Source of the DNA: Candidatus Daviesbacteria bacterium RIFCSPLOWO2_01_FULL_39_23
Lineage (GTDB): Bacteria; Patescibacteriota; Microgenomatia; Daviesbacterales; UBA10151
Direction: 5' to 3'
DNA length: 64,000 nt
Assembly (NCBI GenBank): GCA_001776935.1
Contig: MFDN01000001.1
Coordinates: 101,449 to 165,448 of the forward strand
Shown here: one piece after another, positions 1 to 64,000 of the stretch
Position numbering within the stretch: the stretch's first letter is position 1
How the letters are laid out: every line of letters starts with the position of its first letter
Notes under the pieces: generated by a model
Told to the model about the DNA's origin: nothing
Databases searched by the model: none
The model's input: only the letters and a program-made list of their open reading frames with translations
Program-made: the position numbers and the translations under genes

Positions 1-1407
1 GTAAGTTTTTTAGGTGCTTTCATATTTATGTATCTTTTAGTATCTAAACTCTTTGGCAAAATGGGCGGATTAATTTCTGCCCTTTTTTATAGTTTTGCGC
101 CTTATCACGCTCTGGATTTCTACGTTAGGGGAGCAATGGGTGAAATGTGGGCGCTTATGTTATTCCCGGCTGTTTTTTGGGCAATCCTCAAGCTAGAAGA
201 AAAACCCAATTTAACTCACCTCTTGCTGCTTGGAGTATTTAGCGGATTTTTCTTAATTTCTCATAATTTATCGGTAATGATTTTCTTGCCAGTACTTCTG
301 ATTTGGATTATTTTGTTATTCTGGAAACAGAGAAACCTAAAATTCCTTTGGTATACATCTTTTGCATTTTTAATAGGCTTAACATTATCCGCTTTTTATA
401 TTTTGCCAATGATTATTGAGAAGAATTTAGTTCATGTAGATTCCACAACTTCAGGATATTTTTCGTATACAGAGCATTTTAAAGGATTTAAAAAACTATT
501 TTTGGAAAGAACGTGGGGATATGGTGCATCCGTAAGAGAAGTTCCGGGTGGAGAAAGGGACGGATTGTCTTATCAAATAGGGTGGTTGCATCTTTTGGGA
601 TGGCTTATTGCAATAATATCGGCAAAAACTTTATGGAGGAAAAATAAGTGGTTAAGCGTGGTGATTATATCTTTTTCCTTTTTAACCTTATTTGCCATAT
701 TTATGGTTAATCCAAGATCGCAAGCTGTTTGGGATGCAATTGAGCCGTTAAAATACTTACAATTTCCATGGCGCTTTCTTGTTTTAATAACCTTTTTTAT
801 TCCGTTTATGCTAGGAAGTTTTTCTCTCCTGCATTTTAGAGGTAAAAATTTACTTTTCGGGTCTTTAGTTTTAATGGTAGTTGTTTTGAACTTTTCCTAT
901 TTCAGGCCGGAAAAGTTTATTCAAACTGATGACGAAAAACTTTTAATGGGTGATAATTGGGAAAGACAAATAAAAAGATCAATTTTTGATTTTCTTCCTA
1001 TATTTGCCAAAGAACCCCCGGCAGAACTTGCAGAAAGAAGGTATCAAATTCTAACTGGTGATAGTGATGTTTTTGATTTTACCGAAGGGACAAATTCGAT
1101 TTCTTTTAAGACAGATACCCGCACACATACTATTATTCGTCTTTCCCAATATTATTTCCCAGATTGGAAAATATATGTAGATGGTGTTGAAACTAAGGTG
1201 GAGTACAAAAATAATAGCTTGGGTCTTATGACATTTATTTTGGGAAAAGGGAATCACGAGATTTCTGCAAGGCTTTATGATACTCCTATTAGGTCGTTTG
1301 CGAATTTATTGACTCTTGGAGGCTTTGTGTTTAGTGCAGTACTGTTTTTGAGTTCTTTTAGCAGAGTCCGAAAATGGTTCCGTTATTACAGAGAAAGAAT
1401 GAGTTAA
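1..1407 (+). CDS. Polytopic membrane protein, 5'-partial (the reading frame is open to the window edge); possibly a GT-C/YfhO-like glycosyltransferase
   Basis: Long ORF with many hydrophobic helices followed by a C-terminal soluble region. No stop codon lies between position 1 and the first ATG at 28. The family is not recognisable with confidence. Confidence 0.5.
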   Translation, partial: VSFLGAFIFMYLLVSKLFGKMGGLISALFYSFAPYHALDFYVRGAMGEMWALMLFPAVFWAILKLEEKPNLTHLLLLGVFSGFFLISHNLSVMIFLPVLLIWIILLFWKQRNLKFLWYTSFAFLIGLTLSAFYILPMIIEKNLVHVDSTTSGYFSYTEHFKGFKKLFLERTWGYGASVREVPGGERDGLSYQIGWLHLLGWLIAIISAKTLWRKNKWLSVVIISFSFLTLFAIFMVNPRSQAVWDAIEPLKYLQFPWRFLVLITFFIPFMLGSFSLLHFRGKNLLFGSLVLMVVVLNFSYFRPEKFIQTDDEKLLMGDNWERQIKRSIFDFLPIFAKEPPAELAERRYQILTGDSDVFDFTEGTNSISFKTDTRTHTIIRLSQYYFPDWKIYVDGVETKVEYKNNSLGLMTFILGKGNHEISARLYDTPIRSFANLLTLGGFVFSAVLFLSSFSRVRKWFRYYRERMS

Positions 1408-1413
1408 GTAAAT

Positions 1414-2892
1414 ATGAATGAAAGAGTTGAGCCAATAGATCCAACCCAGGAGTTTACTGCAGATGTTATAAAAAAAAGAGCAGTCAAAGGTGCAGCAATA
1501 TTAACAGGAAGAAATGTTTTAATTCAGGTTGTCTCTTTTTTTTCTACAGCCTTATTGACTATTTTTCTTGCTCCTTCCGAATTTGGTGTGTTTTTTTTGG
1601 TCTCAGCTGTAAAAAACTTTTTGGCTTATTTTAGCGATATCGGTTTTGCAGCAGCATTAATTCAAAAAAGAGAGAAATTAGAAGCTGTAGAGTTAAAAAC
1701 AGTCTTTACAGTGCAACAGGCGTTAATTGTTTTGTTGCTTATTGTGGTTTTTATATCTACGCCTTTAATTAAAAATATTTATAATTTAGATCAGAAAGCA
1801 GTTTATTTGCTTTGGGCACTTACTTTTTCTTTGCTTTTCTCCTCGCTTAAAACCATCCCCTCAGTTTTGATGGAAAGAAAATTGGAGTTTAATAAATGGG
1901 TAATTCCTCAAATTATTGAGACAATTGTTTTTAATTTGACGGCGGTTTATTTGGCTTGGAGAGGATTTGGTATAACAAGTTACACTGTCGCGGTATTGTT
2001 ATCCGGGCTTTTGGGACTTGTGATAACTTATATTGTGCAACCCTGGTTTCCCAGATTTGCATTTTCTCTTAAAGCTTTTAAATCGGTATTGAAATTTGGT
2101 GTTCCCTATCAGGTTAATACTCTTCTTGCGATGATAAAAGATGATGGTATGACTCTGTTTTTGGGGGTAATAATCGGTCCGCAAGGAGTGGGGCTTTTGG
2201 GGTGGGCGCAAAAGTGGGCATATGCACCATTACGGTTTTTTATGGATCAGGTGATAAAAGTTACATTCCCTGCATTTTCCAGGCTGCAGGATGATAAGGC
2301 TGCTTTGTCGGATTTAGTGACAAAATCGATATTTTTTGTATGCCTTCTAGTTTTTCCCGCTTTAGTTATACTTGTATTAGTGGCGCCGATTTTAGTGCAG
2401 ATTATTCCCAAATATATTAAATGGAGTCCTGCCCTGTTTGCGCTTTCTATTTTGGCGCTTACTTCTGCTCTTGCAGCTATTACTACACCTTTAACTAACA
2501 CTCTAAATGCAATAGGCAAGATATATTTAACTTTTAAGCTAATGATTATGTGGACTTTTCTTACCTGGGCTTTTGTCCCTCTTTTTGCTTATTTTTTTGG
2601 TTTAAATGGAGCCGCAATTGGATTTACCCTTGTGGGGTTAAGTTCTTTTGTTGCATTGCGTTTGGTTTCTAAACATGTTGATATAAACTACAAAAGAAGC
2701 GTTGGAAAGCCGTTGCTTGCCTCAATCGTAATGGGGGTTTTGGTATTCCTGACAGGAGGGTTGTTGCCAGCATCATTTCAACAAGTAATTATAATGATTG
2801 TCTTAGGTTTTGTCATTTATCTTTTCACAATTTTTGCCCTTGAACCAAATCTAAAAACCTTAATTATCAATCAAATGAAAAAAAGACAATGA
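1414..2892 (+). CDS. Wzx-like oligosaccharide/polysaccharide flippase (MOP superfamily polysaccharide biosynthesis protein)
   Basis: 492 aa with about 12-14 predicted TM helices and an N-terminal basic stretch before TM1, which is the typical Wzx/PST architecture. It sits 6 nt after the previous gene. Confidence 0.6.
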   Translation: MNERVEPIDPTQEFTADVIKKRAVKGAAILTGRNVLIQVVSFFSTALLTIFLAPSEFGVFFLVSAVKNFLAYFSDIGFAAALIQKREKLEAVELKTVFTVQQALIVLLLIVVFISTPLIKNIYNLDQKAVYLLWALTFSLLFSSLKTIPSVLMERKLEFNKWVIPQIIETIVFNLTAVYLAWRGFGITSYTVAVLLSGLLGLVITYIVQPWFPRFAFSLKAFKSVLKFGVPYQVNTLLAMIKDDGMTLFLGVIIGPQGVGLLGWAQKWAYAPLRFFMDQVIKVTFPAFSRLQDDKAALSDLVTKSIFFVCLLVFPALVILVLVAPILVQIIPKYIKWSPALFALSILALTSALAAITTPLTNTLNAIGKIYLTFKLMIMWTFLTWAFVPLFAYFFGLNGAAIGFTLVGLSSFVALRLVSKHVDINYKRSVGKPLLASIVMGVLVFLTGGLLPASFQQVIIMIVLGFVIYLFTIFALEPNLKTLIINQMKKRQ

Positions 2893-5800
2893 AAAAAATA
2901 CTCTTGCTCTTTTTGCTATTACTGGTGCCTATTCTTTTTGTTCCTTCTGCTTTCGCTCAAAATAAATCATTTATCTCAATAATAAATCCCATAAGAGGTC
3001 AGGATTTTTGGGATATAAAAGAGCAAAAACCAGAGACGGCAGTAGCAGGGCAAATTACCATTTTGAATAATTTCAATTTAGTAGCTACCTGGCTACTGCG
3101 GTTTGATGCTCTTGATGATAAAAATATTATTAATATTTTAAACGAAAGGCCGAAGGATGAGAAAGGGTTGTTTTTAGAAATTACTCCAACCTGGACAACG
3201 CAGGCTAAAATCGAATACCGGAAATCCGACAGCTGGCATGCAGCTGGAAGTGCTTTTTTAACAGGTTACGAGCTAAATGAGCGGAAAAAACTGATAGATG
3301 CAGCTTTTGAGAAATTTGAAAATACCTTTGGATATTATCCATCTTCAGTTGGAGCTTGGTGGATAGACAGCTATTCTTTAAGTTATATGCAGGAAAAGTA
3401 TGCAGTATCCTCGGCGTTGATTGTTTCTGATCAATACTCAACAGACAATTATCAAATTTGGGGACAATATTTTTCAACACCATACTATCCTGCCAAAAAT
3501 AATGCTCTTCACCCTGCGAAAAGTTTAGAGAATAAACTTGATGTTGTAATGGTGCAGTGGGCACAGAGAGACCCTGTAAACAGCTATGGCAATGGAGTAA
3601 CAGAAAGCACGTATAGCGTGCAGGCAAATGATTATATGGACTATCACAGTCTAGGTGTAGATTACTTTTCAAAACTTATTGATATTTATACAAAACAAAA
3701 GTTTAATCGGTTTAACCATTTGGTAGTAGGCCTTGAAAACTCCTATGAATGGAATAAATATTTGGGAGAATATAAGAACCAAATTGAGGTTTTGAGGAAG
3801 AAGAGTGATTCTGGTCAGTTAGCTGTAGTTTCCATGAAAGATTTTGCCTCTTGGTATAAATCAGCTTTTCGGGAACTTTCTCCAAAGCAGTTAATTGTGG
3901 CAGATGATCCCCTAGGCTCTTTTAAGAAAGTTGTTTGGTTTATGAATCCATATTATCGAGCTGGATGGTTTTATAATACTGATGGAAGTGTGTTTAGGGA
4001 TATCAGGCAATATATAGAAGGAGAAGAAGAAATTTGTTTCAAAAAAAGCTGCAAAGAAGTTAATTTTGCAACTTTTGCTACACGAGTTTTAGATGAGGTA
4101 AGTTTTGGACATAAATGGATAATAGATGAGGGTAAAATTTCTGAATTTGAAGTTTCTGAAAAAGATGATAGTTTCGTCCTAAGCTATGTAAATGAGGCAG
4201 GGAAGGATAGAGAAATTGAATTTTTGCCCCGAGATTTGCGTGTAAACGGGAAGGTTTCTTCAATAGATGGGGCGATTCTTGACGCTATAAAACAGGATAC
4301 CTTAATTTCAAAAGAGAAAAAAGAATTTCCCGATAAAGAATTTAATTGGACTATTAGTGGTGTTTTATCTAAGACAATTAGATTTTTATTATTTTTAATA
4401 TTTATTTGTGTGGTACCGGGGTTTGTCGTAACTAATAAGTTATTGGAGAAAAATGATTCTACTTTGCGCAGGATATTTTTAGCCTTGACGGTTGGCGGTG
4501 TTTTATTGACTATAATTTTTTATATAACAAGTCTTTTGAATTTGAGATTTTTGATCTTTGTCTATATTTTTACCGCTTTATTGCTCTTTTTTAGGATGCA
4601 AAGGTCTAGTTTTTCTAAAATTAAATTAGGGAAAAATTGGGATAAATTAAATATAATAACAATGCTTATTGTTATATCTGGGTCGCTTTTTCAAAATATC
4701 CCCAGTTTTAAAAACGGTTTAGTATTCTCGTTTGGAATGGGGCTTTGGGGACCTAATACACACGATGGAATCTGGCATATAAGTTTAATTAATCAGTTGC
4801 TTCGGGGAATACCTGTTGAAAATCCTATCTATGCCGGTACCATTCTAAAAAATTATCACTTTTTCTATGACTTGTTGATTGCAGCGACAGCTTATTTTAC
4901 TAAAATTCCCATTATAGATTTAGTTTTTAGATTTTATCCTGTACTTTTTTCTTTGTTTTTAGGCATAGGTTCTTATCACCTGGTGATGAAGCTTTTCTTG
5001 GGCAGGATGGGAGTTGTAAAGACAAAAGTTGCCGCAATATTAAGTTTATTTTTCATCTACTTTGCAGGAAGCTTTGGATGGATTGCAGAATATTTGCGGG
5101 GAAAAACTTTTGGTGGTGAATCTGCATTTTGGGCTAATCAATCAATTTCATTTAATTTAAATCCGCCTTTTGCAATCTCACTAATTATTATTATTGCCTT
5201 TTTAAACCTTTTGTTAAACAGAAAAACAATGGGAAGCCGGATGGGAATTTTTGTATCAACACTATTATTAGGAAGCTTAGTGGGATTTAAAGCGTATGCT
5301 GCTGTTTTGGCAATATCTTCACTACTTTTTATATCTCTTATAAATATATTTAAGAAGGAATATTCATATCTTTTGATTTCCGCATTTTCGTTATTTTTTT
5401 CTTTTTTTGTGTTTCTGTTTAATTTTCAATCTAATGCGCAACTTATGATTTTTTCTCCGTTTTGGTTGATTCATTCGATGATTGATTCACCGGATCGGGT
5501 AGGATGGACTAAGCTGTCAATTGCAAGAATAGCTGGTTTAGAAACGAAAAATTGGTTTAAATTTCTCTCTGTGGAAGCTATAAGTCTATTAATATTTATT
5601 GCCGGGAACTTAGGCGTAAGGATTTTAAGTCTGGGGTCACTAGTAAAAATAAAAGATATAGTTAAAGATAATAATCTTCTGTTTATTTTAGTATTTACGA
5701 TTTTATCTTTTTTGATACCGATATTTTTTATCCAATCAGGAAACCCCTGGAATGTAATCCAATTTTCTTATTACGGTCTTTATGTAACGGCTCTTGCTAC

Positions 5801-6341
5801 TGGTCCGATTTTAGCTTATTTAATTTTTAGGTTGCCTAAATTATTATCTTTTTTAATAATACTTGGGGTCTTGGTATTAACACCAATTAATTCAGTTACT
5901 ACTGCTACCTACTATTTAGGATTTTTACCTCATGGCAGAATCGATAACAAAGAATTAGAAGCCTTGAATTTTCTATTTAAGCAGGAATACGGGACTGTGT
6001 TGACTTATCCTTATGATAGGAGATTACAGCAAAAAATATCGGAACCTTGGCCTCTGTTTGCCTATGATAGTACTGCTTATGTAGCAGCTTTATCAGGCAA
6101 AGCAGTTTTTTTGGAAGATGAAGGGCAAAATCAGATTCTTTTAACTGATTATAAAAGAAGGCTTATTGCTGCTAAAGATTTTTTTCAAAGCAATTTTCTT
6201 GATGGGAATACGTTCTTGGAGAATAATAAAATTAAATATATTTATATTCCAAAAGCTTTCAAGATTCGCATGGAAGGTTCGTCATTAAGTGTTAAAAATA
6301 TTTTTGAAAATGATGAGGTGATAATTTACAGTGTAATCTAA
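2889..6341 (+). CDS. Large envelope protein of unassigned 'family B': signal peptide, an extracytoplasmic domain of about 480 aa, a polytopic membrane domain and a conserved C-terminal tail
   Basis: 1150 aa. The N-terminus MKKILLLFLLLLVPILFVPSAFA is a signal peptide. The membrane domain carries GxWGPNTHDGIWHISLINQL...AGTILKNYHFFYDLL, shared with the next two genes. A 4-nt ATGA overlap links it to the flippase gene. Confidence 0.6.
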   Translation: MKKILLLFLLLLVPILFVPSAFAQNKSFISIINPIRGQDFWDIKEQKPETAVAGQITILNNFNLVATWLLRFDALDDKNIINILNERPKDEKGLFLEITPTWTTQAKIEYRKSDSWHAAGSAFLTGYELNERKKLIDAAFEKFENTFGYYPSSVGAWWIDSYSLSYMQEKYAVSSALIVSDQYSTDNYQIWGQYFSTPYYPAKNNALHPAKSLENKLDVVMVQWAQRDPVNSYGNGVTESTYSVQANDYMDYHSLGVDYFSKLIDIYTKQKFNRFNHLVVGLENSYEWNKYLGEYKNQIEVLRKKSDSGQLAVVSMKDFASWYKSAFRELSPKQLIVADDPLGSFKKVVWFMNPYYRAGWFYNTDGSVFRDIRQYIEGEEEICFKKSCKEVNFATFATRVLDEVSFGHKWIIDEGKISEFEVSEKDDSFVLSYVNEAGKDREIEFLPRDLRVNGKVSSIDGAILDAIKQDTLISKEKKEFPDKEFNWTISGVLSKTIRFLLFLIFICVVPGFVVTNKLLEKNDSTLRRIFLALTVGGVLLTIIFYITSLLNLRFLIFVYIFTALLLFFRMQRSSFSKIKLGKNWDKLNIITMLIVISGSLFQNIPSFKNGLVFSFGMGLWGPNTHDGIWHISLINQLLRGIPVENPIYAGTILKNYHFFYDLLIAATAYFTKIPIIDLVFRFYPVLFSLFLGIGSYHLVMKLFLGRMGVVKTKVAAILSLFFIYFAGSFGWIAEYLRGKTFGGESAFWANQSISFNLNPPFAISLIIIIAFLNLLLNRKTMGSRMGIFVSTLLLGSLVGFKAYAAVLAISSLLFISLINIFKKEYSYLLISAFSLFFSFFVFLFNFQSNAQLMIFSPFWLIHSMIDSPDRVGWTKLSIARIAGLETKNWFKFLSVEAISLLIFIAGNLGVRILSLGSLVKIKDIVKDNNLLFILVFTILSFLIPIFFIQSGNPWNVIQFSYYGLYVTALATGPILAYLIFRLPKLLSFLIILGVLVLTPINSVTTATYYLGFLPHGRIDNKELEALNFLFKQEYGTVLTYPYDRRLQQKISEPWPLFAYDSTAYVAALSGKAVFLEDEGQNQILLTDYKRRLIAAKDFFQSNFLDGNTFLENNKIKYIYIPKAFKIRMEGSSLSVKNIFENDEVIIYSVI

Positions 6342-8347
6342 TGTTAGCCATTCTTTTTCTAAATCTTTTTATATTTATTTTTTTAGTATTTTTAACTATT
6401 TTCCTGCCCGGTTTGCTATTTTTGTCAAAGGTATATAGAAAAATAAATAAAGTTGAAATTATTTCACTCTCTTTTTGTTTAGGAATTGTTTTATTTGTAG
6501 GTTTAGGAATTATTTTGGGGTTTATTCATTTAAGATTTTTATTATTGCCTACCCTATTAATATTGGGGTTTTTATCCATAATAAAATTTAGGAAATTTGC
6601 CTTTTCTGTGTGGACAAGCTTTAGGACAGATAAGCTTTTGCTTTTGATTATCTTGGCCGGTATTTTAATGCAGGGATTCATTAGCTTCCCGAGCGGGTAT
6701 CATTATAAGGAAGGGTTGCTATTTTGGAGTTCTCAGGGGTTTGATGGTTTTTGGCATATTTCTATAATGGAGGAAATAAAAAAAGAATTTCCGCCCCAGA
6801 TTCCTACTTTTGCAGGAGAGAAATTGGTAAACTATCATTTTCTTTCCGATATTTTGATGGGAGAATTTGCTAGGATTTTTTCTTTTTTTTCATCATTGGA
6901 TTTATATTTTAGGTTTTTCCCGGTGTTATTTTCCTTCCTGATGGGTATTAGTGTGTTTGCTTTTGTCCAGAAATGGCAAAATAGAAAGATCGCTTACTGG
7001 GCGCTAATTTTTACCTATTTTACAGGCAGTTTCGGATATGTTATTACCTTTCTAAGAAACGGACAATTATTTGGGGGCGAAACCGTTTTTTGGGCTGCCC
7101 AACTAAATACAGTGATTGCGAATCCGCCGCACGCAGTTGCCATTAGTCTTTTGCTTTCTTTTTTATTATCTCTCTTGCTTTTTTTTGAGGAAAGAAAAAA
7201 AATTTGGTTTTTTATTACAATTGTTTGCGCCTTAATGATTGCTGGTTTTAAGGTGTCTGCGGGTGTAGTTCTTTTGGCAGGTTTAGGTGCCGCTGCTTTG
7301 GTTGATCTTATTGTGAACCGAAAGCTGGATTTATTCTATTTACTTATTACTCTTGGGGTATCAAATTTTGCCGTTATAAAATTTATGACTAAAGGAGTGG
7401 GGGAATATTTAATTTGGGAACCTTGGTGGTTTATTAGAACAATGGTGGTAGCCAAATTGGATTGGATGGATTTGGAGTTAAGGAGGCAGCACTATGCATC
7501 AAAGGGAACGTGGCATTCCTGGCTTAGGGTTTTACAGATAGAAATAATGGCTTTTTCCATATTTTTGGTTGGGAATCTAGGAATGAGAGTAATTGGATTT
7601 ATAGAAATATTTAAAAAAATATTATTAAAAAAACAATGGCTTTATAATAAACCTTTTGAAGCAGGCATTTTGGCGATGATGCTCACTGGCTTTATAATCC
7701 CACTATTTTTTCTGCAAAAGGGGATTGCGTACAATACCGTTCAGTTTATGCAATATTTTTTGCTGTTTTTTGGTTTTTACGGCGCTATTGCAACGGAGAA
7801 AATAAGTGAGCAAATAAAAAATAAGCTGTTTAGGTTCCTCTTTGTAATACTTGTGATTATTCTTTCTGTACCGACAGTGATTGGCAATCTTGTAGAATTT
7901 TACGGACCGGGGAAAACACCTTTGGCAAAGATTTCAAATGAAGAGATGGAGGCATTGCAATTCTTAAGGACTCATTCGGAGGAAGATGACATAATCCTGA
8001 ACCCATCTTTTGATAAATCCTTAAAGGATAGATACAATTCCCAGCCTTTTCCTATATATGCCTGGTACAGTACCGGGTACATCTCCGGTCTTACAGGACG
8101 AAGGACGTATCTTTCATTAGAAGAAATGGTGATCCAGACAGGATTTGATTATGAAGGACGAGTTTTAAAAGTAAATAGTTTTTTTGAAAAAAATGATACT
8201 TTAGCCAATAGAAAATTGCTTAAGGAAGAAGGGATTAGTTTTGTGTATATTCCGAAGGATCAATTAAAGGCGCAACTGGATTTAAAACAAAATTACCTGG
8301 ATCTTATTTTTGAAAACTCAGAAGTAATAATTTACAAAGTAATTTAA
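6341..8347 (+). CDS. Polytopic membrane protein, 'family B' paralog 2 (putative GT-C-like glycosyltransferase or polymerase)
   Basis: 668 aa. It contains SQGFDGFWHISIMEEIKKEFPPQIPTFAGEKLVNYHF, WEPWWFIRTM, and a C-terminal YIPK...NSEVIIYKVI tail shared with paralogs 1 and 3. A TAATG overlap links it to the upstream gene. Confidence 0.6.
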   Translation: MLAILFLNLFIFIFLVFLTIFLPGLLFLSKVYRKINKVEIISLSFCLGIVLFVGLGIILGFIHLRFLLLPTLLILGFLSIIKFRKFAFSVWTSFRTDKLLLLIILAGILMQGFISFPSGYHYKEGLLFWSSQGFDGFWHISIMEEIKKEFPPQIPTFAGEKLVNYHFLSDILMGEFARIFSFFSSLDLYFRFFPVLFSFLMGISVFAFVQKWQNRKIAYWALIFTYFTGSFGYVITFLRNGQLFGGETVFWAAQLNTVIANPPHAVAISLLLSFLLSLLLFFEERKKIWFFITIVCALMIAGFKVSAGVVLLAGLGAAALVDLIVNRKLDLFYLLITLGVSNFAVIKFMTKGVGEYLIWEPWWFIRTMVVAKLDWMDLELRRQHYASKGTWHSWLRVLQIEIMAFSIFLVGNLGMRVIGFIEIFKKILLKKQWLYNKPFEAGILAMMLTGFIIPLFFLQKGIAYNTVQFMQYFLLFFGFYGAIATEKISEQIKNKLFRFLFVILVIILSVPTVIGNLVEFYGPGKTPLAKISNEEMEALQFLRTHSEEDDIILNPSFDKSLKDRYNSQPFPIYAWYSTGYISGLTGRRTYLSLEEMVIQTGFDYEGRVLKVNSFFEKNDTLANRKLLKEEGISFVYIPKDQLKAQLDLKQNYLDLIFENSEVIIYKVI

Positions 8348-10443
8348 TTTACTTTCCAGATTTCTATACTGTTGTTATCAAATAACTTTAAGAAATCTGT
8401 TTTATTAAGGTCTAATTTTGGTCTTAATATTTTTGGAAAATATATGTAATTTATTCCTATTTCTTTTAAAGTTTTATCTAAATTATGCGGATTTTCTATA
8501 TCAATAAAAATTTTTCTTTCCATTTCTAATCTTTTATTTAAATCATAACCCATGATATCAACCTGCTCTGTGTCTGCAATATAAGTTCTTCTTGCAGAAA
8601 ATGCAGATACGTAAGCTGTGTCAAACCAAGCCCAAATAGGAGGTGTAGCAATATTAAGGTTTAGATATTTATCATGTGGTGGAGTAAGAATGACGGTGTT
8701 ATTATCAGTCTTAAGCTTTAGGAAATTTAATGCCTCTATTTCGTCCGAAGTAATTTTTGCAAGAGGAGGTTTATGGTAGAAATCGTAAAGCAGGCCGATT
8801 TGCGTAGGAACGGAAAGCGCTACGATAATAACTATAAAAAGTATCTTTAGGATTTTTAATTTTATTTTATTTTGAATCAGTGAAACAGTAAGCGCAGCTA
8901 AAATTCCGAAAAGCAGCAGGAAGTACTGCAAGAATTGACTTGTATTTCCAGCCACACCTTTTTGTAAAAATAATAAGGGTAAGATTAAAGAAATTATGAT
9001 AATAAATATAATTAACTGAAATAAGTAATTGTTTGATGACTTTTTCAGCAGTTTAACAAGGTGTATAAGGCCTAAAAATTTGGTTCCCAAATTTCCCAAA
9101 AAGAAAATTAAGAATCCGGTTGTTTCTATTTGTAAAACTCTTTTCCAATTTCCCTCAGCGATATATGTTTGCCTTTTAAGTTCCAAATCCAGCCAATTTA
9201 ATCGAGAGGGCGCAACTATCATAGTCCTAATAAACCACCAGGGTTCCCAAATTAAAAATGAGGCGGAATTTTGGGTGTTGGGAATATACAAAATAGCAGA
9301 AAGTAAACTGCTTAAAGCAAACAAGGAAAAAACATTAAATTTCTTTTCCCTAATTATTTGTATTAACCCTACAATGCCCAAGCCGATCAAAATAACCAGA
9401 GCTGCATATACTTTAAATACGGCTAATGTGCCTGCGACTATGAAGCATAGCAGGAATATAACTACATCTTTTTTTGAAAGATAAATATAAAATAAATACA
9501 AAAATAACATAACTAAAATGTTAGAAATAATTTGAGGTGGATTGCCGATAGAGCTTTGAATTTGAGTTGCCCAAAATATACTTTCGCCTCCTATGCTTTG
9601 GTTTTTTATCCATGTTGCGATATAACCAAAACTCCCTGCAAAGTATACAAAAAAGACAGACCAGACACCGCTTGAGTAAGATCCTCCCAATTTTTTTCCT
9701 AACAAGTAAGCTATTGATCCAAGTAACACAGAAAAAATAAAAGGAAAAAATCTAAAATATAAGTCTAAGTTAGAAAATTGGAAGAACTTACTAAATTGGG
9801 CAGGAGCTATATCTGAAAAGAAATGATAATTAACTAATTTTTCTCCTGCAAAAGCAGGATTTTGAAGTGGGTAGCCTTTTTTAATCTCCTCCATTAAGGC
9901 AATATGCCATGCTCCGTCGTGACCATTTGAACTCCAAAAAACTAAATCTTTATTAAAATATGTACCGCTTGGCGCAATCACTGCCATCTGACCGGTTATG
10001 CCCAGTATAAAGACAAAAAATAAAAAAATAAGCTGCTTTTTGGGAAGCAGATCTAAATTTATTCTAAAACCGGAATACCGTGCCGCCTTTTGATCTGAGA
10101 TTTCAGGATCGAAGACTTGTTGCGGTGGTGAATGTTTCAGAGAAGAACTTGCTCGAAGGGATACCCCGCAGTCTGCTGCAGAGTAGTTCATTTTCGATCG
10201 GAATATATTTTTTGTGCAGAATAAACTCATGAGTCCGAATATTGGTATAAGAAGAAAAGAAGCGTTTATTATCAACAGGCCATAAGCCATAAGAGTAAAT
10301 AATACAAATCCAATGATAGTGCCTATTGTAATTTTTTCAAAAAATGTAAGCATTATCTTACTCCTTTGCAAAAGTAAAATCCCGGGCAAGGTAAAAAATA
10401 TCAAAGTAAATAATAAGAAAAGAGTTGGGTATGCAAAGGCCAT
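8344..10443 (-). CDS. Polytopic membrane protein, 'family B' paralog 3
   Basis: 699 aa. It contains SSNGHDGAWHIALMEEIKKGYPLQNPAFAGEKLVNYHFFSD and WEPWWFIRTM, and has the same C-terminal tail type. It lies tail-to-tail with paralog 2 and shares stop codons with it (TTAA). It also carries a compositionally odd insertion of about 55 aa after TM2. Confidence 0.6.
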   Translation of the reverse strand: MAFAYPTLFLLFTLIFFTLPGILLLQRSKIMLTFFEKITIGTIIGFVLFTLMAYGLLIINASFLLIPIFGLMSLFCTKNIFRSKMNYSAADCGVSLRASSSLKHSPPQQVFDPEISDQKAARYSGFRINLDLLPKKQLIFLFFVFILGITGQMAVIAPSGTYFNKDLVFWSSNGHDGAWHIALMEEIKKGYPLQNPAFAGEKLVNYHFFSDIAPAQFSKFFQFSNLDLYFRFFPFIFSVLLGSIAYLLGKKLGGSYSSGVWSVFFVYFAGSFGYIATWIKNQSIGGESIFWATQIQSSIGNPPQIISNILVMLFLYLFYIYLSKKDVVIFLLCFIVAGTLAVFKVYAALVILIGLGIVGLIQIIREKKFNVFSLFALSSLLSAILYIPNTQNSASFLIWEPWWFIRTMIVAPSRLNWLDLELKRQTYIAEGNWKRVLQIETTGFLIFFLGNLGTKFLGLIHLVKLLKKSSNNYLFQLIIFIIIISLILPLLFLQKGVAGNTSQFLQYFLLLFGILAALTVSLIQNKIKLKILKILFIVIIVALSVPTQIGLLYDFYHKPPLAKITSDEIEALNFLKLKTDNNTVILTPPHDKYLNLNIATPPIWAWFDTAYVSAFSARRTYIADTEQVDIMGYDLNKRLEMERKIFIDIENPHNLDKTLKEIGINYIYFPKILRPKLDLNKTDFLKLFDNNSIEIWKVN

Positions 10444-10509
10444 ATCTTTTATTTTACATTATCGGAAAAACAAATTCTTACCCGCTGTTATTTTGCATGA
10501 TATACTGGA

Positions 10510-12255
10510 ATGAAGATGAAAAGATTATTTAAGAATGTGCAATCAATGGTGGATAAGAGAGGATTAATATTATCGCTTATTTTATTAGTGTCGTCATTTT
10601 TGAGAGTTTGGAGTCTTGATTTGGTTCCGGTATCATTATTTGGGGACGAGATTGATGTAGGCTATCATGCTTATTCAATTTTAAAAACAGGTAAAGATTA
10701 TTCGGGTAATTTTTTACCCATTCATTTTGAGTCATTAGCAGAGCACAGAACAGCTTTTTTCCCTTATTCTGCAGTACCAACTGTTGCATTATTTGGAATT
10801 TCGGCTTGGGGCGTAAGGCTTCCGGTTGCTATTTTTGGAGTACTGGGTATTTTGGCTTTTTATTTGTTGGTTAAAGAAATAACGAAAAATGAAAAATTAG
10901 GATTATTGGGAGCAGTTTTGCTTGGCATTTCCCCATGGCATATTCATTTTTCCCGGGTCGGTTTTGACGGACCGCAAATGCTTTTCCTATTCACAATAGG
11001 AATTTATTTTTTGCTAACCTCTTTGAGGGGTAAAAATACCCTATGGTTATCCGCAATCTTTCTTGCACTTACTCCGTGGGCTTATAACACGGCTAAATTA
11101 TTTCTTCCTTTAACGATTTTGGCAATTTTGATTATTTGGCGCAATGAACTGATGAAGATACCCCGAAGCCGATTGTTGACTGCCATAATAGTATTTACCA
11201 TAATTTCTCTACCATTTGCGCTTAGCACCCTTTTTGGCGGAGGTTCAGAGAGATTTCAGGGAATATCGATATTCAATGATCCAACCGTTGTACCTCAGAT
11301 GGGCTTTGACAGACAAAATGACTTAAAGGTAAGGGGTAGTAGTAGTTTCTTGCCTTCTATTGCTGATAAGCTATTTCATAATAAACTTACTGCATACTCA
11401 AAAATTTTTACCGATAATTATTTTCAATCTTTTTCTACCCAATTCTTTTTTATAAAAGGGGATGCTCTTAATCCCAGGCAATCTTCCGGTTTTGAGTTTT
11501 TTAAAATCCAATCTATCTTTATGATTGTGGGATTAGTTTTTTTAATAATTTCTCAATTAGATAAGAAGGTCAAAGTCTTTATAATCTTCTGGGTTCTGGC
11601 AGCGCCGATACCTTCTGCTTTGACACAAGGAGGAGGGGATCACGCTACAAGGTTAATTTTAATGCTGCCTGTCTTGGTTATTTTTATTACGTTTGGAATC
11701 TATTACATATATTTCAAAGTTAACAGAAAATTTAAAATCTTTTATATTCTTATTGTTTTAATAAGTTTACTATTAAGTTTTATTTTTTATCAGCATGATT
11801 ATTGGGTGCATTACCCTTGGAAGTCTGAAAGATGGTGGCATGCCGGATATAAAGAGGCAGTAACTTCAGCAGTAAGGAAAGGAGCCGATTACGAGCGGGT
11901 TATTATCAGTTCTGCGGATGAGCCATCGCTAATATTTTTCTTAGGTTGGTCTATGTATCCACCTGAGATTTTTCAATATGAATATAGTTCATATTTATCC
12001 AAAAACAAGAATGCTAATTCAACCTTAAATTTGGGCAAATATATATTCCCTCCCATAGGACAAGGGATAAATCTTTATGAAATGGGTTCAAAATTACCTG
12101 AAAATACTCTTTATCTGGCAACTGCAAAAGAGATTAATTTAAATCTAATTAAAGAACCGGGTAGGGTCCCGTCGGATATACTTTTGATTGATGCAATTTC
12201 ATATCCCTCAGGAGAACCTGCTTTTTACTTATTTGCCAAAAATGAGAAAAATTAA
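10510..12255 (+). CDS. PMT/ArnT-superfamily GT-C glycosyltransferase (PMT_2/GT39-like), paralog a
   Basis: 581 aa. It has the loop-1 motif LFGDEIDVGYHAYSILKTGKDYSG (a DE motif), SPWHIHFSRVGFDG, and a C-terminal soluble domain with W.HAGYKEAV. Confidence 0.65.
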   Translation: MKMKRLFKNVQSMVDKRGLILSLILLVSSFLRVWSLDLVPVSLFGDEIDVGYHAYSILKTGKDYSGNFLPIHFESLAEHRTAFFPYSAVPTVALFGISAWGVRLPVAIFGVLGILAFYLLVKEITKNEKLGLLGAVLLGISPWHIHFSRVGFDGPQMLFLFTIGIYFLLTSLRGKNTLWLSAIFLALTPWAYNTAKLFLPLTILAILIIWRNELMKIPRSRLLTAIIVFTIISLPFALSTLFGGGSERFQGISIFNDPTVVPQMGFDRQNDLKVRGSSSFLPSIADKLFHNKLTAYSKIFTDNYFQSFSTQFFFIKGDALNPRQSSGFEFFKIQSIFMIVGLVFLIISQLDKKVKVFIIFWVLAAPIPSALTQGGGDHATRLILMLPVLVIFITFGIYYIYFKVNRKFKIFYILIVLISLLLSFIFYQHDYWVHYPWKSERWWHAGYKEAVTSAVRKGADYERVIISSADEPSLIFFLGWSMYPPEIFQYEYSSYLSKNKNANSTLNLGKYIFPPIGQGINLYEMGSKLPENTLYLATAKEINLNLIKEPGRVPSDILLIDAISYPSGEPAFYLFAKNEKN

Positions 12256-13402
12256 ACAGTATTGTTTCATTATTTTTCTTCTTTCTGTTTTTTGGTTACT
12301 TGTAACATATATACAAAATGTCATATTTCCTGTTCGTTTTCTGCCGCATAACTTCTTCATTTTAGAATTATTAGACAAAAGAGTGGAATTGTTGCCTGGG
12401 TTGCTGTTGATGATGGGGGCGGGCAATATAATTCTATTATGGCTTATTAGCAAGCGATTTTTTTCTTCCCCTTACTATTTTCTCCCTTCGATAATTTATG
12501 CTTTATCACCATGGAGCAGCTATTTGATAGCTGCAGGATCTTTCTATATTTACTTATTATTTTTATTACTCATAATATTCTACGGGTTAATTCTGTTGAA
12601 ATCTGGATGCAGGTTTTGGGGAACAATATTAACAGCAGTCGTAACGGCAATAACTTTGTACAGTTCTTTTTTCCTATTTGTTATCCTACCTGTCTCTTTT
12701 ACAGGGATAGTGATTCTTAAGGTAATCTCTTTTAAAGAATTTAAAAACACAATTATCTTACTTATAATTTTAACCTTTCCTTTATTAATTTATATCTCTG
12801 GAAATTATCCGGGCTTAAGAAATATTTTTTTTAGTGAAATTAATGTAATTTCTGACCCCGGCCTTTTGAATGCTGTTAATAAATACCAAGGTGCTGCCAG
12901 AAGTAAGGGCTTAGGCGGCCTGGCTAAAATCTCAGAGAATAAGTACATATTTTTAACGGAATATCTCTTTTTAAAATATGCAAAGTCTTTTGTTCCTGCA
13001 ACCTACTTTACCCCTGCAGAAAAACTTTTAAATTTCTCATTCAGTCCCCCAATATATTTAGGTTTTCTGATACCCTTTTTATACGGTCTTTACAAATTCT
13101 TGAACCCTTCGATTTTAAGGAAGATATTATTGTTATCAACAGTACTTGTTATTCCTTCGGTATTGGCCAAACCCTTGGTTGATTTAAATCGCCTGGTTCT
13201 TTTTGCACCTGTTGTAATTTTTGTTATTTCTTATGGATATGTCAAAATGATTGAGCAAAAAGAGAAGACAAAATTCTTAATTCTATTGTCGATAGTTATC
13301 ATCGTATTTCAGTTGTTTGTTACCTTTTTTGATATTCAAGCAAGAGAAAGAGATAGGTTTGTAAAATACTTCGATCAAAATTATCAAATAGGTAAACAAT
13401 GA
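12242..13402 (+). CDS. Small polytopic membrane protein, a possible partner of the adjacent PMT-like genes
   Basis: Two TM bundles are separated by a soluble loop. The start is taken at the internal ATG (MRKIKQ), giving a 14-nt overlap with the upstream gene. The six-frame ORF track begins at 12188. Confidence 0.5.
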   Translation: MRKIKQYCFIIFLLSVFWLLVTYIQNVIFPVRFLPHNFFILELLDKRVELLPGLLLMMGAGNIILLWLISKRFFSSPYYFLPSIIYALSPWSSYLIAAGSFYIYLLFLLLIIFYGLILLKSGCRFWGTILTAVVTAITLYSSFFLFVILPVSFTGIVILKVISFKEFKNTIILLIILTFPLLIYISGNYPGLRNIFFSEINVISDPGLLNAVNKYQGAARSKGLGGLAKISENKYIFLTEYLFLKYAKSFVPATYFTPAEKLLNFSFSPPIYLGFLIPFLYGLYKFLNPSILRKILLLSTVLVIPSVLAKPLVDLNRLVLFAPVVIFVISYGYVKMIEQKEKTKFLILLSIVIIVFQLFVTFFDIQARERDRFVKYFDQNYQIGKQ

Positions 13403-15036
13403 ACAGATTAAAAATATTTAAAAATAAAATTCTTTTATTGATTGTTCTGTTCACACTTTTGGGTGGATTCTTCAGATTCTATATGAATACCGACAATCCG
13501 CCCAGTCTAAATATTGATGAGATATCTTATGGATATAGTGCTTATTCAATTTTAAAAACAGGTAAAGACGAAAACGGAATTTTTATGCCTTTGGTTTTTA
13601 AATCCATAGGAGATTATAAAAACCCTGTTTTAATTTATTCCCTTGTACCGTCCATTGCTATATTTGGACTGAATGAATTTGGAGTAAGGTTTACAACAGC
13701 TTTAGCAGGTACCTTATCCATTCCGGTTTTTTTTCTTCTTCTTAGGACTTTACTCAATAATACACGTATTGCCTTCATAGGCGGTATTTTGCTTTCAGTT
13801 TCTCCTTGGCATATTTATTATTCGCGCTACGCATCAGAGAGCCTTATAGCAACTTTTCTTTTAATGCTGGGAATTTGGTTTTTTTTGAAGATATTCGGGG
13901 GGGAAAAATGGTGGACGGTAGGTGCATCCCTAGCACTAACGTTATCGTTATACACATATCATTCCCATAGGTTATTCATTCCATTGTTTTTAATTTTTGT
14001 GATTTTTGCAAAAATTAAGCTTTTAAGGTCGGTAAAATCAAGCATGTATATATTTATAATTATGACTTTTCTACTAATCATCCCATTGATTATTCTAGTA
14101 ATAATTGGTCCGGCTAATACCAGAGCTAAAATGGTTTTTCTTTCTTTGGATATCGATTTTACAAGATATGTGATACTTGATCACCTGCACAAGCAGGGTG
14201 AGAATTTTCTCCTTTTATTTTTTTGGGTAAAGAGATATCTGAATTATTTCCAACCGGATTTCCTATTTTTTTCAGGATTGAATATGACATTGCCAGGTTC
14301 AATAGGTCTGGGGGTGTTATTCCTTTTTGAACTACCGTGGTTTGTTTTAGGAATTATCAAATTGATTAAAGATAAGATACCAGCCAAATTGATCATTGTT
14401 GCCTGGACTTTATTTGGACTCTTACCAGCTTCCCTTACAAATAATGAGCAGAGCACGGTTAGGAGTCTTTTGGTTCTGCCGGCTTTATTAACAGTTACGG
14501 CACTTGGTGCAGATTTTTTCATTCATTTGGTTTTCTCCATAAGAAACTTATATTTAAGAATTGGCACAATATTAACTTACTCAATTTTTATTGCAGTTTT
14601 GTTAATTCATGCGTTTTTGGTTTTTGTTGTGCATTTCCCCATACAAAGAGGAGAAGATTTTATGGAAGGCACAAAGCAGACAGTAGAGTATGCGCTTTCT
14701 CAAAAAAAGCAATATAAAGAAATCATTTTTGATCCTTACAGGGGAATAGAAGCTCCCTATATAGTGAGCATTCCTCATATGTACATTCTCTTCTATTCGC
14801 AATACGATCCTGCTATTTATCAACAAGAGCAAAAAACTCGGCCGGATGGTTCTTTTGGTTTTGATAATTTTACCGTTCGGAAAATTGATTGGAGGGTAGA
14901 CAAATCTAAAGAAAACACTTTATTTATAGGTAGCCCTTGGAGTTTACCGGAAAACGAACTAAGAGAGGGAGAAATATTGAAAAAGGTGTATCTTGTAAAC
15001 GGAGGCTTGGCATTTTTAATAGTATCCCCAAAGTGA
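13399..15036 (+). CDS. PMT/ArnT-superfamily GT-C glycosyltransferase, paralog b
   Basis: 545 aa. It contains LNIDEISYGYSAYSILKTGKDENG and SPWHIYYSRYASE. An ATGA overlap links it to the upstream gene. Confidence 0.65.
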   Translation: MNRLKIFKNKILLLIVLFTLLGGFFRFYMNTDNPPSLNIDEISYGYSAYSILKTGKDENGIFMPLVFKSIGDYKNPVLIYSLVPSIAIFGLNEFGVRFTTALAGTLSIPVFFLLLRTLLNNTRIAFIGGILLSVSPWHIYYSRYASESLIATFLLMLGIWFFLKIFGGEKWWTVGASLALTLSLYTYHSHRLFIPLFLIFVIFAKIKLLRSVKSSMYIFIIMTFLLIIPLIILVIIGPANTRAKMVFLSLDIDFTRYVILDHLHKQGENFLLLFFWVKRYLNYFQPDFLFFSGLNMTLPGSIGLGVLFLFELPWFVLGIIKLIKDKIPAKLIIVAWTLFGLLPASLTNNEQSTVRSLLVLPALLTVTALGADFFIHLVFSIRNLYLRIGTILTYSIFIAVLLIHAFLVFVVHFPIQRGEDFMEGTKQTVEYALSQKKQYKEIIFDPYRGIEAPYIVSIPHMYILFYSQYDPAIYQQEQKTRPDGSFGFDNFTVRKIDWRVDKSKENTLFIGSPWSLPENELREGEILKKVYLVNGGLAFLIVSPK

Positions 15037-15052
15037 TAAGATAGGATTATTC

Positions 15053-15952
15053 ATGAGTTTGAAGATATCAGTAGTAATTAATACTTTAAATAACGAAAAG
15101 GATATAAAACGCGCCTTGGAGAGCGTTAAGTGGGCTGATGAAGTAGTAGTATGTGATATGCATTCAGAGGATCAAACATCCGAGATTGTCAGGAAGATGG
15201 GCGTAAAGATGGTATTCCATAAGCGTCTAGAATATGTTGAACCAGCCAGAAATTTTGCTGTATCCAAAGCTTCCGGTGATTGGGTTTTAATAATAGATCC
15301 TGACGAGGAAGTCCAGGCTAGCTTAGCTGAGAAGCTAATGCAAGTTGCCAATAATATGAAACAAATAAGTTACCTAAGGCTGCCCCGAAAAAACATTATT
15401 TTTGGCAAATGGATGAAAGCATCTATGTGGTGGCCGGATTACAATATAAGGTTTTTTAAAAAAGGGGAAGTAGAATGGACAGATAAGATTCACAGGCAAC
15501 CTAAAGCAAGCGATGAAGGATTAGATTTGCCGGCGGATGAAAAATTTGCAATTATTCATTACCATTATGAGTCGGTATCGCAATATTTGGAAAGAATGTT
15601 TAGGTATACAGGTGTTCAGGCAGATGAATTGAAAAAAAGCGGATGTGTGTTTGATCCTAAAGATTTAATTAGAAAACCACTTGGTGAATTTTTGGGAAGA
15701 TTTTTTGCAAATAAGGGCTTTGAGGATGGTTTACATGGTTTATCTTTAAGTTTGCTTCAGGCATTTTCTGAATTTGTGGTGATTTTGCGCCTTTGGGAAT
15801 TGAGCGGATTTAAGTCACAGGAAATAGATTTAAGGCAATTAAAAGAGATAGGCAGGCAATCAGGAGAAGAAATCGACTATTGGTTTAAATATGGTAATCT
15901 TTCAAAAAATACTTTCAAAAGATTTTTCCAAAAGATTGGAAATAAGCTTTAA
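15053..15952 (+). CDS. Glycosyltransferase family 2
   Basis: GT-A N-terminus ISVVINTLNNEKDI...ADEVVVCDMHSEDQT and a DPDEE (DxD-like) motif. Confidence 0.6.
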   Translation: MSLKISVVINTLNNEKDIKRALESVKWADEVVVCDMHSEDQTSEIVRKMGVKMVFHKRLEYVEPARNFAVSKASGDWVLIIDPDEEVQASLAEKLMQVANNMKQISYLRLPRKNIIFGKWMKASMWWPDYNIRFFKKGEVEWTDKIHRQPKASDEGLDLPADEKFAIIHYHYESVSQYLERMFRYTGVQADELKKSGCVFDPKDLIRKPLGEFLGRFFANKGFEDGLHGLSLSLLQAFSEFVVILRLWELSGFKSQEIDLRQLKEIGRQSGEEIDYWFKYGNLSKNTFKRFFQKIGNKL

Positions 15953-15954
15953 AT

Positions 15955-16758
15955 ATGTTAACAGTTATTGTTATTACTAAAAACGAAGAAAGTAGAATTA
16001 AAGCCTGTTTGGAATCAGTGAAATTTGCTGATGAGATTATAGTTTGCGATAACGGATCAGAAGATAATACTATTCGTATTGCAGAAAAATATACAGATAA
16101 AATTTTCCAAACAAGGCTACAAGATTTTGCCGAAATAAGGAATTTTGCTACAGAGAAAGCTTCAGGGGAATGGATGCTCTTTGTAGATGCAGACGAAAGG
16201 GTTACGGAGGCTTTAAGGAGCGAAATAGAAACAATGATAAGCTTCTCAGATTTTTCCGCATATGCGCTATCCCGTAAAAATATTGTATTCGGGCAAGAAG
16301 TAAAATACGGGCCTTTTTGGCCGGATTGGGTTATAAGGGTTTTAAAAAGGACTGATTTTCAGATGTGGGTTGGCAAAGTTCATGAGATGCCTCATTTTAG
16401 TGGGAAATTAGGGTATAGCAAAAATTCCCTTTTGCACCTAACTCATAGAGGAGTAGATCAATTTATGAAAAAAGTACTGGATTGGTCTGCAATCGAAGCT
16501 CGATTGCGGTTGGATGCTAATCATCCCAAAATGACTAAATGGCGGTTCGTTAGGATTTTTATAACAGAGTTGCTTAATCAGGGATTCAAAAGGAGAGGTT
16601 TCTTTGGCGGTACAGTGGGGATAATAGATTCGTTCTTGCAGACTTTTCATTTATATATAACTTATGTCAGATTGTGGGAAATGCAGCAACCAAAGTCTCT
16701 TACCCAAACTTATGATGATTTAGATCAGCAATTAATAGATGATAATTTTAAGTACTGA
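15955..16758 (+). CDS. Glycosyltransferase family 2
   Basis: LTVIVITKNEESRIKACLESVKFADEIIVCDNGSEDNT and a VDADER motif. It is a paralog of the preceding gene. Confidence 0.6.
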   Translation: MLTVIVITKNEESRIKACLESVKFADEIIVCDNGSEDNTIRIAEKYTDKIFQTRLQDFAEIRNFATEKASGEWMLFVDADERVTEALRSEIETMISFSDFSAYALSRKNIVFGQEVKYGPFWPDWVIRVLKRTDFQMWVGKVHEMPHFSGKLGYSKNSLLHLTHRGVDQFMKKVLDWSAIEARLRLDANHPKMTKWRFVRIFITELLNQGFKRRGFFGGTVGIIDSFLQTFHLYITYVRLWEMQQPKSLTQTYDDLDQQLIDDNFKY

Positions 16759-16778
16759 TACTTTAAGGATTAAAAAAC

Positions 16779-17852
16779 GTGAAGATTGCACTTTATTCCC
16801 CATATTTAGATACTTTTGGAGGTGGAGAAAAATATATGATGACTATTTCGGAAATATTTTCCCAAGATAACGAAGTAGAGGTGCTATTGGATCAACACCT
16901 AGTTGAGACGGGGGCAGATTATTTAAAGGGTAAATTATCCAAAAGGTTTAATTTAAATTTGGGAAAAGTCAGATTTATAAGCGCTCCTGTTGGAAAGAAC
17001 TCTTCTTTTATTGCAAGACTGATTTTTCTTAAAAAATATGATGTATTATTTTATTTAACAGATGGAAGTATTTTTTTACCAACTTCAAAAACCAATATCT
17101 TGCATATTCAATCTCCCCTCAAAGGACAACCCTCTACAAGCATCTGGGGAAAAATTAAGCTTAAGGGCTGGAATACAATTATATATAATTCTGAGTTTAC
17201 CAGAAGGAATTCGGAAGGAAACTGGCCACACTCATCCGTGGTTGTTTATCCGCCGGTTGATACGGACAAAATAAAAGCTCTTCCCAAGAAAAATTATATA
17301 TTATCTGTGGGTAGATTTTTCGGATACTTAAAAGATAAAAAGCATGAGTTACTCATTAAGATATTTAGAAATCTGTATAAAGAAGGTAAGATAAAAAATT
17401 GGAGTCTTCACCTGGTAGGTTCTGCCGGCGAAGGAGATAAAAATTATCTTGATGAATTGAAAGCTTTAGCAGAAGATATGCCGGTAAAATTTTATCCGAA
17501 TTTAGGGTATGATGAATTAATAAGACTGTATGGAGAGTCTTCTGTTTATTGGCACGCAATGGGGTTTGAAGAATCGGATCCTACCAAAATGGAACATTTT
17601 GGGATTTCTACAGTAGAGGCTATGGCAGGCGGTTGCGTGCCAATTGTGATCAATAAAGGGGGACAAAGGGAAATAGTGGAGGATGGTAAATGCGGTTTTT
17701 TGTGGAATAACTTGGATGAATTTCAAGAGTTAACAACTAAAATTATCTTAAATAAGACATTAAGAGATGAATTTTCAAAACAAGCTGGTCAGAAAGCTAA
17801 AGTGTATTCAAAAAAAACATTTGAGGAAAAAATATTGAAGCTTTTAAAATGA
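16779..17852 (+). CDS. Glycosyltransferase family 4 (GT-B)
   Basis: C-terminal EHFGISTVEAMAGGCVPIV...GGQREIV, the GT4 E-x7-E region. Confidence 0.6.
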   Translation: MKIALYSPYLDTFGGGEKYMMTISEIFSQDNEVEVLLDQHLVETGADYLKGKLSKRFNLNLGKVRFISAPVGKNSSFIARLIFLKKYDVLFYLTDGSIFLPTSKTNILHIQSPLKGQPSTSIWGKIKLKGWNTIIYNSEFTRRNSEGNWPHSSVVVYPPVDTDKIKALPKKNYILSVGRFFGYLKDKKHELLIKIFRNLYKEGKIKNWSLHLVGSAGEGDKNYLDELKALAEDMPVKFYPNLGYDELIRLYGESSVYWHAMGFEESDPTKMEHFGISTVEAMAGGCVPIVINKGGQREIVEDGKCGFLWNNLDEFQELTTKIILNKTLRDEFSKQAGQKAKVYSKKTFEEKILKLLK

Positions 17853-19318
17853 AAATAATTAAAAATAGGTGGTTTAAGATTCTTATATTTATTTTTATTT
17901 TTGTTTTTACATTTATACTGCGTGCACATAATTATGAGAAAACTCCGGGCGCTCTTCATCTGGATGAAATGTTGTATGCCTGGTCAGGAATTTATTTAAT
18001 TGAAACCGGTGTGCCTGTTTCCTGGTCTACTCTGGACTATCCAAAAAGGGCGGAAGTTTTTAAAGGGATAATAAATTATAAAGGTGGGCAACCGGAGACT
18101 TCTGTAACTTTATATAAGCCTTGGTTGGATGAACCGCCGCTTTTTTCGCTGATAGTGGGATTTTTTGCTCATATTAACGGGGCAGCAAGAACAGATTTTA
18201 TCCCTTCTTCGTATATTCGAATTCCCAGCATTATTTTTGCAAGCCTTGTTTCAATATTTATTTTTTTAATCGCGAGAATGGTTAGCAATTTTTGGGGAGG
18301 AATATTGGCCATGCTTGTGTACGGAACGGTTCCCATAATGGTTATTGCTTCAAGAGTTGCTCTTCCGGAAAATCTTATCGCCTTAATTTTTGTAGTTATT
18401 GCTTATTTGTTGTTAAAGTTTTATCAGCATCCCCGCTTTATCTATATTTTGCCAATCCCCTTATTAATTGGAATTGCGGGTCTTTCAAAGCCTACCGGAT
18501 TTTTCTTGCTATTTTTGCCCATATATTTTGTTTTAAAAAAATTTGCAGAAATAGGCAAATTAAAAACATCTTTTAAATATGTATTGTATTTATTTTTATT
18601 TTGCCTTCCTTTTATAGGGGCATTTATCTTATACGGTATTTATTATGATGCGGATATTTTTTGGCAAATTACATCAATTCAGTCTTTTAGACCTGTCGGG
18701 TTCAAGAGTTTAGGATGGTTTTTTGTTTCTCCTTCATATGGTACATCAATACTTACTGATGGTTGGTATATTTTTTGTCTTCTTTCTGCAGCGTATTTTA
18801 TTTTTTCACCAAAAGAGGGTCTTAAAAGAATGATCAGTTTGTTTTTCATCTATTGGGTGGGGGTTGTGATGTTAACAGGAGGCGAAGGTGATATGTTGGC
18901 TTGGTATCGCTTTCCTGCATTTCCTTTTTTAGCAATTTTGGGGGGATGGGGTTTGCAAATATTAGTCACTAAGGCCAACCTTTTTACCTCATTTTTAGCA
19001 GTTGGTTTATTGTTAGGTAGCAGATCTTTGCTGGTAAATGCCTTCAGGTCAAATATTACTCCAATAGGATACAGGTTATTTTTAGGCTTATTTTTACTAC
19101 CTTCAATATTTAATTCCATTTTCGAAAAGCAATGGTTGTTAAAATTAAGCAAACTATTAACAGTAACAATAATCGGGATAGGAATATATTTTAATGTGGT
19201 CTATATTTATAATACTTTTGAATTGGAATGTGAAAGCAAATCTTGCCCGATTGTTCCTTCGACATTCCTTTCCACCTTGCATTTTCCGTTAATTTGGAGA
19301 TGGATAGTCTTAAAATAA
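17849..19318 (+). CDS. ArnT-like GT-C glycosyltransferase (GT83/GT39 superfamily), family C paralog 1
   Basis: 489 aa polytopic protein with LHLDEMLYAWSGIYLIETGVPVSW (DE loop motif) and WLDEPPLFSL (KPPL-like motif). ATGA overlap. Confidence 0.55.
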   Translation: MKIIKNRWFKILIFIFIFVFTFILRAHNYEKTPGALHLDEMLYAWSGIYLIETGVPVSWSTLDYPKRAEVFKGIINYKGGQPETSVTLYKPWLDEPPLFSLIVGFFAHINGAARTDFIPSSYIRIPSIIFASLVSIFIFLIARMVSNFWGGILAMLVYGTVPIMVIASRVALPENLIALIFVVIAYLLLKFYQHPRFIYILPIPLLIGIAGLSKPTGFFLLFLPIYFVLKKFAEIGKLKTSFKYVLYLFLFCLPFIGAFILYGIYYDADIFWQITSIQSFRPVGFKSLGWFFVSPSYGTSILTDGWYIFCLLSAAYFIFSPKEGLKRMISLFFIYWVGVVMLTGGEGDMLAWYRFPAFPFLAILGGWGLQILVTKANLFTSFLAVGLLLGSRSLLVNAFRSNITPIGYRLFLGLFLLPSIFNSIFEKQWLLKLSKLLTVTIIGIGIYFNVVYIYNTFELECESKSCPIVPSTFLSTLHFPLIWRWIVLK

Positions 19319-19331
19319 TCTTAGAAAATGT

Positions 19332-20984
19332 ATGAACATAAAGATTTTAGTAGGGTTTATTGTTATATTATTCATTGCTTTTGTATTAAGATTTTATAAT
19401 TTTACCTTAGTGCCGCCTTCCCTAAATTGGGATGAGGTGTCCATTGGCTATAATGCCTACTCGATTCTAAAAAGCGGTAAAGATGAATGGAATCAGTTCC
19501 TTCCTCTTCACTTTAAATCCTACGGCGAATATAAATTGCCTGCGCAAGTTTATATTAGTATTCCGGGAATTTATTTGTTTGGATTAAACGAATTTGGCGT
19601 AAGGATCACACCGGTTATATACGGAACAGTGACAGTTTTTATTATGTTTTTCTTGGGGAGGAATTTATTTGGTAACAATTTCGTCGGTTTTATATCAGCT
19701 TTTCTTTTGGCGATTTCTCCTTGGCATATTCAGTTAACCCGTGCGTCTTTTGAATCATCCCTTGCAACACTTTTTGTTACATTGGGTATTTGGTTTTTTG
19801 TCAAAGGTTTTAAGAAGCAGATTTGGTTTGTGTATTCTATGATACCTTTTGCTATTTCTGTTTTTACTTATAACTCTGCTAGAATCTTTGCCCCGGTATT
19901 TTTGATTGCTTTGTTTTTGATATACAGGAAAGATCTGATTAGATTTAAAAAGTTTGTAATACTTGCAATTGTTATATTTGTAATCTTACTTCTTCCTCTT
20001 ACCCCTTATCTTTTAAGCGGAGAAAGGAGTGCAAGATACAAACTTGTTAGCATCACTGATGACCCGGGTTTGGTTTTAAGAATTAATGAGAATCGGGGAA
20101 AGACCAATCTTCCTGAGCCATTACCTAAGGTAGTGCATAATAAAATTACATATACAGGTATTGCTTTTGCAAAGAATTTTCTTGCCCATTTCTCTCCAGA
20201 ATTCTTGTTTATCTCGGGTGCTCCGCATAAGCAGCATCACGCTCAAAGAATAGGACAGTTGTATTATTTTCAGGCAGTGTTTTTGTTGATCGGTTTAATC
20301 GGATTATTTAAATTAAAACAGAAATTCAAAGGATTGCTTTTGTCCTGGGTATTATTGGCTTTTTTACCTGTTTCGGTTACAAATGACAGCATACCTCATG
20401 CCCTCCGTACTTTAATTGCAGCACCCTTTTTCCAATTAATTACTGCTTTTGGGATGCTTATAGTTTCTGTCTGGCTGCGAAATAGATCTATTTTATGGAA
20501 AGGATCGGTAATTTTGGTTGTATTGATAATTTTTGTATTGCAATTTGTAAGTTACATAAATAATTATTATCAGGTATACCCAAAATTGTATTCGCGGGAC
20601 TGGCAGTATGGCTATAAGCAGGTTGTTGAGTATATCAAAAACCACTATTTTGAATATGATCAAATTATTTTTACCAGGCACTACGGCGAGCCGCATATGT
20701 TTACTTTATTTAATTTAAATTATGATCCGGCAAAATATCAAAATGATCCGAATTTAATGAGATTTGAAACTCATGATTGGGTTAGGGTTTTAAGATTTGA
20801 TAAGTTCTATTTTCCTGATTTAGGCGATGAAGGAACTAGATTTGTCGACATAGTTTCAGAAAATCCCAGCAAGAAATTACTATTTATTGGAAGGGCTGTA
20901 GATTTTCCTAAAGAAGTGCCAAGAATCTTTTCGATTGACTTTCTAGACGGAGAAAGAGCATTTGATATCGTTCAAGTAAAATAA
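19332..20984 (+). CDS. PMT/ArnT-superfamily GT-C glycosyltransferase, paralog c
   Basis: LNWDEVSIGYNAYSILKSGKDEWN, SPWHIQLTRASFES, and C-terminal SRDWQYGYKQVVEY. Confidence 0.65.
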   Translation: MNIKILVGFIVILFIAFVLRFYNFTLVPPSLNWDEVSIGYNAYSILKSGKDEWNQFLPLHFKSYGEYKLPAQVYISIPGIYLFGLNEFGVRITPVIYGTVTVFIMFFLGRNLFGNNFVGFISAFLLAISPWHIQLTRASFESSLATLFVTLGIWFFVKGFKKQIWFVYSMIPFAISVFTYNSARIFAPVFLIALFLIYRKDLIRFKKFVILAIVIFVILLLPLTPYLLSGERSARYKLVSITDDPGLVLRINENRGKTNLPEPLPKVVHNKITYTGIAFAKNFLAHFSPEFLFISGAPHKQHHAQRIGQLYYFQAVFLLIGLIGLFKLKQKFKGLLLSWVLLAFLPVSVTNDSIPHALRTLIAAPFFQLITAFGMLIVSVWLRNRSILWKGSVILVVLIIFVLQFVSYINNYYQVYPKLYSRDWQYGYKQVVEYIKNHYFEYDQIIFTRHYGEPHMFTLFNLNYDPAKYQNDPNLMRFETHDWVRVLRFDKFYFPDLGDEGTRFVDIVSENPSKKLLFIGRAVDFPKEVPRIFSIDFLDGERAFDIVQVK

Positions 20985-20997
20985 CAAAAGATCTTAT

Positions 20998-21030
20998 AAC
21001 CGCTCCGTTCTGCCTTTGGCGGGAGCAGGA
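20998..21030. terminator. Candidate bidirectional intrinsic terminator between convergent genes
   Basis: The 48-nt convergent gap contains a GC-rich imperfect inverted repeat, ccgctcc-N16-ggagcagg, in an otherwise AT-rich context. Confidence 0.3.
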
Positions 21031-21032
21031 GT

Positions 21033-22679
21033 TTATGGGGCGCATTTTAGTTGGGGATTAGTGCTATAGCCGTAAAGAATGGTTTTCCCTAGTAGGTCTT
21101 TAAATTCATAGCTTAAGGTAAATGCATGGTCTTTGGCTTGATCTTTTGATAAAGTTGCATCATCAGTAACTATTATTTCATTTGCACATTGATCAATATC
21201 CCATCTGATATTTCTTATATCAATATTATCGATCTTTCTATATTTATTAAAGTCTACATTGGTGTAATAGTTTCTCAACACTTGGGGGTTTGTCTGTTTT
21301 TGTAGTTGGTAGGGCTCGGTTTTCTTATATGTCGCCATTAGAATATAAGGGGCATCATAGATTTCCGTATCTAAAACAAAAGATTGGTCCTTTAATTTTT
21401 CACTAAGATTTGCAACTTCTAAATAAGGATATCCAAATGAGGAAGATCGTTCGCTTTTAAATATAATAAAATATGACATATACAACATTAGGCAAGATAT
21501 CAAACCTAGAAAGATTCCTAAACTATATTTAATGAGCTTAAGATGAAAGATTTGTAATAAATTGAATAATCCAAAACTAATCAAAATGCTAATACCCCAA
21601 AGCGTAGGTAACATTCTTAATGTATAAAAAGGGTCGCCTGTTAAAGCAGCAGGCAAAGATCCAAAAGCTATGCACAGGAAAATAAGTTTAATAACGCTAT
21701 CAGTGCGATTATAGTAAACATATTTAATTCCTAAAAAGAACGGAATAATCATCCAAAAATAAAATACACTCATATCAGGCATTGATCTAAATGATTGGTT
21801 TTCCGCCTCGAAAAATAAACTTCTGGGTGAGTATGAAGATATATATTGTGAGGAAAACTTATTAAGTATATATAGGCTTCTGCCAAAAACGAGAATTTTC
21901 TTAAAGGTTCCTCCATATTTTTCAAATGTTTGTTTTTGGGTAAACCCTTGTGTATTAAATCTTTGCAGTGACCCGGGGGTTGTTAAAAGTAAAAGTTGTG
22001 GCAGGGAAATAAGGAAGAAAATTATTATTCCAATGAAAATAATTTTTTTATTCTTGATGAAGTTTTTTTTAAAAACAATGATAATTAATATTAGAAAAAC
22101 AAAGGATAAAACCCTTTCTGCGTGGTACGCATATGCGGAGAATGCTAAAGTCGCAGTGGCCGGAATAAAGAAAATAATTCTTTTAATAGATAAAATAAAA
22201 AAGAACATGCTTGTTGCAAATATAATCAAAGCAAAATTTGCCTCGACCGCCACTCTGCTTTGAAAGATGGCCCAAGGTGATAGGCTTAGTACCAAAGCAG
22301 ATAGAATGGCTAAAGAGGAGTTGTGTCTAATTTTCGACCTTTTAAGGATTAAATAGGTGATTAACACTAAAAACGTTCCTGATAGAGCTGATAAGAAGCG
22401 TATAGAAAATATATTCAGTCCGAATAATGCTATTGGGATAGTAGTGAAATAGGCATACAAAGCAGGCTTAAAGTCTCCAAATGATCTTAAAAAAATAGGG
22501 AAAGGCTGACCATATTCATCTTTGCCGGTATTTAAAAGTGAATAAGCATTATAACCAAGCGAGGCTTCGTCAACGTAAAGTCCGGCAGGAATATTATCCA
22601 AAGATACAAATCTAAGAAAGACTGACAGTAGCAAAATGATACAAATAGGCACTATTTCTTTAAAGAGCTTTTTTGACAT
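21033..22679 (-). CDS. PMT/ArnT-superfamily GT-C glycosyltransferase, paralog d
   Basis: LYVDEASLGYNAYSLLNTGKDEYG and SPWAIFQSRVAVE. Confidence 0.65.
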   Translation of the reverse strand: MSKKLFKEIVPICIILLLSVFLRFVSLDNIPAGLYVDEASLGYNAYSLLNTGKDEYGQPFPIFLRSFGDFKPALYAYFTTIPIALFGLNIFSIRFLSALSGTFLVLITYLILKRSKIRHNSSLAILSALVLSLSPWAIFQSRVAVEANFALIIFATSMFFFILSIKRIIFFIPATATLAFSAYAYHAERVLSFVFLILIIIVFKKNFIKNKKIIFIGIIIFFLISLPQLLLLTTPGSLQRFNTQGFTQKQTFEKYGGTFKKILVFGRSLYILNKFSSQYISSYSPRSLFFEAENQSFRSMPDMSVFYFWMIIPFFLGIKYVYYNRTDSVIKLIFLCIAFGSLPAALTGDPFYTLRMLPTLWGISILISFGLFNLLQIFHLKLIKYSLGIFLGLISCLMLYMSYFIIFKSERSSSFGYPYLEVANLSEKLKDQSFVLDTEIYDAPYILMATYKKTEPYQLQKQTNPQVLRNYYTNVDFNKYRKIDNIDIRNIRWDIDQCANEIIVTDDATLSKDQAKDHAFTLSYEFKDLLGKTILYGYSTNPQLKCAP

Positions 22680-23373
22680 AATTTTTTTTAATAACTGAAG
22701 CAGCTCCTAAGGCTATAACAATACTAATATAGGGGAATAAAAGAATCGGGCCTAATTTAAAGTAGGGAGAGATAAACCCAGTTATGATAATAGAAGCGAG
22801 CAAATACGCAGTTAAGGCCTTAATTTTTCCAAAGGATAATGCATGTATTAGTACACCTATTATAAAAAGGGGTAGCAGAAAGGGGGAGTATTTTTCAAAC
22901 TCATCAATACCTGATTTCTCTCTTGGATGGCTTGAAAAAAAATATAGATTTGGATCAACAGAATATGATATGTTTCTTAGGTATTTTCCGAGAGACATAC
23001 TCCAATTCTTATAGAAATTTTGAGACAGCTTATTGGTAAATAAGATTCCTAAACCGTCCGCATATACGCCATGTCTTTGTGTTTGTATTTTTTCATCAGT
23101 AGGACTTAGGGTCTTTAAGGTGTAGTCAAAATGATTTTTAATCAGTAGAGTAGATAATATAACAAACAGTACTCCCATTATGACCGATAATTTTAATCCA
23201 GAAAATACATTAAAAGAGGCAAAAAATAAGATAAAAGTAATGAGTATTAGCAGCAGTCCATACAAAAAATTTTCCTTTAAAATAAGTATCCACCAAAAGT
23301 TTGCAAAAGTAATTAATATAAAGACAATTAGCTTAAGATAATAAGAGTGCAGAGATGGGTTTGTCTTATTCAT
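22660..23373 (-). CDS. Small polytopic membrane protein, a possible partner of the PMT-like genes
   Basis: 237 aa: TM bundle, soluble loop of about 80 aa, then a second TM bundle. It is flanked by and overlaps PMT-like paralogs d and e. Confidence 0.5.
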   Translation of the reverse strand: MNKTNPSLHSYYLKLIVFILITFANFWWILILKENFLYGLLLILITFILFFASFNVFSGLKLSVIMGVLFVILSTLLIKNHFDYTLKTLSPTDEKIQTQRHGVYADGLGILFTNKLSQNFYKNWSMSLGKYLRNISYSVDPNLYFFSSHPREKSGIDEFEKYSPFLLPLFIIGVLIHALSFGKIKALTAYLLASIIITGFISPYFKLGPILLFPYISIVIALGAASVIKKNYVKKAL

Positions 23374-24988
23374 TAATCTCCATTATATATAAATAGAATG
23401 CAGGTGTTAAATTGGGCAAAGTAATTGTGTGAATTTTTTTAAGTTGCGACTGCGCAGGAGGAATATTAGATGCTGGTACTATATAAAGGATAGCTTCTGC
23501 TATGTTTTCTCTTTCCCACGAAATCTCCCTTATTTGGTATTTATCAAAGAAAGTCCCTTCTCTATTGCTTTTGCTTTCCAAAATTCTCTGAGGGTCAAGA
23601 TTTGTGTTATATGGGATATAAACACTTGGGAGCCCCGAATAGATATTTCCCGGGCCGAACCTTGGGTCAATTATTATTTGCTTAAATTCTTTATATTTTG
23701 GTTTGATAAAAAGCGCCATTTGTTTGTATCCATATTGAAATCCTTCTGCATGATCTTTCGGAAAATGATAATAAAAAACAGCCAAAAAAAATATAAATGA
23801 AACAGTTAAAACTATAATAAATATTATTTTCCAGATAATATTTACAGACCTCCAGAATATCAAAATTCCAATAGAGCATATGATAGAGATCGGGATAACT
23901 GTAATGAGATTTCTGGAGGTGCTTTGAGGACCAGTGGTTAAAGATGCAGTAATAGGAGTTGTTATTAAGAGAGTATAAATAAATTTAGTTTGCTCTTTAA
24001 ATAATAGTCTTGTCTTAATAATTCCAAAAATAAAAAAAGGAAGAAAAGGGAATAGAAAAACTCCTATTTGGAAAGGATCTCCTTGTGGAAGCAAATTATA
24101 GCCGGTGAAGAAAAGGTAGGAAAGGTTAAAATACAAAGAATATTTTTCCCAAATTGCCTGTAAAATAAATGCTAACTTTTGCCAAAAGAGAAAGCTAGGA
24201 TCTTCTAATTTCTTTGCCAGGTATGGTTCTTTTAAAATATTTTCAGTTCCGGCCCTTGTAGTATTTTGCAAATTATTGATTGAATCTAAGATAAGCGGAG
24301 TGATAAGGATTAAGAATAATATGATTCCCAAAAAGTAAAGTTTTCTATTGGTAATTTGCTTGCGGTTTAGGATTAAAAGCACTCCTATGATAAATGGTGT
24401 AAAAACCCACTCAGCGTGATATCCGTATAAAGATAGGGCAAAGGATATAAAGGTCAGTAAAATTATGACAACATTGTTTTTCTTCAAACTTAGAAAGAAT
24501 AGATAGATTCCTGAAGTGAAAAAGAATAGAGCTATATTGGCTTCGTAAGCCATCCTGGAGGCCAGTATATGTATGGGTGAGATAGAAAGAGCAAATGAGC
24601 TAAGCAGACTTAAGGATTTATTTTTGGTGAGCTCGAAAACTAATAAGCCCAAAATTAATATTGTTAAACTGCCAAGTAAAGCAGAAGGAGCTCTGGCTGC
24701 AAAGTCAGTATTACCAAAGATTGATATAGTCGGAATTGTTAAGTAGGCGGTTAGTGGAGCTTTGTATGTATTGTGGGACTGAAAAGACAGGGGCAGAAAA
24801 CGATTGTGTCCGTCTCTAAGAGTTTTAGATACAGAATATGCGTCATATGCAATAGATATTTCATCATTTGATAAATGAGGAGGAACTAAATTTAAATATA
24901 AAAACCGTGTGAGTATTGTTAAGCTTACAATAAGCATAATTAAGATTCTAAAGTCTAATTTAAAATCCATAGAAAATAATTTTTTCAT
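23366..24988 (-). CDS. PMT/ArnT-superfamily GT-C glycosyltransferase, paralog e
   Basis: HLSNDEISIAYDAYSVSKTLRDGHN, SPIHILASRMAYE, and C-terminal GFQYGYKQMALF. The start is placed at the ATG that makes an ATGA overlap with the upstream gene. The ORF track extends to 25027. Confidence 0.6.
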   Translation of the reverse strand: MKKLFSMDFKLDFRILIMLIVSLTILTRFLYLNLVPPHLSNDEISIAYDAYSVSKTLRDGHNRFLPLSFQSHNTYKAPLTAYLTIPTISIFGNTDFAARAPSALLGSLTILILGLLVFELTKNKSLSLLSSFALSISPIHILASRMAYEANIALFFFTSGIYLFFLSLKKNNVVIILLTFISFALSLYGYHAEWVFTPFIIGVLLILNRKQITNRKLYFLGIILFLILITPLILDSINNLQNTTRAGTENILKEPYLAKKLEDPSFLFWQKLAFILQAIWEKYSLYFNLSYLFFTGYNLLPQGDPFQIGVFLFPFLPFFIFGIIKTRLLFKEQTKFIYTLLITTPITASLTTGPQSTSRNLITVIPISIICSIGILIFWRSVNIIWKIIFIIVLTVSFIFFLAVFYYHFPKDHAEGFQYGYKQMALFIKPKYKEFKQIIIDPRFGPGNIYSGLPSVYIPYNTNLDPQRILESKSNREGTFFDKYQIREISWERENIAEAILYIVPASNIPPAQSQLKKIHTITLPNLTPAFYLYIMEINE

Positions 24989-25806
24989 ATCTTTGGGTTG
25001 ACTAGTAAGAAAAGTGTTAAAACCCAAAGAGAAAGATAGAAGGTTTTATTGATTTTTTGTAGCCCTAAAATAATTAGGAAAAGGAAAATTGGCGAAAGCA
25101 AATAAAGGGACTGAAATTTATCCGGCGATCTATCAATTCCCGCAGTAAAGAGAGTGACGAAAAATGCCATTAAACAAAAGTTCCTAAATACTTTTTCCTG
25201 TTTAAAAAGCAAACTAAAACCCATAAAAAGCGGATAGATATTTGCAATTAAAAGAACATCAGAAATATTTTTTAAATTCAAAAAATCAAAAAAATTTGTA
25301 AAAGCAGCGTAGATATAAACAAGCTTTGAATAAAGTAGTTGACGCATTTTGAATGGCAGGAATAGGGCATCTTCCGTGTGTCTTTTAATATGGTAATTGA
25401 TTTCCGGCGAATTAAAGATTAGTTGTGTATCTTGTAAGTTGAGAGGGTATTTTATAATTTCTCCTGAGTAAATATTCCCCACGAATAAAGAAATAGCGAA
25501 GAATATTAAGATCCATTTTTTTGGCCAACGTTTATATAAGATAAAAAAACTCAAAGAAATTAGTGGTAACAATGAGATGAGATTAATATAAGGTAAATAA
25601 TTAAAAAGCGGAATAAGGCTAAAAGAAATAATTATGAGGTAACTTAAATAATAACTTTTGTTTAAAAAGCTTTGAAAAAAATATATTGATAAGACAAGCA
25701 AGAATGAATTAGTTAAAGCAACTGATAAGCTGTGATGGGAGAACAAATTTAATATAAAAGCTAAGAGGAAACATAAAGTTGTAGAAAGTATAAATTTAAA
25801 TTTCAT
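24985..25806 (-). CDS. Small polytopic membrane protein, a possible partner of the PMT-like genes
   Basis: 273 aa with two hydrophobic bundles separated by a soluble loop. Confidence 0.5.
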   Translation of the reverse strand: MKFKFILSTTLCFLLAFILNLFSHHSLSVALTNSFLLVLSIYFFQSFLNKSYYLSYLIIISFSLIPLFNYLPYINLISLLPLISLSFFILYKRWPKKWILIFFAISLFVGNIYSGEIIKYPLNLQDTQLIFNSPEINYHIKRHTEDALFLPFKMRQLLYSKLVYIYAAFTNFFDFLNLKNISDVLLIANIYPLFMGFSLLFKQEKVFRNFCLMAFFVTLFTAGIDRSPDKFQSLYLLSPIFLFLIILGLQKINKTFYLSLWVLTLFLLVNPKI

Positions 25807-25832
25807 AAAATACTATCATAAACTAACTCAAC

Positions 25833-27389
25833 TTAAAAACTGGAAAGGCTTAAAGCAGGCAAGTTCCCCCAGTGTGCTACAAGGTATGGTAAAAATAAGT
25901 TATTATAGATAATACTTTTATAGATAAGATAGGCTAGGAAAATAAACCAGATAAATCTAACAAATTTATATTTTCCAAAGAAAAATCTTGCCAGTAAAAA
26001 TGAGGTAAATATCAGAAAGATCCATCTGTAGTGCACGATGCTTGGTTTAAGACCTAATGCAATACGTCCCCAGTAATAGCTGCTTGAGAAGGCAATAAAA
26101 AAGAATGCATAAGCAGTGGCTATTTTTGGAGTTTCGTATATTTGCCAAATCGCTATTGCAGCAGTGCCTGCTAAAAAGGGCACTAACGAAATTAGATACC
26201 AAGGATAATTTTCACTTCCTATGAGCATGATCAGCAGATAGTGTGTAAAAAGAGGGAGAAGTAAATAAAGAAGATTCCTGCTTTTAATATTGAGGGATAC
26301 AATAACAAAAGAGAGTAAACCCCAAACCCACCATCCATCTACAGGAAAATTTTTAAACTTAAGTGCTTCAAGCATAGTGATTGGCTTTAGAGCGCCAAAG
26401 TAACCGCGGGTAGCATTCGCATTGAGGATATCTAAAAAGATATCTTTTTGAAGCCATAAACCCCAAGCAAAATATAAAAGCATTGGAATTGATGCAGAAA
26501 GAAGAAAAGCAAAAGTTATTTTTTTGGGAATTTTATTTATTATCAATAGAATCAAAGATCCGATTAAAAATCCTATTGCAGGTTCTTTAGCCAGAAAAGC
26601 CAATCCGCCAAATAAACCAGAAAATAAAATAATTGGTATTACCAGAGGCACCCTAGTTTGTTTTTGATATATTTTTATCCCTAAAAATAAGAGTATTAAA
26701 TGTATTAAGATAAAGGGAGGCTCGATATTTTCTAAAAATGCTGTTCTTGTGGCAAGCAGATAAGTTGGGACAGTAGAATAAACTATAACAGCCAAAGTTG
26801 CTACTTGAGGGTTTTGGGTAATGATATAAATAAAAATAAATAATAATGCCGCAGTAATAATAGCTATTGCTAGCGCAGGTTTTCTGAAAGCGTCAGGTTT
26901 GACTTGATCTGCTGTTTGAATACTTGAATTTTCTCCTAAACTGTAAATTAATCCTCCTAAAGGGGGATGATCAAAAAAAGGTGCTACAAAAAACATAAGT
27001 TCAGTACCTTTCATATAATCCATTTGTTCTTTTGCAAAAATCGGTCTGGCGTTTCGTTTAAACTCCTGTAAATTAATAAGGGTGTTTTCCGATTTCATAG
27101 CAAATCCCACTAAATTTCCGGCTCTGGGGTTATTTTTTTGACCTGTGTAAACATGTGAGATTGTAGTCCAGGCTACAGGTAGGCCGGTAGAACGCAAGCT
27201 AAGTCCTTGCCAGACATAATTAAATTCATCTGTGATCGGAGGAGGGATAGTTTCATACCCAAACCATCTATAAAAAGTGCTCTGCCATATGATAATGACA
27301 GAAATTAATATAGAAACTAAGAAAGGCAGTATTTGGAGGAGTTTATTATAGTTTAATTGAGCAAAAATAACTTTTATAGCTGAAGACAT
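25833..27389 (-). CDS. ArnT-like GT-C glycosyltransferase, family C paralog 2
   Basis: 518 aa. It contains ITDEFNYVWQGLSLRSTGLPVAW and FFDHPPLGGLIYSL, homologous to the 17849..19318 product. Confidence 0.55.
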   Translation of the reverse strand: MSSAIKVIFAQLNYNKLLQILPFLVSILISVIIIWQSTFYRWFGYETIPPPITDEFNYVWQGLSLRSTGLPVAWTTISHVYTGQKNNPRAGNLVGFAMKSENTLINLQEFKRNARPIFAKEQMDYMKGTELMFFVAPFFDHPPLGGLIYSLGENSSIQTADQVKPDAFRKPALAIAIITAALLFIFIYIITQNPQVATLAVIVYSTVPTYLLATRTAFLENIEPPFILIHLILLFLGIKIYQKQTRVPLVIPIILFSGLFGGLAFLAKEPAIGFLIGSLILLIINKIPKKITFAFLLSASIPMLLYFAWGLWLQKDIFLDILNANATRGYFGALKPITMLEALKFKNFPVDGWWVWGLLSFVIVSLNIKSRNLLYLLLPLFTHYLLIMLIGSENYPWYLISLVPFLAGTAAIAIWQIYETPKIATAYAFFFIAFSSSYYWGRIALGLKPSIVHYRWIFLIFTSFLLARFFFGKYKFVRFIWFIFLAYLIYKSIIYNNLFLPYLVAHWGNLPALSLSSF

Positions 27390-27420
27390 TTGAATTCATT
27401 ATGACAGGGAGAAAATTCAG

Positions 27421-29064
27421 TTGCAATATTGTAATCATGTTATGATTAAGTTTGAGAATATGCATTTTTTAATATCAAAATTAAAACAAACAAAGTATTT
27501 ATTAGTTTTAATATTGATATTTGCTTTTGCTATAAGAGTCTATAATCTTGCAGAGGTTCCGCCATCTTTGAGCTGGGATGAGGCTTCTATTGGTTATGAT
27601 GCCTGGTCAATTGTGCAGGATGGTAAAGATCAGTGGGGAGAACGCTTACCGTTAATATTCCGATCTTTCGGGGAGTATAAGTTCCCTTTTCATATTTATA
27701 CAACCGCTGTGTTTGTGAGTATTTTGGGATTATCGGAATATGCGGTGCGGCTGCCTTCTGCTTTGTTTGGCGTGGTTAATATATTTTTGATTTTTTTCTT
27801 TGCAAGAAACCTTACGGGAAGTGTCTATATCGGTCTATTGTCCTCATTATTTTTGGCTATCTCTCCGTGGCATATTCAATTTTCCAGGGTCAATTGGGAA
27901 ACTAACTTTGCATTATTTTTCTTCTTTTTGGGCAATTTAGCTTTTCTAAAAGTTGTGAAAAGAGAAAGAGGAAAAATATTGATTCCAATTTCTTATTTTC
28001 TTTTTGGCTTGACCACCTATTCTTATAATGCTGCAAAAGTCTTTGTCCCCTTTTATCTGCTATTTTTGACAATAATTTATTTTAAACGTCTAATCAGATA
28101 CAAAGCGATGTTTATTCTTGGAATAGGCGGCTTCCTGTTAATTATTTTTTTAACTTTATTAAATCCTAAATTATCAGGTACTGTCAGGTTTCAGCAGGTG
28201 GATTTTCCTAATGATTGGATAATTTCAACCGCCACATACAAACTCACAAATAACAGGATATTCTCCAGAGGGGAACTTTTTATCAGGCAGTACTATTCCC
28301 ATTTTTCGCCTAAATTTTTACTTTTATCCGGAGATGAAAATTCCAGACATTCCTCTCAAGTTATGGGACAAGCATATATATTTGATGTTTTGTTTATTAT
28401 TATCGGTTTATTTATTTTATCCAGAAGAAGAACAAAAGAAGATTTAGTGTTATTAGTATGGTTTTTTATGGCTTTTATACCTGCTTCGATAGCCAAAGAG
28501 GCTCCGCATGCTTCAAGAGCGATGTTTGCTTTAGGAAGCTTTCATATTGTTTCTGCAACTGGACTTTCTCACTTTTTTTCGCATTTCAGAAACAATATAC
28601 AAAAAAAAGCCTTTATTTTTTTTGCTGCATTATTTATCACTGTGCTTTTTGGCAGATATTTCTATTTGTATTTAACAAGCTATCCAGTCGGGTATTCTCA
28701 GGATTGGCAGTACGGCTATAAGCAAATTTTCACAAAATATAAAGACGAATTTCAAAAATATGATAATATTTTTATTTCGGACGCATATGCCCAGCCGTAT
28801 ATTTTTGCTCTTTTTTACTTAAAATATGATCCAAAGAAATTCAGGGCAGAAGCTGTGCGCAACAGCATGGATCAATGGGGATTTTCAACAGTTAAAACCT
28901 TTGATAAATTTATTTTCGGAAAAGTAAAAGATGCAGAGGCTGTAAAAGGCATAAGTTTAATCTTTGCTTCGCCTTCCGAGTATCTGGCAAAAACTCCTTC
29001 TAAAGATGTAATATTGAATTTGGACGCAAGCCCAGCTTTTTATGTTTATGAATACGCAAAATAA
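27421..29064 (+). CDS. PMT/ArnT-superfamily GT-C glycosyltransferase, paralog f
   Basis: LSWDEASIGYDAWSIVQDGKDQWG, SPWHIQFSRVNWE, and C-terminal SQDWQYGYKQIF. The true start may be an internal ATG. Confidence 0.65.
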   Translation: MQYCNHVMIKFENMHFLISKLKQTKYLLVLILIFAFAIRVYNLAEVPPSLSWDEASIGYDAWSIVQDGKDQWGERLPLIFRSFGEYKFPFHIYTTAVFVSILGLSEYAVRLPSALFGVVNIFLIFFFARNLTGSVYIGLLSSLFLAISPWHIQFSRVNWETNFALFFFFLGNLAFLKVVKRERGKILIPISYFLFGLTTYSYNAAKVFVPFYLLFLTIIYFKRLIRYKAMFILGIGGFLLIIFLTLLNPKLSGTVRFQQVDFPNDWIISTATYKLTNNRIFSRGELFIRQYYSHFSPKFLLLSGDENSRHSSQVMGQAYIFDVLFIIIGLFILSRRRTKEDLVLLVWFFMAFIPASIAKEAPHASRAMFALGSFHIVSATGLSHFFSHFRNNIQKKAFIFFAALFITVLFGRYFYLYLTSYPVGYSQDWQYGYKQIFTKYKDEFQKYDNIFISDAYAQPYIFALFYLKYDPKKFRAEAVRNSMDQWGFSTVKTFDKFIFGKVKDAEAVKGISLIFASPSEYLAKTPSKDVILNLDASPAFYVYEYAK

Positions 29065-30688
29065 GATTAAAATAGTTATTCTGATTTTAATTATATTTCT
29101 TGCAGCTTCCTTGCGCCTTTATAAATTGGATCAAATCCCCCCTTCTTTAAATTGGGATGAAACTGCCGGGGCTTATAATGCTTATGTAATTGCAAACTGG
29201 GCAAGGGACGAATGGGGCCAGTTTCTTCCTTTAATCTTTACCTCTTTTAGGGATGACAAGCACCCTGTGCATGTATACATCACTGCAGTGGTTGTGAAAA
29301 TCTTCGGATTATCAGACTTTACCGCCAGGCTGTCGGGAGCGCTGGTTGGGATATTTTCCGTGCTGGTAATTTATTATTTGGCTGGCATTTTTTTTAAAAA
29401 TAGCTTGGCAGCGTTATTTTCCGCCTTTTTTTTGGCTGTATCTCCTTATCACCTGCAATTTTCAAGGGGGTTATGGGAAGTTAATTTTGCTCTTTTTTTC
29501 TTTTTGCTGGGTCTTTTGATGTTTTATTTAGGAATAAAAAAGAAAGCCCGGCTTATTAATATTTCTTTTTTCAGCTTTGGACTTAGCCTATTGTCTTATC
29601 ATTCGTCAAAAGTAGTTGTTCCTATGATGGTGCTTTTGCTGGTTGTTTTGTATTTTAAGGATCTTAGAAAACTTTCATTAAATTTTTACACAGGCATATT
29701 TATTTTCCTTATTTTTATTACTTTATTATTTATCGATCCGCGCCTGGTAGGATTTGCCAGGGCAAAGCAAACACAATTCGGCCAGGATGTTATTGAAAAG
29801 ACTCGAATATATCAAAAAACAAAAAATTCCACACTTGGACTGGCAGAAATTGCATTAAATCAGTATATAACTCATTTTTCTCTAAACTATTTATTTCTTT
29901 ACGGCGATCAAAGTCCGCGAAATTCTGTTAAAACAAGTGGGGAATTCTATAAATCAGATGGCTTATTTTTTATTGCCGGTCTTTTGTACCTAATAAAATT
30001 AAGATCAAGAGTTAGTCTGGTCTTACTTTTTTGGTTGCTGCTGGCACCAATACCATCCAGCTTGGTAGGCGGAGCTCCCAGCGCTACAAGAGCAATTTTT
30101 ATGGCGGGAAGCATGCATCTTTTGGCGGGGGCAGGCGCAGCAGGCATTGCCGGATTGCTGGGTAAAAAACTTAAGGTTTTTGTCGTGATTTTAATTCTTC
30201 TTTTTGTGAGCGTACAGGCTTATTTTTTTCTTGGCTACTATTTTAATGCCTATCCCAAAAAAGACCCTCATGAGTGGCAATACGGGATGAAGCAAATTGT
30301 AGAATTTGTTAAAGAACACGAGGAATATGACTATATCTTTATGACTGATATACGTTCTCAGCCGTATATATTTTTTCTATATTATTTAAAACACCCTCTA
30401 CCTGAATATTTAAACAGTGTGGTGTACAATAATAGTGAAGAGAGTGTAAAATATAATACTGTTTCCTATTTTGGCGGGTATTACTTGGGAAAAGAGGGGG
30501 AGGAAAGAAGGATTAATGTCTATTTTGGAGGTTGGGATCCGATTGAAAGCACTCCTGATAAAGGAAGGCTTTATGTAGTCAGTCCAAGCCAGTATGATGG
30601 GCTTAAGCACAGGTCAAGTTTTGATGTTAAAAAGATAATTTATTATCCTGACGGAGGAAAAGCTTTTTATATCGTAAGCGCAACTTGA
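29042..30688 (+). CDS. PMT/ArnT-superfamily GT-C glycosyltransferase, paralog g
   Basis: LNWDETAGAYNAYVIANWARDEWG, SPYHLQFSRGLWE, and C-terminal HEWQYGMKQIV. It overlaps paralog f by about 20 nt. Confidence 0.65.
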   Translation: MFMNTQNKIKIVILILIIFLAASLRLYKLDQIPPSLNWDETAGAYNAYVIANWARDEWGQFLPLIFTSFRDDKHPVHVYITAVVVKIFGLSDFTARLSGALVGIFSVLVIYYLAGIFFKNSLAALFSAFFLAVSPYHLQFSRGLWEVNFALFFFLLGLLMFYLGIKKKARLINISFFSFGLSLLSYHSSKVVVPMMVLLLVVLYFKDLRKLSLNFYTGIFIFLIFITLLFIDPRLVGFARAKQTQFGQDVIEKTRIYQKTKNSTLGLAEIALNQYITHFSLNYLFLYGDQSPRNSVKTSGEFYKSDGLFFIAGLLYLIKLRSRVSLVLLFWLLLAPIPSSLVGGAPSATRAIFMAGSMHLLAGAGAAGIAGLLGKKLKVFVVILILLFVSVQAYFFLGYYFNAYPKKDPHEWQYGMKQIVEFVKEHEEYDYIFMTDIRSQPYIFFLYYLKHPLPEYLNSVVYNNSEESVKYNTVSYFGGYYLGKEGEERRINVYFGGWDPIESTPDKGRLYVVSPSQYDGLKHRSSFDVKKIIYYPDGGKAFYIVSAT

Positions 30689-30704
30689 AATTAGCAGGTA
30701 ATTT

Positions 30705-31493
30705 ATGAAAAAGAAAACGCTTTCTGTAGTTTTAGCAACACATAATGAAGAAAAAAATCTCGCTGATTGTTTGGAAGCAATCAAAGGGATTGCAGACGAA
30801 ATAGTGGTTGTGGACGGGGATTCTGAAGATAATACCGTAAATATTGCCAAAGACTTTAATGCAAGGGTTATTATTACGAATAACCCTCCCATTTTTCATA
30901 TAAATAAAAATAAGGCCATTGATGCAAGTAGAAGTGATTGGGTTTTGCAACTGGATGCTGATGAGATAGTATCTGCTGACTTAGCAAAGGAAATTATTAA
31001 AGTGATAAATTCAGACTTGGAGATTAATGGTTATTGGATTCCCCGAAGCAATCTTTTTTTAGGGAGTTTTTTGAAAAAAGGGGGGCAATATCCGGATTAT
31101 ACTTTAAGGCTTTATCGTCGCGGGAAAGGAAGACTACCGGCTAAAGATGTGCATGAGCAGGCAGTGGTAGAGGGTAAAGTAGGATACTTAAAAAACGATC
31201 TTTTGCATTTAAGGGATAAAAACTTTTCAGAATATTATGTAAGATTTAGAAGGTATACGGATTTACTTGCAGCTCAATTAGGAGAAAGAGGGGTAAAGAT
31301 CAGTCTGTTCTCATTTGTAAATTACATATTTATTAAGCCCCTGCATTGGTTTCTTAAGGTTTTTGTAAGACATAAGGGATTTGTAGACGGATATCCTGGA
31401 TTTGTTTTTGCATTCTTTTCATCACTTCGGTTTCCTGTTTCTTATTATAAATTCTGGAGGCGGCAGAGGTTTCCTGATGAAAATAGGACTTAA
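30705..31493 (+). CDS. Glycosyltransferase family 2
   Basis: LSVVLATHNEEKNLADCLEAIKGIADEIVVVDGDSEDNT and LDADE. Confidence 0.6.
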   Translation: MKKKTLSVVLATHNEEKNLADCLEAIKGIADEIVVVDGDSEDNTVNIAKDFNARVIITNNPPIFHINKNKAIDASRSDWVLQLDADEIVSADLAKEIIKVINSDLEINGYWIPRSNLFLGSFLKKGGQYPDYTLRLYRRGKGRLPAKDVHEQAVVEGKVGYLKNDLLHLRDKNFSEYYVRFRRYTDLLAAQLGERGVKISLFSFVNYIFIKPLHWFLKVFVRHKGFVDGYPGFVFAFFSSLRFPVSYYKFWRRQRFPDENRT

Positions 31494-32547
31494 TGTTACT
31501 CCCCTACATTCCGGCCATAGATTAAGAGGAATAGGATACTATACCCGCAACCTCCTGACTTATTTAAAAAGAGAAAAAGATTTAGAGGTCTTAGAATTTA
31601 CTAAATTATCGGAAATAAAAGGCGCTCAAATTATTCATTATCCCTGGTTTGATTTATTCTTTCATACTCTTCCAATTTTGAAACCTATTCCTACCATAAT
31701 TACAGTTCATGACACTATTCCGCTTGTATTTTCTAAACAATATCCGGTAGGAATTAGGGGGAAAGCTAACATGTATCTGCAAAAATTGGCTTTGAAAAAT
31801 TGCAAATTTATTATCACGGATTCTTTAAGCTCAAAAAAAGATATCCTAAAATATTTAAAATTCAAAGAGGAAAAAATTATAGCAATACCATTAGCAGCAG
31901 ATCCAAAATTTAGAATTTTGCAAGATCCCGTATTAATGCCTATAAGGAGAAAGTATAATTTGCCAGAGAAATTTATTATGTATGCGGGAGATGCCAACGC
32001 AATTAAAAATTTGCCTTTTTTGGTTGATGTTTTTAGGCAATTAATTTCGGAATCTGATTTTCAAGAGATTAAACTTGTTTTGGTTGGTGGAGTATTTTTG
32101 AAAAACGTTGAGAATATAAATCATCCGGAACTGGAGAGTTTGAAAATGCTTAATAGGAAGATTAGGGACTATGGCTTAGAAGACAAGATTATTAGGCCGG
32201 GCAATGTCGACGAGGATGAGTTAGTAGCCTTTTTTAACCTAGCTACTGTATATATTCAACCTTCCTTATATGAAGGATTTGGCTTGCCTGTTTTGCAAGC
32301 ATTTGCTTGTGGCGCTCCGGTAATTTCTTCAAACGGAGGAAGTCTGCCGGAAGTCGGCGGTCAGGCAGCTCTGTATTTTGATCTTAGTAATTTAAATCAA
32401 CTTAAGTCACTGCTTGTTGATGTGTTAGGAGATAAATCATTAAGGCATAAATTATCTGAACTTGGATTAAAGCAAGCTGGCAGATTTTCATGGGAGAAAA
32501 CAGTCAGACAAACAATAGAAGTATATCGTAGGGCTATTACTAAATAA
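31477..32547 (+). CDS. Glycosyltransferase family 4 (GT-B)
   Basis: EGFGLPVLQAFACGAPVISSNGGSLPEVGG. The start is taken at MKIGLNV. The ORF track begins at 31402, inside the upstream gene. Confidence 0.55.
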   Translation: MKIGLNVTPLHSGHRLRGIGYYTRNLLTYLKREKDLEVLEFTKLSEIKGAQIIHYPWFDLFFHTLPILKPIPTIITVHDTIPLVFSKQYPVGIRGKANMYLQKLALKNCKFIITDSLSSKKDILKYLKFKEEKIIAIPLAADPKFRILQDPVLMPIRRKYNLPEKFIMYAGDANAIKNLPFLVDVFRQLISESDFQEIKLVLVGGVFLKNVENINHPELESLKMLNRKIRDYGLEDKIIRPGNVDEDELVAFFNLATVYIQPSLYEGFGLPVLQAFACGAPVISSNGGSLPEVGGQAALYFDLSNLNQLKSLLVDVLGDKSLRHKLSELGLKQAGRFSWEKTVRQTIEVYRRAITK

Positions 32548-32549
32548 TA

Positions 32550-33728
32550 ATGTTTACTAAAATATCTATTCTATTTTTAGCCTGGATAGTAGGGTTGTTT
32601 GCTGTTTCATTTTTAGCAATTTATTTTCTACCAGAATTCGGAAACAGATTTCCTTATGCTGATCAGGTGCTTAGAGTAACGGGTTTGCCTTCTTTTGTGT
32701 GGGGGTTTGGTAATTTTGACGGGGTGCATTATTTAAGAATTGCCCAAAATGGTTATAATGCACAATACTCTCAAGCTTTTTTCCCCCTTTATCCTTTGCT
32801 GGTTAGATTTTTAACGGAGGTAAATTTACTTATACCTAAAAATCCGACAATTGATAGTAGAATATTTGTAGATCCAAGCTATTTTTATAATGGGTTGATA
32901 TTATCGAATATTTTTTTATTTTTAGCACTCATTGTTTTTTATAAATTATTAAAGCTGGACTTTAGTCCAAAAGTGGCTTATGGATCTTTAGTTTTACTTT
33001 TGTCGTTTCCCACAGCATATTATTTTAATTCCATTTATACGGAGTCTCTTTTTTTATTTTTGGTTTTAGGGTCACTTTATTGTGCAAGAAAAGATAATTT
33101 TTTACTAGCAGGGCTATTTGGAGGTTTAGCTTCCGCTACAAGAATTTTCGGTTTACTTTTGATTCCGGTTTTGTTGATTGAATTGTGGCTAAAATTTAAA
33201 AATAAAAGCTTGGAGATGGAAGAAATATCCAAAACGGTTATAGGTCTCCTTTTGGTTCCTTTTGGAACATTGCTTTATATGTTATTTTTACGCTTAAACT
33301 TTGAGAATCCACTATATTTTCTAACTTCCCAACCTCTTTTTGGGGCTGAAAGAACATCCGGTAGTCTTGTTTTTTTGCCGCAAGTGATTTATAGGTACTT
33401 AAAAATTTTTATGACAGTTCCCCCTACCACGCAATTATTTTTTAATGCTTTATTAGAATTTTCATTTACAGTTTTAGTTTTTGCATGTTTGTTGTTATTT
33501 ATAAAGAAAATTAGGCCCAGCTACCTTGTATTTGCTTTAGGATGCCTGATTATACCGACACTAACAGGGACATTTTCTTCAATGCCCAGATATTCCCTGA
33601 TGGGTTTTTTACTTTTGCCGCTTATAGTGCAAGCTTTAGGCAATTATTATAAAGTATTGGTGGTTTTTTTTGTGGCTATTGGTATAATCTTGGTAAGTTT
33701 ATTCACGCGAGGGTACTGGGTAGCATGA
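32550..33728 (+). CDS. Polytopic membrane protein, PIG-V/DUF2029-like GT-C mannosyltransferase candidate
   Basis: 392 aa and very hydrophobic. It contains YSQAFFPLYPLLVRFL, a motif I associate with PIG-V-type lipid-linked-sugar mannosyltransferases. Recognition is weak. Confidence 0.45.
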   Translation: MFTKISILFLAWIVGLFAVSFLAIYFLPEFGNRFPYADQVLRVTGLPSFVWGFGNFDGVHYLRIAQNGYNAQYSQAFFPLYPLLVRFLTEVNLLIPKNPTIDSRIFVDPSYFYNGLILSNIFLFLALIVFYKLLKLDFSPKVAYGSLVLLLSFPTAYYFNSIYTESLFLFLVLGSLYCARKDNFLLAGLFGGLASATRIFGLLLIPVLLIELWLKFKNKSLEMEEISKTVIGLLLVPFGTLLYMLFLRLNFENPLYFLTSQPLFGAERTSGSLVFLPQVIYRYLKIFMTVPPTTQLFFNALLEFSFTVLVFACLLLFIKKIRPSYLVFALGCLIIPTLTGTFSSMPRYSLMGFLLLPLIVQALGNYYKVLVVFFVAIGIILVSLFTRGYWVA

Positions 33729-34396
33729 AAATTTCAATTGTAATTCCTGCATATAACGAGGCAAAAAATATAGGGTTAGTCCTGGATTCCTTAAGAAGGG
33801 AAAAGTTCCCTATTGTAGTTGTGGATGATGGCTCTAAAGATAAAACATTCGATATTGCATCAAAATATGTAAGGACTTTGAGGGACTTAACTGTTTTAAG
33901 GCATAAAGTAAATTTAGGGAAAGGAGCTGCCTTAAAGACTGGATGCGAATCTGCCATCCTAAGTGGAGCAGAGGGTATTATTATTATGGATTCGGATGGA
34001 CAGCATCGGGTTGCGGATCTTCCAAAATTTATAGAAGTATTAAATGGTGGAAAATATGATATAGTTTTTGGCTCAAGGGATATAAACATGAACATGCCCT
34101 TAGTAAGGTTTATAGGCAATAAAGTAGCCTCGGCATTAATTTCTTTTCTTTTTGGGATTTATATCTCGGACCTTATTTGTGGTTTCCGGGCGTTTACCAA
34201 GACTGCGTACCGAAAGTTAAACTTAAAATCATCCAATTATGGAATAGAAACTGAGATGGTTGCTAAGGTAGGAAAGCTCCGCCTAAAGCATTGTGAAATA
34301 CCAGTGGAGACTGTATACTATGATAAATTCAAAGGTGTTACCATTCTGGATGCTTTAGGAATTCTCTTTGATGTATTCATTTGGAAAATAAGGTAA
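33725..34396 (+). CDS. Polyprenyl-phosphate sugar synthase-like GT2 (GtrB/DPM1-like)
   Basis: MKISIVIPAYNEAKNIGLVLDSL...VVVDDGSKDKTFDIA...GKGAALKTG...IIIMDSDGQHR. ATGA overlap with the upstream gene. Confidence 0.6.
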   Translation: MKISIVIPAYNEAKNIGLVLDSLRREKFPIVVVDDGSKDKTFDIASKYVRTLRDLTVLRHKVNLGKGAALKTGCESAILSGAEGIIIMDSDGQHRVADLPKFIEVLNGGKYDIVFGSRDINMNMPLVRFIGNKVASALISFLFGIYISDLICGFRAFTKTAYRKLNLKSSNYGIETEMVAKVGKLRLKHCEIPVETVYYDKFKGVTILDALGILFDVFIWKIR

Positions 34397-34403
34397 TTTA
34401 AAT

Positions 34404-34736
34404 ATGATAATTGGCTTGCAACTTGTAGCAATAGTATTTGCATTAATAATGATTTATTTTGCCTATCTTCACTATAGTAGGGGTGAGCTAAATGGAGTAG
34501 AGGTATTGTCATGGTTAATTATTTGGCTTAGCGCGATTATAATCGTAGTTTTTCCCGATTTACTTCGGACTTTTGCGCAAACTTTTGCTATTTCCCGGCT
34601 GTTTGACTTAATGATAGTAGGCGGATTTATAGTTGTCATTCCCATGATCTATATATCTTATGTAAGGACGAAAAGGCTTGAGAAGAAATTAGAAGACTAT
34701 ATTAGGAAAGAAACTTTAAAACAAACTAAAAAATAG
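34404..34736 (+). CDS. DUF2304-family small membrane protein (GtrA-like accessory of GT2 lipid-sugar synthases)
   Basis: 110 aa. YSRGELNGVEVLSWLIIWL...VFPDLLRTFAQTFAISRLFDLMIVGGF...ISYVRTKRLEKKLEDY matches the DUF2304 pattern as I recall it. It lies directly downstream of the GtrB-like gene. Confidence 0.55.
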   Translation: MIIGLQLVAIVFALIMIYFAYLHYSRGELNGVEVLSWLIIWLSAIIIVVFPDLLRTFAQTFAISRLFDLMIVGGFIVVIPMIYISYVRTKRLEKKLEDYIRKETLKQTKK

Positions 34737-34741
34737 TCAGT

Positions 34742-35575
34742 ATGGTAAATGATCTCCCCAGAATATCTATAGTGATGCCTTGTTTGAATTGTGTTGACTA
34801 TATCGAAAGATCGATTAGGTCTTGCGTGGAACAAGATTATCAAAACATAGAACTTTTTATTAAAGATGGAGGTTCAACAGACGGAACCGTTGATGTAATT
34901 AAATTTTATGCACAAAAATACCCTAAAATTATAAAATGGATTTCGGTAAAAGATAAAGGACAGTCTGATGCCATTAATTTCGGAATGAAAAAGGTCAGCG
35001 GAGAAATCTGTACTTATTTGAATGCAGATGATGTATATAAAAAAGGCGCTTTGAAACAAGTAGCAGAATATTTTTATCAGCATCCAAATGTTTTCTGGTT
35101 GTACGGAAAGGCTGATATTATCGATGCAGAAGATAAGACGATTAGAAAGTGGGTAACTTTGTATAAGAATTTTTGGCTCAAAAATTATTCCTATACTAAT
35201 CTTTTGGTTTTAAATTATATTTCGCAAATGGCTTGTTTCTGGAGGAAAGAAGCGGCAAAGGAAGTGGGGAAATTTGATAGAGACGAACATTATGTGATGG
35301 ATTATGATTATTGGTTGAGACTGGGACAAAAATTTAAAGCAGGTGTTTTAGATTTGTATCTTGCAAGTTTCAGAATAGTGCCGACAGCTAAGAGTGCGAC
35401 AGGGTTTATTAATCAATTTCAAGACGAATATGAAGTAGCTAAGAAATATACAAGAAACAGCGTAATTATTTTTCTGCATAATTTGCATTATAAACTTATT
35501 ATCTTTATCTATTATATTCTGAAAGTTCTACAAAATTTTTCCTCCAAAGGATTTAATGAAAAAATCAATCAGTAA
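34742..35575 (+). CDS. Glycosyltransferase family 2
   Basis: ISIVMPCLNCVDYIERSIRSCVEQDYQNIELFIKDGGSTDGT. Confidence 0.6.
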   Translation: MVNDLPRISIVMPCLNCVDYIERSIRSCVEQDYQNIELFIKDGGSTDGTVDVIKFYAQKYPKIIKWISVKDKGQSDAINFGMKKVSGEICTYLNADDVYKKGALKQVAEYFYQHPNVFWLYGKADIIDAEDKTIRKWVTLYKNFWLKNYSYTNLLVLNYISQMACFWRKEAAKEVGKFDRDEHYVMDYDYWLRLGQKFKAGVLDLYLASFRIVPTAKSATGFINQFQDEYEVAKKYTRNSVIIFLHNLHYKLIIFIYYILKVLQNFSSKGFNEKINQ

Positions 35576-36529
<954 letters not shown>

Positions 36530-37264
36530 ATGAAGCATAAACAAAGAAGGTTTTTGCATAAAGGAAATTTTATTTCTTTGATAATTCCGGTTCTAAATGA
36601 GGAAAAAACTTTAGCAACCATTATAGATAAGTGTTCTACTCAGTCGGTGGTTAAGCAGTTAGTTATAGTAAATGACGGATCGACAGACGATACCCGTAGA
36701 ATATTAAATAAGATTAGTAAAAAAAGCAGTTCAAGACTCATTATTACAATATTGCATCATGATAATAACTTAGGGAAAGGTGCAGCAATAAAAACCGGAT
36801 TAGGCAAGGCGACAGGTAAATATGTGATGGTGCAGGATGCTGATTTGGAATATTCACCTGATGAAATCAAGCATTTATATAATAAGGCTGAAGAAACGGA
36901 AAGCGGGATAGTCTTTGGTACAAGATCGAATCATAAAAAAAAGGGGTATTTACTTGCTCAGCTGGGAAATTGGTATTTAAATTTGATGTTTAATTTTTTG
37001 TTTGGATATCATTTAACGGATAGCTATACCTGTTACAAATTAATACCCAGAACGATTTGGGAAAAGATGAAGCTGAGGTCAAATGGATTTGAAATTGATG
37101 CTGAGTTAATTGCAAAATTAGGTATATGGGGATACAAGATTACGGAGATTCCAATTTCGTATTTCCCCCGTAAATATTCTGAGGGTAAAAAAATTAAATG
37201 GTTAGATCTTTTTAAAGCAACAGGAGCCGCAATAAAAGTACGCCTTTTAGGAAGCAGTATCTAA
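36530..37264 (+). CDS. Polyprenyl-phosphate mannose/glucose synthase-like GT2 (DPM1/Ppm1-like, soluble)
   Basis: ISLIIPVLNEEKTL...VIVNDGSTDDT...LGKGAAIKTG...VQDADLEYSPDE. Confidence 0.6.
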   Translation: MKHKQRRFLHKGNFISLIIPVLNEEKTLATIIDKCSTQSVVKQLVIVNDGSTDDTRRILNKISKKSSSRLIITILHHDNNLGKGAAIKTGLGKATGKYVMVQDADLEYSPDEIKHLYNKAEETESGIVFGTRSNHKKKGYLLAQLGNWYLNLMFNFLFGYHLTDSYTCYKLIPRTIWEKMKLRSNGFEIDAELIAKLGIWGYKITEIPISYFPRKYSEGKKIKWLDLFKATGAAIKVRLLGSSI

Positions 37265-38197
37265 TCCTATCCAGGCGCCACCACCAAGAACAGATTTTTC
37301 TATGGCTGAAAGAACTTTTACTATCAAAACGCCTGTATTCATATCGGAAGTGATTTTTTGAAGCCCACGGATGGCCATAACAAATTCTAATAATTGTGCT
37401 GTTAGAGCAGCACCTTTTTCGTACTTGGGATATTGAGGTGGTTGGTTTAATTTATAATATGTTATTTTCTGATTAGAAATATTTGTATCGTCAAATTCTA
37501 TCTTTTCGTCTGTTCCTTCTATAGTAAGCTTTCGAATTTTATGAGTTCCGAACCAGCTGATATTTATTACAGCTTCAAGGTTATTTGCAAAAAGCATTTT
37601 AAATTTTACTGTATCATATAAATTATTTCTAGACTGATTAATTGAACCGACGGCTTTAACTTTTATAATTTGGGATTTTACTAAATCTAAAATTATGGAT
37701 ACCGGATGAGGGCCCCAGTCCCAGATAACGGAGGCGTCCTTACGGATGGGACTACATACACCCTCAAAATTTATTGATTTAACACTTTTAATTTTTTTGA
37801 ATAATGTTTTAACTCTACGATAGGCAGGATTATATAGATAAAGATGACCGGTTAATACTTTAGGTTTTGTTATTTTCCAGATTCTTTGCAACTGAAGGGC
37901 TCGGTCATAATTTGCAGTTAAGGGTTTTTCTATTAATAAATTATGGTTTAAAGCCAAAAGTTTTTTTGCTATATCAAAATGGGTAGAAATGGGCGTTGCA
38001 ATAATGAATCCATCAATATCCTTATTTTTTAACAGATCATTAATTGTTAAAGTTTTAATGTATGAATTTGGTAAGGAGTCAAGTGATTTTTGAGTTTGAG
38101 AGCAGATATATTTGATTTCAATATCTTTAATATTCTTAGCAGTGTGAAGATAATTCCGACCCCACTTACCTGTGCCGATAAGCGCTAAAGTAATCAC
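37247..38197 (-). CDS. Gfo/Idh/MocA-family NAD(P)-dependent sugar oxidoreductase
   Basis: A Rossmann N-terminus (M/V)ITLALIGTGKWG starts at a GTG. The ORF track extends 50 codons further upstream (to 38347), through a GC-rich hairpin-rich stretch, and I interpret that extension as non-coding. Confidence 0.55.
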   Translation of the reverse strand: MITLALIGTGKWGRNYLHTAKNIKDIEIKYICSQTQKSLDSLPNSYIKTLTINDLLKNKDIDGFIIATPISTHFDIAKKLLALNHNLLIEKPLTANYDRALQLQRIWKITKPKVLTGHLYLYNPAYRRVKTLFKKIKSVKSINFEGVCSPIRKDASVIWDWGPHPVSIILDLVKSQIIKVKAVGSINQSRNNLYDTVKFKMLFANNLEAVINISWFGTHKIRKLTIEGTDEKIEFDDTNISNQKITYYKLNQPPQYPKYEKGAALTAQLLEFVMAIRGLQKITSDMNTGVLIVKVLSAIEKSVLGGGAWIGLDTAS

Positions 38198-38336
38198 CCT
38201 ATAACCGCTTCGCCAAACATAAGCACTCTTAGTGCGGGGATGAAGGCGAAGCAAGGTTACAGTCTTCCGCGGCATGAGATGCGAAGCGGATGTAAACTTA
38301 GAATCAAGAAAACCACGGCTTAAAAGCCGCGGAAGT
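38198..38336 (-). promoter_or_regulatory. GC-rich structured RNA element (candidate attenuator / riboswitch-like leader or small RNA) between two sugar-modification genes
   Basis: About half G+C, against roughly one third in the flanks. Perfect complementary pairs: 38326-38335 with 38264-38273 (10 bp); and 38205-38214 with either 38281-38289 (9 bp) or 38245-38252 (8 bp), which are mutually exclusive. The terminator sits at the 5' end. Confidence 0.4.
38305..38332 (-). terminator. Intrinsic (rho-independent) terminator directly after the 38337..39395 gene
   Basis: On the minus-strand RNA, CCGCGGC-UUUUAA-GCCGUGG forms a 7-bp stem followed by UUUUCUU. Confidence 0.5.
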
Positions 38337-39395
38337 TTATAGCCCATAGGTTTGCCTAAACCAGTTAATAGTTTGCTTGAGGCCTGTTATAAGATCTACT
38401 TTTGGTGCATAATTCAACTGATTTTTTATTTTTGTTAAATCAGGGCATCGCCTTTGCGGTTCCCCGGCTGGATAATTTGGCGGATAATTTTTTCTTCGGG
38501 GTTTAACACCATTGCCTAATATTTCAGCTATGGTTTGTGCCAACTCAAACATTCCTATTTCCGGTTTGTCATTGCCGATATTGTAGGCTTCGCCTTTTTT
38601 TCCGGTGATCAATACTTTAAAGATAGCTGTAATTGCATCCGATATATAACAAAAAGTTCTTGTTTGAACACCTTTATCGTGTACTGGTAAATCTTTGCCC
38701 CGTAAGCCATTATAAATAAATGTTGGTACCACCCGGTAATCGATATGCTTCATGCCAGGGCCATAGATATTAAACGGTCTGACTATTTTTATAGGAACTT
38801 TGTAAATTTGATGGTATGTTACGCATAAGGTTTCTGCAAGTCTTTTGGATTCATCGTAGCAAGCTCTTGGTCCAACGCTTGAAACGTGTCCGGCATATGT
38901 TTCCGGAGTGGGAACAAATTCGGGATGAGGATCTCCGTAAATTTCACTTGAAGAAAAAAATAAAAAACTCTCCGGTTTGGTAACCCGCGCCAATTCTAAA
39001 AGATTTTTGGCTCCAAGGATTGCACTTTCGATTGTTTCTAAGGGATATTTTTTATAATAATAGGGGGAAGCTAAGCCTGCCGCGTGAATTATATAATCAA
39101 CTTTTTCATTTGTAATGACTGGAAGTCTGATGTCTCCATCCAGAAATTGGAAATTTTTATCCTTAATATTTAACAGGAAGTTTTTCTTGGAACCTGTGAT
39201 ATAGTTATCAATTGAAATTACCTTGCATTTATTTTTAAAGACTTTTTTGTTCAGAAGATATAAAACTGCATTAACATAAGAGCCTATAAACCCGGATCCT
39301 CCTGATATCAAAATTATTTTTCCTTCCAAAGCGGTTGCCTCCTGTTTGATATCGTTGACAATCGTATTTAGGATTCGAGAAGTTATTTTGGACAT
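38337..39395 (-). CDS. UDP-glucuronate decarboxylase (UXS/ArnA-C-like) short-chain dehydrogenase/reductase (SDR)
   Basis: ILISGGSGFIGSYV, SSSEIYGDP, ACYDESKRLAETLC, and RPFNIYGPGM. Confidence 0.65.
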   Translation of the reverse strand: MSKITSRILNTIVNDIKQEATALEGKIILISGGSGFIGSYVNAVLYLLNKKVFKNKCKVISIDNYITGSKKNFLLNIKDKNFQFLDGDIRLPVITNEKVDYIIHAAGLASPYYYKKYPLETIESAILGAKNLLELARVTKPESFLFFSSSEIYGDPHPEFVPTPETYAGHVSSVGPRACYDESKRLAETLCVTYHQIYKVPIKIVRPFNIYGPGMKHIDYRVVPTFIYNGLRGKDLPVHDKGVQTRTFCYISDAITAIFKVLITGKKGEAYNIGNDKPEIGMFELAQTIAEILGNGVKPRRKNYPPNYPAGEPQRRCPDLTKIKNQLNYAPKVDLITGLKQTINWFRQTYGL

Positions 39396-40649
39396 TTATA
39401 CTATTGTTGCTTCGGGGACAGGTATTATAAAATGACCACCGCCTTTTTTATAATCGGATAATTTATTGATGAGAGGAGTTGCAAAATTCCACGCTAAAAT
39501 AAAAATATAATCCGGCCTAGTTTCGGCAATTTTGCTGAACGGAACTACAGGGATATGTGTGCCTGGTGTATATAGCCCCTGTTTATATTCGCTGTCGTCC
39601 ACTATGTAATCTAAAATATTGGGCCCAATTTTATAATAATTAAGTAGAGTATTTCCTTTTGCCGGTGCGCCATATCCTGCAATAGTTTTATTCTTCTTTC
39701 TCAAATCTGTCAGAATCTTGATTAGTTTTCTTTTATTTTTTTCGATTTTGCTTGCAAATTTGTTGTATGTTTTAATATCATCCAGTTTTAATTTTTTCTC
39801 AAGCGCTATAAATTCAAAAACGGCTTTTTGAACTTTAAATTTTGCAGGATTTTTTTTGACATATACTCTTAAAGAACCGCCATGAGTGTTAACTTTTTTA
39901 GCGTCAAAAATTTCCATTTCGTGTCTTTTGAAAAGTGCTATCAGAGGACGAAGTGATAAGTAAGATAAATGTTCGTGGTAGATTGTGTCGAATAAATTTT
40001 TTTCTATAAAATCAACAAGGTAAGGGAACTCAATTACAAAAACTCCGGTTTCTTTAATAAGCGTTTTAACTGATTTCACTATTTCGTCTAAATCATTAAT
40101 ATGGGCAAATACATTATTTGCCGTAACAACATCGGCATAACCAAATCTTTTAATAATTTCTTTTGCAAGTTTTAAATTTAAATAGCGCGGTAGAGTTTTA
40201 ATGCCGTTTTTAGTTGCTTCTTTTGCTATTTTTACTGCCGGGTCTACGCCCAGTACTTTGATACCATTTTTTTTTAAAGGTTTTAGCAAAATTCCGTCAT
40301 TACTGCCAATGTCGATTACGTGCGAATTTTTATTTAGTTTAAATCTTTTGATTAGGTCGTTTGCATATTCTTCAAAGTGCGCTATAAAAACTGATGACGT
40401 TGATGAAACGTAAACATAATTTCTAAAAAGTAGCCAGGGAGATACGACATGGGTTAGTTGCAATTGACCGCAATCTAAACAAAAATTGACCTGCAGTGGA
40501 AAAAATTTTTCCTTTGTTTTTAAATCTTTTTTTGCTATGAATGCATTGGCAGGAGGAGTGGGCGATAAGGAAACCACTCTTTCTAAATTTTTACCCTCAC
40601 ACATCCGGCAGGACTTCAATTGAAACACTAAAGGGTTAGTGTTTTTCAT
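39396..40649 (-). CDS. Sugar C-methyltransferase (class I SAM MTase with N-terminal Zn-ribbon; TylC3/C-methyltransferase family)
   Basis: CRMCEGKNL...CLDCGQLQL zinc ribbon, the SAM-binding motif VIDIGSNDG, and a C-terminal C-methyltransferase-type domain. Confidence 0.65.
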   Translation of the reverse strand: MKNTNPLVFQLKSCRMCEGKNLERVVSLSPTPPANAFIAKKDLKTKEKFFPLQVNFCLDCGQLQLTHVVSPWLLFRNYVYVSSTSSVFIAHFEEYANDLIKRFKLNKNSHVIDIGSNDGILLKPLKKNGIKVLGVDPAVKIAKEATKNGIKTLPRYLNLKLAKEIIKRFGYADVVTANNVFAHINDLDEIVKSVKTLIKETGVFVIEFPYLVDFIEKNLFDTIYHEHLSYLSLRPLIALFKRHEMEIFDAKKVNTHGGSLRVYVKKNPAKFKVQKAVFEFIALEKKLKLDDIKTYNKFASKIEKNKRKLIKILTDLRKKNKTIAGYGAPAKGNTLLNYYKIGPNILDYIVDDSEYKQGLYTPGTHIPVVPFSKIAETRPDYIFILAWNFATPLINKLSDYKKGGGHFIIPVPEATIV

Positions 40650-41052
40650 CTGAGGTAATTTTAATTCTTACAGTATCACCCTCGTATTGTTCTTGTTGTC
40701 GTGGTTCGGTGGTAATGGCTAGAAAAACAGTATCCTCCAAAAATTCCATGGAGTGAGCAATCATTGGCCGGGATAAAACTAAATCCCCTGGTTTTAAAAT
40801 TACCGATTCCACAGTTGAATTTTTCTTAGTCATATCTTTTTCTGAGTATCTGAATCTGCCGCTTACACAAAAAACATAATGGGAGTCTTTTTTATGATAA
40901 TGATTACCTCTTTCTGTACCAGTTTTGCTGGTGATATATAGCACTGCCCTGAATTTTGTTTTATCAGAAACATTAGGTAAACGGGTGATATATCCTCTTT
41001 CGTCTATAAATTCCGGCTTTACATGAGTTACTTTAATTGACATATAATACAA
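40636..41052 (-). CDS. FdtA/QdtA-like NDP-4-keto-6-deoxyhexose 3,4-ketoisomerase (small cupin)
   Basis: FIDERGYITRL...ERGNHYHKKDSHYVFCVSGRF closely parallels the FdtA motif RGFHAHKKLEQ..VC..GS. Confidence 0.55.
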   Translation of the reverse strand: MYYMSIKVTHVKPEFIDERGYITRLPNVSDKTKFRAVLYITSKTGTERGNHYHKKDSHYVFCVSGRFRYSEKDMTKKNSTVESVILKPGDLVLSRPMIAHSMEFLEDTVFLAITTEPRQQEQYEGDTVRIKITSDEKH

Positions 41053-41057
41053 TGCTT

Positions 41058-41086
41058 AATATATAGAGGATTAGATTGATTGTCAA
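41058..41086 (-). promoter_or_regulatory. Candidate sigma70-like promoter for the minus-strand operon starting at 41052
   Basis: On the minus strand, TTGACA-N17-TATATT lies about 14 nt upstream of the ATG. Confidence 0.35.
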
Positions 41087-41108
41087 GATGATATAGATTT
41101 TATATATT
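41080..41108 (+). promoter_or_regulatory. Candidate sigma70-like promoter for the 41143 gene; its -35 overlaps the divergent promoter's -35
   Basis: TTGTCA-N17-TATATT on the plus strand. The TTGTCAA/TTGACAA hexamers of the two promoters are the same base pairs. Confidence 0.35.
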
Positions 41109-41142
41109 CATTTAAGAGAGTCTTATTATATAATTTAGACTG

Positions 41143-42981
41143 ATGAAAAAATTATTTCTTGATACCCCTGTAAAGGGTTTGCTGTATTGGTATATTTTTA
41201 TTTTTTTCTCAACTGAAATTTTATCTAATTTTAAGCTCTTAGAAAGAGGATATATTTTATCTGGGGAGATAACTTTTTGGACAGTATTTTTATTTTTTCA
41301 TCGTAAAAGAGTTTTGTATTCATTACGAAATATTAACTTAGGTTCCAAAAGCCTCTTGTTTATACTGATACTTTTATTATTAACCTTTATTCAGGGGTTT
41401 TTAAGCGCTCCGAGTACGACAGACAGTATGGTTTATCATATTCCGCGGGTGATGTATTGGATACAAGAGAAGACCCTTTTTCAGGATGTTATCCGGAATT
41501 CGCATGATTACATGGCTCCATTTGGGGAATATATTTTACTTCATTTGTATCTTATTTTTGGAAACGATAGGATGTTATTTTTTTCGCAATGGATTGCGTA
41601 TGTTGTTTCAATTTACGTTATCGGCTTAATTGGTTTTCAGCTTGGTGTATCTCAAAAATCTATAAAATTAATCAGGTTATTTGCGGCTACCTTGCCCATA
41701 ACGGTTATGCAGGCTTCGAGTACCCAGGTTGATATGGTAGTTACAGCATTACTTCTTATATGCTTGCATCTAAGTTTATTTCTGAAGGACCATTACTTAG
41801 CTAAACATTCCGTATTGCTGGGTTTTGTTATAGCTTTGGGATTTTTAACTAAAGCAACGTTTGCTTTCTACGTACTAATACCAATAAGCGTGTTGTTTCT
41901 TTCTTACTATAATAAATTTAAAAAATCTGCTTTCATAATAGCTCCTGTACTTCTTATAGTCATAATTTTGCAATTTCGATTCATCTCCCAGAATTTTTTG
42001 CTATATGGAAATCCTCTCGGAGTAAAATTCTCTGAAAAAGGTGAAGAGGCAGTATACATCAATGAAGTGATTTCCCCATTTAGTATGTTATCTAATCTAA
42101 CACGTAATTTATTCGTTCATTTGCCTGTTCCTCTCTTCCCATCTCTTATACGAAACGGAATAGTAAATTTGCATAATTTAATGGGATTTGATGTTAATGA
42201 TTCAAGGATTACCTGCTGCGGAACTAAATTTGTTGTTAATTCTATCCTGTATCCTCAGGAAGATATTGTTGCTAATCCTCTTCATCTGATACTTATTTTG
42301 GCGGGAGGTTTTTTTATAATATTTGAAAAAGGAAAATTAAACAGGGATAAACAAGTTAAAGTTTTATATTTATCGTCGATTATTTCATTTATTGTATTTT
42401 CCGCATTAATTAAATGGCAGCCTTTTCATCCTAGACTTGAGATACCTTTTTTCCTGGTCGGGGGTATGAGCTCTATTATAATTTTAAGTCAGGCAAATAA
42501 AAAAAGAATTTTGCATATCTGGGTTGCTTTATCAGGTGTGTTAGCTATTATGATTATAATTTTAAATGTATCCAGGCCTTATATTTCCTATAATTTGTTT
42601 TATGATTTAGTTAAGTCTTTTCAACCAATAACAGCAAGCGTGCCTGAAGCTTTTTATATAAAACCCCGCGAGCAGCAATATTTCAATGCCCGATATTATT
42701 GGTACGAGCCTTACATTGCGATTACAACATTAATTGCTCAAAAAAATAACAAAGACACTACTATTGCTTTTGATTTACCGGATGGTTTTGAGTATCCCCT
42801 GTGGGCTTTGATGAAAAAGCAGAATATAAAAGCACGCATAATCCCTTACTCGCAGATAGATGATGAAACTGTGTTAGTTTCATCATCTGTGGACCCCTTT
42901 ACCAGGATAGGTTATAAAACAGTTTGCATAGAGAGCACAATAAAATACGGCTATGTCTGTTTATCCGAGAGGATAAGATAA
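41143..42981 (+). CDS. Polytopic membrane protein, GT-C-like glycosyltransferase candidate
   Basis: 612 aa with about 12 TM segments and a C-terminal soluble domain. Family unassigned. Confidence 0.45.
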   Translation: MKKLFLDTPVKGLLYWYIFIFFSTEILSNFKLLERGYILSGEITFWTVFLFFHRKRVLYSLRNINLGSKSLLFILILLLLTFIQGFLSAPSTTDSMVYHIPRVMYWIQEKTLFQDVIRNSHDYMAPFGEYILLHLYLIFGNDRMLFFSQWIAYVVSIYVIGLIGFQLGVSQKSIKLIRLFAATLPITVMQASSTQVDMVVTALLLICLHLSLFLKDHYLAKHSVLLGFVIALGFLTKATFAFYVLIPISVLFLSYYNKFKKSAFIIAPVLLIVIILQFRFISQNFLLYGNPLGVKFSEKGEEAVYINEVISPFSMLSNLTRNLFVHLPVPLFPSLIRNGIVNLHNLMGFDVNDSRITCCGTKFVVNSILYPQEDIVANPLHLILILAGGFFIIFEKGKLNRDKQVKVLYLSSIISFIVFSALIKWQPFHPRLEIPFFLVGGMSSIIILSQANKKRILHIWVALSGVLAIMIIILNVSRPYISYNLFYDLVKSFQPITASVPEAFYIKPREQQYFNARYYWYEPYIAITTLIAQKNNKDTTIAFDLPDGFEYPLWALMKKQNIKARIIPYSQIDDETVLVSSSVDPFTRIGYKTVCIESTIKYGYVCLSERIR

Positions 42982-43010
42982 TTTAAATTTAATCGGTTAT
43001 AATAATCAGT

Positions 43011-43718
43011 ATGAATAATTATGTAAAGCATTTAGAGGAATTATCGACCTCGACAACTTTGAAGAGAAAGAAGAATTACGTTGATTATAACTTAAAAAAA
43101 TGTTTTAGAGATTTAGGATTTAACGGAATAAAAGTTTTGGAAGTAGGTCCGGGTCTAGGTGAATTTGAGAGTTATTTAAACGATAGAGGAGTCTCCAGTA
43201 TTGATATTGTCGATAATGATAAAAATATACTTAATTATGTCTCAAAAAAATACAGAATAAATAGATGCTATTTAACAAAAGATATTTCACTTGTAGATAA
43301 AAAGCTGGGTAGTTATGACTTCATTTTTTTGATGCAGGTTTTAGAACATTTGCCACAGGATAAATATGATGTTGTTTTGCGTCTGTTGTATAAACATTTA
43401 AGAAAAGATGGATATTTGGTTGTTGTTGTGCCGAACGCGAATAATCCATTGGGTCTGACCGAAAGATATGGAGACCTGCAGCATACAGGAAGTTTTACCG
43501 AGCAATCGCTTAGAGATTTAGTAAGCCTATCAGGTATAGAAAATTACTCAATGGAAATAAGAGGATACGAGATACCGCCTTATGATTTTATTAATCTATT
43601 TAGAATAATTTTTCAGAAAATTCTGCATCTTATGCTTTTGTTGGCTATGATTGCAAACGGGGGACTATTTTTCAAAACTATGACTCCAAATATTGCCTTG
43701 ATTATTAAAAAGAATTGA
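43011..43718 (+). CDS. Class I SAM-dependent methyltransferase
   Basis: VLEVGPGLGEF (motif I) and an acidic residue after beta-2 (DIVDND). Confidence 0.55.
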   Translation: MNNYVKHLEELSTSTTLKRKKNYVDYNLKKCFRDLGFNGIKVLEVGPGLGEFESYLNDRGVSSIDIVDNDKNILNYVSKKYRINRCYLTKDISLVDKKLGSYDFIFLMQVLEHLPQDKYDVVLRLLYKHLRKDGYLVVVVPNANNPLGLTERYGDLQHTGSFTEQSLRDLVSLSGIENYSMEIRGYEIPPYDFINLFRIIFQKILHLMLLLAMIANGGLFFKTMTPNIALIIKKN

Positions 43719-43731
43719 AGTGTTTTTTGTA

Positions 43732-44532
43732 TTACTTTAAAATATAAGGTTTCCAGAATTCTTCATCGTATTTTTTCCATGCATGACAACCAAAAGGAAG
43801 TTTGCCTTTATTGATTATAAAACATTTGTGTGGAAATCTTTCGAAGGCAAATTGTATCGCTATTTGGAATGGAGGCACTTTAAAGGTTGAATCATACTTT
43901 GGTGCTTCCAGAGACCAGAAGCCATCCTCGTTGAAGGGGTAATTATCAGCCGGAGCGTTTAACCACATTTTATGAGATTTGCCTGACAGCAAAGCCATTA
44001 AGAACCACAATTTTCTTGTAAAGGGATTTTTAGATTTTCTGGTAGCGGTTTTATTAACAATTCTTAATATTTTAAGGAACTTTTGAATATTTCTCAAAGA
44101 GAAACCGCCGTTACCTCCGGAAGAAGGGTAGCCTTTTTTATAGGATAAATAACCAATTACGGAGTTAAACCATGGCGCTGCGATAAAATCATAGCCTGAC
44201 TTAGTCCATTTTTCCAATTGGTTGGAAAATATCAGTGCATCAAGTTGATAGATTAGCATATAATCATAATTTCGAAAGATTTCGTAGAATTCTACACTAA
44301 GATACATCTCGTTTGCTTTTCTTAAAGTTCCAAAAAAATTCCTATTAACCTTTACAACCTTATAACCACAAGAGGTAAAAGCCTTTGAGCTTATGCTTTC
44401 CGGAATTACAAAAAAAGTATCGTATTGGGGAAGATGTTTTTTTAAATGACTTAGGGATATTTTGTCTTCGGCGGTAAGATTGGGCCGGTGTGTAGGTATG
44501 ACAATGACCAGTCTGTTGTTGATTTTAGTCAT
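43732..44532 (-). CDS. Hypothetical protein, possibly a nucleotide-diphospho-sugar (GT-A-like) transferase
   Basis: 266 aa with LVIVIPTHRPN and GGNGGFSLRN. No confident family assignment. Confidence 0.4.
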   Translation of the reverse strand: MTKINNRLVIVIPTHRPNLTAEDKISLSHLKKHLPQYDTFFVIPESISSKAFTSCGYKVVKVNRNFFGTLRKANEMYLSVEFYEIFRNYDYMLIYQLDALIFSNQLEKWTKSGYDFIAAPWFNSVIGYLSYKKGYPSSGGNGGFSLRNIQKFLKILRIVNKTATRKSKNPFTRKLWFLMALLSGKSHKMWLNAPADNYPFNEDGFWSLEAPKYDSTFKVPPFQIAIQFAFERFPHKCFIINKGKLPFGCHAWKKYDEEFWKPYILK

Positions 44533-45541
44533 ATCGATTATTAGCTGCTCGAATTTCTTCTATGAGTTTTTGTACCCGGAGGCCTTCTTCAAATGAAGGT
44601 GTAAGTTCGTTTTTATTAATAATTGAACTTATAAACCTTGAAGTTAATTTTTTCAGAACACCGACTCTTTCATCTTCATCTGTCTTAATTGCATGTTTGT
44701 GTGGTATAGGTAATTGTTTTGTGTTATTTTCTGTATGAATTTTTATGGTGAAGTTTGCAGTTATTCTGTTTTCATTTTCCAGTACGATTGTGCCCTTTTC
44801 GCAGATAAAGATTAATTGATGTCTGTTTAAGCCGGAAACATTGCAGCAAAGGTGTGCATATCCTGTTGTGCTGTTTTCAAACTTTAATAATAAATCTACT
44901 CCAGTATCTGCGCCGTTTAAACTTTCTTTTGAGTAAGAAAGAAGACTTTCAAAATTTAATATTTTTCCTGCAAAATATTCCAGGTAATGTAAGGAGTGGG
45001 AAAAGTAGAATGATAGAGCTCCCCCTCCTTCTTTTGTATCTGTTTTCCATGAAGATTTTTTATTTTTAATATCATAACTCTGGAAATCCCAATTTAGAAA
45101 GATCTGTCTTAATTTTCCAAAAGTTTTTTTATCTATCATTTCTTTAACTTTTTTCCACTGTTCAATTTCAGGGAAAATGAAGTCAATTGCATGAATTATT
45201 TTTTTCTCCCTGGCTAAATCCAGTAGTTCTCTTGCCTGTCTGTAAGTTGCTGCAAGCGGTTTTTCTGCCAGGATATGTATTCTCATACCTAGGGCAACCT
45301 TGGCTATTTCATACTGGACATTAGGAGGAACAGCTATAGCTATAGCGTCTAATTGCTCATTGTCCAGCATTTTTTTCCAGTCAGTGTATATTTTTTTTAA
45401 GCCTATTTTTTCACAGTAACTTAGCAATCTGTCTGTTTTTTCTCCGTAAATAGATACAACTTTACAACCCGGGGTAGAATTAAAGGCAGGCAGTAAACCA
45501 TAAAGACCAAAACCTGAGCCGATTATTCCAACCTTTATCAT
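44525..45541 (-). CDS. Gfo/Idh/MocA-family oxidoreductase
   Basis: N-terminus MIKVGIIGSGFGLYGLLPAF. Confidence 0.6.
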   Translation of the reverse strand: MIKVGIIGSGFGLYGLLPAFNSTPGCKVVSIYGEKTDRLLSYCEKIGLKKIYTDWKKMLDNEQLDAIAIAVPPNVQYEIAKVALGMRIHILAEKPLAATYRQARELLDLAREKKIIHAIDFIFPEIEQWKKVKEMIDKKTFGKLRQIFLNWDFQSYDIKNKKSSWKTDTKEGGGALSFYFSHSLHYLEYFAGKILNFESLLSYSKESLNGADTGVDLLLKFENSTTGYAHLCCNVSGLNRHQLIFICEKGTIVLENENRITANFTIKIHTENNTKQLPIPHKHAIKTDEDERVGVLKKLTSRFISSIINKNELTPSFEEGLRVQKLIEEIRAANNRYD

Positions 45542-45577
45542 ATTAGTATTATACTCAACTTTATGGTATTGCTTTAC

Positions 45578-46858
45578 TTAAACTTGTGAATTTTTGACTA
45601 TTTTAAAATCCGGCAGGGGAATAATGAAATCGGATTTCAAACCACGGGCTTTTAACTGTTCCATAATAAATTTTGCATAATGCCATGCTAGTATCACTAC
45701 AAATTTAGGCTGTTCGTCGATTAGTCTCTGATTGTTAACTATTGGGATATGTTTGCCGGGTAAAAACATATTTAATTTTAATGAAGTAGGTTGCTCCGCA
45801 ATATACGGCAAAAGTTCTTTATCTATTCCATAATAATTTAGAAGTGTTGAGCATCTGGCGGGACAGGAATTCCCTGTAACGGTTTTACCAGTTTTCTTTG
45901 CATTAATTAAAAAATCTATAAATTTAAGCCGGGCTACTTTAACGCGACTCGCAAATTTTTCATATGTTTCAAGTTTACCAAGACCAAATTCTTCTTCAAC
46001 CTTTAATAATTTTCTGACAGCAGGGTTGACTTTTCTGCCTTTTCCTTTTGTTGCAATTACACGGATATTTCCTCCGTAGCGACTTCCTCTTTCCACATTG
46101 GTAATTGTGAAATCGTATTGGTCGAAAAGTTTTATATATGCTTTTAAAGAGTAGGTTCTTAAATGCTCATGATAGATAGTATCAAATTGGCCGCCGGCGA
46201 TTACATCAAGTAAATAATGAGTTTCATTAACGAATACTCCATCTTTTTTCAATAAATTGTAAGCGCCCATGACAAATTCACCTATTGTTTGCATGTGTGC
46301 AAATGTGTTTGTTGTTATAACCAGCGAAGCCTCACCCTGTTCTTTTTTAATCTTTTTGGCAGTTTTAATATCAAAAAACGCTTGGATCGTTTCGATACCG
46401 CTTGCCTGAGCAATTTTGGCAATATTGGTTGGTTCAACTCCAAGGGTTTTTACGCCCATCTGTTTAAAGCTGCTGAGCAATGTTCCGTCATTTGAGCCGA
46501 CATCAACGACTAAATCCTTACTGGTTAGGTTATAGTTTTGAATTAATGAGTGACTTATATTTCTCTGATAATCAGCCAATTCTTTTGTGATGCCGCTTCT
46601 GTAAGGGTAATCCGGATGATATACTTCACTTCCTGAAACGCAATAATCTAACTGTACGCAAGTACACTTTTGACACCAGATCATTCTCAGGGGGTATGTT
46701 TTTTCTGGTTCGTTTAACGTTTCTTTCGAAAGGAGGGTATCGCATAACGCTTGATGTCCAAGATCTAAGACAAGATGTAGTTTATCCGAATTACAGATTT
46801 GACATCGGTCGATGTGTCCTGCATTGATAAAATGATGTTTTGGATAGCTTAGCTGCAT
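45578..46858 (-). CDS. Sugar C-methyltransferase, paralog 2
   Basis: CQICNSDKL...CQKCTCVQLD zinc ribbon and VVDVGSNDG. About 40% identical by eye to the 39396..40649 product. Confidence 0.65.
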   Translation of the reverse strand: MQLSYPKHHFINAGHIDRCQICNSDKLHLVLDLGHQALCDTLLSKETLNEPEKTYPLRMIWCQKCTCVQLDYCVSGSEVYHPDYPYRSGITKELADYQRNISHSLIQNYNLTSKDLVVDVGSNDGTLLSSFKQMGVKTLGVEPTNIAKIAQASGIETIQAFFDIKTAKKIKKEQGEASLVITTNTFAHMQTIGEFVMGAYNLLKKDGVFVNETHYLLDVIAGGQFDTIYHEHLRTYSLKAYIKLFDQYDFTITNVERGSRYGGNIRVIATKGKGRKVNPAVRKLLKVEEEFGLGKLETYEKFASRVKVARLKFIDFLINAKKTGKTVTGNSCPARCSTLLNYYGIDKELLPYIAEQPTSLKLNMFLPGKHIPIVNNQRLIDEQPKFVVILAWHYAKFIMEQLKARGLKSDFIIPLPDFKIVKNSQV

Positions 46859-46892
46859 AGGTTTATTTTATTGTATATTATGTCATTTTAAA

Positions 46893-47930
46893 CTATATAT
46901 TTCCAGTTTTAGTTTTCTTATAAAATTGTTCTGTTTCCTGAACTATTTTTTTGAGTTCGGCTTTGCTTTTTACATTTTCTGTGCCGCAGTAATAATTAAT
47001 AAGCCTGCATTGCTTATCTGTTATTTTGAATTTGATTTTGGAAAATTCTTTTACAATCTCATTATAAGGATCAGATTTCCAGTAATCTGACATTACTTTT
47101 TTGAAATATATTTTTCCATGCATCTCGGGCCGTTGATAGAAAATAATATGAGGTTTATTCATGTAGATGCAATAGCTAAGAGGTGAGCTTGCATCGTTTG
47201 AAACTGTTAAATCTGCAGTTTGAATAATGCTTTTAACTCTGGGAAGGAAATTTGGGTCTAAAATGTGCCCGGCAGTAACGCATTCAATTCCTTTATCCAG
47301 ATAAAACTTATGCCTTCCCAGTAAAACATCCCTCCAGTAAATACACACGCGTATAGTGTCAAAACCTTTGGCAATAGACTTTATTTTTTTATACGACCAT
47401 TCCATATCATATTCGTTAGTGAGTCCGATTAAAGAATGAGAGGGAAAAAATAGTATGGTTTTGCCTAGTCTCCTCTTTTCTCTTTTAAGTTGGTCTTGTG
47501 TTAAGTAATGAGAGGCATAATGAATAAGAGGTCCTATGGCATAGGTGTGCGGCCTGTATTTTTTAAGTATTCCTTCCCTGTATTTACTGTATGTAACAAA
47601 AGAAGGGAGGTTTGATTCCAGTTCAATATCTGCAACCTGCTCTGATAGAAATGTTCCATGCTCAATAATGAATTTAAATTGGTAATTTTTAGGCAATCCT
47701 AAGAATTTCTTTAAAATCGTTGCATGACCGTACCAGTCATTTACTGGTTGCAGCTCACAGGTAAAAGGCGAAAACATTTGTATATGCCTGGAAAGTTGAA
47801 GGATTGATGTAAAGGGCATACCGGACCGTTTCTGTATCTCGTAATCGTATAAAGCTTTACTGACTGGATTTTTATTAATCTTGTATAAAATATTTTTGGC
47901 AAATATTCTTAAGTTCTTTTTGGGATCCAT
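46893..47930 (-). CDS. TagB/TagF-like CDP-alcohol (glycero)phosphotransferase family protein
   Basis: ILFFPSHS, and LTVSNDASSPLSYCIYMNKPHIIFY resembling the TagF block LITDYSSV.FDF..L.KPIIFY. Confidence 0.45.
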   Translation of the reverse strand: MDPKKNLRIFAKNILYKINKNPVSKALYDYEIQKRSGMPFTSILQLSRHIQMFSPFTCELQPVNDWYGHATILKKFLGLPKNYQFKFIIEHGTFLSEQVADIELESNLPSFVTYSKYREGILKKYRPHTYAIGPLIHYASHYLTQDQLKREKRRLGKTILFFPSHSLIGLTNEYDMEWSYKKIKSIAKGFDTIRVCIYWRDVLLGRHKFYLDKGIECVTAGHILDPNFLPRVKSIIQTADLTVSNDASSPLSYCIYMNKPHIIFYQRPEMHGKIYFKKVMSDYWKSDPYNEIVKEFSKIKFKITDKQCRLINYYCGTENVKSKAELKKIVQETEQFYKKTKTGNI

Positions 47931-47957
47931 ATAAATAAAAGATTGTTTAGAAAACTG

Positions 47958-48410
47958 TTATCTAAACTTTATGCCCCAGTCATAGGAGACAATATCGTTT
48001 TGCAAAGGGTCCATTCTTTGAATTTCATCGGGGTCATGCGATATATCGGTGCAGTTTGCGACAATTGCCTCTTGTGTACCAATACCCTTAAATCCATTCC
48101 AAACCATAGGAGGAATTGTAACAAGTGAGTAGTTATTATCTCCAATAAAAATTTCCATCAGTTCACCTTTAGTGGGGGAATTTTCCCGATTGTCATAAAG
48201 AACCAGTTTAATCATGCCTTTAACTACAGCGTAATTTAGGGTCATTTTTATATGACTATGCCATCCTTTTACAACTCCGGGATAAACAGCAGAAAAATAA
48301 ATCTCACCAAACTTCTTAAACTCCGGATCAGTATCTTTCATCATATGCATGATGATGCCTCTTTCGTCTGCAATCTTTTTTAATGGTTTAATAATTACTC
48401 CGTGTATCAT
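47958..48410 (-). CDS. RmlC-like cupin (NDP-4-keto-6-deoxyhexose 3,5-epimerase family, short form)
   Basis: KKIADERGIIM and VVKGWHSHIKMTLNYAVVKG. Confidence 0.55.
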   Translation of the reverse strand: MIHGVIIKPLKKIADERGIIMHMMKDTDPEFKKFGEIYFSAVYPGVVKGWHSHIKMTLNYAVVKGMIKLVLYDNRENSPTKGELMEIFIGDNNYSLVTIPPMVWNGFKGIGTQEAIVANCTDISHDPDEIQRMDPLQNDIVSYDWGIKFR

Positions 48411-49330
48411 TTTGTCTGGTAATATTGATATGTTTTTGTCAGCCCTTCAATGATATCTGTTTTAGGAAACCAATTCAATATCTTCTTAGCTTTTTCAAAA
48501 TTGCAGGATATATGCATAATCTCATTGGGGGGATATGGTTTTGAGAATGAAATCAAGCTTTTTTTACCGCTAATTTTTTCCAGATGTCCCACGATTTCTT
48601 TTAGTTGGTATGTATTATTTGCGCCTATATTAAAAACTTCATATGACTTCAATTTATCTTTTGCAATAAAATTGATAGCTTGAAGGTAGGCATCTATGAT
48701 GTCTTCGACATAGGTAAAGCCCAATTTTTGCTCCCCATAAGTTAACTCCAGGGGTGTATTCGTGATTATAGACTTAATAATTAGAGGAATTACCTTTTTA
48801 TTATCCATTTCACCATAAGGGTAGGAAAGTTTTAATGTTAATCCGAGGATTTTTCCGTGAAGAATATAAAATTTAAATATGTCCTCAAATGCTACTTTTG
48901 TTGATGCGTAATAATTATAGGGATTTATGAAATCAGTTTCAGATAAAGGATTATTTGATAAGTTATATTCAAAACAGGTACCGGTATTGATAAAAGCTTT
49001 AGTTTTATATTGATCAGCCATCATAAGAAGAATTGAGGGATACGTAATATTTACTTCATTTATTTCCTGGGCATCTTGCCAGCTTTCGTCGGATTTAACA
49101 TATTTCATTGCAAGATGAATTATGAGATCAAATTTCTCATGAGCAAAAATATGAGACAGATCCTTAAAAGACTTCATTTCCAGAATATTAATTTTCTTCG
49201 CAATGGATTTTATTCTCCATAGATCCGAAGAATTGCGCTTAATAATGAAAATTTTGTGATTTGTGAGTATTAGTCTTTTTAAAAGATGACTGCCTACAAA
49301 TCCTGATCCGCCTGTAATTAGGATATTCAT
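48407..49330 (-). CDS. NAD-dependent epimerase/dehydratase (extended SDR), probable NDP-4-keto-sugar reductase/epimerase
   Basis: MNILITGGSGFVGSHLLKRL. It is a paralog of the 61804..62742 product. ATGA overlap with the downstream cupin gene. Confidence 0.6.
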   Translation of the reverse strand: MNILITGGSGFVGSHLLKRLILTNHKIFIIKRNSSDLWRIKSIAKKINILEMKSFKDLSHIFAHEKFDLIIHLAMKYVKSDESWQDAQEINEVNITYPSILLMMADQYKTKAFINTGTCFEYNLSNNPLSETDFINPYNYYASTKVAFEDIFKFYILHGKILGLTLKLSYPYGEMDNKKVIPLIIKSIITNTPLELTYGEQKLGFTYVEDIIDAYLQAINFIAKDKLKSYEVFNIGANNTYQLKEIVGHLEKISGKKSLISFSKPYPPNEIMHISCNFEKAKKILNWFPKTDIIEGLTKTYQYYQTK

Positions 49331-49336
49331 AATAAT

Positions 49337-50305
49337 TTAGTAAATTTGGTTGTAGTATTTATAGATACGGTGAATTGATGATTCTATATTCCATTTTGGT
49401 TTCCATCCCAATAATTTACTTGCTTTAGTATAGTTTAAAGACTGATAAGCTATTTCATTTTCGGCTTTATTCAAAATTACGCAATTTATCTTTTTGTTTA
49501 ATAATTTTTCAATTAAACTGATTAGCTCTAAAACCGATAATGTTTCTTTAGACCCGAAGTTAAAAGCCTGACCTTTAATTTTTTGCAGACTGGAGGCAAG
49601 CAGCAGATAACCCTCTACAACGTCTTTTACATAAATATAATCTCTCACATATTTGCCGTTACTTCTTAATTGCAAAGGTTCGTGTTTGACAATCGATGTC
49701 ATTATTCCCGGGAAGATTCTGGAAAAATTTAAATCACCTTCACCGTACACATTGCCGAATCTGCTTATCACAACAGGAATTTGGTAAGTTTTGAAATAGG
49801 CTTGGCAGATAAGATCTGCCGCTGATTTTGAAACTTCGTAAGGATGACTTCCTTCTAAGGCATCTTCTTCAGAATACTTTTTTTTGCATAACTGCCCGTA
49901 GGCTTTATCAGATGAGGCAACTATCAATCCTTTTATTTGCGGGTTTAATCTTGAGCACTCCAGTATATTAATAGTCCCTGTTATATTGGATTGGAAAGTT
50001 TGTAAAGGTTCTTTGTAGGCTACTTCAACTAAAGGTTGAGCAGCAAGGTGAAATATAAAGTTGATCCTAAATTTAGTTATCAGTTTCATTACTTCTTTAA
50101 AATTGCTTATGTCAACTTTTATTGGGGTTGTTTTTCTAGCCATATTATTGATGGAAAAATAAGATTTTTTATCAAGGCTTAAGTATGTGGTGATGATCTT
50201 ATTGTTATATTTAATAAGTTCTTCGATTAGATGAGATCCGATGAAGCCTGTTCCGCCTGTAACCAAAATATTTTTACCTGCCAGCATATTTACCATATTT
50301 TCCAA
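49337..50305 (-). CDS. rfbG: CDP-glucose 4,6-dehydratase
   Basis: FHLAAQPLV, SSDKAYG, YEVSKSAADL and FGNVYGEGD match the DdhB/RfbG blocks. It sits immediately downstream of the cytidylyltransferase gene. Confidence 0.75.
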   Translation of the reverse strand: MENMVNMLAGKNILVTGGTGFIGSHLIEELIKYNNKIITTYLSLDKKSYFSINNMARKTTPIKVDISNFKEVMKLITKFRINFIFHLAAQPLVEVAYKEPLQTFQSNITGTINILECSRLNPQIKGLIVASSDKAYGQLCKKKYSEEDALEGSHPYEVSKSAADLICQAYFKTYQIPVVISRFGNVYGEGDLNFSRIFPGIMTSIVKHEPLQLRSNGKYVRDYIYVKDVVEGYLLLASSLQKIKGQAFNFGSKETLSVLELISLIEKLLNKKINCVILNKAENEIAYQSLNYTKASKLLGWKPKWNIESSIHRIYKYYNQIY

Positions 50306-51063
50306 GGAGGATTATCTGTGTTCCAGATCTTATTTAATTCCTCTAATTCTTTATAGGTATCAATTGCATACCAAAAACCCTCGTGTAAGAATAAAGACAG
50401 CTGTTTTTCCTGAGTCAGTCGTTGTAATCCCTCATGTTCCATTTCGCCGGGTCTAATATAATCAAAGAATTTTCTTTCAAAAATCATAAAGCCCCCGCTT
50501 ATCCAATCATCCAGAATTGGTTTTTCAACAAACTTTTTAACTAAACCATTATTGTCAGATTGTATTAAGCCGTATTTTGATTTTGGATGAACTCCGGTAA
50601 TTGTACCGGTTGTCTTTTTCTTTTTGTGATGTTCTACTAATTTACCAATATTTATATCCGAAACTCCATCTCCGTATGTAACCATAAATGATTCATCTTC
50701 TGGAATATATTTTTTACACATCAATATCCGCTCCCCGATTAAAGTATTTACTCCGGTGTCAACAAAAGTTATTTTAAAATTATCAGCATCCTGTCTGCTA
50801 TTCAGATAATACTTAGCTTTATAATTTGAAGTTTGAAGGGTAAAATCCGAGGTGAAAGCTTTCTGATTTAGAAAGAATTCTTTAATGTAATCTGCCTTAT
50901 AACCAAGCGCCAGCACGAACTCGTTGTACCCATAATGGGCATAAATTTTCATGATATGCCATATAATTGGTTTATTACCGATATACACCATTGGTTTGGG
51001 TTTATATTCTGTTTCTTCTTTTAATCTTGTGCCGGTTCCGCCACAGAGGATAATAGTTTTCAT
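50290..51063 (-). CDS. rfbF: Glucose-1-phosphate cytidylyltransferase
   Basis: MKTIILCGGTGTRLKEETEYKPKPMVYIGNKPIIWHIMKIY and ...PWKIW are highly similar to RfbF/DdhA. Confidence 0.8.
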   Translation of the reverse strand: MKTIILCGGTGTRLKEETEYKPKPMVYIGNKPIIWHIMKIYAHYGYNEFVLALGYKADYIKEFFLNQKAFTSDFTLQTSNYKAKYYLNSRQDADNFKITFVDTGVNTLIGERILMCKKYIPEDESFMVTYGDGVSDINIGKLVEHHKKKKTTGTITGVHPKSKYGLIQSDNNGLVKKFVEKPILDDWISGGFMIFERKFFDYIRPGEMEHEGLQRLTQEKQLSLFLHEGFWYAIDTYKELEELNKIWNTDNPPWKIW

Positions 51064-51124
51064 ATGGTTATATTATCATAATTTCTTATAACTGATATAC
51101 CTTTTAACTATAATTTTACTTTTT

Positions 51125-52162
51125 TTAATATGATTGGTATATATAAGACTGAATTTTATCAAACTCTCTGATGCTGTCTTTTCTTGAAAATGCGTGTTTT
51201 TTTAGGTTGTTTTTTCCGGAAGGAGGTAGGATAAGATTATAAACCTTTTTTGCAAAACCTAAGCTGTATTTATTTACTGCTCTTTGTATGCTCAGGAAAG
51301 ATATTCTAAGAAAAGGTATATACATAAACGAGTTAGCAAGGTATAAGTTTACAGCCAACAGAATTTTTTCTTTTGCTTCTGTTTGCGGGATTCTTTCTTT
51401 TTTTGCAAGGTGTTTTGCTATCACATCTAACCATACTCTATATTGTTTTGTGTATTTTGCCTTGCAGCAAATAACATCCAAATCATCGGTATAAGTACTG
51501 GCCGAGTTTGGTGTTTTCTCGCGGGCGCAATAAAAAATTGGTAAAGTTTTAGATTTACCGTTTATACATAAAATTATTGCCTGAAATATTTCTACCAGAT
51601 TATCATTTTTAATTTCGGGGTATTCTGCCAAATAATTAAAAACTTGTTTTATATCAGAAGTTTTTGTCACAGCGTATAGAAGTTGCATATAGCTTGATAG
51701 CAGTTGAGTCACTCTTTCTGAGGGTCTATTTGAGTTTATGTCCAAATCTACGCTGGCAAGATAAAAAGGGTATACGGAAATATTTTCTTTATTTCGGTTT
51801 TCAAAAAAAACATAATGCCCGTGAGCGGAAGAATAATCAGGATTGTCTTCTAAGAAATTGAGACATTTTTGAATAGCGTCGGGAATTACAAAATCATCAT
51901 CAGCGCAAAATAAAACGTATTCTGTTTTAACATGTTTATAAATTAACGGGAGTTTTTTTGCATAAGGATAATTTGGATAATGAAAATATTTAACATTCCT
52001 ATAATTTTTTACAAAAGGGAATGAAGCAGTTGTGGAATCGGCAACCAGTATAGGGAAAGCACAATTCGAATAATAGTCAAGCAACCTTTTAAGCTGTCGG
52101 TGTCGATTATAAGTTGGAATAAGTATGGTTACGTTTCCAGATATTTTTTTCTTCTTAGGCAT
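51125..52162 (-). CDS. GT2-like glycosyltransferase
   Basis: TILIPTYNRHRQLKRLLDYY...FPILVADS and a DxD motif (CADDDF). Confidence 0.5.
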   Translation of the reverse strand: MPKKKKISGNVTILIPTYNRHRQLKRLLDYYSNCAFPILVADSTTASFPFVKNYRNVKYFHYPNYPYAKKLPLIYKHVKTEYVLFCADDDFVIPDAIQKCLNFLEDNPDYSSAHGHYVFFENRNKENISVYPFYLASVDLDINSNRPSERVTQLLSSYMQLLYAVTKTSDIKQVFNYLAEYPEIKNDNLVEIFQAIILCINGKSKTLPIFYCAREKTPNSASTYTDDLDVICCKAKYTKQYRVWLDVIAKHLAKKERIPQTEAKEKILLAVNLYLANSFMYIPFLRISFLSIQRAVNKYSLGFAKKVYNLILPPSGKNNLKKHAFSRKDSIREFDKIQSYIYQSY

Positions 52163-53129
52163 GATAGCCCTCCAAAATTTTTTTGTAAAAATTTAGATTG
52201 CCGGCTTGTTCTGCAATAGTGCAAAGGAGGGTTATCTTTGCAGTGTAGTTTTGTTTGCTGTCCAAAAAGGCTTTTACCTGTTTATAAAGCCCCGGTTTAA
52301 AATCAATATCTACCTGGTTATCAAGGCTTACTTCCGAAATCTCAAAACTACCTTTCTTTTGCACCTGCAGCTTCTCAAGAGGTTTCAATATCAGTCGCTT
52401 ATTTTTTGTAAGTATTTCAATACCCCATCTGCCCGGGGCTTCCCAGTTTGCCTGATATGAAAATATTGCGTTATTTTCAGTAATACCGGCTCCGGCAAAA
52501 ACAGATGCTTTAGGATGCCAAGGTAGTCTGCCTTTTATATAAGCAGAGAATATTTTTGGTTGTCCTCCTAGAAAAAATGCCAAGTCGATTACGTGTGAGG
52601 AATTATGCATAAGCCAGTTTTCTTTAACGCCTGGAGCCTTTTTTAAAGGGGTGATTCTGTCGGCAATTTCCGTAAATTCAAAGTGTAAAGATAATACGCC
52701 TCCATCTTTTTTTATTATCTCCCTTGCTTCTGCAACTGAGGAGTAGAAGCGTCTATTATAAGCAACGAAAATTTTTGTTTTGGAGACCCCGGCTTTTGTT
52801 GCGACTGTTTTGATGTCTTCAAAACTTGAGCCGCCCGGCTTCTCAATCAGTATAGATTTTACGCCATATTGTATCAGTTTGATTGCGACAGTACCTAGCT
52901 GGTCTTCGCTGACTGCAATTATTGCTTCTTGAATTGGGAAATTGTTTTTAGACAAATAGTCTTCCAGCCCACCGATAGAAGGCTTTATGCCAGTTGTTTT
53001 TTCAAATTGCGTTGCTGATTGTTTGCCCCGTCCGACTACGACAAATTCTTTTCGTAACTTTTTTAGGACTTTGGCATATTCAATGGCCATTGGTCCGGCT
53101 CCTGCCAGCAAAATCGTTTGCTTGTTCAT
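52155..53129 (-). CDS. Gfo/Idh/MocA-family oxidoreductase
   Basis: Rossmann N-terminus, family-typical length, and an 8-nt overlap with the neighbouring gene. Confidence 0.55.
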   Translation of the reverse strand: MNKQTILLAGAGPMAIEYAKVLKKLRKEFVVVGRGKQSATQFEKTTGIKPSIGGLEDYLSKNNFPIQEAIIAVSEDQLGTVAIKLIQYGVKSILIEKPGGSSFEDIKTVATKAGVSKTKIFVAYNRRFYSSVAEAREIIKKDGGVLSLHFEFTEIADRITPLKKAPGVKENWLMHNSSHVIDLAFFLGGQPKIFSAYIKGRLPWHPKASVFAGAGITENNAIFSYQANWEAPGRWGIEILTKNKRLILKPLEKLQVQKKGSFEISEVSLDNQVDIDFKPGLYKQVKAFLDSKQNYTAKITLLCTIAEQAGNLNFYKKILEGYHA

Positions 53130-53133
53130 AATT

Positions 53134-54105
53134 TTATGTAAACGGATAGAGTGTGAATTTTTTAGCTGCTGATTTATTTAGAAATTTATGCAATTGATTA
53201 AGCAGTGTTAAGTGAATCTTTGAGGCTTCATCGTAAGAAGCAAGACCGCATGTTCCGTTTTTAAATATTTTCTCAGCCACGATATTTGTTAATCCGCTTT
53301 GGAAGGGGAGATTGGTTTCTGTTTCAGTCCATTTCCAGCCATTTTTCGATTGGGATATCCATGCTTTCTTTTCTGATTCCTTTGAAATGCATCGGTAGGT
53401 TTCGGATAAGACTTCAATTATATAAGGACTATCCCCCGAAGGATAACAGGTGAGTGATCCAAAGCTGCCGTTTTTAAAATGGATATTAAGGGTTCCGATT
53501 AATTCTAAAAATCCCGGCCGTTTACTTTCTATTGGTTTTGAATTAAGGCCTTTTGTATCAATCGTAAAATCATAGCAATCGGTCAAAAAGGCTATAAAAT
53601 CAATAAAATGAACAGCATTGGTAACAAGTCCCCATTGGCTTCCGGAAACGATTAAATGGATTTTTTTACTTCTTAATTGTTCTTTAATCTTTTGATAGAA
53701 GGGCATAATTCTCATGCTGAAATTAACCCATGCTTTAATTTTTTTCTTTTTTATTTGTTTTTTTATAGCTTTGTAGTCTTGGGCTTTTTGAAAAAGGATT
53801 TTTTCCAGTATTAAATATTTAACAGTGGAATTTTTCAATAATTCTTCCGTCACTTTTCTTCTGACATTTGAAGACGTTGCAATTATTGCCAGATCTATAT
53901 TTTTAGGTAAATCTTCCATTGTCTGCAAAAAATTTATTTCGTGGTTTAAAGAAGATGGAATTTGATCATAACGCTGACGGGCTGTTGATAAAGACTCTGC
54001 AGAAGGGTCAAAGACCGTGATTGAAAGCGGGGAAGTAATTTTTTTTAAACCCTGCAAATGTCTTGAGCCAATATTACCAGCCCCAATAATGCAAATTCTT
54101 TTCAT
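53134..54105 (-). CDS. Gfo/Idh/MocA-family oxidoreductase
   Basis: MKRICIIGAGNIGSRHL. Confidence 0.6.
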   Translation of the reverse strand: MKRICIIGAGNIGSRHLQGLKKITSPLSITVFDPSAESLSTARQRYDQIPSSLNHEINFLQTMEDLPKNIDLAIIATSSNVRRKVTEELLKNSTVKYLILEKILFQKAQDYKAIKKQIKKKKIKAWVNFSMRIMPFYQKIKEQLRSKKIHLIVSGSQWGLVTNAVHFIDFIAFLTDCYDFTIDTKGLNSKPIESKRPGFLELIGTLNIHFKNGSFGSLTCYPSGDSPYIIEVLSETYRCISKESEKKAWISQSKNGWKWTETETNLPFQSGLTNIVAEKIFKNGTCGLASYDEASKIHLTLLNQLHKFLNKSAAKKFTLYPFT

Positions 54106-54111
54106 AACGAC

Positions 54112-54139
54112 AGTATATCGTAATTATTAATGTTTGCAA
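54112..54139 (-). promoter_or_regulatory. Candidate promoter for the minus-strand operon starting at 54105 (near-leaderless)
   Basis: On the minus strand, TTGCAA-N16-TATACT ends 6 nt before the ATG. Confidence 0.35.
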
Positions 54140-54147
54140 GATTACAC

Positions 54148-54175
54148 TTGCTTCTTGTAACGCAAGCGTTATAAT
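54148..54175 (+). promoter_or_regulatory. Candidate promoter for the plus-strand operon starting at 54193
   Basis: TTGCTT-N16-TATAAT lies 17 nt upstream of the ATG. It is embedded in a small GCAAG/CTTGC palindromic cluster. Confidence 0.35.
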
Positions 54176-54192
54176 AAAATTTAAATCTTAAG

Positions 54193-55272
54193 ATGAGTAA
54201 ACAGAAAAATTCATTACCCCCGATTATTTTAGATGATGTGCAGCAAATCTGTACAAATGCAGCTTGGGCGTTAAAACGTCTGGAAGGAAAGACTATTTTA
54301 ATTGCTGGAGCTGCAGGTTTTCTGCCCAGTTATTTTGTGCATACACTAGCTTATGCAAACCTGGAAATGCTTAAGCGCCCCTGTAAAGTTATATGCCTCG
54401 ATAATTTTCGTACAGGAAAAGCAGAAAGACTGCTCCCCTGGAAGGGACATAAAAATATCAAATTTCTGACAAAAGATATCATTAAGCCGTTAAACATAAA
54501 AGATGACATTGATTACATTATACATGGTGCAAGCATTGCTTCTCCTGTCTGGTATCGTAAATTCCCCCTGGAAACAATAGATGCTAATGTGATTGGAACA
54601 CGAAGACTGCTTGATCTAGCCCGGGTACAAAAATCAGCGGGTTTTTTATACCTTTCATCAAGCGAGATTTATGGCGATCCGCTCAAACAATTTATTCCCA
54701 CGTCTGAAGACTATTGGGGGAATGTATCTTCTACGGGTCCCAGGGCATGTTATGATGAATCAAAGCGTTTGGCAGAAACATTGTGTATGACATATTATCG
54801 GCAATTTGATGTGCCGGTTAAAATAATAAGACCTTTTAATGTATATGGACCGGGGTTGCGTTTAGACGATGGACGGGTAGTACCGGATTTTATTAAAAAT
54901 GCACTTGAGAAAAAAACAATTACAATTTTTAGTAATGGTAAGGTGACCCGCAGTTTTTGTTATGTTACCGATGCTATAAGTGCAATGATTATGTTATTAA
55001 CCAACGATAAAGCAGACGGAGAAGCGTTTAATGTTGGCAATGATGAAGAAGTAACTATCTTTAAGCTGGCTAAAACAGTTGATGAAGTTGTCGGCAACAA
55101 AGAAGGAGTTAATTTTGTGGAAAATTCGGACAAAGCTTATCTTAAAGATAATCCGCAGAGACGTGTTCCAAATCTTGGTAAAATCCAAAAAACAATCGAC
55201 TGGACTCCAAGAATTCCTCTTGCCGAAGGCCTAAGGCGCACAATTTGTTTTTACAAAGGAGATAAAGAATGA
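54193..55272 (+). CDS. UDP-glucuronate decarboxylase-like SDR, paralog 2 (degenerate glycine-rich loop)
   Basis: YLSSSEIYGDP, ACYDESKRLAETLC and RPFNVYGPGL are present, but the NAD loop is GAAGFLP instead of GxxGxxG. Confidence 0.6.
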   Translation: MSKQKNSLPPIILDDVQQICTNAAWALKRLEGKTILIAGAAGFLPSYFVHTLAYANLEMLKRPCKVICLDNFRTGKAERLLPWKGHKNIKFLTKDIIKPLNIKDDIDYIIHGASIASPVWYRKFPLETIDANVIGTRRLLDLARVQKSAGFLYLSSSEIYGDPLKQFIPTSEDYWGNVSSTGPRACYDESKRLAETLCMTYYRQFDVPVKIIRPFNVYGPGLRLDDGRVVPDFIKNALEKKTITIFSNGKVTRSFCYVTDAISAMIMLLTNDKADGEAFNVGNDEEVTIFKLAKTVDEVVGNKEGVNFVENSDKAYLKDNPQRRVPNLGKIQKTIDWTPRIPLAEGLRRTICFYKGDKE

Positions 55273-56624
55273 AAGTAGGAATAATTGGTTGTGGATATGT
55301 GGGGCTGGTCACAGGAGTGGGTTTTGCCTTAAAAGGTCACAAGGTTACCTCTGTGGAGATAGATAAGTCCAGGGTTGGGCAGCTTACAAAAGGGATTGTC
55401 CCTTTTCATGAGCCGGGAGTTCAAAAGGGACTAAAGTCAGTTTTAAAACAGGGTAATATAAGGATTTCCAGCTCAATGGATGATATAGCAGATTGCGAGG
55501 TAATCTTAATTTGTGTTCAGACGCCCCCGCAGCCGGATGGAGTTATTAATTTACAAATACTTGAATCAGCTACCCGTAATCTTGTATCCGTATTGGAGCA
55601 GAGCCCACGTTTGCGGACAGTAGTTGTTCGCAGTACAGTTATTCCCGGTACCACAGATAAGCTTGTGGCTCCTATTTTGCAAGGTAACTCTTCAGCGCTT
55701 GCTAAAAAAACAGCAATAGCGTTTAATCCGGAATTTCTCAGGGAAGGATCTGCGTTACAGGATTTTCTGAATCCGGACCGGATAGTAATAGGGACAAAAT
55801 CGGGTATGGCAAAAAAGATGCTCAAAAAACTCTTTTTGCCGTTTAAGGCCTCTATTGTCTGGACTACTCCTTCTACAGCCGAACTTGCCAAGTATGCCTC
55901 CAATACATTGTTAGCGACTCTTATTTCTTTTTCAAATGAAATAGCCAGAGTATGCGAACGAACACCTGACACTGATGTTGAAGATGTGTTGGGAGTGGTA
56001 CATCGGGATCGGCGGTTCAGTTTTCCTGAGGGTAAAGGTTCATTAACGGCAGGTATTCTTTCTTATCTAAAGGCAGGTTGTGGATTTGGAGGAAGTTGTT
56101 TGCCAAAAGATTTGTCTGCGCTTATTGCTTACGCGCGCTCGGTAGATCAGGAAACCCCTCTTTTACAGGCAGTTGCAACAGTAAATGTCGGGCAATCTCT
56201 TAGGATTATAGATATGGTTTCAAAGGCTCTCGGAGGATTAGAAAAGCGCAAGGTTGCTGTATTGGGAGTAGCCTTCAAGGGTGGAACCGATGACTTACGT
56301 GAATCGCCGGGTTTGCGGATAGTAGATGCATTATTAAGTAAACAGGCTCAGGTTTTTATATACGATCCATTAGTAAAACCGGTTGCACTTGAAGGATATA
56401 AAAATAAAAGAGTTACTATTGCATCGAAATTGATGGAAGCTTTGCAATACGCAGATGCCTGTATTGTAACATCGAACTCTCCCGAATTTAAAACACTTAG
56501 GCGTTGGATGAAGCAAGAAAAAAATAATCATAAAGTTATCATTGACGGGCGCCGTATCCTAAAAGTATCAGGGGATTTGGAGAGTAATTACTACGCAATA
56601 GGAAGGGCGAGAAAGCCGGTATAA
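55269..56624 (+). CDS. ugd: UDP-glucose 6-dehydrogenase (UDP-glucose/GDP-mannose dehydrogenase family)
   Basis: MKVGIIGCGYVGLVTGVGFA and GFGGSCLPKD. It is coupled to the UXS-like gene by an ATGA overlap. Confidence 0.75.
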   Translation: MKVGIIGCGYVGLVTGVGFALKGHKVTSVEIDKSRVGQLTKGIVPFHEPGVQKGLKSVLKQGNIRISSSMDDIADCEVILICVQTPPQPDGVINLQILESATRNLVSVLEQSPRLRTVVVRSTVIPGTTDKLVAPILQGNSSALAKKTAIAFNPEFLREGSALQDFLNPDRIVIGTKSGMAKKMLKKLFLPFKASIVWTTPSTAELAKYASNTLLATLISFSNEIARVCERTPDTDVEDVLGVVHRDRRFSFPEGKGSLTAGILSYLKAGCGFGGSCLPKDLSALIAYARSVDQETPLLQAVATVNVGQSLRIIDMVSKALGGLEKRKVAVLGVAFKGGTDDLRESPGLRIVDALLSKQAQVFIYDPLVKPVALEGYKNKRVTIASKLMEALQYADACIVTSNSPEFKTLRRWMKQEKNNHKVIIDGRRILKVSGDLESNYYAIGRARKPV

Positions 56625-56633
56625 GTGATGGGT

Positions 56634-56661
56634 TTACAATTATTGAGTATCATTGTATACT
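56634..56661 (+). promoter_or_regulatory. Candidate internal promoter upstream of the DegT-family gene
   Basis: TTACAA-N16-TATACT ends 10 nt before the ATG at 56672. Confidence 0.3.
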
Positions 56662-56671
56662 TTTTCCCAAT

Positions 56672-57895
56672 ATGAAGAGTTCCGCTTCCGACAAAAAAGA
56701 CTCATTAAGACTTACTACCGCCATAGCGTTACATGGCAAAGAGGAGGAAGAAAGAGTGCTTAAAGTATTAAGAGAACACAGAACAATAATGGGTCGGGAG
56801 ATTGAGGAATTCGAGAGAAGGCTTGCAAAGATCTTTGAAAAAGAATACGGCATTATGGTAAATTCCGGATCTTCTGCAAACCTTCTGGCTATAGAACTTT
56901 TAAATCTTCCGCCTGGGACTGAAGTCATTACCCCTATTTTGACTTTTTCTACAACAGTTGCCCCCCTTATTCAAAAGGGACTGGTTCCTGTCTTTGTTGA
57001 TGTGCTGGACGGGAAGTATGTTATAGATGCAGATAAGGTGGAAGCTGCAATTAGTAAAAAAACAAAAGCATTAATGGTCCCTATCCTAATGGGGAATGTT
57101 CCGAATCTGGAAAAATTACAAAAAATAGCTAAGAAACACAACCTTTATTATATAGATGATTCCTGTGATGCAATTACGTCACTTTATAAAGGAAAATCCT
57201 CAGGGGCTTACTCCGACATTTCGACAACAAGTGTATATGGTTCACATGTCATTACTGCAGGCGGTAATGGAGGTGTGGTGATGGTAAACAAGGAAGAATT
57301 GAGGGATAAGGCTAAGGTTTTAAGGGGGTGGGGGAGAAGTTCAGCGATTTTCTCTGAATCGGAAAAAATTGAATACCGTTTCTCCAGCAAAATTGGCAAT
57401 ATTCCTTATGATGGAAAATATATTTTCGAAGAAATAGGATATAATTTTCTCCCCATGGAACTAGGAGCTGCATTTGGCAATGCCCAGCTTGATAAGCTCA
57501 AATTGTTTATAAAAATAAGAGAAAGAAATGCAAAGATATTAAGTAAATTGTTTGGTCAGTATCCTGATTTATTTATTGTGCCGATAGAAGACGAACAGGC
57601 AAGACCGCAGCGCCAGGTTTTTCCTGTAACGATTAAAAAAGGCGCTCCGTTTACCAGACTTGAATTGGTGACTTTCTTGGAAAAAGAAAATGTGCAGACA
57701 AGACCAATCTTTACAGGCAATATCTTAAAACAGCCCGGATTTAAAAATATTACCCACCGCGATACCCAAAAGGATTACGAGGTGACAGATAATATTATGG
57801 AACGCGGATTCATTATAGGAGTTCATCAGGGATTAACTTTAGATCATTTAGACAAGTTGAGTAATTTGCTTCATAAATTCATCAAGCAATTTTAA
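56672..57895 (+). CDS. DegT/DnrJ/EryC1/StrS-family PLP-dependent sugar aminotransferase (or E1-type 3-dehydratase)
   Basis: 407 aa with family-typical length and composition. Context: an FdtA-like ketoisomerase and a CDP-4-keto-6-deoxyhexose pathway are nearby. Confidence 0.55.
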   Translation: MKSSASDKKDSLRLTTAIALHGKEEEERVLKVLREHRTIMGREIEEFERRLAKIFEKEYGIMVNSGSSANLLAIELLNLPPGTEVITPILTFSTTVAPLIQKGLVPVFVDVLDGKYVIDADKVEAAISKKTKALMVPILMGNVPNLEKLQKIAKKHNLYYIDDSCDAITSLYKGKSSGAYSDISTTSVYGSHVITAGGNGGVVMVNKEELRDKAKVLRGWGRSSAIFSESEKIEYRFSSKIGNIPYDGKYIFEEIGYNFLPMELGAAFGNAQLDKLKLFIKIRERNAKILSKLFGQYPDLFIVPIEDEQARPQRQVFPVTIKKGAPFTRLELVTFLEKENVQTRPIFTGNILKQPGFKNITHRDTQKDYEVTDNIMERGFIIGVHQGLTLDHLDKLSNLLHKFIKQF

Positions 57896-59967
57896 TCTTG
57901 ACAGGAGATATTTATTTGTGTTGTTTTGGTTCTGTTTAGTAAGCTGCAGAGATTTGTATAAAAAACTTTAGAGCTGTTATTTTGTAATACTTCATTTATT
58001 ATTTTTTCAGCTTCCAAGAAATGTTTATTAAAGATTAACCCTTCTATGAAAGGTAGCCATTCGTTCGGATCCTTTGGCTGAAGATTATTTTCTGTTACCT
58101 CTTTTGTTAGCTGAGTTAGTTTACTCCAGTCCTGTAACTGTCTTGCAAGAGACGCCTTTTGAAAAAAATAACACCAATTATGGGAGGGTTCACGTCCAAA
58201 AATAACAGACGGTGGAGAAGTTTTGTTGTCCTTTTGGAGTAATTTATCAGCATCAGAATATTTGATGTTATTTATCAATAATTCATCTGAGCTGTCTGGA
58301 AATTCCAGCCGATTGCCATCCAAAATCCATAAACAGGACTGGTCATTGGGGGTAGAAATTATTACAGTATTTTTGAAATCTTTTACGTAGGTGATATTTC
58401 GGTCTTTAATGGAGTCAACAGCCTGATTCTTTATCTTCTCCGGTATGCCTATGTCCTGTAAAAAGTCGCCTCTAAAATGTTTTTGGGGTGAATCTTCGTA
58501 ATTAAAGAATAAGTTTCCCGGTGCCCATATTTGATAATCTACCCAATAAATTCTATGCCATTTAGTCTTATTGATAAGATTTTTAAATAAGCTTTGATTT
58601 ATATTGTCCGGAAAATAAAATATCAGCATAGCTTCATCTCTTATTTTGGGAGAACGCCAGTATAGCTGCCACCAAATATTTTTTTGTTTATCCCAATTTA
58701 AAGAAAAAAGGAAGCTATTGGTAATATGGGTTGTGACAGATAATGCTACGAGGGATATTATAATTACCTTTCGCAAAGGGGATGAGATTTTATATAATAA
58801 GAACCCTATTAAGAAAAAAGATGCTCCAGCTATGCTGGTAATAGTATAGCGGTCAAAAGCATAAAACAATCTGACGTAACGTCCTGAAATAATTATTGGT
58901 ATAAGTGCTCCTGTTACAGTGATTAATCCAATAATTAGAAGCTGTTTGCCCAACATCTTTACAGACAGGGAGTTATCAAGGTTTTGGTCTTTTTTCCATT
59001 TATCAGCCGTCTTAAAATAAAGATAAAGCAATAAGGCAGCAATAGCACCTAATGATAAAGCAATAACAGATGCATTCAAAGGTATGCGGGGGATTCTTAT
59101 AAGAATCGGGAGAAAATACGAGAGTGCTATGGTTGAAAATCCACTGTAGAGTACTTCCAGGGGTATTTTGGCAATCCATAAAGGATTTGAGTAATATGTT
59201 TGCATTACCCAATTAATATCTGTTTCCGGACGGATGCTTTTAAATATGAGAATACGCCATAATAAAAATATCCCCATGCTGGTGACATAAGGACTCCAAT
59301 ATTTCCAGTATGACAATATTTTTCTGAATGTATTAAGAGAAAGAAAGTTAAAGTTAACTTTTAGAACATACATTATCAGTAATATTCTGAGGATTTCTGT
59401 GCCTATGAAAAATTCCAGTAAGAAAAAGACACTGATTTGTAGTATTAGTGCGAAAAAAGTAAAAAGAAAAGCCTTAAGTTTTTTGTTTGCCTTTATGGCG
59501 AGTATGGTGAAAAATACAGAATAAGTCCACACTGTTAAAGTGAGTATCCATATACCAAACCCAAGTGGAAGTGGTTGTTCTAAGAAACCAGGATAAATTA
59601 GGAATAGTAATGTAATTGAAGTTATAACTGATAATTTGTCCGGCCAGAGTTTTTTAAGCAGATAGAACAAAGCATATCCTCCAAATAATCTGACAATAAA
59701 CATACAAATATGCCAGAGTAATACGTTATCCCCCAGTAATTGATATAAAAAAGCAAGCAAATATCCATGTGCCGGTCTGTCGATTATCAAACTTTCTATT
59801 AAGCCTTGTGAGCCATAGAAATGGGCGACATAACCAAAGAAGAAGTCATCGCTGTAAAAACCCAAATATGGGATAAGAGGAAAATAAGCCAAAAGACTCA
59901 AAACGGTAATTAATAACAACGAAATAGTTGTTGGATTTACGTGCCTTAAGGATTTTAGATTGGTCAT
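57892..59967 (-). CDS. Polytopic membrane protein with a C-terminal soluble domain, GT-C-like candidate
   Basis: 691 aa. The N-terminal loop YSDDFFFGY (acidic pair) lies between TM helices. It shares a TTAA stop with the convergent DegT gene. Confidence 0.45.
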   Translation of the reverse strand: MTNLKSLRHVNPTTISLLLITVLSLLAYFPLIPYLGFYSDDFFFGYVAHFYGSQGLIESLIIDRPAHGYLLAFLYQLLGDNVLLWHICMFIVRLFGGYALFYLLKKLWPDKLSVITSITLLFLIYPGFLEQPLPLGFGIWILTLTVWTYSVFFTILAIKANKKLKAFLFTFFALILQISVFFLLEFFIGTEILRILLIMYVLKVNFNFLSLNTFRKILSYWKYWSPYVTSMGIFLLWRILIFKSIRPETDINWVMQTYYSNPLWIAKIPLEVLYSGFSTIALSYFLPILIRIPRIPLNASVIALSLGAIAALLLYLYFKTADKWKKDQNLDNSLSVKMLGKQLLIIGLITVTGALIPIIISGRYVRLFYAFDRYTITSIAGASFFLIGFLLYKISSPLRKVIIISLVALSVTTHITNSFLFSLNWDKQKNIWWQLYWRSPKIRDEAMLIFYFPDNINQSLFKNLINKTKWHRIYWVDYQIWAPGNLFFNYEDSPQKHFRGDFLQDIGIPEKIKNQAVDSIKDRNITYVKDFKNTVIISTPNDQSCLWILDGNRLEFPDSSDELLINNIKYSDADKLLQKDNKTSPPSVIFGREPSHNWCYFFQKASLARQLQDWSKLTQLTKEVTENNLQPKDPNEWLPFIEGLIFNKHFLEAEKIINEVLQNNSSKVFYTNLCSLLNRTKTTQINISCQD

Positions 59968-59979
59968 TTCTTAATGATA

Positions 59980-60819
59980 TCAAATAATTTTGTTACTTTT
60001 TTTGTGTTTTAACAGACGGATATAGTCAGTAAGTTCTGTTAAAGCTGTTTTTCTTTGCTGGTTCCTCTTTTCTATAAATTTTGCCTTCGCTCCGCCTTCT
60101 TCTGTATTTTCATTTTGTTTTTGAGTGGGTGGATACGCAAATGGTATTTCTATGGTGAGAATCCTTAATCCAAAAGAAAGAGCTTTTACCAGGGGGAATG
60201 TTTGTGCCTCTGAATATTCTTCAAATAGAGAAGTAATAAGCTGATCATTTCGTAGAGCCACAGGACCAAAGGCTATATCCAGTATCTGGTTTGGAGGTAA
60301 TAATCCTGTCTTATGAAGCAGGTGATTGTATTTTTTGTTCCAAATTTTTTCTGAATCATACATATAACCGGGATAGCTTTGACGAAAATGGTTATCCTCC
60401 CTGTTAGGAACAACTATATCTGCTTCTCCGTTGATAATTGGTAACGCGATAGTTTGGGCAAACATTTCGACAATACTGATTTTTTCCGGCTCTGTCCGGA
60501 TAATCACTTTTACTCCATCCAGCTTTGCGGCTTTTTGGATAGCCAATTTTCTTCCCATGGCTCGCTGGGGGTTGTTTCTTGAAACGACGAGAACTTTAAG
60601 CTCTGATAGTTCCTGTTTAAATGCTTCTGAACTTGCGCCGTCAGCAATTACCAGTTGATAGCCCGCCATTTTTACTATTCGTACTAACTCTAAAGCAAGA
60701 TCTCCGCGAACCTTATCTGTGTCCCCGATATTTTCGAGAGGCCCGGGATACCAGTTAGGGTAAAGAGTAGTTGCTGCAATTGCTATTAATTCTGGATTTA
60801 CTCTAAGTACGGAATTCAT
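59980..60819 (-). CDS. Hypothetical soluble protein
   Basis: 279 aa with no recognisable motifs. It sits between the membrane GT and the GtrB-like gene. Confidence 0.4.
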   Translation of the reverse strand: MNSVLRVNPELIAIAATTLYPNWYPGPLENIGDTDKVRGDLALELVRIVKMAGYQLVIADGASSEAFKQELSELKVLVVSRNNPQRAMGRKLAIQKAAKLDGVKVIIRTEPEKISIVEMFAQTIALPIINGEADIVVPNREDNHFRQSYPGYMYDSEKIWNKKYNHLLHKTGLLPPNQILDIAFGPVALRNDQLITSLFEEYSEAQTFPLVKALSFGLRILTIEIPFAYPPTQKQNENTEEGGAKAKFIEKRNQQRKTALTELTDYIRLLKHKKSNKII

Positions 60820-60842
60820 AAGTAATGGCTGTAATGGAATGA

Positions 60843-61811
60843 TTAATGTCTATCTGGTAGAAGCGTATTGTTCAAATTCCGGCGCGATACAATTTCCTCT
60901 ACCAGATATACCGGGCGTGCTTTTGTTTCTTCCACTATTACTTGTATATATTTTCCAATAACGCTTAAAGCTAAAAGTTGAATTCCGCCAAAAAGAACAA
61001 TGGAGAATATTATCAACATTGATTCTCTTATGGTCTGTCCGAATAAATAGAATAAGAACAAATATACAATTATGCAAATGAATGAGAAAATGACTATAAT
61101 AAGGCCCAAATATACAATAATATCTAAAGGTAAATACGAAAATCCAAAAAAACTTCTTTCTGAATGATGAATATATCTAAATATGTTATAAGAGGTTTTT
61201 CCGTATTGTCTTTTCCGGCGCTGGTAGATGATAAACGTTGTTTTAAAACCAACCCATGCTCTTAAGCCTCTATAGAATCTGTATTTTTCAGGTAATTTCC
61301 TCATGGCATCCATAACGTTTTTATCGAGTAATGCAAAGCTGCCTGTATCAACGGGAACATCAATGTTTGAGATAGCCCTTAAAATTCTATAATAAGCTTT
61401 TCTTATAAATGTCATAACAAGGGTATCCTCAATCTTATTTCTTGTGCCGACAACAACCTTAAAACCTTTTTCCCACTCTCTAATAAATGTAGAAATAATT
61501 TCCGGAGGGTCCTGCATATCGCATTCATATAAAACAAACGCATCGCCGGTTGCATAATCCAGTGATGCCTGCGAAGAAGATTCTGGACCAAAGTTTCTGG
61601 AAAGAAAAATACCGGATACTCTTTTGTCTTTTGCTACTTTTTTAATTTCCTTTTTTGTCGCGTCAGTGCTGCCGTTATCTACAAATATAAATTCGAAATT
61701 GTATTTTTTTTCACTATCAGCCAGCTTTGCCAATTCCTGATAAGCAAGAGGAACATTAAGCTCTTCGTTAAAACAAATTATTCCAATGGAGACTGTTTTT
61801 TTATTAGTCAT
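60843..61811 (-). CDS. Polyprenyl-phosphate sugar synthase (GtrB/ArnC/DPM-like GT2 with C-terminal TM helices)
   Basis: VSIGIICFNEELNV...FIFVDNGSTDAT, two C-terminal hydrophobic helices, and a start at MTNKK that forms an ATGACTAA overlap with the upstream gene. Confidence 0.6.
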   Translation of the reverse strand: MTNKKTVSIGIICFNEELNVPLAYQELAKLADSEKKYNFEFIFVDNGSTDATKKEIKKVAKDKRVSGIFLSRNFGPESSSQASLDYATGDAFVLYECDMQDPPEIISTFIREWEKGFKVVVGTRNKIEDTLVMTFIRKAYYRILRAISNIDVPVDTGSFALLDKNVMDAMRKLPEKYRFYRGLRAWVGFKTTFIIYQRRKRQYGKTSYNIFRYIHHSERSFFGFSYLPLDIIVYLGLIIVIFSFICIIVYLFLFYLFGQTIRESMLIIFSIVLFGGIQLLALSVIGKYIQVIVEETKARPVYLVEEIVSRRNLNNTLLPDRH

Positions 61812-62742
61812 AATAGCAAGAATTCTCTTTAAACCAGTTAACCGTCTCCTCAATACCCTGACTTAAATTCTTTTTAGGATACCATTTAAGTTTTTGTTTT
61901 GTTTTTTGAATGTTGGCTTGCCACATAAACTTTTGGGGGTTTTTCAAATCGTCATATATGATTTGGTTTTTAAAGTCCACCTTCTTTGTTAACAATTCTA
62001 ACATATCTTTAACGCATGTTTGTTTGCCACTACCGATATTCAGGATCTCTCCACTTAATTTATCGGGGTTATTTATACATTGAATGAAGGCTTCAATTAC
62101 ATCTTCGATAAAAATATAATCCCGGACCGTGTTTGGGTTTTTAATATGGATTGTTTCTCCTTTTAGCATTTTATGGATAGTTTGAGGGATTAAACGTAAA
62201 GGATGGTCGAAAGGACCATACGGAGAGAAGAGTCTTAATGTAACAAGTGGTTTTTTAGTTTTTACGGCGTAGGATTTGGCATATAAAGTTGTGGCCAGTT
62301 TTGCTAAGGCGTAATTGCTGGTTGGTTCACAGCGGTTGTACTCCTTCATAGGAGTATTCTTATCTCCATATTCAGAGGAACTACCCGTATTGATGAAACA
62401 TTCATAATCAATCGAATCTGTGCTTTCGATAAGATTTACGGTACCGAATAAATTTACTTGCATTGACTTATTCAATGAAGTATCGAGTCCTCCATATAAT
62501 CCTAAATTTGCAAGGTGAATAACTACGTTTGGTTTAATTGTATGAAGCAGTTTTAAAAGACGTTTTCTGTTCAGCAAATCAACTTCATGCGGATGCAGTT
62601 TTGTGAGAATATCTTTAATTCTCCAAATATTTGAGTTTTTCCTTTTTAAAATATGAACTTCATAATTTTCCCTTATAAGTCTTCGGATAAGATTTGTTCC
62701 AACGAAACCTGTTGCGCCTGTTACAAAAATTTTCTTCTTCAT
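61804..62742 (-). CDS. NAD-dependent epimerase/dehydratase (extended SDR)
   Basis: KIFVTGATGFVGTNLIRRL. Paralog of the 48407..49330 product. Confidence 0.6.
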   Translation of the reverse strand: MKKKIFVTGATGFVGTNLIRRLIRENYEVHILKRKNSNIWRIKDILTKLHPHEVDLLNRKRLLKLLHTIKPNVVIHLANLGLYGGLDTSLNKSMQVNLFGTVNLIESTDSIDYECFINTGSSSEYGDKNTPMKEYNRCEPTSNYALAKLATTLYAKSYAVKTKKPLVTLRLFSPYGPFDHPLRLIPQTIHKMLKGETIHIKNPNTVRDYIFIEDVIEAFIQCINNPDKLSGEILNIGSGKQTCVKDMLELLTKKVDFKNQIIYDDLKNPQKFMWQANIQKTKQKLKWYPKKNLSQGIEETVNWFKENSCYYD

Positions 62743-63921
62743 TTATGGGAGGGTTTTGAGTTTCTTGAATGCTTTCTTTATTCTCTCAAGGCCCAATCTT
62801 AAGTTTTGGATGTCTGTTGCGTATGAAATGCGAAGATATCCTTCGCCAAAGCGTCCAAATGCGGTTCCTGCAAGCAAGGCTACGTTGGCTTCTTTCAGCA
62901 GAAAAGAGGCAATCTCCTGGGAAGTTCTGCCGAATGATTTAATATTTGGAAAAGCATAGAAAGCGCCGTGAGGTAAAAGAGTTGTTACTCCCGGCATTGA
63001 ATTTAAAGTCTCAATAACGAAATCACGGCGTTTTTTAAATTCCCCAACCATTTCTTTTACTGATTTTTGCGGTCCTAAAAATGCTTCTAATCCTGCTTCT
63101 TGCGTAAATGTTGCCGTACAGGCAAAGGAATGGGTGAGAAAATATTCTATCTTTTTCATAATTTTTTTAGGTGCAACAAGCCAGCCTAACCGCCATCCTG
63201 TCATGGAATAAGTTTTTGAAAAACCATCAACGATGATTGTTTGTTTACGTATCTTAGGTATGCTGTAAATGCTATGATAAGGTTCCTGAGTATAAAGTAT
63301 GCGGCTGTAAATTTCATCTGTTAAGATCCAGCTTTTAAAGCGACAGGCTAGGTCAGCAATTTCCTCCAGATCTTTTTTTGGAATAAGGGTGCCTGTGGGA
63401 TTTCCCGGATAATTTAAAATGATGAGTTTTGTCTTTTTGGAAATCTTTCTTCTAAAAACATTCATATCAAAGCTGAACTGCTTTTTTTCGGTAAGAGGAA
63501 CAGATACAGCCTTACCGCCGAAAAATTCAACCAGGATTTTGTAGGCAGGGAAAGCAGGGTCAGGATATAGTACTTCGTCGCCCGGCGAAACAATGGAGGC
63601 AAGAGCTGTAAACAATGCAGTTTTGCAACTGGGAGTTACTGCAATTTGCGAAACATCAACTTTTATACCCTTTTGTTTAGTTGTCCAATCTGCTATCGCA
63701 TGTCTTAGCGGCAGAATTCCAAGGGAGGGAGTGTATTTGGTTTTACCGGAGCGGATTGCTTTTATGGCGGCTTCCGTAATGTTTGGAGGAGTTTCAAAAT
63801 CAGGTTGGCCAATTTCAAAATGAATGATGGATTTGCCCTGTCGTTCAAGGTCTACTGCTTCTGCAAGAACCTTAAAGGCGCCTTCAGGTTCCAGTTTTGA
63901 CATTCGGGAAGCAAGTTTCAT
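62743..63921 (-). CDS. Class I/II pyridoxal-phosphate aminotransferase (aspartate aminotransferase family)
   Basis: 392 aa with the typical fold-type I length and composition. It is probably a housekeeping flank of the island. Confidence 0.55.
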   Translation of the reverse strand: MKLASRMSKLEPEGAFKVLAEAVDLERQGKSIIHFEIGQPDFETPPNITEAAIKAIRSGKTKYTPSLGILPLRHAIADWTTKQKGIKVDVSQIAVTPSCKTALFTALASIVSPGDEVLYPDPAFPAYKILVEFFGGKAVSVPLTEKKQFSFDMNVFRRKISKKTKLIILNYPGNPTGTLIPKKDLEEIADLACRFKSWILTDEIYSRILYTQEPYHSIYSIPKIRKQTIIVDGFSKTYSMTGWRLGWLVAPKKIMKKIEYFLTHSFACTATFTQEAGLEAFLGPQKSVKEMVGEFKKRRDFVIETLNSMPGVTTLLPHGAFYAFPNIKSFGRTSQEIASFLLKEANVALLAGTAFGRFGEGYLRISYATDIQNLRLGLERIKKAFKKLKTLP

Positions 63922-64000
63922 GGTTGTTTTAATGGAGCAATAATCATATTTTTGTAAAATTCTTCACGCGGAAGAAGAGGTGAAAGATCTTCAATCGGGT

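Follow-up and report, generated by a model that had tools for sequence, protein, structure and literature searches.

Several described systems build surface glycans with GT-C enzymes that act outside the cytoplasmic membrane. Mycobacterial and corynebacterial arabinogalactan and LM/LAM depend on many such GT-Cs, working on a lipid-linked or wall glycan with polyprenyl-phosphate-sugar donors from GT2 synthases; the mycobacterial GT-C genes are scattered across the 4.4-Mb genome. Smaller 'three-component' modules pair a GT2 lipid-phosphate-sugar synthase and a flippase with a GT-C, examples being GtrB/CsbB-YfhO, PgfS-PgfM and Ppm1-Pmt. The eukaryotic and archaeal N-glycan pathway joins cytoplasmic ALG GT4/GT2 enzymes, RFT1, DPM1/ALG5, the ALG3/9/12/6/8/10 series and the STT3/AglB oligosaccharyltransferase (OST). 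In mycobacteria the PpgS gene (Rv3631) has that of a small membrane protein, Rv3632, next to it (PMC3485146), and in S. mutans the synthase, epimerase and GT-C genes pgfS-pgfE-pgfM lie together (bioRxiv 10.1101/2024.05.05.592596). Here we analyse a stretch of 64,000 nucleotides (the window) from a Candidatus Daviesbacteria genome (Microgenomates, CPR), which is probably the middle portion of an island for assembling a cell-surface glycan.

Extent and integrity of the island

The window holds 53 genes at a coding fraction of 99%; gene content was examined by Pfam, NCBIfam and paralogue BLAST (Table 1). GT-C-type candidates take up 47% of its length and number 17: seven of family A, g07, g12 and g18, g23, three of family B, g01, g31 and g47. 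The original prediction spoke of about 16; the class is borne out, and the count rises with g07, a short relative of family A. The island runs past both ends of the window, to at least 84 kb in all, of which about 74 kb carry at least 22 GT-C candidates. Putative nonulosonic acid genes lie just beyond the window, and one further GT2 lipid-phosphate-sugar synthase candidate lies upstream. The prediction that such a system is not well described holds: deposited annotations of all proteins read hypothetical or 'RgtA/B/C/D-like domain', and full-text literature searches turned up nothing published about expanded GT-C sets or glycosylation islands among CPR/Patescibacteria.

Table 1. Features of the window, with supporting matches
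Feature	Position	Strand	Evidence
g01, family C GT-C (YfhO/PTPS_related/PMT_2-like)	1-1407	+	In-window part PMT_2 23.6 bits
g02, Wzx-type (MOP) lipid-linked oligosaccharide flippase	1414-2892	+	Polysacc_synt_3 1.8e-52
g03, long family B protein	2889-6341	+	Signal anchor, ~470-aa secreted domain, GT-C module residues ~596-1149
g04, family B GT-C	6341-8347	+	Predicted OST/DPY19-like fold
g05, divergent family B paralogue	8344-10443	-	42% identical to g04
g06, family A GT-C	10510-12255	+	PMT_2 34.5 bits, PMT 27.7 bits; DE motif
g07, short family-A-like polytopic protein	12188-13402	+	Lacks DE motif and C-terminal domain
g08, family A GT-C	13399-15036	+	PMT 40.3 bits, PMT_2 40.1 bits
g09, cytoplasmic GT2, conserved core	15053-15952	+	Glycos_transf_2 3.7e-19
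g10, cytoplasmic GT2, conserved core	15955-16758	+	Glycos_transf_2 8e-18
g11, cytoplasmic GT4, conserved core	16779-17852	+	Glycos_transf_1 3.6e-25
g12, PMT_2 GT-C, DE and DEPPL motifs	17849-19318	+	PMT_2 45.7 bits
g13, family A GT-C	19332-20984	+	PMT_2 45.9 bits, PMT 36.6 bits
g14, family A GT-C	21033-22679	-	PMT 27.0 bits, PMT_2 26.5 bits
g15, small 6-TM protein, accessory subunit or flippase candidate	22660-23373	-	No family match
g16, family A GT-C	23366-25027	-	PMT_2 47.0 bits, PMT 31.1 bits
g17, small 8-TM protein	24985-25806	-	TgpA_N only, sub-threshold
g18, PMT_2 GT-C, DE and DHPPL motifs	25833-27389	-	PMT_2 30.9 bits
g19, family A GT-C	27421-29064	+	PMT_2 46.5 bits, PMT 29.6 bits
g20, family A GT-C	29042-30688	+	PMT_2 47.3 bits
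g21, GT2	30705-31493	+	Glycos_transf_2 2.7e-20
g22, GT4	31402-32547	+	Glycos_transf_1 1e-25
g23, PIG-V-like (GT76-type) GT-C	32550-33728	+	Mannosyl_trans2 50.9 bits (cutoff 22.4), 2e-13
g24, PpgS-like polyprenyl-phosphate-sugar synthase (GT2)	33725-34396	+	NCBIfam best match PpgS 2.6e-35
g24b, DUF2304 small membrane protein, g24 partner	34404-34736	+	DUF2304 1.4e-16
g25, GT2	34742-35575	+	Glycos_transf_2 3.9e-29
g26, NAD-dependent sugar epimerase/dehydratase	35585-36529	+	Epimerase 6e-56
g27, AglJ/ArnC/DPM1-like polyprenyl-phosphate-sugar synthase (GT2)	36530-37264	+	NCBIfam AglJ 3e-28, ArnC 1e-19
g28-g30b, nucleotide-sugar branch: GFO oxidoreductase, 4,6-dehydratase/UXS-like SDR, sugar C-methyltransferase, FdtA-like cupin	37247-41052	-	Pfam
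g31, probable GT-C	41143-42981	+	PMT_2 24.2 bits (cutoff 26.1), E 4e-5
g32, SAM methyltransferase; g33, DUF5672	43011-44532	g32 +, g33 -	
g34-g40, CDP-hexose branch	44525-51063	-	Pfam; NCBIfam RfbF 8.8e-79, CDP_4_6_dhtase 4.5e-62
g41, GT2 (TIGR04440 type)	51125-52162	-	TIGR04440 6.7e-70
g42 and g43, GFO/IDH/MocA-like oxidoreductases	52155-54105	-	
g44, UXS/ArnA-decarboxylase-like SDR; g45, UDP-glucose 6-dehydrogenase; g46, RfbH-like PLP enzyme	54193-57895	+	
g47, GT-C of unnamed family by predicted structure	57892-59967	-	DD motif, C-terminal helical-repeat domain
g48, soluble protein	59980-60819	-	AglJ very weak, E 0.05
g49, PgfS/ArnC/GtrB-type polyprenyl-phosphate-sugar synthase	60843-61853	-	PgfS 2.2e-63, ArnC 1.1e-33
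g50, sugar epimerase; g51, class I/II aminotransferase	61804-63921	-	

Such density might be an artefact, either of chimeric assembly or of transporters and unrelated membrane proteins being taken for GT-Cs. Candidatus Daviesbacteria contigs from Rifle groundwater match the window with 100% identity, and contigs assembled independently from different samples (JGI 3300025308 and 3300025311; NCBI GCA_001776655.1; ENA ERZ909595 and ERZ27254739) match it at 99.99-100% over 1-18347, 19042-40688, 31143-52981 and 52743-64000. Between the first two matches 694 bp are left uncovered, all within g12, for which the same 489-aa product is called in both flanking loci. Since separate assemblies tile the window, misassembly – raised with the original prediction as grounds for doubt – is excluded. 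As to the proteins, g03, g04, g05, g07, g15 and g47 have no Pfam match at E<=0.01, g17 has a sub-threshold match only, and for family B and g47 assignment to GT-C comes from predicted, not solved, structures. Confident AlphaFold models of family B and g47 nevertheless match GT-C enzymes only (OST/STT3/PglB/AglB, DPY19, PMT, ALG, ArnT, Aft). These Foldseek matches and the tiling contigs in practice refute an artefact, which we regard as very improbable; the other ground for doubt named with the original prediction, matches to transporters or unrelated membrane proteins in place of GT-C families, is not borne out.

Families of GT-C enzymes

The seven expected PMT/ArnT-like paralogues (family A: g06, g08, g13, g14, g16, g19 and g20) all score above the Pfam gathering threshold for PMT_2, PMT or both, share 25-38% identity and carry an invariant DE after TM1. 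Similarity to the ArnT structure 5ezm rises from 6.5e-4 with the single g13 sequence to 4.5e-8 with a family A profile. In a profile comparison g07 aligns with family A (hhalign, 95.6% probability, E 1e-8), and g07 orthologues (33-51% identity) adjoin a g08-like gene in at least nine species; g15 weakly matches the C-terminal TM region of family A (hhalign, 50%). The anticipated pair with D(E/H)PPL, g12 and g18, and the PIG-V-like g23 are present.

Three other large polytopic proteins had been singled out: g01, g31 and g47. The window start truncates g01, whose N-terminal 115 aa lie upstream; the complete gene product of 574 aa (L003, 8270-9994) exceeds gathering scores for PMT_2 (29.3) and PTPS_related (27.0), and is the last of four tandem family C paralogues, 28-39% identical, all with a DD motif after TM1. 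The g31 product has about eight TM segments and the UniRef name 'RgtA/B/C/D-like domain'. No Pfam or NCBIfam match was obtained for g47, which its structural model places among the GT-Cs, in a family without a database name.

Family B, predicted as three paralogues, comprises g04, g05 and the C-terminal half of g03 (32-42% identity overall; 32-33% between the g03 module and g04/g05 by BLAST). The start of g05 is uncertain (669-699 aa; 669 aa in public gene calls). The g03 N-domain resembles DUF3863/3LM3 weakly, and the long architecture was found again in a representative search. Family B has no Pfam or NCBIfam match, and g04 none in PDB sequences either. The AF2 model of g04 (pLDDT 88.3, pTM 0.90) retrieved GT-Cs for all of its best 25 Foldseek matches, STT3/AglB/PglB first (E 3e-8), with the C-terminal globular domain of AglB weakly matched as well; D135, Y165 and H166 (g04 numbering) are invariant. 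As modelled, family B is thus an unnamed GT-C family with an OST-like predicted fold. TM-scores to OSTs (0.42-0.50) are not above those to ArnT or AftA, and family B sequences show neither a WWDxG motif nor an STT3 Pfam match; an OST-like role would therefore rest mainly on synteny. Here the Wzx-like flippase foreseen at this locus, g02, is informative: Wzx adjoins family B in 33/33 related loci containing Wzx, and one natural fusion of Wzx to a g03-like protein was found (in P0289).

Donor synthesis and cytoplasmic enzymes

The three predicted polyprenyl-phosphate-sugar synthase-like GT2s are g24, g27 and g49 (best NCBIfam matches PpgS, AglJ/ArnC and PgfS/ArnC, respectively), and the expected DUF2304 protein follows g24. 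Matches of g24 to PpgS and of g49 to PgfS and ArnC are full length, yet under equivalog cutoffs; g49 ends in two TM segments. The PpgS, PgfS, RfbF, RfbG and RfbH equivalog cutoffs are reached by no window protein. Other GT2/GT4 enzymes are present as foreseen, numbering seven rather than about eight (GT2 g09, g10, g21, g25 and g41; GT4 g11 and g22). A supposed TagF-like transferase was not recovered: no window gene matches TagF/Glyphos_transf, and Pfam, NCBIfam and PDB give no match to g36, the gene probably meant.

Nucleotide-sugar branches are likewise recognised by Pfam and NCBIfam, with CDP-, UDP- and other routes. The family nearest to g29 is dTDP-Glc 4,6-dehydratase (4.5e-42). In the CDP-hexose branch g34, g35 and g37 resemble a GFO oxidoreductase, a C-methyltransferase and an RmlC/FdtA-like cupin (g36 being without family), and g38-g40 an SDR reductase/epimerase, a CDP-glucose 4,6-dehydratase and a glucose-1-phosphate cytidylyltransferase.

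Conservation across species

Left-hand core order is kept in 38 Microgenomates species: [family C x2-4]-Wzx-B(long)-B-A-(g07-A)-GT2-GT2-GT4. Most of the 38 loci have g09 in synteny, and g10 and g11 belong to this conserved order too. Species differ in the right-hand half (g26-g51) and in the surroundings of their g47 homologues. Core orthologues are 45-74% identical between species against 25-38% between paralogues: the paralogues are therefore old and presumably non-redundant.

If the main role were surface variation serving host attachment or phage evasion, then the paralogues would be alternative, switchable glycoforms. The variable right-hand half and g47 neighbourhoods, and the 0 to 5 family A genes per locus, agree with this. 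However, paralogues so diverged, with clear orthologues in other species, do not look like recent expansions; a search for repeats, invertible elements or phase-variable tracts gave none; and the proteins are identical in about 30-40 contigs from many samples. We consider this explanation unlikely.

A proposed pathway

We propose, from distant homology, that cytoplasmic enzymes make unusual nucleotide sugars (CDP-6-deoxy/3,6-dideoxy-type, C-methyl-branched hexoses, UDP-GlcA/pentose and nonulosonic acid), from which the soluble GT2/GT4 enzymes would assemble an oligosaccharide anchored to polyprenyl (pyro)phosphate. Alongside this, single sugars may be loaded onto polyprenyl phosphate by GT2 synthases, three to four in number (g24 and its DUF2304 partner, g27, g49 and the one upstream). 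The lipid-linked glycan would be flipped and then extended on the outer face by diverged GT-Cs (families A and C, g12/g18, g23, g31 and g47), each adding one sugar or linkage from lipid-phosphate donors. Family B could use the flipped glycan for polymerisation or for en-bloc transfer to the final acceptor, a protein or a wall polymer. On balance we favour extension of a flipped glycan by extracytoplasmic GT-Cs, with family B as the candidate for final transfer. Homology would place these transferases outside the membrane, in agreement with the original prediction; its term 'periplasmic-face' fits less well than 'extracytoplasmic', because the cells are probably monoderm. The pathway as read is incomplete, since Pfam searches of the window and 10 kb on either side found no initiating phosphoglycosyltransferase, Wzy, WaaL, LCP ligase or GtrA-type flippase; no gene for an acceptor is evident.

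Alternatively, independent three-component modules, with no sequential assembly line, might place single sugars onto finished acceptors: Ser/Thr-rich surface, S-layer or pilus protein regions, or teichoic-acid-like polymers. Consistent with this, g49 is nearest PgfS and lies beside epimerase g50 and GT-C g47, like pgfS-pgfE-pgfM (bioRxiv 10.1101/2024.05.05.592596); family C matches YfhO/PTPS_related and family A the PMT protein O-mannosyltransferase model, and g47-homologue loci vary in content as serotype-modification regions do. Yet only three to four synthases stand against at least 22 GT-Cs, and a fixed lineage-wide order of old paralogues with Wzx and cytoplasmic GT2/GT4 is more in keeping with one defined product made in several steps than with optional decorations. 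Protein O-glycosylation systems of this kind are known to use one to three GT-Cs. We regard independent modules as the less probable arrangement.

New here are the extension past both window ends, the size of the GT-C set, the 38-species core and the Wzx-family B adjacency. A core conserved across related species, with some enzyme families that have no database name among its parts, points to a major surface glycan, not yet described, in these tiny bacteria.

Comparison with known systems

The ArnT/Rhizobium RgtA-D (GT83) enzymes share with family A the 5ezm profile match and the UniRef 'RgtA/B/C/D-like domain' name. Superficially, g44-g46 recall ArnA decarboxylase, Ugd and ArnB; g46 is, however, much nearer RfbH (2.6e-103) than ArnB (6.5e-26), and an Ara4N pathway therefore lacks support. 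CPR bacteria are not known to have LPS.

Gram-positive GtrB/CsbB + GtcA + YfhO and S. mutans PgfS-PgfM1-PgfE-PgfM2 resemble the island in g49, with its C-terminal TM pair and adjacent epimerase, and in YfhO/PTPS_related-type GT-Cs with an extracytoplasmic DD motif. In contrast to them, the island has no GtrA/GtcA-family flippase, g47 falls outside the YfhO family, and the whole is about ten times larger.

With the PpgS (Rv3631)-Rv3632-Rv3779 module the island shares a synthase nearest PpgS, a small membrane protein after it (Rv3632 being, we assume, a DUF2304 member) and GT-C partners close by, although g24 stays under the PpgS cutoff. Like arabinogalactan and LM/LAM synthesis, it combines many extracytoplasmic GT-Cs with GT2-made donors; unlike it, the GT-Cs are gathered in one island of a CPR genome, with other enzyme families, other sugars, no Emb/Aft/Mpt Pfam matches and no mycolate or arabinan genes.

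The same part types occur in the N-glycan pathway: cytoplasmic GT2/GT4, a MOP-family flippase, Dol-P-sugar-synthase-like GT2s, a GT-C series and, in family B, a GT-C with a predicted fold nearest STT3/AglB/PglB. The island gives no sign of protein N-glycosylation and shows no sequence-level link to STT3/ALG families: the parallel is one of pathway logic, not pathway homology.

Integrity and content of the window

With the original prediction came the warning that the locus might be a misassembly joining unrelated contigs. Chimerism can be excluded because independently assembled loci match the window, the product of g12 agrees between them, and the window ends lie exactly 64,000 bases apart on a 354-kb JGI contig (Rifle groundwater). 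That contig and MFCQ01000013.1 (GCA_001776655.1) are 100% identical to the window; loci from other samples and assemblers are 99.99-100% identical over 1-18347, 19042-40688, 31143-52981 and 52743-64000. Between the first two segments, 694 bp are left uncovered; they fall inside g12, for which both flanking loci call an identical 489-aa product. Cluster look-ups trace these proteins to Candidatus Daviesbacteria bacterium GW2011_GWC2_40_12, as well as to the 'ACD_32' contigs of 2012; each protein occurs on ~30-40 contigs.

The window has ~34% GC and is 99% coding, with no tRNA, no Rfam family and, in a repeat search, a single trivial tandem repeat. Fifty-three genes were defined, all of which were scanned against Pfam and most against NCBIfam. 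Seventeen GT-C candidates occupy 29.9 kb (47%) of the window, and at least 22 lie in ~74 kb when the upstream flank is included. The leftward extent of the island is a lower bound. Downstream, nonulosonic-acid genes continue the island.

Features of the island and its flanks (positions are those of the window unless a flank is named)
Feature	Position	Strand	Description
Upstream flank (L003)	1-8324		three further tandem family C paralogues; L003 1-8324 also holds the next three features
Upstream 10 kb (L003)			515-aa PMT_2 protein with DE motif
Upstream 10 kb (L003)			PpgS-like GT2, 31% identical to g24
Upstream 10 kb (L003)			731-aa GT2-PMT_2 fusion
g02			Wzx flippase (Polysacc_synt_3, 1.8e-52)
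g02/g03 overlap	2889-2892		ATGA
g03 N-terminal domain	2889-4373		~470 aa, secreted; signal-anchor N-terminus, invariant Cys pair
g06, g08, g13, g14, g16, g19, g20			family A; 25-38% identical, all above PMT_2 and/or PMT gathering score
g07	12188-13402	+	404 aa, family A relative (hhalign 95.6%)
g09, g10, g21, g25, g41			soluble GT2
g11, g22			soluble GT4
g15	22660-23373	-	6 predicted TM segments
g17	24985-25806	-	8 predicted TM segments
g23			PIG-V-like
g24b	34404-34736		DUF2304 membrane protein
g27			AglJ/ArnC-like
g29	38337-39395		SDR
g30	39396-40649		sugar C-methyltransferase (a)
g35	45578-46858		sugar C-methyltransferase (a)
g40, g39, g46			RfbF-, RfbG-, RfbH-like CDP-hexose enzymes
	49337-51063		(a)
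	56672-57895		(a)
g44	54193-55272		UXS/ArnA-like SDR
g45			UDP-glucose dehydrogenase
			cupin isomerase/epimerases; several GFO oxidoreductases and epimerases
Downstream flank (L005)	8223-10004		TPP-dependent enzyme, just past the window end (a)
Downstream 10 kb (L005/L006)	1-10000		nonulosonic-acid (legionaminic/pseudaminic-type) set: NeuB, NeuC-like epimerase, CMP-sugar synthetase, HisH/HisF-like amidotransferase proteins, formyltransferase
(a) genes behind the yersiniose-like proposal

GT-C candidates with matches to curated families

Eleven proteins exceed the gathering score for GT-C models (PMT_2, PMT, Mannosyl_trans2 or PTPS_related/YfhO): g06, g08, g12, g13, g14, g16, g18, g19, g20, g23 and g01 at full length. 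Although g01 is truncated at the window edge, the complete gene (574 aa) passes both PMT_2 and PTPS_related. The grouping of paralogues proposed from the sequence was reproduced by paralogue BLAST. Family A carries the invariant motif PPSLxxDExSxGYxAYSI, DE included, directly after TM1, and a profile of its seven members matches ArnT (5ezm, 4.5e-8). With g01, family C forms a tandem array of four (28-39% identical), all of which have DD after TM1. An acidic motif (DE, DD or DxD) in the first loop after TM1 is also found as DE in g12 and g18 – PMT_2 proteins with an additional DEPPL/DHPPL – and as DD in g47. By sequence, g31 is a putative GT-C on the strength of a PMT_2 match (24.2) just below the gathering score (26.1); its match to the family A profile is not significant (5.7%).

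Three smaller membrane proteins accompany these candidates. The first, g07, has neither a DE motif nor a C-terminal domain and may be a non-catalytic partner. In at least nine species its orthologues (33-51% identity) adjoin a g08-like gene, and they are usually flanked by a family A gene on the opposite side as well. No convincing family was found for g15 or g17, which are interleaved with the family A genes g14 and g16 such that stops and starts overlap; an orthologue of g15 sits before a g14-like gene in a related locus (L008). These two may be accessory subunits or – since no GtrA flippase was found in the window or its 10-kb flanks – flippases of lipid-P-sugars.

Two GT-C families outside curated libraries

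Neither family B (the C-terminal half of g03, g04 and g05) nor g47 has a sequence match in Pfam, NCBIfam or PDB. Close homologues of family B number more than 559, and those that carry an organism name all belong to CPR taxa (Daviesbacteria, Berkelbacteria, Microgenomates, Saccharimonadales). The family B profile, searched against 1.84 billion representatives, matched 1,693 clusters at E<=1e-3. Three architectures occur: a core of ~560 aa, a form of ~660 aa, and a longer form, exemplified by g03, in which a secreted domain at the N-terminus brings the length to ~1,000-1,160 aa. In g03 this domain precedes the GT-C module, and the long form is common in the family; the domain has weak similarity to DUF3863 and to the uncharacterised protein PDB 3LM3, and to nothing more strongly.

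Structure prediction places both family B and g47 in the GT-C fold. For the AlphaFold model of g04 (pLDDT 88.3, pTM 0.90), all of the top 25 Foldseek matches are GT-C enzymes, led by STT3/AglB/PglB and DPY19 (E 3e-8 to 3e-6, TM 0.39-0.50) and followed by ALG12, ArnT and AftA; isolated C-terminal globular domains of AglB match weakly. Transporters appear only at lower ranks, with probability <=0.2, and the possibility that the polytopic proteins are transporters is therefore not borne out for g04. D135 of g04, which lies in the module's first loop, is the one acidic residue that is invariant among 41 diverse members of family B.

Assignment of family B to STT3/AglB/PglB was considered on the basis of the Pfam model and the WWDxG motif and is not supported: none of the 41 members matches Pfam STT3 at E<=0.01, and the family lacks WWDxG (no W[WYF]DxG), having only a conserved PWWF. 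Nor was a sequence link to family A found (hhalign probability 3.8%; PMT_2 matched by none of the 41), or a link to any other Pfam family.

Conservation in related genomes

When species-representative genomes were searched with the alignment of family B, 38 loci were returned, from Daviesbacteria, Woesebacteria and the 'Microgenomates group', and in nearly all of them the core order is [family C x2-4]-Wzx-B(long)-B-A-(g07-A)-GT2-GT2-GT4-(g12)-A. The density of GT-C candidates is a median of 7 per 22 kb (range 2-11). Orthologues of single paralogues are 45-74% identical, which exceeds the identity between paralogues (25-38%): the duplications are therefore old. Because the core is syntenic, while the neighborhoods of g47 homologues vary in content (they are always sugar loci), the data suggest that the left core is conserved and the right part variable.

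In every locus containing Wzx (33 of 33) it adjoins family B. A 1,639-aa protein from the family B profile search (P0289) joins the two: its Wzx part is 58% identical to g02 and its g03-like part 46% to g03. This could be a true Rosetta-stone link; alternatively, it could reflect a frameshift or an error of gene calling in one assembly. In the window itself g02 and g03 overlap.

Many of the records with a Microgenomates-type cluster bear the title 'uncultured Gammaproteobacteria bacterium' (TPA MAGs; e.g. DATKWK010000035.1), and 'Candidatus Bathyarchaeia archaeon' is the title of one contig of 394 kb. Probably these implausible titles are in error or the contigs were mis-binned.

Sugar donors and their synthesis

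Three synthase-like proteins could supply lipid-linked donors. The best NCBIfam match of g24 is PpgS, the mycobacterial polyprenyl-P-GalNAc synthase, over the full length (121.9 bits against an equivalog cutoff of 370), with the DUF2304 gene immediately downstream. The second is g27. The third, g49, is PgfS-like (2.2e-63; 214 bits against a cutoff of 500) and ArnC-like, with two C-terminal TM segments. From these co-located PpgS-, AglJ- and PgfS-like synthases we infer that the GT-Cs use polyprenyl-phosphate-linked sugars on the extracytoplasmic face.

Among the nucleotide-sugar genes, the RfbF/G/H-like set, the two C-methyltransferases and the TPP enzyme suggest possible synthesis of branched-chain 3,6-dideoxyhexoses (yersiniose-like). 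Paralogous pairs within the window (g29 and g44, 47%; g30 and g35, 35%) suggest two parallel, distinct routes to branched or deoxy sugars. An Arn (Ara4N) pathway for g44-g49 was rejected, g46 being RfbH-like (2.6e-103) with a weaker match to ArnB (6.5e-26). A TagF-like transferase had also been predicted, but Glyphos_transf is matched by none of the 53 products (Pfam). The product of g36 has no match in any search run (Pfam, NCBIfam, PDB).

Novelty and significance

The genes of the island have been in public databases since 2012, where their products are labelled hypothetical or 'RgtA/B/C/D-like domain' proteins, and in the literature on CPR/Patescibacteria glycosylation we found no account of such an island or GT-C expansion; the system deserves its description as not well described. 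The enzyme superfamily and the pathway logic are already known. The novelty lies in the density of the cluster and its lineage-wide conservation, in two GT-C families outside curated libraries, and in the link between Wzx and family B.

CPR genomes are typically ~1 Mb; at that size, several per cent of the genome would be devoted to one glycan island. That Daviesbacteria, Woesebacteria and other Microgenomates share the core implies a surface glycan that is important and defines the lineage. The cell envelope of CPR/Patescibacteria, through which they live as episymbionts, is essentially uncharacterised. Family B and the g47 family (both missing from Pfam/NCBIfam), the functional link between Wzx and family B, and the PpgS-DUF2304 pair are testable candidates: they could serve heterologous biochemistry, guide targeted glycomics or metaproteomics, and help to improve the annotation of CPR membrane proteins, thousands of which are now 'hypothetical'.

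Proposed pathway and comparison with known systems

In the proposed scheme, synthesis of a lipid-linked glycan would start in the cytoplasm; once flipped, the glycan would be lengthened on the outer side by GT-Cs drawing on polyprenyl-P-sugars, and then transferred. Family B would be the step that consumes the flipped lipid-linked glycan, a role inferred from its strict adjacency to Wzx, the fusion protein and the OST-like predicted fold. Of the components of a Wzx/Wzy pathway, Wzx is present; Wzy, a WaaL-type ligase and an initiating phosphoglycosyltransferase were not found in the window or its 10-kb flanks, where Pfam gave no match to Wzy_C, O-antigen ligase, Bac_transf or Glycos_transf_4. 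The detailed scheme is weakened because the initiating transferase, the polymerase/ligase and a GtrA flippase are among the parts not found there.

The main rival holds that the GT-Cs belong to independent three-component modules that decorate proteins or teichoic-acid-like polymers, of which streptococcal GtrB/PgtC2 and PgfS/PgfM1 are examples (bioRxiv 10.1101/2024.05.05.592596). Assembly line and decoration modules are not mutually exclusive: both may hold.

A bolder reading extends the assembly line to a conserved Microgenomates counterpart of the ER-type pathway, en-bloc transfer included. Family B would then represent an oligosaccharyltransferase or ligase of a new class, attaching a large glycan rich in rare sugars either to the wall or to proteins of the S-layer or pili; this glycan would be the main envelope polymer of these ultrasmall episymbionts. 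In its favor, family B comprises ~1,700 clusters – here in CPR-type records only, and in no curated family – and combines an OST-like predicted fold with an obligate Wzx neighbor; we nevertheless regard this reading as rather unlikely.

The ER N-glycan pathway, too, runs on a build-flip-extend-transfer logic. Mycobacterial AG/LAM assembly follows it as well (PMC3485146). Comparison with the Pgf protein O-glycosylation system, in which one operon combines PgfS, an epimerase and YfhO-type GT-Cs, gives a mixed picture: g49 scores under the PgfS equivalog cutoff, the epimerase g50 adjoins it, and the nearby GT-C, g47, has no YfhO match. The picture is also mixed for the PpgS-Rv3632-Rv3779 module: g24 scores under the PpgS equivalog cutoff, and a small membrane protein (DUF2304) is adjacent.

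Follow-up and report, generated by a model that had tools for sequence, protein, structure and literature searches.

The three adjacent membrane proteins described here belong to an uncharacterised, Pfam-less family of Microgenomates/CPR bacteria (hereafter family B; the proteins are P1, P2 and P3), which very probably consists of GT-C glycosyltransferases and which constitutes a new family, with a domain fusion, inside a known superfamily. They are encoded in a 64-kb stretch of DNA, referred to below as the window, that was analysed as a whole. Members of the P1 subfamily are encoded directly behind the flippase Wzx, and many carry a secreted domain for sugar processing; the subfamily is therefore a good candidate for the step that is missing from cell-surface glycan building in uncultured CPR bacteria.

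Three paralogs and their gene neighborhood

All three open reading frames are present at the coordinates previously assigned to them. P1 (2889 to 6341, + strand, 1150 aa) comprises a signal peptide, a DUF3863-like domain, a three-helix extension, a GT-C core and a C-terminal domain. P2 (6341 to 8347, + strand, 668 aa) contains the three-helix N-terminal extension (6341 to 6631), the core (6632 to 7906) and the C-terminal domain (7907 to 8344), and P3 (8344 to 10443, - strand, 699 aa; C-terminal domain, 8347 to 8778) is convergent with P2. BLASTP aligns P2 with P3 at 42% identity across 572 aa (E 3e-134) and P1 (residues 602 to 1150) with P2 at 32% identity (E 3e-66); judged by these alignments, the paralogy is real, far beyond chance. 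The earlier note had described three paralogs, two of them tail-to-tail, and both descriptions stand: the stop codons of P2 and P3 overlap at 8344 to 8347, and tblastn detected no fourth copy in the window. Public Candidatus Daviesbacteria MAGs contain the identical P1 sequence (EKD89951.1, KKR17213.1).

P1 is preceded by a gene for a Wzx/MOP-family lipid-linked-oligosaccharide flippase (1414 to 2892, + strand; Polysacc_synt_3, 1.8e-52). NCBIfam places this protein nearest to flippases of diphosphate-linked oligosaccharides (MOP flippase, 1.3e-45; O-glycosylation flippase, 1.4e-31). Wzx and P1 share an ATGA (2889 to 2892) and P1 and P2 a TAATG (6339 to 6343), overlaps that imply translational coupling of the three genes. 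Across 78 related loci, the gene just upstream on the same strand could be seen for 38 P1-type genes and was Wzx for 32 of them; no P2/3-type gene had Wzx in that position. At least two family-B paralogs occur at 49 of the 78 loci, usually side by side, and the order PMT2-like, Wzx, P1, P2, PMT, GT2, GT2, GT4 is seen repeatedly. The 64-kb island encodes three GT2 enzymes resembling polyprenyl-phosphate-sugar synthases (PpgS-, AglJ/ArnC- and PgfS-like) and at least 11 other PMT_2-type GT-C genes, and thus appears to rely heavily on extracytoplasmic glycosylation; Wzy_C, EpsG, LCP and STT3 proteins were not detected within it. The family numbers ∼1,800 cluster representatives, the named sources being all Patescibacteria, and its members carry the automatic UniRef name 'RgtA/B/C/D-like domain-containing.'

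Fold, topology and conserved residues of the membrane core

Pfam and NCBIfam searches returned zero matches for P1, P2 and P3, a set of 40 relatives likewise hit no glycosyltransferase family at thresholds as loose as E ≤ 1, and profiles of 3, 40 and 79 sequences matched none of the PDB sequences. At the sequence level, the earlier statement that these proteins map to no named GT-C, Wzy or ligase family therefore holds. Structure prediction places the P2 core in the GT-C fold, and profile comparison connects it distantly with PMT_2. The AlphaFold (AF2) model of P2 (pLDDT 90.3, pTM 0.91) was compared with the PDB using Foldseek: the best 28 matches are all GT-C enzymes (probability ≥0.97), whereas each non-GT-C match among the 50 listed has a probability of ≤0.25. 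AglB (7e9s) scores E 3.3e-8 and STT3, PglB and DPY19 score ∼1e-7, the matches to these four spanning E 3e-8 to 1e-6 at probability 1.0; ALG12, AftD, AftA and ALG9 follow. When the 79-sequence profile is aligned by HHalign with the PMT_2 paralogs of the window, the probability is 95.4% (E 2e-8) over P2 residues 165 to 324, but only 8.7% with a less diverse profile. On the basis of the model, we are confident in a fold-level assignment to GT-C, with oligosaccharyltransferase (OST) catalytic subunits and DPY19 as predicted nearest relatives. This fold-level match does not amount to a confident match to any one well-characterised family, and it leaves the novelty of the family intact because the defining features of OST, PMT and Wzy enzymes are lacking.

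Conservation was scored over 79 diverse members that are ∼25% identical. In P2 numbering, D135, Y165, H166, K304 and Q468 are invariant, W138, H139, P361, W363, Q459 and N465 are at least 90% conserved, and position 247 is occupied by Glu in 67 members and by Asp in 7. K304 is the sole invariant basic residue (79/79); no Arg is invariant. D135, H166, K304 and Q468 gather at the ends of helices and in loops predicted to lie outside. That family B might instead comprise envelope transporters or scaffolds, their GT-C likeness a fold relic, is scarcely credible: the sole argument is that no member's activity has ever been shown, while these four residues cluster as expected of an active site, every confident structural neighbour is an enzyme, and the genes sit inside a glycan-synthesis operon.

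D135 belongs to the DGFWH motif of P2 (6743 to 6757, + strand) and K304 to FKVSA (7247 to 7261, + strand). The membrane part of P1 (residues 485 to 1010; 4341 to 5918, + strand), delimited by alignment and BLASTP as three extra helices followed by the core, carries DGIWH (4764 to 4778), NYHF (4851 to 4862), GGES (5112 to 5123), FKAYA (5286 to 5300) and SPFWLIHSM (5454 to 5480), and P3 carries, on the - strand, DGAWH (9904 to 9918), NYHF (9820 to 9831), FKVYA (9403 to 9417) and EPWWFIRTM (9220 to 9246). The shared motifs originally reported required some correction. HDG(x)WH is found in P1 (THDGIWH) and P3 (GHDGAWH), but P2 reads GFDGFWH, with F rather than H before the Asp; the second motif is present but its first position differs, giving (Y/F)AG(T/E)(I/K)L(K/V)NYHF; and the third is EPWWFIRTM in both P2 and P3, its place being taken in P1 by SPFWLIHSM.

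A core of ∼11 helices, preceded by an optional three-helix N-terminal extension, is strongly supported, and this extension would make the N-terminus extracellular. Loops 29 to 36 and 83 to 97 of P2, rich in K/R, are predicted to face inward, so that the N-terminus again comes to lie outside, along with the DGxWH loop and the C-terminal domain; an outer N-terminus agrees with the signal-peptide-led domain of P1. The following features are equally well supported. A long first outer loop bears the invariant Asp of DGxWH together with NYH, the invariant Lys lies in one of the subsequent helices, and the second outer loop (PxW) is flexible. After the last helix comes an alpha/beta domain of ∼140 aa that is extracytoplasmic, the overall arrangement being that of OST catalytic subunits.

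The C-terminal 'tail' belongs to this independent domain. The claim that it is conserved in all three proteins is correct (YIYIPK...IFENDEVIIYSV in P1, FVYIPK...IFENSEVIIYKV in P2 and YIYFPK...LFDNNSIEIWKV in P3), but it is not a mere tail, forming instead the last beta-strands of the ∼140-aa domain. In P1, the domain (residues 1011 to 1150; 5919 to 6338, + strand) was located by tblastn, with that of P2 as query (E 4e-19), and by motif coordinates. Foldseek matches the C-terminal part of P2 to the C-terminal globular domain of AglB-S2 (3vu0; probability 1.0, TMt ∼0.52). Its aromatic motif, P-x-x-A-[YW]-x-x-T-x-Y, is accompanied by no conserved acidic residue among the 79 members.

Family B thus shares with AglB/PglB/STT3 (GT66, PF02516), its best structural matches, a polytopic core whose long first outer loop holds an acidic residue and whose second, flexible outer loop precedes the end by four helices, as well as the C-terminal domain and a genetic tie to a flippase of the Wzx type that acts on diphosphate-linked glycans. 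These resemblances would suit true N-oligosaccharyltransferases, orthologs of STT3, AglB or PglB that diverged past sequence recognition, a reading that we consider very unlikely. PF02516 gives no match at E ≤ 1, and OSTs are absent among PDB sequence matches at E ≤ 10; WWDYG, and even WWD, is missing in 79/79 members; and DGxWH replaces the DxD of the first loop, with no acidic residue conserved in the aromatic motif. Unlike OSTs, family B has three extra N-terminal helices that place its N-terminus outside, its paralogs are usually paired side by side, and in one subfamily a secreted DUF3863-like domain is fused to the membrane part. The C-mannosyltransferase DPY19 (7zlg, 7zli, 7zlh) shares the GT-C core and gives the top TM-scores among the listed matches (TMq 0.46 to 0.48), but it is eukaryotic, depends on Dol-P-Man, acts on the Trp of WxxW, and has neither sequence similarity nor motifs in common with family B. 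To our knowledge, it lacks a domain comparable to the C-terminal domain of family B.

The secreted domain of P1

P1 begins with a signal-peptide-like segment (residues 1 to 24; 2889 to 2960, + strand; ...SAFA|Q), read from the sequence as MKKILLLFLLLLVPILFVPSAFA|Q with a putative cleavage site; residues 1 to 25 are hydrophobic, and AF2 predicts a helix here, after which residues 19 to 23 form a linker of low confidence. The soluble domain that the earlier note placed behind it is confirmed, at ∼460 aa, the first membrane helix starting near residue 488. This domain (residues 25 to 484; 2961 to 4340, + strand; AF2 pLDDT 92) adopts, by Foldseek, a DUF3863-like glycoside-hydrolase/deacetylase fold, which supports the suggestion of a glycan-modifying module. 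Its best match is BDI_3119 (3lm3), annotated as 'putative glycoside hydrolase/deacetylase' (E 6e-15, TM 0.58/0.64, 425 aligned columns), to which it is only 16% identical. The DUF3863 family entry (PF12979) is weakly matched by 23 of 40 homologs, P1 itself falling below every Pfam threshold; we found no paper on DUF3863, which is without known activity.

Below 3lm3 follow CE4, GH57 and GH38 enzymes. The CE4 (NodB) deacetylases (E 2e-6 to 1e-3) share the beta/alpha-barrel superfamily, but their Asp-His-His metal triad is not conserved. Instead, D73, E97, D137, D160, D186, D228, D248, E283 and D402 are invariant in the P1-type domain, four more Asp/Glu are at least 95% conserved, and H117 is the single conserved His. 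Among the best 149 representatives, the same domain is present in 37 of 37 long members (≥800 aa), at 24-58% identity. In P1 it is fused to a GT-C enzyme, unlike DUF3863; in other, stand-alone proteins, a DUF3863-like domain is membrane-anchored and accompanied by the family-B C-terminal domain (HHalign probability 92.6%, E 4.5e-7).

Donor, acceptor and proposed function

The glycan flipped by Wzx is likely to be a substrate of family B, either as donor or as acceptor. By GT-C precedent, D135 would serve as the catalytic base, activating the nucleophile of the acceptor on the outer side of the membrane, and K304, possibly aided by a metal held by D135, H139, H166 and E247, would bind an undecaprenyl-linked donor through its phosphate(s). 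Given the translational coupling of the P1-type gene to Wzx, we propose for its product an OST/ligase-like step that would not involve an N-X-S/T sequon: the undecaprenyl-diphosphate-linked glycan, once flipped by Wzx, would be moved en bloc onto a surface protein or a wall polymer serving as the extracytoplasmic acceptor. The adjoining P2/P3-type paralog may serve the same pathway, as a partner or with a different acceptor; the fused DUF3863-like domain may trim this glycan or modify it in some other way, and would more probably rely on carboxylate chemistry than act as a metallo-deacetylase of the CE4 type; and the shared C-terminal domain may bind acceptor or glycan.

Transfer en bloc from a diphosphate-linked donor is a tentative reading, with somewhat less than an even chance. 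Against it stand the missing WWDYG and the fact that sequence profiles connect family B significantly with PMT_2 alone and not with OSTs. Diphosphate-binding OSTs typically keep one or two invariant Arg residues. WaaL and GT122-124, which also bind diphosphate, typically keep one or two Arg (PMC10920833). With no invariant Arg in family B, a monophosphate donor therefore fits at least as well. Family B could accordingly comprise single-sugar GT-C transferases like PMT, ArnT, GtrC, YfhO and the luminal ALG enzymes, using undecaprenyl-monophosphate sugars to decorate the flipped glycan, the finished polymer or a protein outside the cell, a reading with about one chance in three. Lipid-P-monosaccharide donors are used by four of five GT-C(A) CAZy families (PMC10920833, Table 1), K304 is the lone invariant basic residue, putative synthases of such donors share the island with the PMT_2-type genes, and DPY19, a monosaccharide transferase, is structurally as near as the OSTs.

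The resemblance to the PMT_2/ArnT-RgtA-type enzymes (PF13231; GT39/GT83-like) of the same island lies after the first outer loop, where K304 falls, in the HHalign alignment, on the Lys of '..NTAK..' of the PMT_2 paralog from the window. In contrast, 40 family-B members leave PF13231 unmatched even at E ≤ 1, the PMT_2 first-loop motif is 'DE' rather than DGxWH, and family B adds the C-terminal domain and the N-terminal helix extension. The Wzx coupling of P1-type genes is absent from the many PMT_2 paralogs, and the best E-values, together with the extra C-terminal domain, correspond to OST architecture. Known three-component monosaccharide systems pair with GtrA- or SMR-type flippases and are not known to use Wzx. 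On such systems, compare PMC8035078 and PMC11127046. OST-like en-bloc transfer is slightly favoured over single-sugar addition.

The arrangement of wzx beside a P1-type gene also recalls the wzx-wzy adjacency typical of Wzx/Wzy-dependent clusters such as that of E. coli O104, and P1-type proteins, chiefly, could be equivalents of the Wzy polymerase, joining flipped repeat units head-to-tail on undecaprenyl diphosphate, with P2/P3-type proteins as ligases. The lack of a detected Wzy_C or EpsG protein in the island and the usual adjacency of two non-redundant paralogs agree with this, as does the long, conserved, N-terminal-proximal loop with Asp and His of the polymerase clan GT-C3, shared by EpsG/GT122 (PMC10920833). 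We nevertheless regard it as improbable. HHalign against an EpsG/GT122 profile (PF14897), built from E. coli O104 Wzy, gives a probability of 0.2%, and the GT122 signature R51, D57, R142, H176 and R292, with its three invariant Arg, has no family-B counterpart. WaaL, SEDS and Wzy-type structures are absent from the best 50 Foldseek matches, where OST, DPY19, ALG, Aft and PMT appear, and family B is far larger than a typical Wzy (∼370 aa, with no C-terminal domain) and carries an OST-like C-terminal domain.

The three paralogs and their placement by sequence

The window encodes three paralogous membrane proteins of family B, P1 (2889-6341, +, 1150 aa), P2 (6341-8347, +, 668 aa) and P3 (8344-10443, -, 699 aa), at exactly the coordinates proposed in the earlier note. 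Their paralogy is borne out by alignment: P2 and P3 share 42% identity over 572 residues (E 3e-134), and the C-terminal 550 residues of P1 align with P2 at 32% identity (E 3e-66). A tblastn search of the window, module by module, recovers these three family-B copies and no further ones. The motifs described as common to the three products are present, although their exact letters differ slightly, with P2 carrying FDGFWH rather than HDG. P2 and P3 do lie tail-to-tail, converging with overlapping stop codons. The junction between the Wzx flippase gene and P1 is an ATGA overlap and that between P1 and P2 a TAATG overlap, so Wzx, P1 and P2 look translationally coupled. P3 (8344-10443, -) also contains a ~35-50-aa Ser/Pro/Gln-rich insert at residues ~84-135 (…NYSAADCGVSLRASSSLKHSPPQQVFDPEISDQKAARYSG…), in the loop, predicted to be cytoplasmic, that joins the N-terminal helix extension to the GT-C core; the insert is absent from P1 and P2.

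The earlier note could not map the family to any named one, and by sequence this holds. Against Pfam and NCBIfam, P1-P3 obtain only chance-level matches (E>=0.17), namely VKGC_lumenal_dom for P3 and an unrelated NCBIfam entry for P1. A one-by-one Pfam scan of 40 relatives (E<=1) yields only scattered weak matches (best 0.017), and HAV_VP, DUF6541 and VKGC_lumenal_dom were judged noise. PDB sequences searched with family-B HMM profiles of 3, 40 and 79 sequences contain no solved relative; matches to DltD and AdcA, located in the C-terminal domain, were taken as chance. PF13231 is absent at E<=1 from the 40 family-B members, and is matched by ten other window proteins at 1e-5 to 1e-12 and by an N-terminally cut ORF (28-1407) at 6.7e-5.

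The family is large and conserved: an exhaustive profile search returned 1,839 cluster representatives (50% identity), 916 of them at E<=1e-30. Public databases already contain its sequences, under loose automatic names. MAGs of Candidatus Daviesbacteria include the exact P1 sequence, which NCBI labels 'hypothetical protein', as it does the other members checked, and the UniRef automatic name 'Glycosyltransferase RgtA/B/C/D-like domain-containing protein' is the only informative label. Literature searches for 'GT-C' with 'Patescibacteria' found no paper, and those for Microgenomates with glycosyltransferase or OST found nothing relevant. Family B is thus an uncharacterised family, with a domain architecture new within the GT-C superfamily, and not a new kind of system.

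A GT-C fold in a Pfam-less family with invariant Asp, His and Lys residues

GT-C enzymes are polytopic (8-14 or more helices), superpose on solved members of the class, conserve an acidic residue in their first long loop on the extracytoplasmic side and use a polyprenyl-phosphate or -diphosphate sugar donor. AlphaFold2, given an alignment of 40 sequences, models P2 with high confidence (pLDDT 90.3, pTM 0.91), and the best 28 Foldseek matches of the model in the PDB are all GT-C enzymes (probability >=0.97); the model and its matches together place P2 in the GT-C fold, with an OST-like overall layout. Archaeal AglB (7e9s, E 3.3e-8) ranks first, followed by human and yeast STT3, bacterial PglB and the C-mannosyltransferase DPY19 (TMq up to 0.48), with ALG12, AftD, AftA, ALG9, Pmt4, EmbC and AftB lower down. 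Among the 50 matches listed, non-GT-C proteins (unrelated transporters) have a probability of at most 0.25, and no WaaL or SEDS structure occurs. An O-antigen ligase identity (Wzy_C, WaaL/PglL type) was rejected on this lack of WaaL among the listed matches and on the absence of PF04932 from P1-P3 and the 40 relatives.

Profile comparison connects the family to the PMT_2 paralogs of the same window. A diverse profile (A5; 79 sequences from 50%-identity cluster representatives, Neff 5.3) aligns with the ten PMT/PMT_2-type paralogs at an HHalign probability of 95.4% (E 2e-8), over 131 columns and P2 residues 165-324, the region covered by the PMT_2 Pfam model; the link is seen only with this diverse profile, a shallower one (A2) reaching 8.7%. 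The window PMT_2 paralogs keep a 'DE' pair in the first loop (D46-E47), whereas D135 of family B is followed by G, A or S.

The comparison with polymerases is negative. The Wzy of E. coli O104 is listed under GT122 (PMC10920833), and its gene product is an EpsG/PF14897 protein. A GT122/EpsG profile of 28 sequences built from this Wzy aligns with family B at an HHalign probability of 0.2%, that is, no relationship. GT122 polymerases are characterised by two conserved Arg together with a conserved Asp and His (PMC10920833). R51, D57, R142, H176 and R292 are invariant in the GT122 profile, whereas the invariant residues of family B include D135, H166 and K304 but no Arg. With PF14897 also unmatched in the Pfam scan, an EpsG-type Wzy polymerase was rejected, and the negative EpsG comparison makes a Wzy-like polymerase role improbable more generally. 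Taken together, the PMT_2 link and the EpsG result place family B with the GT-C(A) enzymes (PMT/ArnT/OST), as a branch that has diverged very far.

Across the 79 diverse members, D135, Y165, H166, K304, G411 and Q468 (P2 numbering) are invariant, and W138, H139, P155, F250, W251, N261, Y306, P361, W363, N412, Q459, G461 and N465 are at least 90% conserved. Position 247 is Glu in 67/79 (85%) and Asp in 7/79 (9%). No Arg is invariant among the 79 members, R191 being conserved in 58% and R366 in 37%. In the P2 model, the long loop after helix 98-112 has D135-H139 on its first helix and Y165/H166 just ahead of its second, and K304 stands where a later helix begins. A second loop, modelled with less confidence (pLDDT 67-82), contains P361/W363 and lies four helices ahead of the C-terminal domain; Q459-Q468 form a short loop between subsequent helices. 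From the order of the helices and the K/R-rich stretches at loops 29-36 and 83-97, an outside location is predicted for the N-terminus, the two long loops and the C-terminal domain. For the D135 loop, the signal-peptide-led fusion in P1 supports the same prediction. The invariant Asp/His/Lys set therefore occupies predicted outer-face positions, with D135 of DGxWH, present in 79/79 members, as the conserved acidic residue of the predicted outer first loop. Many members begin at profile position ~100, and the first three helices are therefore an optional extension; as the number of extra helices is odd, P1 can bear a secreted N-terminal domain without inversion of the core. This conservation defines D135, H139, H166 and K304 as putative active-site residues, among which D135 would act as the catalytic base and K304, alone or together with a metal, as a phosphate ligand.

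The OST metal site combines a DxD in loop 1, a second acidic motif and TIXE/SVSE in loop 5, with an Arg for the diphosphate. Family B has one invariant Asp, in DG rather than DxD, alongside the mostly acidic position 247 and conserved H139 and H166. The WWDYG motif of the OST C-terminal domain binds the sequon Ser/Thr; neither WWD[YWF]G nor WWD occurs in family B (0/79 each), and P-x-x-A-[YW]-x-x-T-x-Y is conserved instead. Structurally, the C-terminal part of P2 (C-terminal domain, residues 523-668) matches the C-terminal domain of AglB-S2 (3vu0) with probability 1.0 and TMt 0.51-0.54, but an E of only 0.07-0.17. PF02516 (STT3) is absent at E<=1 from P1-P3 and the 40 relatives, and no OST appears at E<=10 among PDB sequence matches with three different family-B profiles. 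A true N-OST, for which the structural neighbours would speak, is highly improbable given the lack of WWDYG and of every sequence signal.

The DUF3863-like domain and the shared C-terminal module

The N-terminal domain of P1, which follows the signal peptide, is modelled with a pLDDT of 92. Its best Foldseek match is 3lm3 (E 6e-15, TM 0.58/0.64, 425 columns), a JCSG structure of BDI_3119 annotated as 'putative glycoside hydrolase/deacetylase' and the prototype of DUF3863; CE4 deacetylases come next, then GH57/GH38 catalytic barrels. PF12979 (DUF3863) weakly matches 23/40 homologs (best 6.7e-5), some homologs bear it as a precomputed annotation, and P1 itself has no match at E<=1. Nine Asp/Glu residues are invariant among the 40 homologs, together with a single conserved His (H117). 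CE4/NodB enzymes use an Asp-His-His metal triad and a catalytic His; with one conserved His only, the triad is not present in the P1 domain, and CE4 structures are second-tier matches. A CE4/NodB metallo-deacetylase identity was rejected on the missing triad in the 40 homologs. No paper on DUF3863 was found.

The fusion is conserved: all 37 proteins of at least 800 aa among the best 149 contain the N-terminal domain (24-58% identity). One 1,639-aa representative (P0253) has its DUF3863-like domain from ~495 and its GT-C core from ~990, preceded by an extra ~490-aa N-terminal region of unassigned nature. Homologs of the domain are mostly stand-alone proteins. One class, of ~675 aa, has a signal peptide followed by the DUF3863-like domain, then a hydrophobic anchor and finally a ~135-aa C-terminal domain. 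This abundant form (P0146-P0240) resembles the P1 fusion with the GT-C core left out and sometimes lies near family-B genes (L042, 1264-3348, -; L072, 5997-7712, +). A shorter form, of ~500 aa, has neither the anchor nor the C-terminal domain.

With the truncated fusion protein P0139 left out of the stand-alone set, the ~135-aa domain aligns with the family-B C-terminal domain at an HHalign probability of 92.6% (E 4.5e-7). The C-terminal domain is thus a mobile module common to GT-C and DUF3863-like proteins. The 'conserved tail' of the earlier note (LFDNNSIEIWKV in P3) is indeed conserved, though not a tail in its own right: it forms the last strands of this mobile extracytoplasmic domain. 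Sharing of the module argues that both protein types may bind the same partner or substrate.

Genomic context and candidate roles

In a reference-genome scan of 78 loci, every informatively named locus belongs to Microgenomates/Patescibacteria (Daviesbacteria, Woesebacteria, Shapirobacteria, Blackburnbacteria). Bulk third-party MAGs among them (including L001, L002, L005-L007, L019, L021 and L027-L029) are titled 'uncultured Gammaproteobacteria', 'Pseudomonadales', 'Bathyarchaeia archaeon', 'Clostridia' or 'Spirochaetia'; given the same, Daviesbacteria-like synteny and 32-42% GC, these taxon labels are not credible and look wrong or like placeholders. Two or three family-B genes occur in 49/78 loci. 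The gene order PMT2-like, Wzx, P1-type, P2/3-type, PMT-like, GT2, GT2, GT4 is a recurring one. P1-type proteins are either fused (1130-1169 aa) or unfused (542-657 aa). Their subfamily is tightly coupled to Wzx, which lies directly upstream on the same strand in 32/38 visible cases (31 within 60 bp). Wzx is never directly upstream of P2/3-type genes, the other subfamily, in the 78 loci; these most often come after a P1-type gene (28 cases).

The glycan-synthesis island of the window contains the Wzx/MOP flippase and at least 14 GT-C-type membrane transferases, including at least 11 PMT/PMT_2-type paralogs at unusual density (10510-30688 and 41143-42981). A PIG-V-like protein is encoded at 32550-33728. 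The island further encodes eight GT2 and two GT4 proteins, among them PpgS-, AglJ/ArnC- and PgfS-like polyprenyl-phosphate-sugar synthases (GT2 genes of this type at 33725-34396, 36530-37264 and 60843-61853), as well as numerous nucleotide-sugar enzymes, among them epimerases/dehydratases, C-methyltransferases, aminotransferases and a UDP-glucose dehydrogenase. Extracytoplasmic glycosylation appears to be a mainstay of the island. Wzy_C, EpsG, LCP, STT3 and an initiating phosphoglycosyltransferase were not detected in the 64-kb window.

Family B would probably act on the lipid-linked glycan that Wzx flips. OST-like en-bloc transfer from a diphosphate-linked glycan is favoured by the coupling to Wzx, by the closest structural matches, by the C-terminal domain and by the failure to detect another consumer of the flipped glycan in the window, a reading that we hold at a little under even confidence. 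Family B may instead add monosaccharides from a monophosphate-linked donor, a realistic possibility, if rather less than probable, in keeping with the PMT_2 profile link, the lack of an invariant Arg and the polyprenyl-phosphate-sugar synthases of the island; four of five GT-C(A) CAZy families take lipid-phosphate monosaccharides (PMC10920833, Table 1). A fuller, tentative proposal is on the whole unlikely: in Microgenomates, the undecaprenyl-diphosphate-linked glycan flipped by Wzx would be consumed by the P1-type protein with its P2/3-type neighbour. Family B would then be a second family of GT-C(A) class, with no sequence relationship to GT66, that transfers or polymerises diphosphate-linked oligosaccharides without a WWDYG sequon reader and with a DUF3863-fold glycan-processing domain in the same polypeptide. 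If so, family B would stand in for the Wzy/WaaL/LCP/OST step of other bacteria, and DUF3863 would gain its first function.

Microgenomates and other CPR bacteria are uncultured and have tiny genomes, yet carry long surface-glycosylation islands, and family B is a concrete candidate for their flipped-glycan-using step; the fusion also offers a first functional context for DUF3863. The family is moderately interesting now, and would be clearly so as a non-GT66 GT-C(A) user of diphosphate-linked oligosaccharides with a built-in glycan-processing domain. Such a donor would make it a new CAZy-level family and a potential glycoengineering tool, whereas a monophosphate sugar donor would make it simply another divergent GT-C decorating enzyme.

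Several other genes of the island merit mention. The 691-aa polytopic protein at 57892-59967 (-) has no Pfam/NCBIfam match, an acidic 'YSDDFFF' motif after its first helix and a ~230-aa soluble C-terminal region; tblastn rejects it both as a fourth family-B member and as a stand-alone DUF3863 protein, and it looks like another unclassified GT-C-like protein. Two sugar C-methyltransferase-type genes (Methyltransf_13/14; 39396-40649 and 45578-46858, -) adjoin genes of the FdtA/cupin-like isomerase, dTDP-sugar epimerase-like, aminotransferase and GFO/IDH/MocA oxidoreductase types, which hints that the island makes branched or otherwise rare deoxy-amino sugars. Three uncharacterised ORFs of 237-345 aa (22660-23373, 46893-47930 and 59980-60819, -) have no Pfam match at E<=0.1, and an uncharacterised DUF5672 protein (5.8e-49) is encoded at 43732-44532 (-). 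A 404-aa multi-helix membrane protein without a family match (12188-13402, +) overlaps and precedes the PMT-type GT-C gene at 13399-15036 (+); homologs of the two recur in the same order in many related loci (e.g. L004, L009, L012, L013, L032 and L071), which suggests a conserved two-gene unit.

Follow-up and report, generated by a model that had tools for sequence, protein, structure and literature searches.

All characterised sugar C-methyltransferases and 3-dehydratases act on 6-deoxyhexoses. The 3-dehydratases of the E1/SpnQ and ColD types differ in mechanism, a dichotomy that has been reviewed (PMC8987622). Cupins of the FdtA/QdtA type precede 3-amination in known pathways. For a pathway that mixes CDP-type enzymes (RfbF, RfbG, E1) with UDP-type enzymes (Ugd, UXS), no precedent was found in the searchable literature.

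Candidatus Daviesbacteria (Microgenomates, CPR), an uncultured groundwater bacterium, carries homologues of all these enzymes between positions 37247 and 57895 of the analysed 64-kb stretch of DNA, the window. The interval is centrally placed in a surface-glycan island that spans at least 64 kb and encodes twelve GT-C-type proteins by Pfam match, some of them below the gathering cut-off. Most likely, three linked enzyme sets, named cassettes A, B and C, provide methyl-branched and deoxy sugars for the cell surface. Every enzyme family involved is known; several members are off-type and their combined wiring is undescribed. The data directly support the family assignments, the operon structure and the conservation of catalytic motifs and gene neighbourhoods. 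All open reading frames named in the original prediction are present at the coordinates given there, and most of its domain labels were upheld by Pfam, NCBIfam and PDB comparisons. The nucleotidyltransferase (NT), the 4,6-dehydratase, the E1-like protein, the 6-dehydrogenase and both cupins stay below curated equivalog cut-offs, thus their exact activities may differ from those of their namesakes.

Cassette C

Four genes on the - strand, from 41052 down to 37247, are flanked by companions on the + strand:

32550-37264, + strand: companion block, conserved in loci L003, L005, L013 and L142
37247-38347, - strand: Gfo_m1, Gfo/Idh/MocA oxidoreductase (PF01408, 55 bits)
38337-39395, - strand: UXS-like SDR a, predicted NDP-glucuronate decarboxylase / 4-keto-pentose supplier (best PDB match human UXS1, 3e-58)
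39396-40649, - strand: C-MT1, C-methyltransferase of the TylC3/TcaB9/MtmC type (PF08421, PF13489, PF08484)
40636-41052, - strand: cupin 1, small, FdtA/QdtA-like, putative 3,4-ketoisomerase or epimerase (PF05523, 30.5 bits, cut-off 23)
41143-42981, + strand: GT-C membrane glycosyltransferase, PMT_2-like (PF13231, 24 bits, below the gathering cut-off of 26.1)
43011-43718, + strand: class I SAM methyltransferase, candidate sugar O-methyltransferase (PF13489, 57 bits)

The unit of cupin 1, C-MT1 and UXS-like gene, with or without the Gfo gene, recurred in L003, L004, L005, L013 and L142. In L003, L005, L013 and L142, the Gfo_m1 orthologue came after the UXS-like gene and the unit adjoined the companion block, which encodes a PIG-V-like GT-C, a PpgS-like GT2, a DUF2304 protein, a further GT2, an Fcl-like SDR (35585-36529) and an AglJ/ArnC/PpgS-like GT2 (36530-37264). 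The motifs SSSEIYGDP, GPRACYDESKR and QTRTF of UXS-like a align with the catalytic motifs of UXS1. Cupin 1 matched QdtA and FdtA at E~1e-3, and its His-x-His segment RGNHYHKK aligns with RGFHAHKK of FdtA; two proteins (P0061 and P0080) are cupin-methyltransferase fusions. The start of Gfo_m1 is probably located downstream of the annotated one, because its Rossmann motif starts near residue 53 and the orthologues have lengths of 268-312 aa. On the UDP-GlcNAc 3-dehydrogenase model, Gfo_m1 reached 99 bits, below the cut-off.

The GT-C gene is conserved beside the cassette as a 60% orthologue in L013, and in L003 and L142 its position is taken by comparably sized membrane proteins (571-607 aa). 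The SAM methyltransferase gene is kept in L003 at equal position and length and in L013 with 61% identity. These two + strand genes, situated between modules 1 and 2 of the original prediction (our cassettes C and A), were absent from it, as was the DUF5672 gene at 43732-44532.

Cassette A

An operon of 11 genes on the - strand runs from 54105 down to 43732:

52155-53129 and 53134-54105, - strand: two tandem oxidoreductases with the Gfo/Idh/MocA N-terminal domain only (PF01408, 28.6 and 41.7 bits)
51125-52162, - strand: GT2-type glycosyltransferase (TIGR04440, 235 bits, cut-off 70)
50290-51063, - strand: putative RfbF-like glucose-1-phosphate nucleotidyltransferase, NT (TIGR02623, 264.5 bits, cut-off 300.25; PDB 1tzf, 3e-56)
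49337-50305, - strand: short (322 aa) CDP-glucose-4,6-dehydratase-like SDR (TIGR02622, 210 bits, cut-off 278)
48407-49330, - strand: GalE/RmlD-like SDR, putative 4-ketoreductase or epimerase (PF01370, 122 bits; PF04321, 52 bits)
47958-48410, - strand: cupin 2, RmlC-like, 3ejk subfamily, putative epimerase (PF00908, 41.5 bits; PDB 3ejk, 4e-35)
46893-47930, - strand: GT-B-fold transferase of an unnamed family (AlphaFold2 pLDDT 93; Foldseek)
45578-46858, - strand: C-MT2, sugar C-methyltransferase (PF08421, PF13489, PF08484; MtmC, 1e-65)
44525-45541, - strand: Gfo_m2, Gfo/Idh/MocA, predicted ketoreductase partner of C-MT2 (PF01408, PF22725, PF02894)
43732-44532, - strand: DUF5672 protein, last gene (PF18922, 166 bits)

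The predicted association of a glucose-1-phosphate nucleotidyltransferase and a 4,6-dehydratase with C-MT2 is supported by their common operon. In the dehydratase-like protein, SSDKAYG aligns with the canonical TSDKCY and presents the Ser-Asp-Lys motif of the CDP type; its 53% orthologue in L006 adjoins NT and E1-like genes. Canonical RfbF genes adjoining canonical RfbG score 324-473, above the value of NT, which by sequence is a member of an RfbF sister subfamily. This subfamily recurs across phyla beside 6-dehydrogenase and UXS-like genes together with methyltransferase or E1-like genes. The dehydratase acid/base motif was not found in the SDR at 48407-49330. True RmlC structures score merely ~28 bits against cupin 2. 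Distant PDB matches relate Gfo_m2 to C-3 sugar redox enzymes, e.g., the 3-ketoreductase KijD10 (4e-14).

The label TagF-like for the transferase at 46893-47930 is weakly supported, at the fold level of the model: Foldseek against the PDB placed TagF (3l7i) on top with E 8e-5, followed by GT-B glycosyltransferases, but the TM score was only 0.36 and a Pfam search gave no match even at E<=1. The family comprises about 182 proteins, and those with source names come from Daviesbacteria or uncultured bacteria.

The two modules had been described as parallel. Their domain content is loosely similar; however, they are not duplicates: C-MT1 and C-MT2 share 35% identity, the two cupins had no BLAST match to each other and the alignment of Gfo_m1 with Gfo_m2 spans 49 residues only.

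Sugar C-methyltransferases

Both methyltransferases are of the TylC3/TcaB9/MtmC type and were placed in the sugar C-3-methyltransferase family, as originally proposed, by full-length matches to MtmC, KijD1 and TcaB9 and by the conserved Zn Cys4 and Y-x-E-H motifs. The PDB matches of C-MT1 were MtmC (5e-95), KijD1 (7e-71) and TcaB9 (1e-67), and its translation contains IYHEH. In C-MT2, the Zn Cys4 motif and FDTIYHEHL align to MtmC and TcaB9. Such pathways had been considered rare, but C-MT2 has at least 589 relatives in species-representative genomes, spread over many phyla.

CDP-glucose genes commonly adjoin this methyltransferase clade: among 80 loci, 40 had an RfbF-like gene and 22 a canonical RfbG, whereas a UXS-type SDR was present in only 7. 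Orthologues of Gfo_m2 are located downstream of C-MT2 in L009-L014, directly in five of them and 3.5 kb off in L009, and the DUF5672 gene is kept after the C-MT2-Gfo pair in L003 and L013. C-MT2 orthologues adjoin dTDP-glucose 4,6-dehydratases in L011 and L012, and more distant relatives (51-52% identical) adjoin canonical CDP-glucose 4,6-dehydratases in L015 and L016; since both types of neighbours occur, the neighbourhood does not fix one substrate of C-MT2.

Cassette B

The third set is encoded on the + strand from 54193 to 57895 and is followed by companions on the opposite strand:

54193-55272, + strand: UXS-like SDR b, 47% identical to the SDR at 38337-39395 (motifs SSSEIYGDP...GPRACYDESKR)
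55269-56624, + strand: NDP-sugar 6-dehydrogenase, Ugd-like (TIGR03026, 396 bits, passing the cut-off)
56672-57895, + strand: predicted E1-like PMP/PLP 3-dehydratase, DegT family (RfbH model, 346 bits, cut-off 423)
57892-62742, - strand: companion genes, a conserved cohort in L007 and L089

UXS-like b is the only SDR of the interval unlisted in the original prediction and presumably its fcl-like gene without a GDP-mannose 4,6-dehydratase partner. This description has to be replaced: the gene encodes a UXS-like decarboxylase and is paired in one operon, by an overlap of 4 nt, with the 6-dehydrogenase gene. The Fcl-like SDR proper (35585-36529) lies just outside the interval. The 6-dehydrogenase had been missed before; on two UDP-glucose dehydrogenase equivalog models it scored 339 and 318 versus cut-offs of 670 and 700. 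Orthologues of UXS-like b with 70% identity precede a 6-dehydrogenase in L007 and L089. There, UXS-like b, 6-dehydrogenase, E1-like gene and NT are accompanied by the cohort of 57892-62742 (a 691-aa membrane protein, a 279-aa unknown protein, a PgfS/ArnC-like GT2 at 60843-61853 and an SDR at 61804-62742), and the tandem Gfo pair of cassette A is kept with NT, E1-like, membrane-protein and GT2 genes.

The DegT protein had been suggested as the 3-aminating enzyme, but its Schiff-base Lys is replaced by His and its closest PDB match is E1 (3bcx, 7e-74), ahead of ColD (7e-44). His192 aligns with His220 of E1. The [2Fe-2S] site is absent, three of the four Fe-S cysteines being missing. The catalytic His was invariant in 120 of 120 homologues, all without the Cys loop, whereas a canonical E1 in L017 retains 'RDCWCPTGKDNTC'. 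A Fer2/FAD reductase gene was not present in the 64-kb window. Because the protein is of the E1/ColD 3-dehydratase type, 3-deoxygenation is predicted instead of amination.

Proposed pathways and alternatives

We infer the substrates, the nucleotide carrier, the methylation position, the sequence of the reactions and the sugars finally formed, and every substrate assignment is drawn from homology and neighbourhood. With reasonable probability, the three cassettes share one chemical logic: an NDP-4-keto sugar would be made, the carbon beside the keto group modified, the keto group reduced and the product passed to transferases. In cassette A, NT would activate glucose-1-phosphate, the short 4,6-dehydratase would form NDP-4-keto-6-deoxyglucose and the RmlC-like cupin may epimerise it, before C-MT2 methylates C-3 (or C-5) and the keto group is reduced by the Gfo partner, the GalE-like SDR or both; the TagF-like GT-B enzyme, GT2 and DUF5672 protein are candidate users. 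In cassette B, the 6-dehydrogenase and the UXS-like decarboxylase would yield an NDP-4-keto-pentose or NDP-xylose. The His-type, Fe-S-free E1 homologue would remove the 3-OH by ColD-like chemistry, either from this 4-keto-pentose or from the 4-keto-6-deoxyhexose of cassette A. The intermediate would be hydrolysed and PMP regenerated from glutamate, therefore no E3 reductase would be needed. In cassette C, the second UXS-like enzyme may supply a 4-keto-pentose, from which the FdtA-like cupin, C-MT1 and the Gfo reductase would produce a C-methyl-branched sugar. The GT2 enzymes score best on the PpgS, AglJ, ArnC and PgfS models, and DUF2304 is also present; those of PpgS/ArnC/PgfS type are predicted to load the products on polyprenyl phosphate for transfer by the many GT-C enzymes outside the membrane.

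The original prediction, one CDP-4-keto-6-deoxyhexose core feeding both methyltransferase modules and 3-amination by DegT towards C-methyl and/or 3-amino-3,6-dideoxy hexoses, appears improbable. It draws on the operon of RfbF-like and RfbG-like genes with C-MT2, the CDP-type Ser-Asp-Lys motif, the frequent CDP-glucose genes beside the methyltransferase clade and the FdtA/QdtA His pair kept in cupin 1. But the only DegT-family protein has the His of E1 and ColD, the interval encodes no Lys-type sugar aminotransferase and the nucleotidyltransferase misses the RfbF threshold. The conserved partner of module 1 is a UXS-like decarboxylase rather than a 4,6-dehydratase, and the module has neither a nucleotidyltransferase nor a 4,6-dehydratase of its own. 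Far less credible still is an assignment of the methyltransferases to a small-molecule (natural-product aglycone) pathway. Nothing but the generic class I SAM fold speaks for it, and it is effectively refuted by the Zn ribbon, SAM domain and Methyltransf_14 in both proteins, their alignment over the entire length with MtmC, KijD1 and TcaB9 (E<=1e-53) and neighbours that are all nucleotide-sugar enzymes and glycosyltransferases.

More conservatively, the UXS-like enzymes and the 6-dehydrogenase would make UDP-xylose (and UDP-glucuronate) as donors, and both methyltransferases and the E1-like protein would use only the 4-keto-6-deoxyhexose of the RfbF-like and RfbG-like enzymes, with 3-C-methyl-6-deoxyhexose and 3,6-dideoxyhexose as products, comparable to mycarose-type and ascarylose/abequose-type pathways. 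This is conceivable, although we consider it rather doubtful. The 6-deoxyhexose substrates of all characterised counterparts, the predominance of canonical RfbG over UXS-type SDRs in the 80 loci and the fully conserved UXS motifs, compatible with normal UDP-xylose synthesis, argue for it, as does L006, where a classical trio of NT, short RfbG-like and E1-like genes occurs without Ugd or UXS. However, L007, L008 and L089 combine the E1-like gene with NT, 6-dehydrogenase and UXS-like genes, and the 10 kb to each side contain no SDR bearing a 4,6-dehydratase motif. Operons of NT, UXS-like, 6-dehydrogenase and methyltransferase genes in L013 (Daviesbacteria), L077 (Solibacteraceae) and L022 (Leptolyngbya) likewise contain no 4,6-dehydratase gene, and UXS-like a directly adjoins C-MT1 in every orthologous locus examined. 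C-methyl or 3-deoxy pentoses from an NDP-glucuronate may be the alternative, more novel products. In loci with cassette C, 6-deoxyhexose synthesis often has an operon of its own no more than 10 kb away (L004, L142); the 4-keto-6-deoxyhexose made there could be the substrate of C-MT1 in trans, leaving the UXS-like enzyme to form UDP-xylose only.

Identical or nearly identical counterparts of the E1-like protein are ACD_32C00113G0019 and a protein of Daviesbacteria GW2011_GWB1_39_5, and the metagenome contig AMFJ01012251 carries an identical C-MT1.

Genomic setting and transcription units

The entire 64 kb is a glycosylation island with a G+C content of about 34%. All open reading frames (ORFs) of the original prediction were recovered with the same coordinates, and profile and structure matches confirmed most of its domain labels; what follows takes the assignment to families, the motifs, the operon structure and the synteny as established. 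GT-C-type ORFs are interspersed with about ten GT2 genes, two GT4 genes and a gene for a Wzx-like flippase, and several large membrane proteins of the island match no Pfam model. The set of 12 GT-C ORFs is an unusually large membrane glycosyltransferase family for a small CPR genome. Three operons, designated cassettes A, B and C, carry the genes discussed here.

Transcription units and other features of the window
54105 to 43732, minus strand: operon of 11 genes, several overlapping and none more than 61 nt apart (cassette A)
54193 to 57895, plus strand: divergent operon of three genes (cassette B)
41052 to 37247, minus strand: operon of four genes (cassette C)
41143 to 43718, plus strand: GT-C and SAM methyltransferase gene pair between both minus strand operons
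28-31000, 32550-33728 and 41143-42981: 12 GT-C-type ORFs, 11 with PMT/PMT_2 Pfam matches (three below the gathering cut-off) and one PIG-V-like
1414-2892: Wzx-like flippase
2889-6341, 6341-8347, 8344-10443, 12188-13402 and 57892-59967: large ORFs of 404-1150 aa without Pfam match
62743-63921, minus strand: class I/II (aspartate-type) aminotransferase, heading a gene run that includes an SDR (61804-62742) and a PgfS-like GT2

Two pairs of convergent genes have overlapping 3' ends, one by 18 nt (37247-37264) and one by 4 nt (57892-57895), which leaves no space for separate terminators. The G+C content rises to 0.39-0.40 in 54001-58000, the region of cassette B, compared with about 0.33-0.35 in the adjoining genes; this could reflect conservation or a different origin. 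Pfam searches with the large ORFs gave nothing, even at E<=1 for those so tested. Among them, ORF 57892-59967 is kept together with the E1-like and GT2 genes of cassette B relatives in two other loci (L007 and L089), and its hydrophobic sequence may indicate another GT-C-like enzyme. The window sequence has been public under generic annotations since the ACD and GW2011 datasets: the DegT-family protein of cassette B has 100% identity with ACD_32C00113G0019 and with a Candidatus Daviesbacteria GW2011_GWB1_39_5 protein, and an identical copy of the C-methyltransferase of cassette C is encoded on contig AMFJ01012251 of JGI sample 3300000815. For every protein tested, the closest source-named homologues came from Daviesbacteria, Microgenomates or Patescibacteria.

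Sugar C-methyltransferases

The C-methyltransferases of cassette C (C-MT1, 39396-40649) and cassette A (C-MT2, 45578-46858) both matched the zinc ribbon, SAM and Methyltransf_14 models PF08421, PF13489 and PF08484 above cut-off. Both aligned over the full length with the structurally solved sugar C-3-methyltransferases MtmC, KijD1 and TcaB9, C-MT1 with E-values of 5e-95 to 1e-67 and C-MT2 with 1e-65 to 5e-53. The four zinc cysteines of C-MT2 (C-x2-C...C-x2-C) are conserved in the alignment to these three enzymes. The Tyr-x-Glu-His motif of the active site reads 'FDTIYHEHL' in C-MT1 and C-MT2, as in MtmC, versus 'FDQIYDEHF' (core 'IYDEH') in TcaB9. With three domains, end-to-end alignments and both motifs kept, the two proteins are, judged by their sequences, sugar C-methyltransferases, as had been proposed, of the TylC3/TcaB9/MtmC type, and are predicted to methylate an NDP-4-keto sugar; a grouping of both with non-sugar methyltransferases is rejected.

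The original prediction had described two parallel modules. This is loosely true, but C-MT1 and C-MT2 share only 35% identity, the cupins of cassette C (cupin 1, 40636-41052) and cassette A (cupin 2, 47958-48410) have no BLAST match between them, and the alignment of the two full-length Gfo/Idh/MocA proteins (Gfo_m1, 37247-38347, and Gfo_m2, 44525-45541) spans 49 residues. A recent duplication of the modules is thus excluded. The closest paralogue pair compared are the UXS-like SDRs of cassette C (UXS-like a, 38337-39395) and cassette B (UXS-like b, 54193-55272), with 47% identity. In relatives, an FdtA-like cupin and C-MT1 are fused to a protein of 551 aa (P0061 and P0080, L141:10001-11656), which argues that both act on the same substrate.

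Cupins, oxidoreductases and transferases

Cupin 1 matched PF05523, the family of the FdtA/QdtA 3,4-ketoisomerases, with 30.5 bits (cut-off 23) and aligned its 'HYH' to the catalytic His-x-His of FdtA, 'HAH'; its overall similarity is weak, with PDB E-values of only about 1e-3. The nearest structure of cupin 2 is the uncharacterised 3ejk (4e-35); it is related only distantly to RmlC and reached 29.7 bits on the RmlC equivalog model TIGR01221, with a cut-off of 155.75. Gfo_m2 showed distant matches to C-3 sugar redox enzymes, including the 3-ketoreductase KijD10. Translated from its first ATG, Gfo_m1 has 366 aa, about 55-100 residues more than its orthologues (268-312 aa). Its Rossmann motif begins near residue 53, and the sequence suggests that the true start is probably an internal codon.

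The protein encoded by 46893-47930 had no Pfam match at E<=1. Its family numbers about 182 proteins, and a confident structure model (pLDDT 93) shows it to be a GT-B transferase. The top Foldseek match in the PDB was the CDP-glycerol glycerophosphotransferase TagF with a TM-score of 0.36, nearly equalled by ordinary GT-B glycosyltransferases, also at low TM-scores; the earlier label TagF-like is plausible on this model. The GT2 proteins of the PpgS/AglJ/ArnC/PgfS type all scored below the cut-offs of these equivalog models.

The DegT-family protein

The DegT-family protein of cassette B (56672-57895) had been proposed to act in 3-amination. Its top family is RfbH (NF011936), with 346 bits below the curated cut-off of 423, and its top structure is E1 (3bcx, 7e-74); ColD (7e-44) and all aminotransferases scored lower. 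At the internal-aldimine position it carries a histidine in place of the catalytic lysine: His192 aligns to His220 of E1, a column confirmed by the entry of the H220K mutant (3bb8), and this position is a histidine in 120 of 120 homologues that are 60% or more identical. A histidine there defines 3-dehydratases (PMC8987622). On this substitution, the reading as a 3-aminotransferase is rejected. The Fe-S ligands C251, C253 and C261 of E1 map to the loop 'GRSSAIFSESE', where E1 reads GRDCYCAPGCDNTC; the sole cysteine of the protein is the equivalent of C193, and three of the four [2Fe-2S] cysteines are missing. The cysteine loop is missing in all 120 homologues as well; a canonical E1 encoded by a different Patescibacteria genome (L017) retains RDCWCPTGKDNTC. 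E1 and SpnQ require the four-cysteine cluster and a reductase, ColD works without a cluster, hydrolyses its intermediate and has its PMP regenerated with glutamate (PMC8987622). A gene for a Fer2/FAD (E3) reductase is absent from the window, and its ORFs of at least 80-90 aa include no E3-like reductase, Nudix-type 2,3-dehydratase or Lys-type DegT protein. With the cysteine motif and any reductase gene absent, the classical E1/E3 chemistry is rejected.

His192, the missing Fe-S cysteines and the missing reductase gene thus predict a 3-dehydratase that combines an E1-like scaffold with ColD-like chemistry. The histidine and the absence of the cluster are shared with ColD, the GDP-4-keto-6-deoxymannose 3-dehydratase of colitose synthesis, hence the same hydrolytic, glutamate-recycling mechanism is likely (PMC8987622). 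The protein is, in contrast to ColD, much nearer to E1 in sequence (252 vs 154 bits), and the GDP-mannose context is absent, with neither Gmd nor ColC encoded in the window. A metagenome scan with this E1-like protein returned few long, close loci and L089 as the sole addition. In L007:6300-11230, genes for a UXS-like SDR and a 6-dehydrogenase lie between two E1-like paralogues that share 65% and 75% identity with the window protein.

Nucleotidyltransferase, dehydratase and other nucleotide sugar enzymes

The nucleotidyltransferase of cassette A (50290-51063) is most similar to the glucose-1-phosphate cytidylyltransferase RfbF (PDB 1tzf, 3e-56, residues 2-257 aligned to 4-258) and scored 264.5 bits on the RfbF model TIGR02623, under the curated cut-off of 300.25. 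On this model, eight RfbF homologues adjoining canonical RfbG reached 324-473, and nucleotidyltransferases of the window type (window, L006, L008, L009, L013, L022 and L077) 214-277. This split places the window protein, by sequence, in a sister subfamily of RfbF, as a putative glucose-1-phosphate nucleotidyltransferase; elsewhere, members of the sister subfamily occur with genes for a 6-dehydrogenase and UXS-like SDRs. The short 4,6-dehydratase (49337-50305) scored 210 bits on TIGR02622, the model of the CDP-glucose 4,6-dehydratase RfbG (cut-off 278). At 322 aa it lacks about 30-60 residues relative to the canonical RfbG proteins compared (about 350-380 aa), and its 'SSDKAYG...YEVSK' aligned to 'TSDKCY...Y(S)xSK' in three of them. 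The acid/base motif thus separates canonical RfbG and the window dehydratase (Ser-Asp-Lys) from RmlB (Thr-Asp-Glu) and the UXS-like SDRs (Ser-Ser-Glu).

UXS-like a has its best match in the human UDP-xylose synthase UXS1 (3e-58), and its catalytic motifs S/T-x-E, YxxxK and QTR aligned as SSSEIYGDP, GPRACYDESKR and QTRTF. UXS-like b has the same motifs. On NF008872, the model of bifunctional UDP-4-keto-pentose/UDP-xylose synthases, the pair reached 87 and 90 bits with a cut-off of 294. Two further genes belong to this context:

55269-56624, plus strand: NDP-sugar 6-dehydrogenase, absent from the original prediction, its start overlapping the UXS-like b gene by 4 nt
35585-36529: Fcl-like SDR just outside the predicted region, 292 bits on the GDP-L-fucose synthase model (cut-off 500)

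The 6-dehydrogenase passed only the NDP-sugar dehydrogenase subfamily model (396 vs a cut-off of 190) and remained far below the UDP-glucose dehydrogenase equivalogs AglM (339 vs 670) and TuaD (318 vs 700). The gene 54193-55272 had been read as an fcl-like gene without its Gmd partner. Given its UXS-like motifs and its pairing with the 6-dehydrogenase, the reading as an Fcl is rejected, and the remark on a missing Gmd is moot. The Fcl-like SDR 35585-36529 is a candidate epimerase/4-reductase of cassette C.

Gene neighbourhoods in relatives

The unit of cupin 1, C-MT1 and UXS-like a, mostly followed by a Gfo gene, is kept in five homologous loci (L003, L004, L005, L013 and L142). In the window and in four of these (L003, L005, L013 and L142) it is flanked by a block of GT2 (PpgS/AglJ/ArnC-like), DUF2304, GT2, Fcl-like SDR and GT2 genes; the Fcl-like SDR is conserved with cassette C in these loci. 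Next to the cupin gene lies a GT-C gene in the window, L003, L013 and L142. Orthologues of C-MT2 with 68-82% identity (L009-L014) all have a Gfo_m2 orthologue downstream, in five loci immediately and in L009 after 3.5 kb. The upstream supplier of the 4-keto sugar varies among them, with a dTDP-glucose 4,6-dehydratase in L011 and L012 and a UXS-like SDR with 6-dehydrogenase in L013; the more distant relatives L015 and L016 (51-52% identical) have a canonical CDP-glucose 4,6-dehydratase. The E1-like gene is accompanied by the nucleotidyltransferase and a short RfbG-like gene in L006, and by genes for the nucleotidyltransferase, 6-dehydrogenase and UXS-like SDR in L007, L008 and L089. In these last three loci, no SDR with a dehydratase acid/base motif was encoded within 10 kb on either side.

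Outside the CPR, C-methyltransferase loci with RfbF-like nucleotidyltransferase, UXS-like and 6-dehydrogenase genes were found in Leptolyngbya (L022), Hymenobacter (L079) and a MAG of the Solibacteraceae, where they form a tight operon of four genes (L077); Acidobacteriota, Cyanobacteria and Bacteroidota all have examples of this gene set. Among the 80 loci with the highest similarity to C-MT2, which come from many phyla, 40 contained an RfbF-like gene (at least 38% identity), 22 a Ser-Asp-Lys dehydratase, seven a UXS-type SDR and three an RmlB-type SDR. At least 589 relatives of C-MT2 are encoded in species-representative genomes; such genes are therefore not rare, contrary to the rarity first assumed for these pathways.

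Comparison with known systems

The CDP-3,6-dideoxyhexose pathway to ascarylose, abequose, paratose and tyvelose uses the same three families (RfbF/DdhA, RfbG/DdhB and E1, that is RfbH/AscC) together with E3 (RfbI/AscD). In the window, the nucleotidyltransferase, the Ser-Asp-Lys 4,6-dehydratase and the His-type PMP 3-dehydratase are split between two operons that adjoin each other and diverge. The 4,6-dehydratase is followed by a cupin and an SDR, as it is by AscE and AscF in the ascarylose pathway. Unlike in that pathway, the trio stays below the cut-offs (264<300, 210<278, 346<423), the nucleotidyltransferase belongs to a sister subfamily, and the E1 homologue has lost three of four [2Fe-2S] cysteines and has no E3 gene.

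The branched-sugar pathways of dTDP-mycarose, D-mycarose, tetronitrose and noviose share the C-methyltransferase family with its catalytic motifs, an RmlC-like cupin, a ketoreductase and a Gfo-family sugar reductase, here a distant match to KijD10. The sequences compared were MtmC, KijD1, TcaB9 and KijD10; the Tyl and Nov pathways contain TylC3 and NovU, the latter with NovW and NovS. In contrast to the antibiotic clusters, the window genes belong to a CPR surface glycan, lack a 2,3-dehydratase and neighbour RfbF-like and RfbG-like or UXS-like genes, not RmlA/RmlB. A cytidine-linked, C-methyl-branched and O-methylated 6-deoxyhexose is CDP-vinelose of Azotobacter vinelandii, a 6-deoxy-3-C-methyl-2-O-methyl-L-talose. 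We know of no biosynthetic genes for vinelose; by analogy, cassette A and the adjacent SAM methyltransferase could make a product of this kind.

The window matches the gene set of the Arn (Ugd-ArnA-ArnB-ArnC-ArnT), PpgS/Rv3632/Rv3779 and PgfS/PgfM systems: its 6-dehydrogenase is accompanied by a decarboxylase of the UXS/ArnA type and a PLP enzyme of the DegT family, and it also encodes GT-C transferases, an ArnC/PgfS/PpgS-like GT2 and DUF2304, a small membrane protein that may be linked to Rv3632. This architecture corresponds to tailoring in the cytoplasm, loading on a lipid carrier and transfer outside the membrane. In contrast to L-Ara4N synthesis by Arn, the DegT protein is predicted to be a dehydratase of the His type and not an aminotransferase of the Lys type, formyltransferase and deformylase are absent from the window and C-methyltransferases are added. 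The GT2 proteins of PpgS/ArnC/PgfS type, DUF2304 and the many GT-C proteins point, by analogy to these systems, to a delivery via polyprenyl-phosphate sugars.

Proposed pathways and their significance

For substrates, carrier nucleotide, regiochemistry and products we infer the following. All three cassettes would be built around an NDP-4-keto sugar, of which the carbon next to the keto group would be methylated by the C-methyltransferases or deoxygenated by the E1-like enzyme; a Gfo protein or SDR would then reduce it, and transfer would come last. The product of cassette A is most likely a C-methyl-6-deoxyhexose, possibly O-methylated by the methyltransferase 43011-43718. UXS-like decarboxylases are conserved partners in cassettes B and C, which suggests that the substrate there is a 4-keto-pentose, and the E1-like genes in L007, L008 and L089 lie in such a neighbourhood. 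A less likely, conservative alternative is that the UXS-like enzymes make UDP-xylose only and that all tailoring takes place on the 6-deoxyhexose. In L006 the E1-like gene occurs with the short RfbG-like gene.

Going further than a pentose substrate, the nucleotidyltransferase, the divergent 6-dehydrogenase and the UXS-like SDRs might form one pathway, in which an NDP-4-keto-pentose is passed to the Fe-S-free E1-like 3-dehydratase and the C-methyltransferases, and 3-deoxy and C-methyl-branched pentoses are exported via an Arn-like lipid carrier and GT-C proteins. We regard this single pathway as a tentative proposal that is less likely than not. If true, either the 6-dehydrogenase and UXS act on CDP-sugars or the RfbF- and E1-type enzymes on UDP-sugars. 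A literature search on CDP-glucose combined with C-methyltransferase, CDP-glucuronate or CDP-xylose gave nothing usable, and the literature searched contained no description of a pathway that joins C-methyltransferase or E1-like genes to 6-dehydrogenase and UXS-like genes. The single paper to name both a C-methyltransferase and a UDP-glucuronic acid decarboxylase in bacterial sugar biosynthesis assigns them to separate branches of avilamycin synthesis.

The enzyme families are all already known, and the combination is what is new: off-threshold versions of RfbF, RfbG and E1 occurring together, a large Fe-S-free clade of E1-like proteins, and, in several phyla, the linkage of C-methyltransferase and E1-like genes with those for a 6-dehydrogenase and UXS-like SDRs. 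Candidates for cloning are a putative E1-family 3-dehydratase independent of an iron-sulfur partner, putative C-methyltransferases supplied by a glucuronate decarboxylase instead of a 4,6-dehydratase, and a nucleotidyltransferase subfamily distinct from canonical RfbF. A real pentose route would add a new branch of bacterial deoxy and branched sugars as well as enzymes for glyco-engineering; otherwise, the cassettes represent mycarose-like and ascarylose-like chemistry outside pathogens and antibiotic producers. More than 64 kb for surface glycans in a very small CPR genome suggests that the sugar coat is central to the lifestyle, which is probably one of attachment to other cells. The aminotransferase 62743-63921 could be a link to glutamate/2-oxoglutarate cycling for the PMP enzyme.
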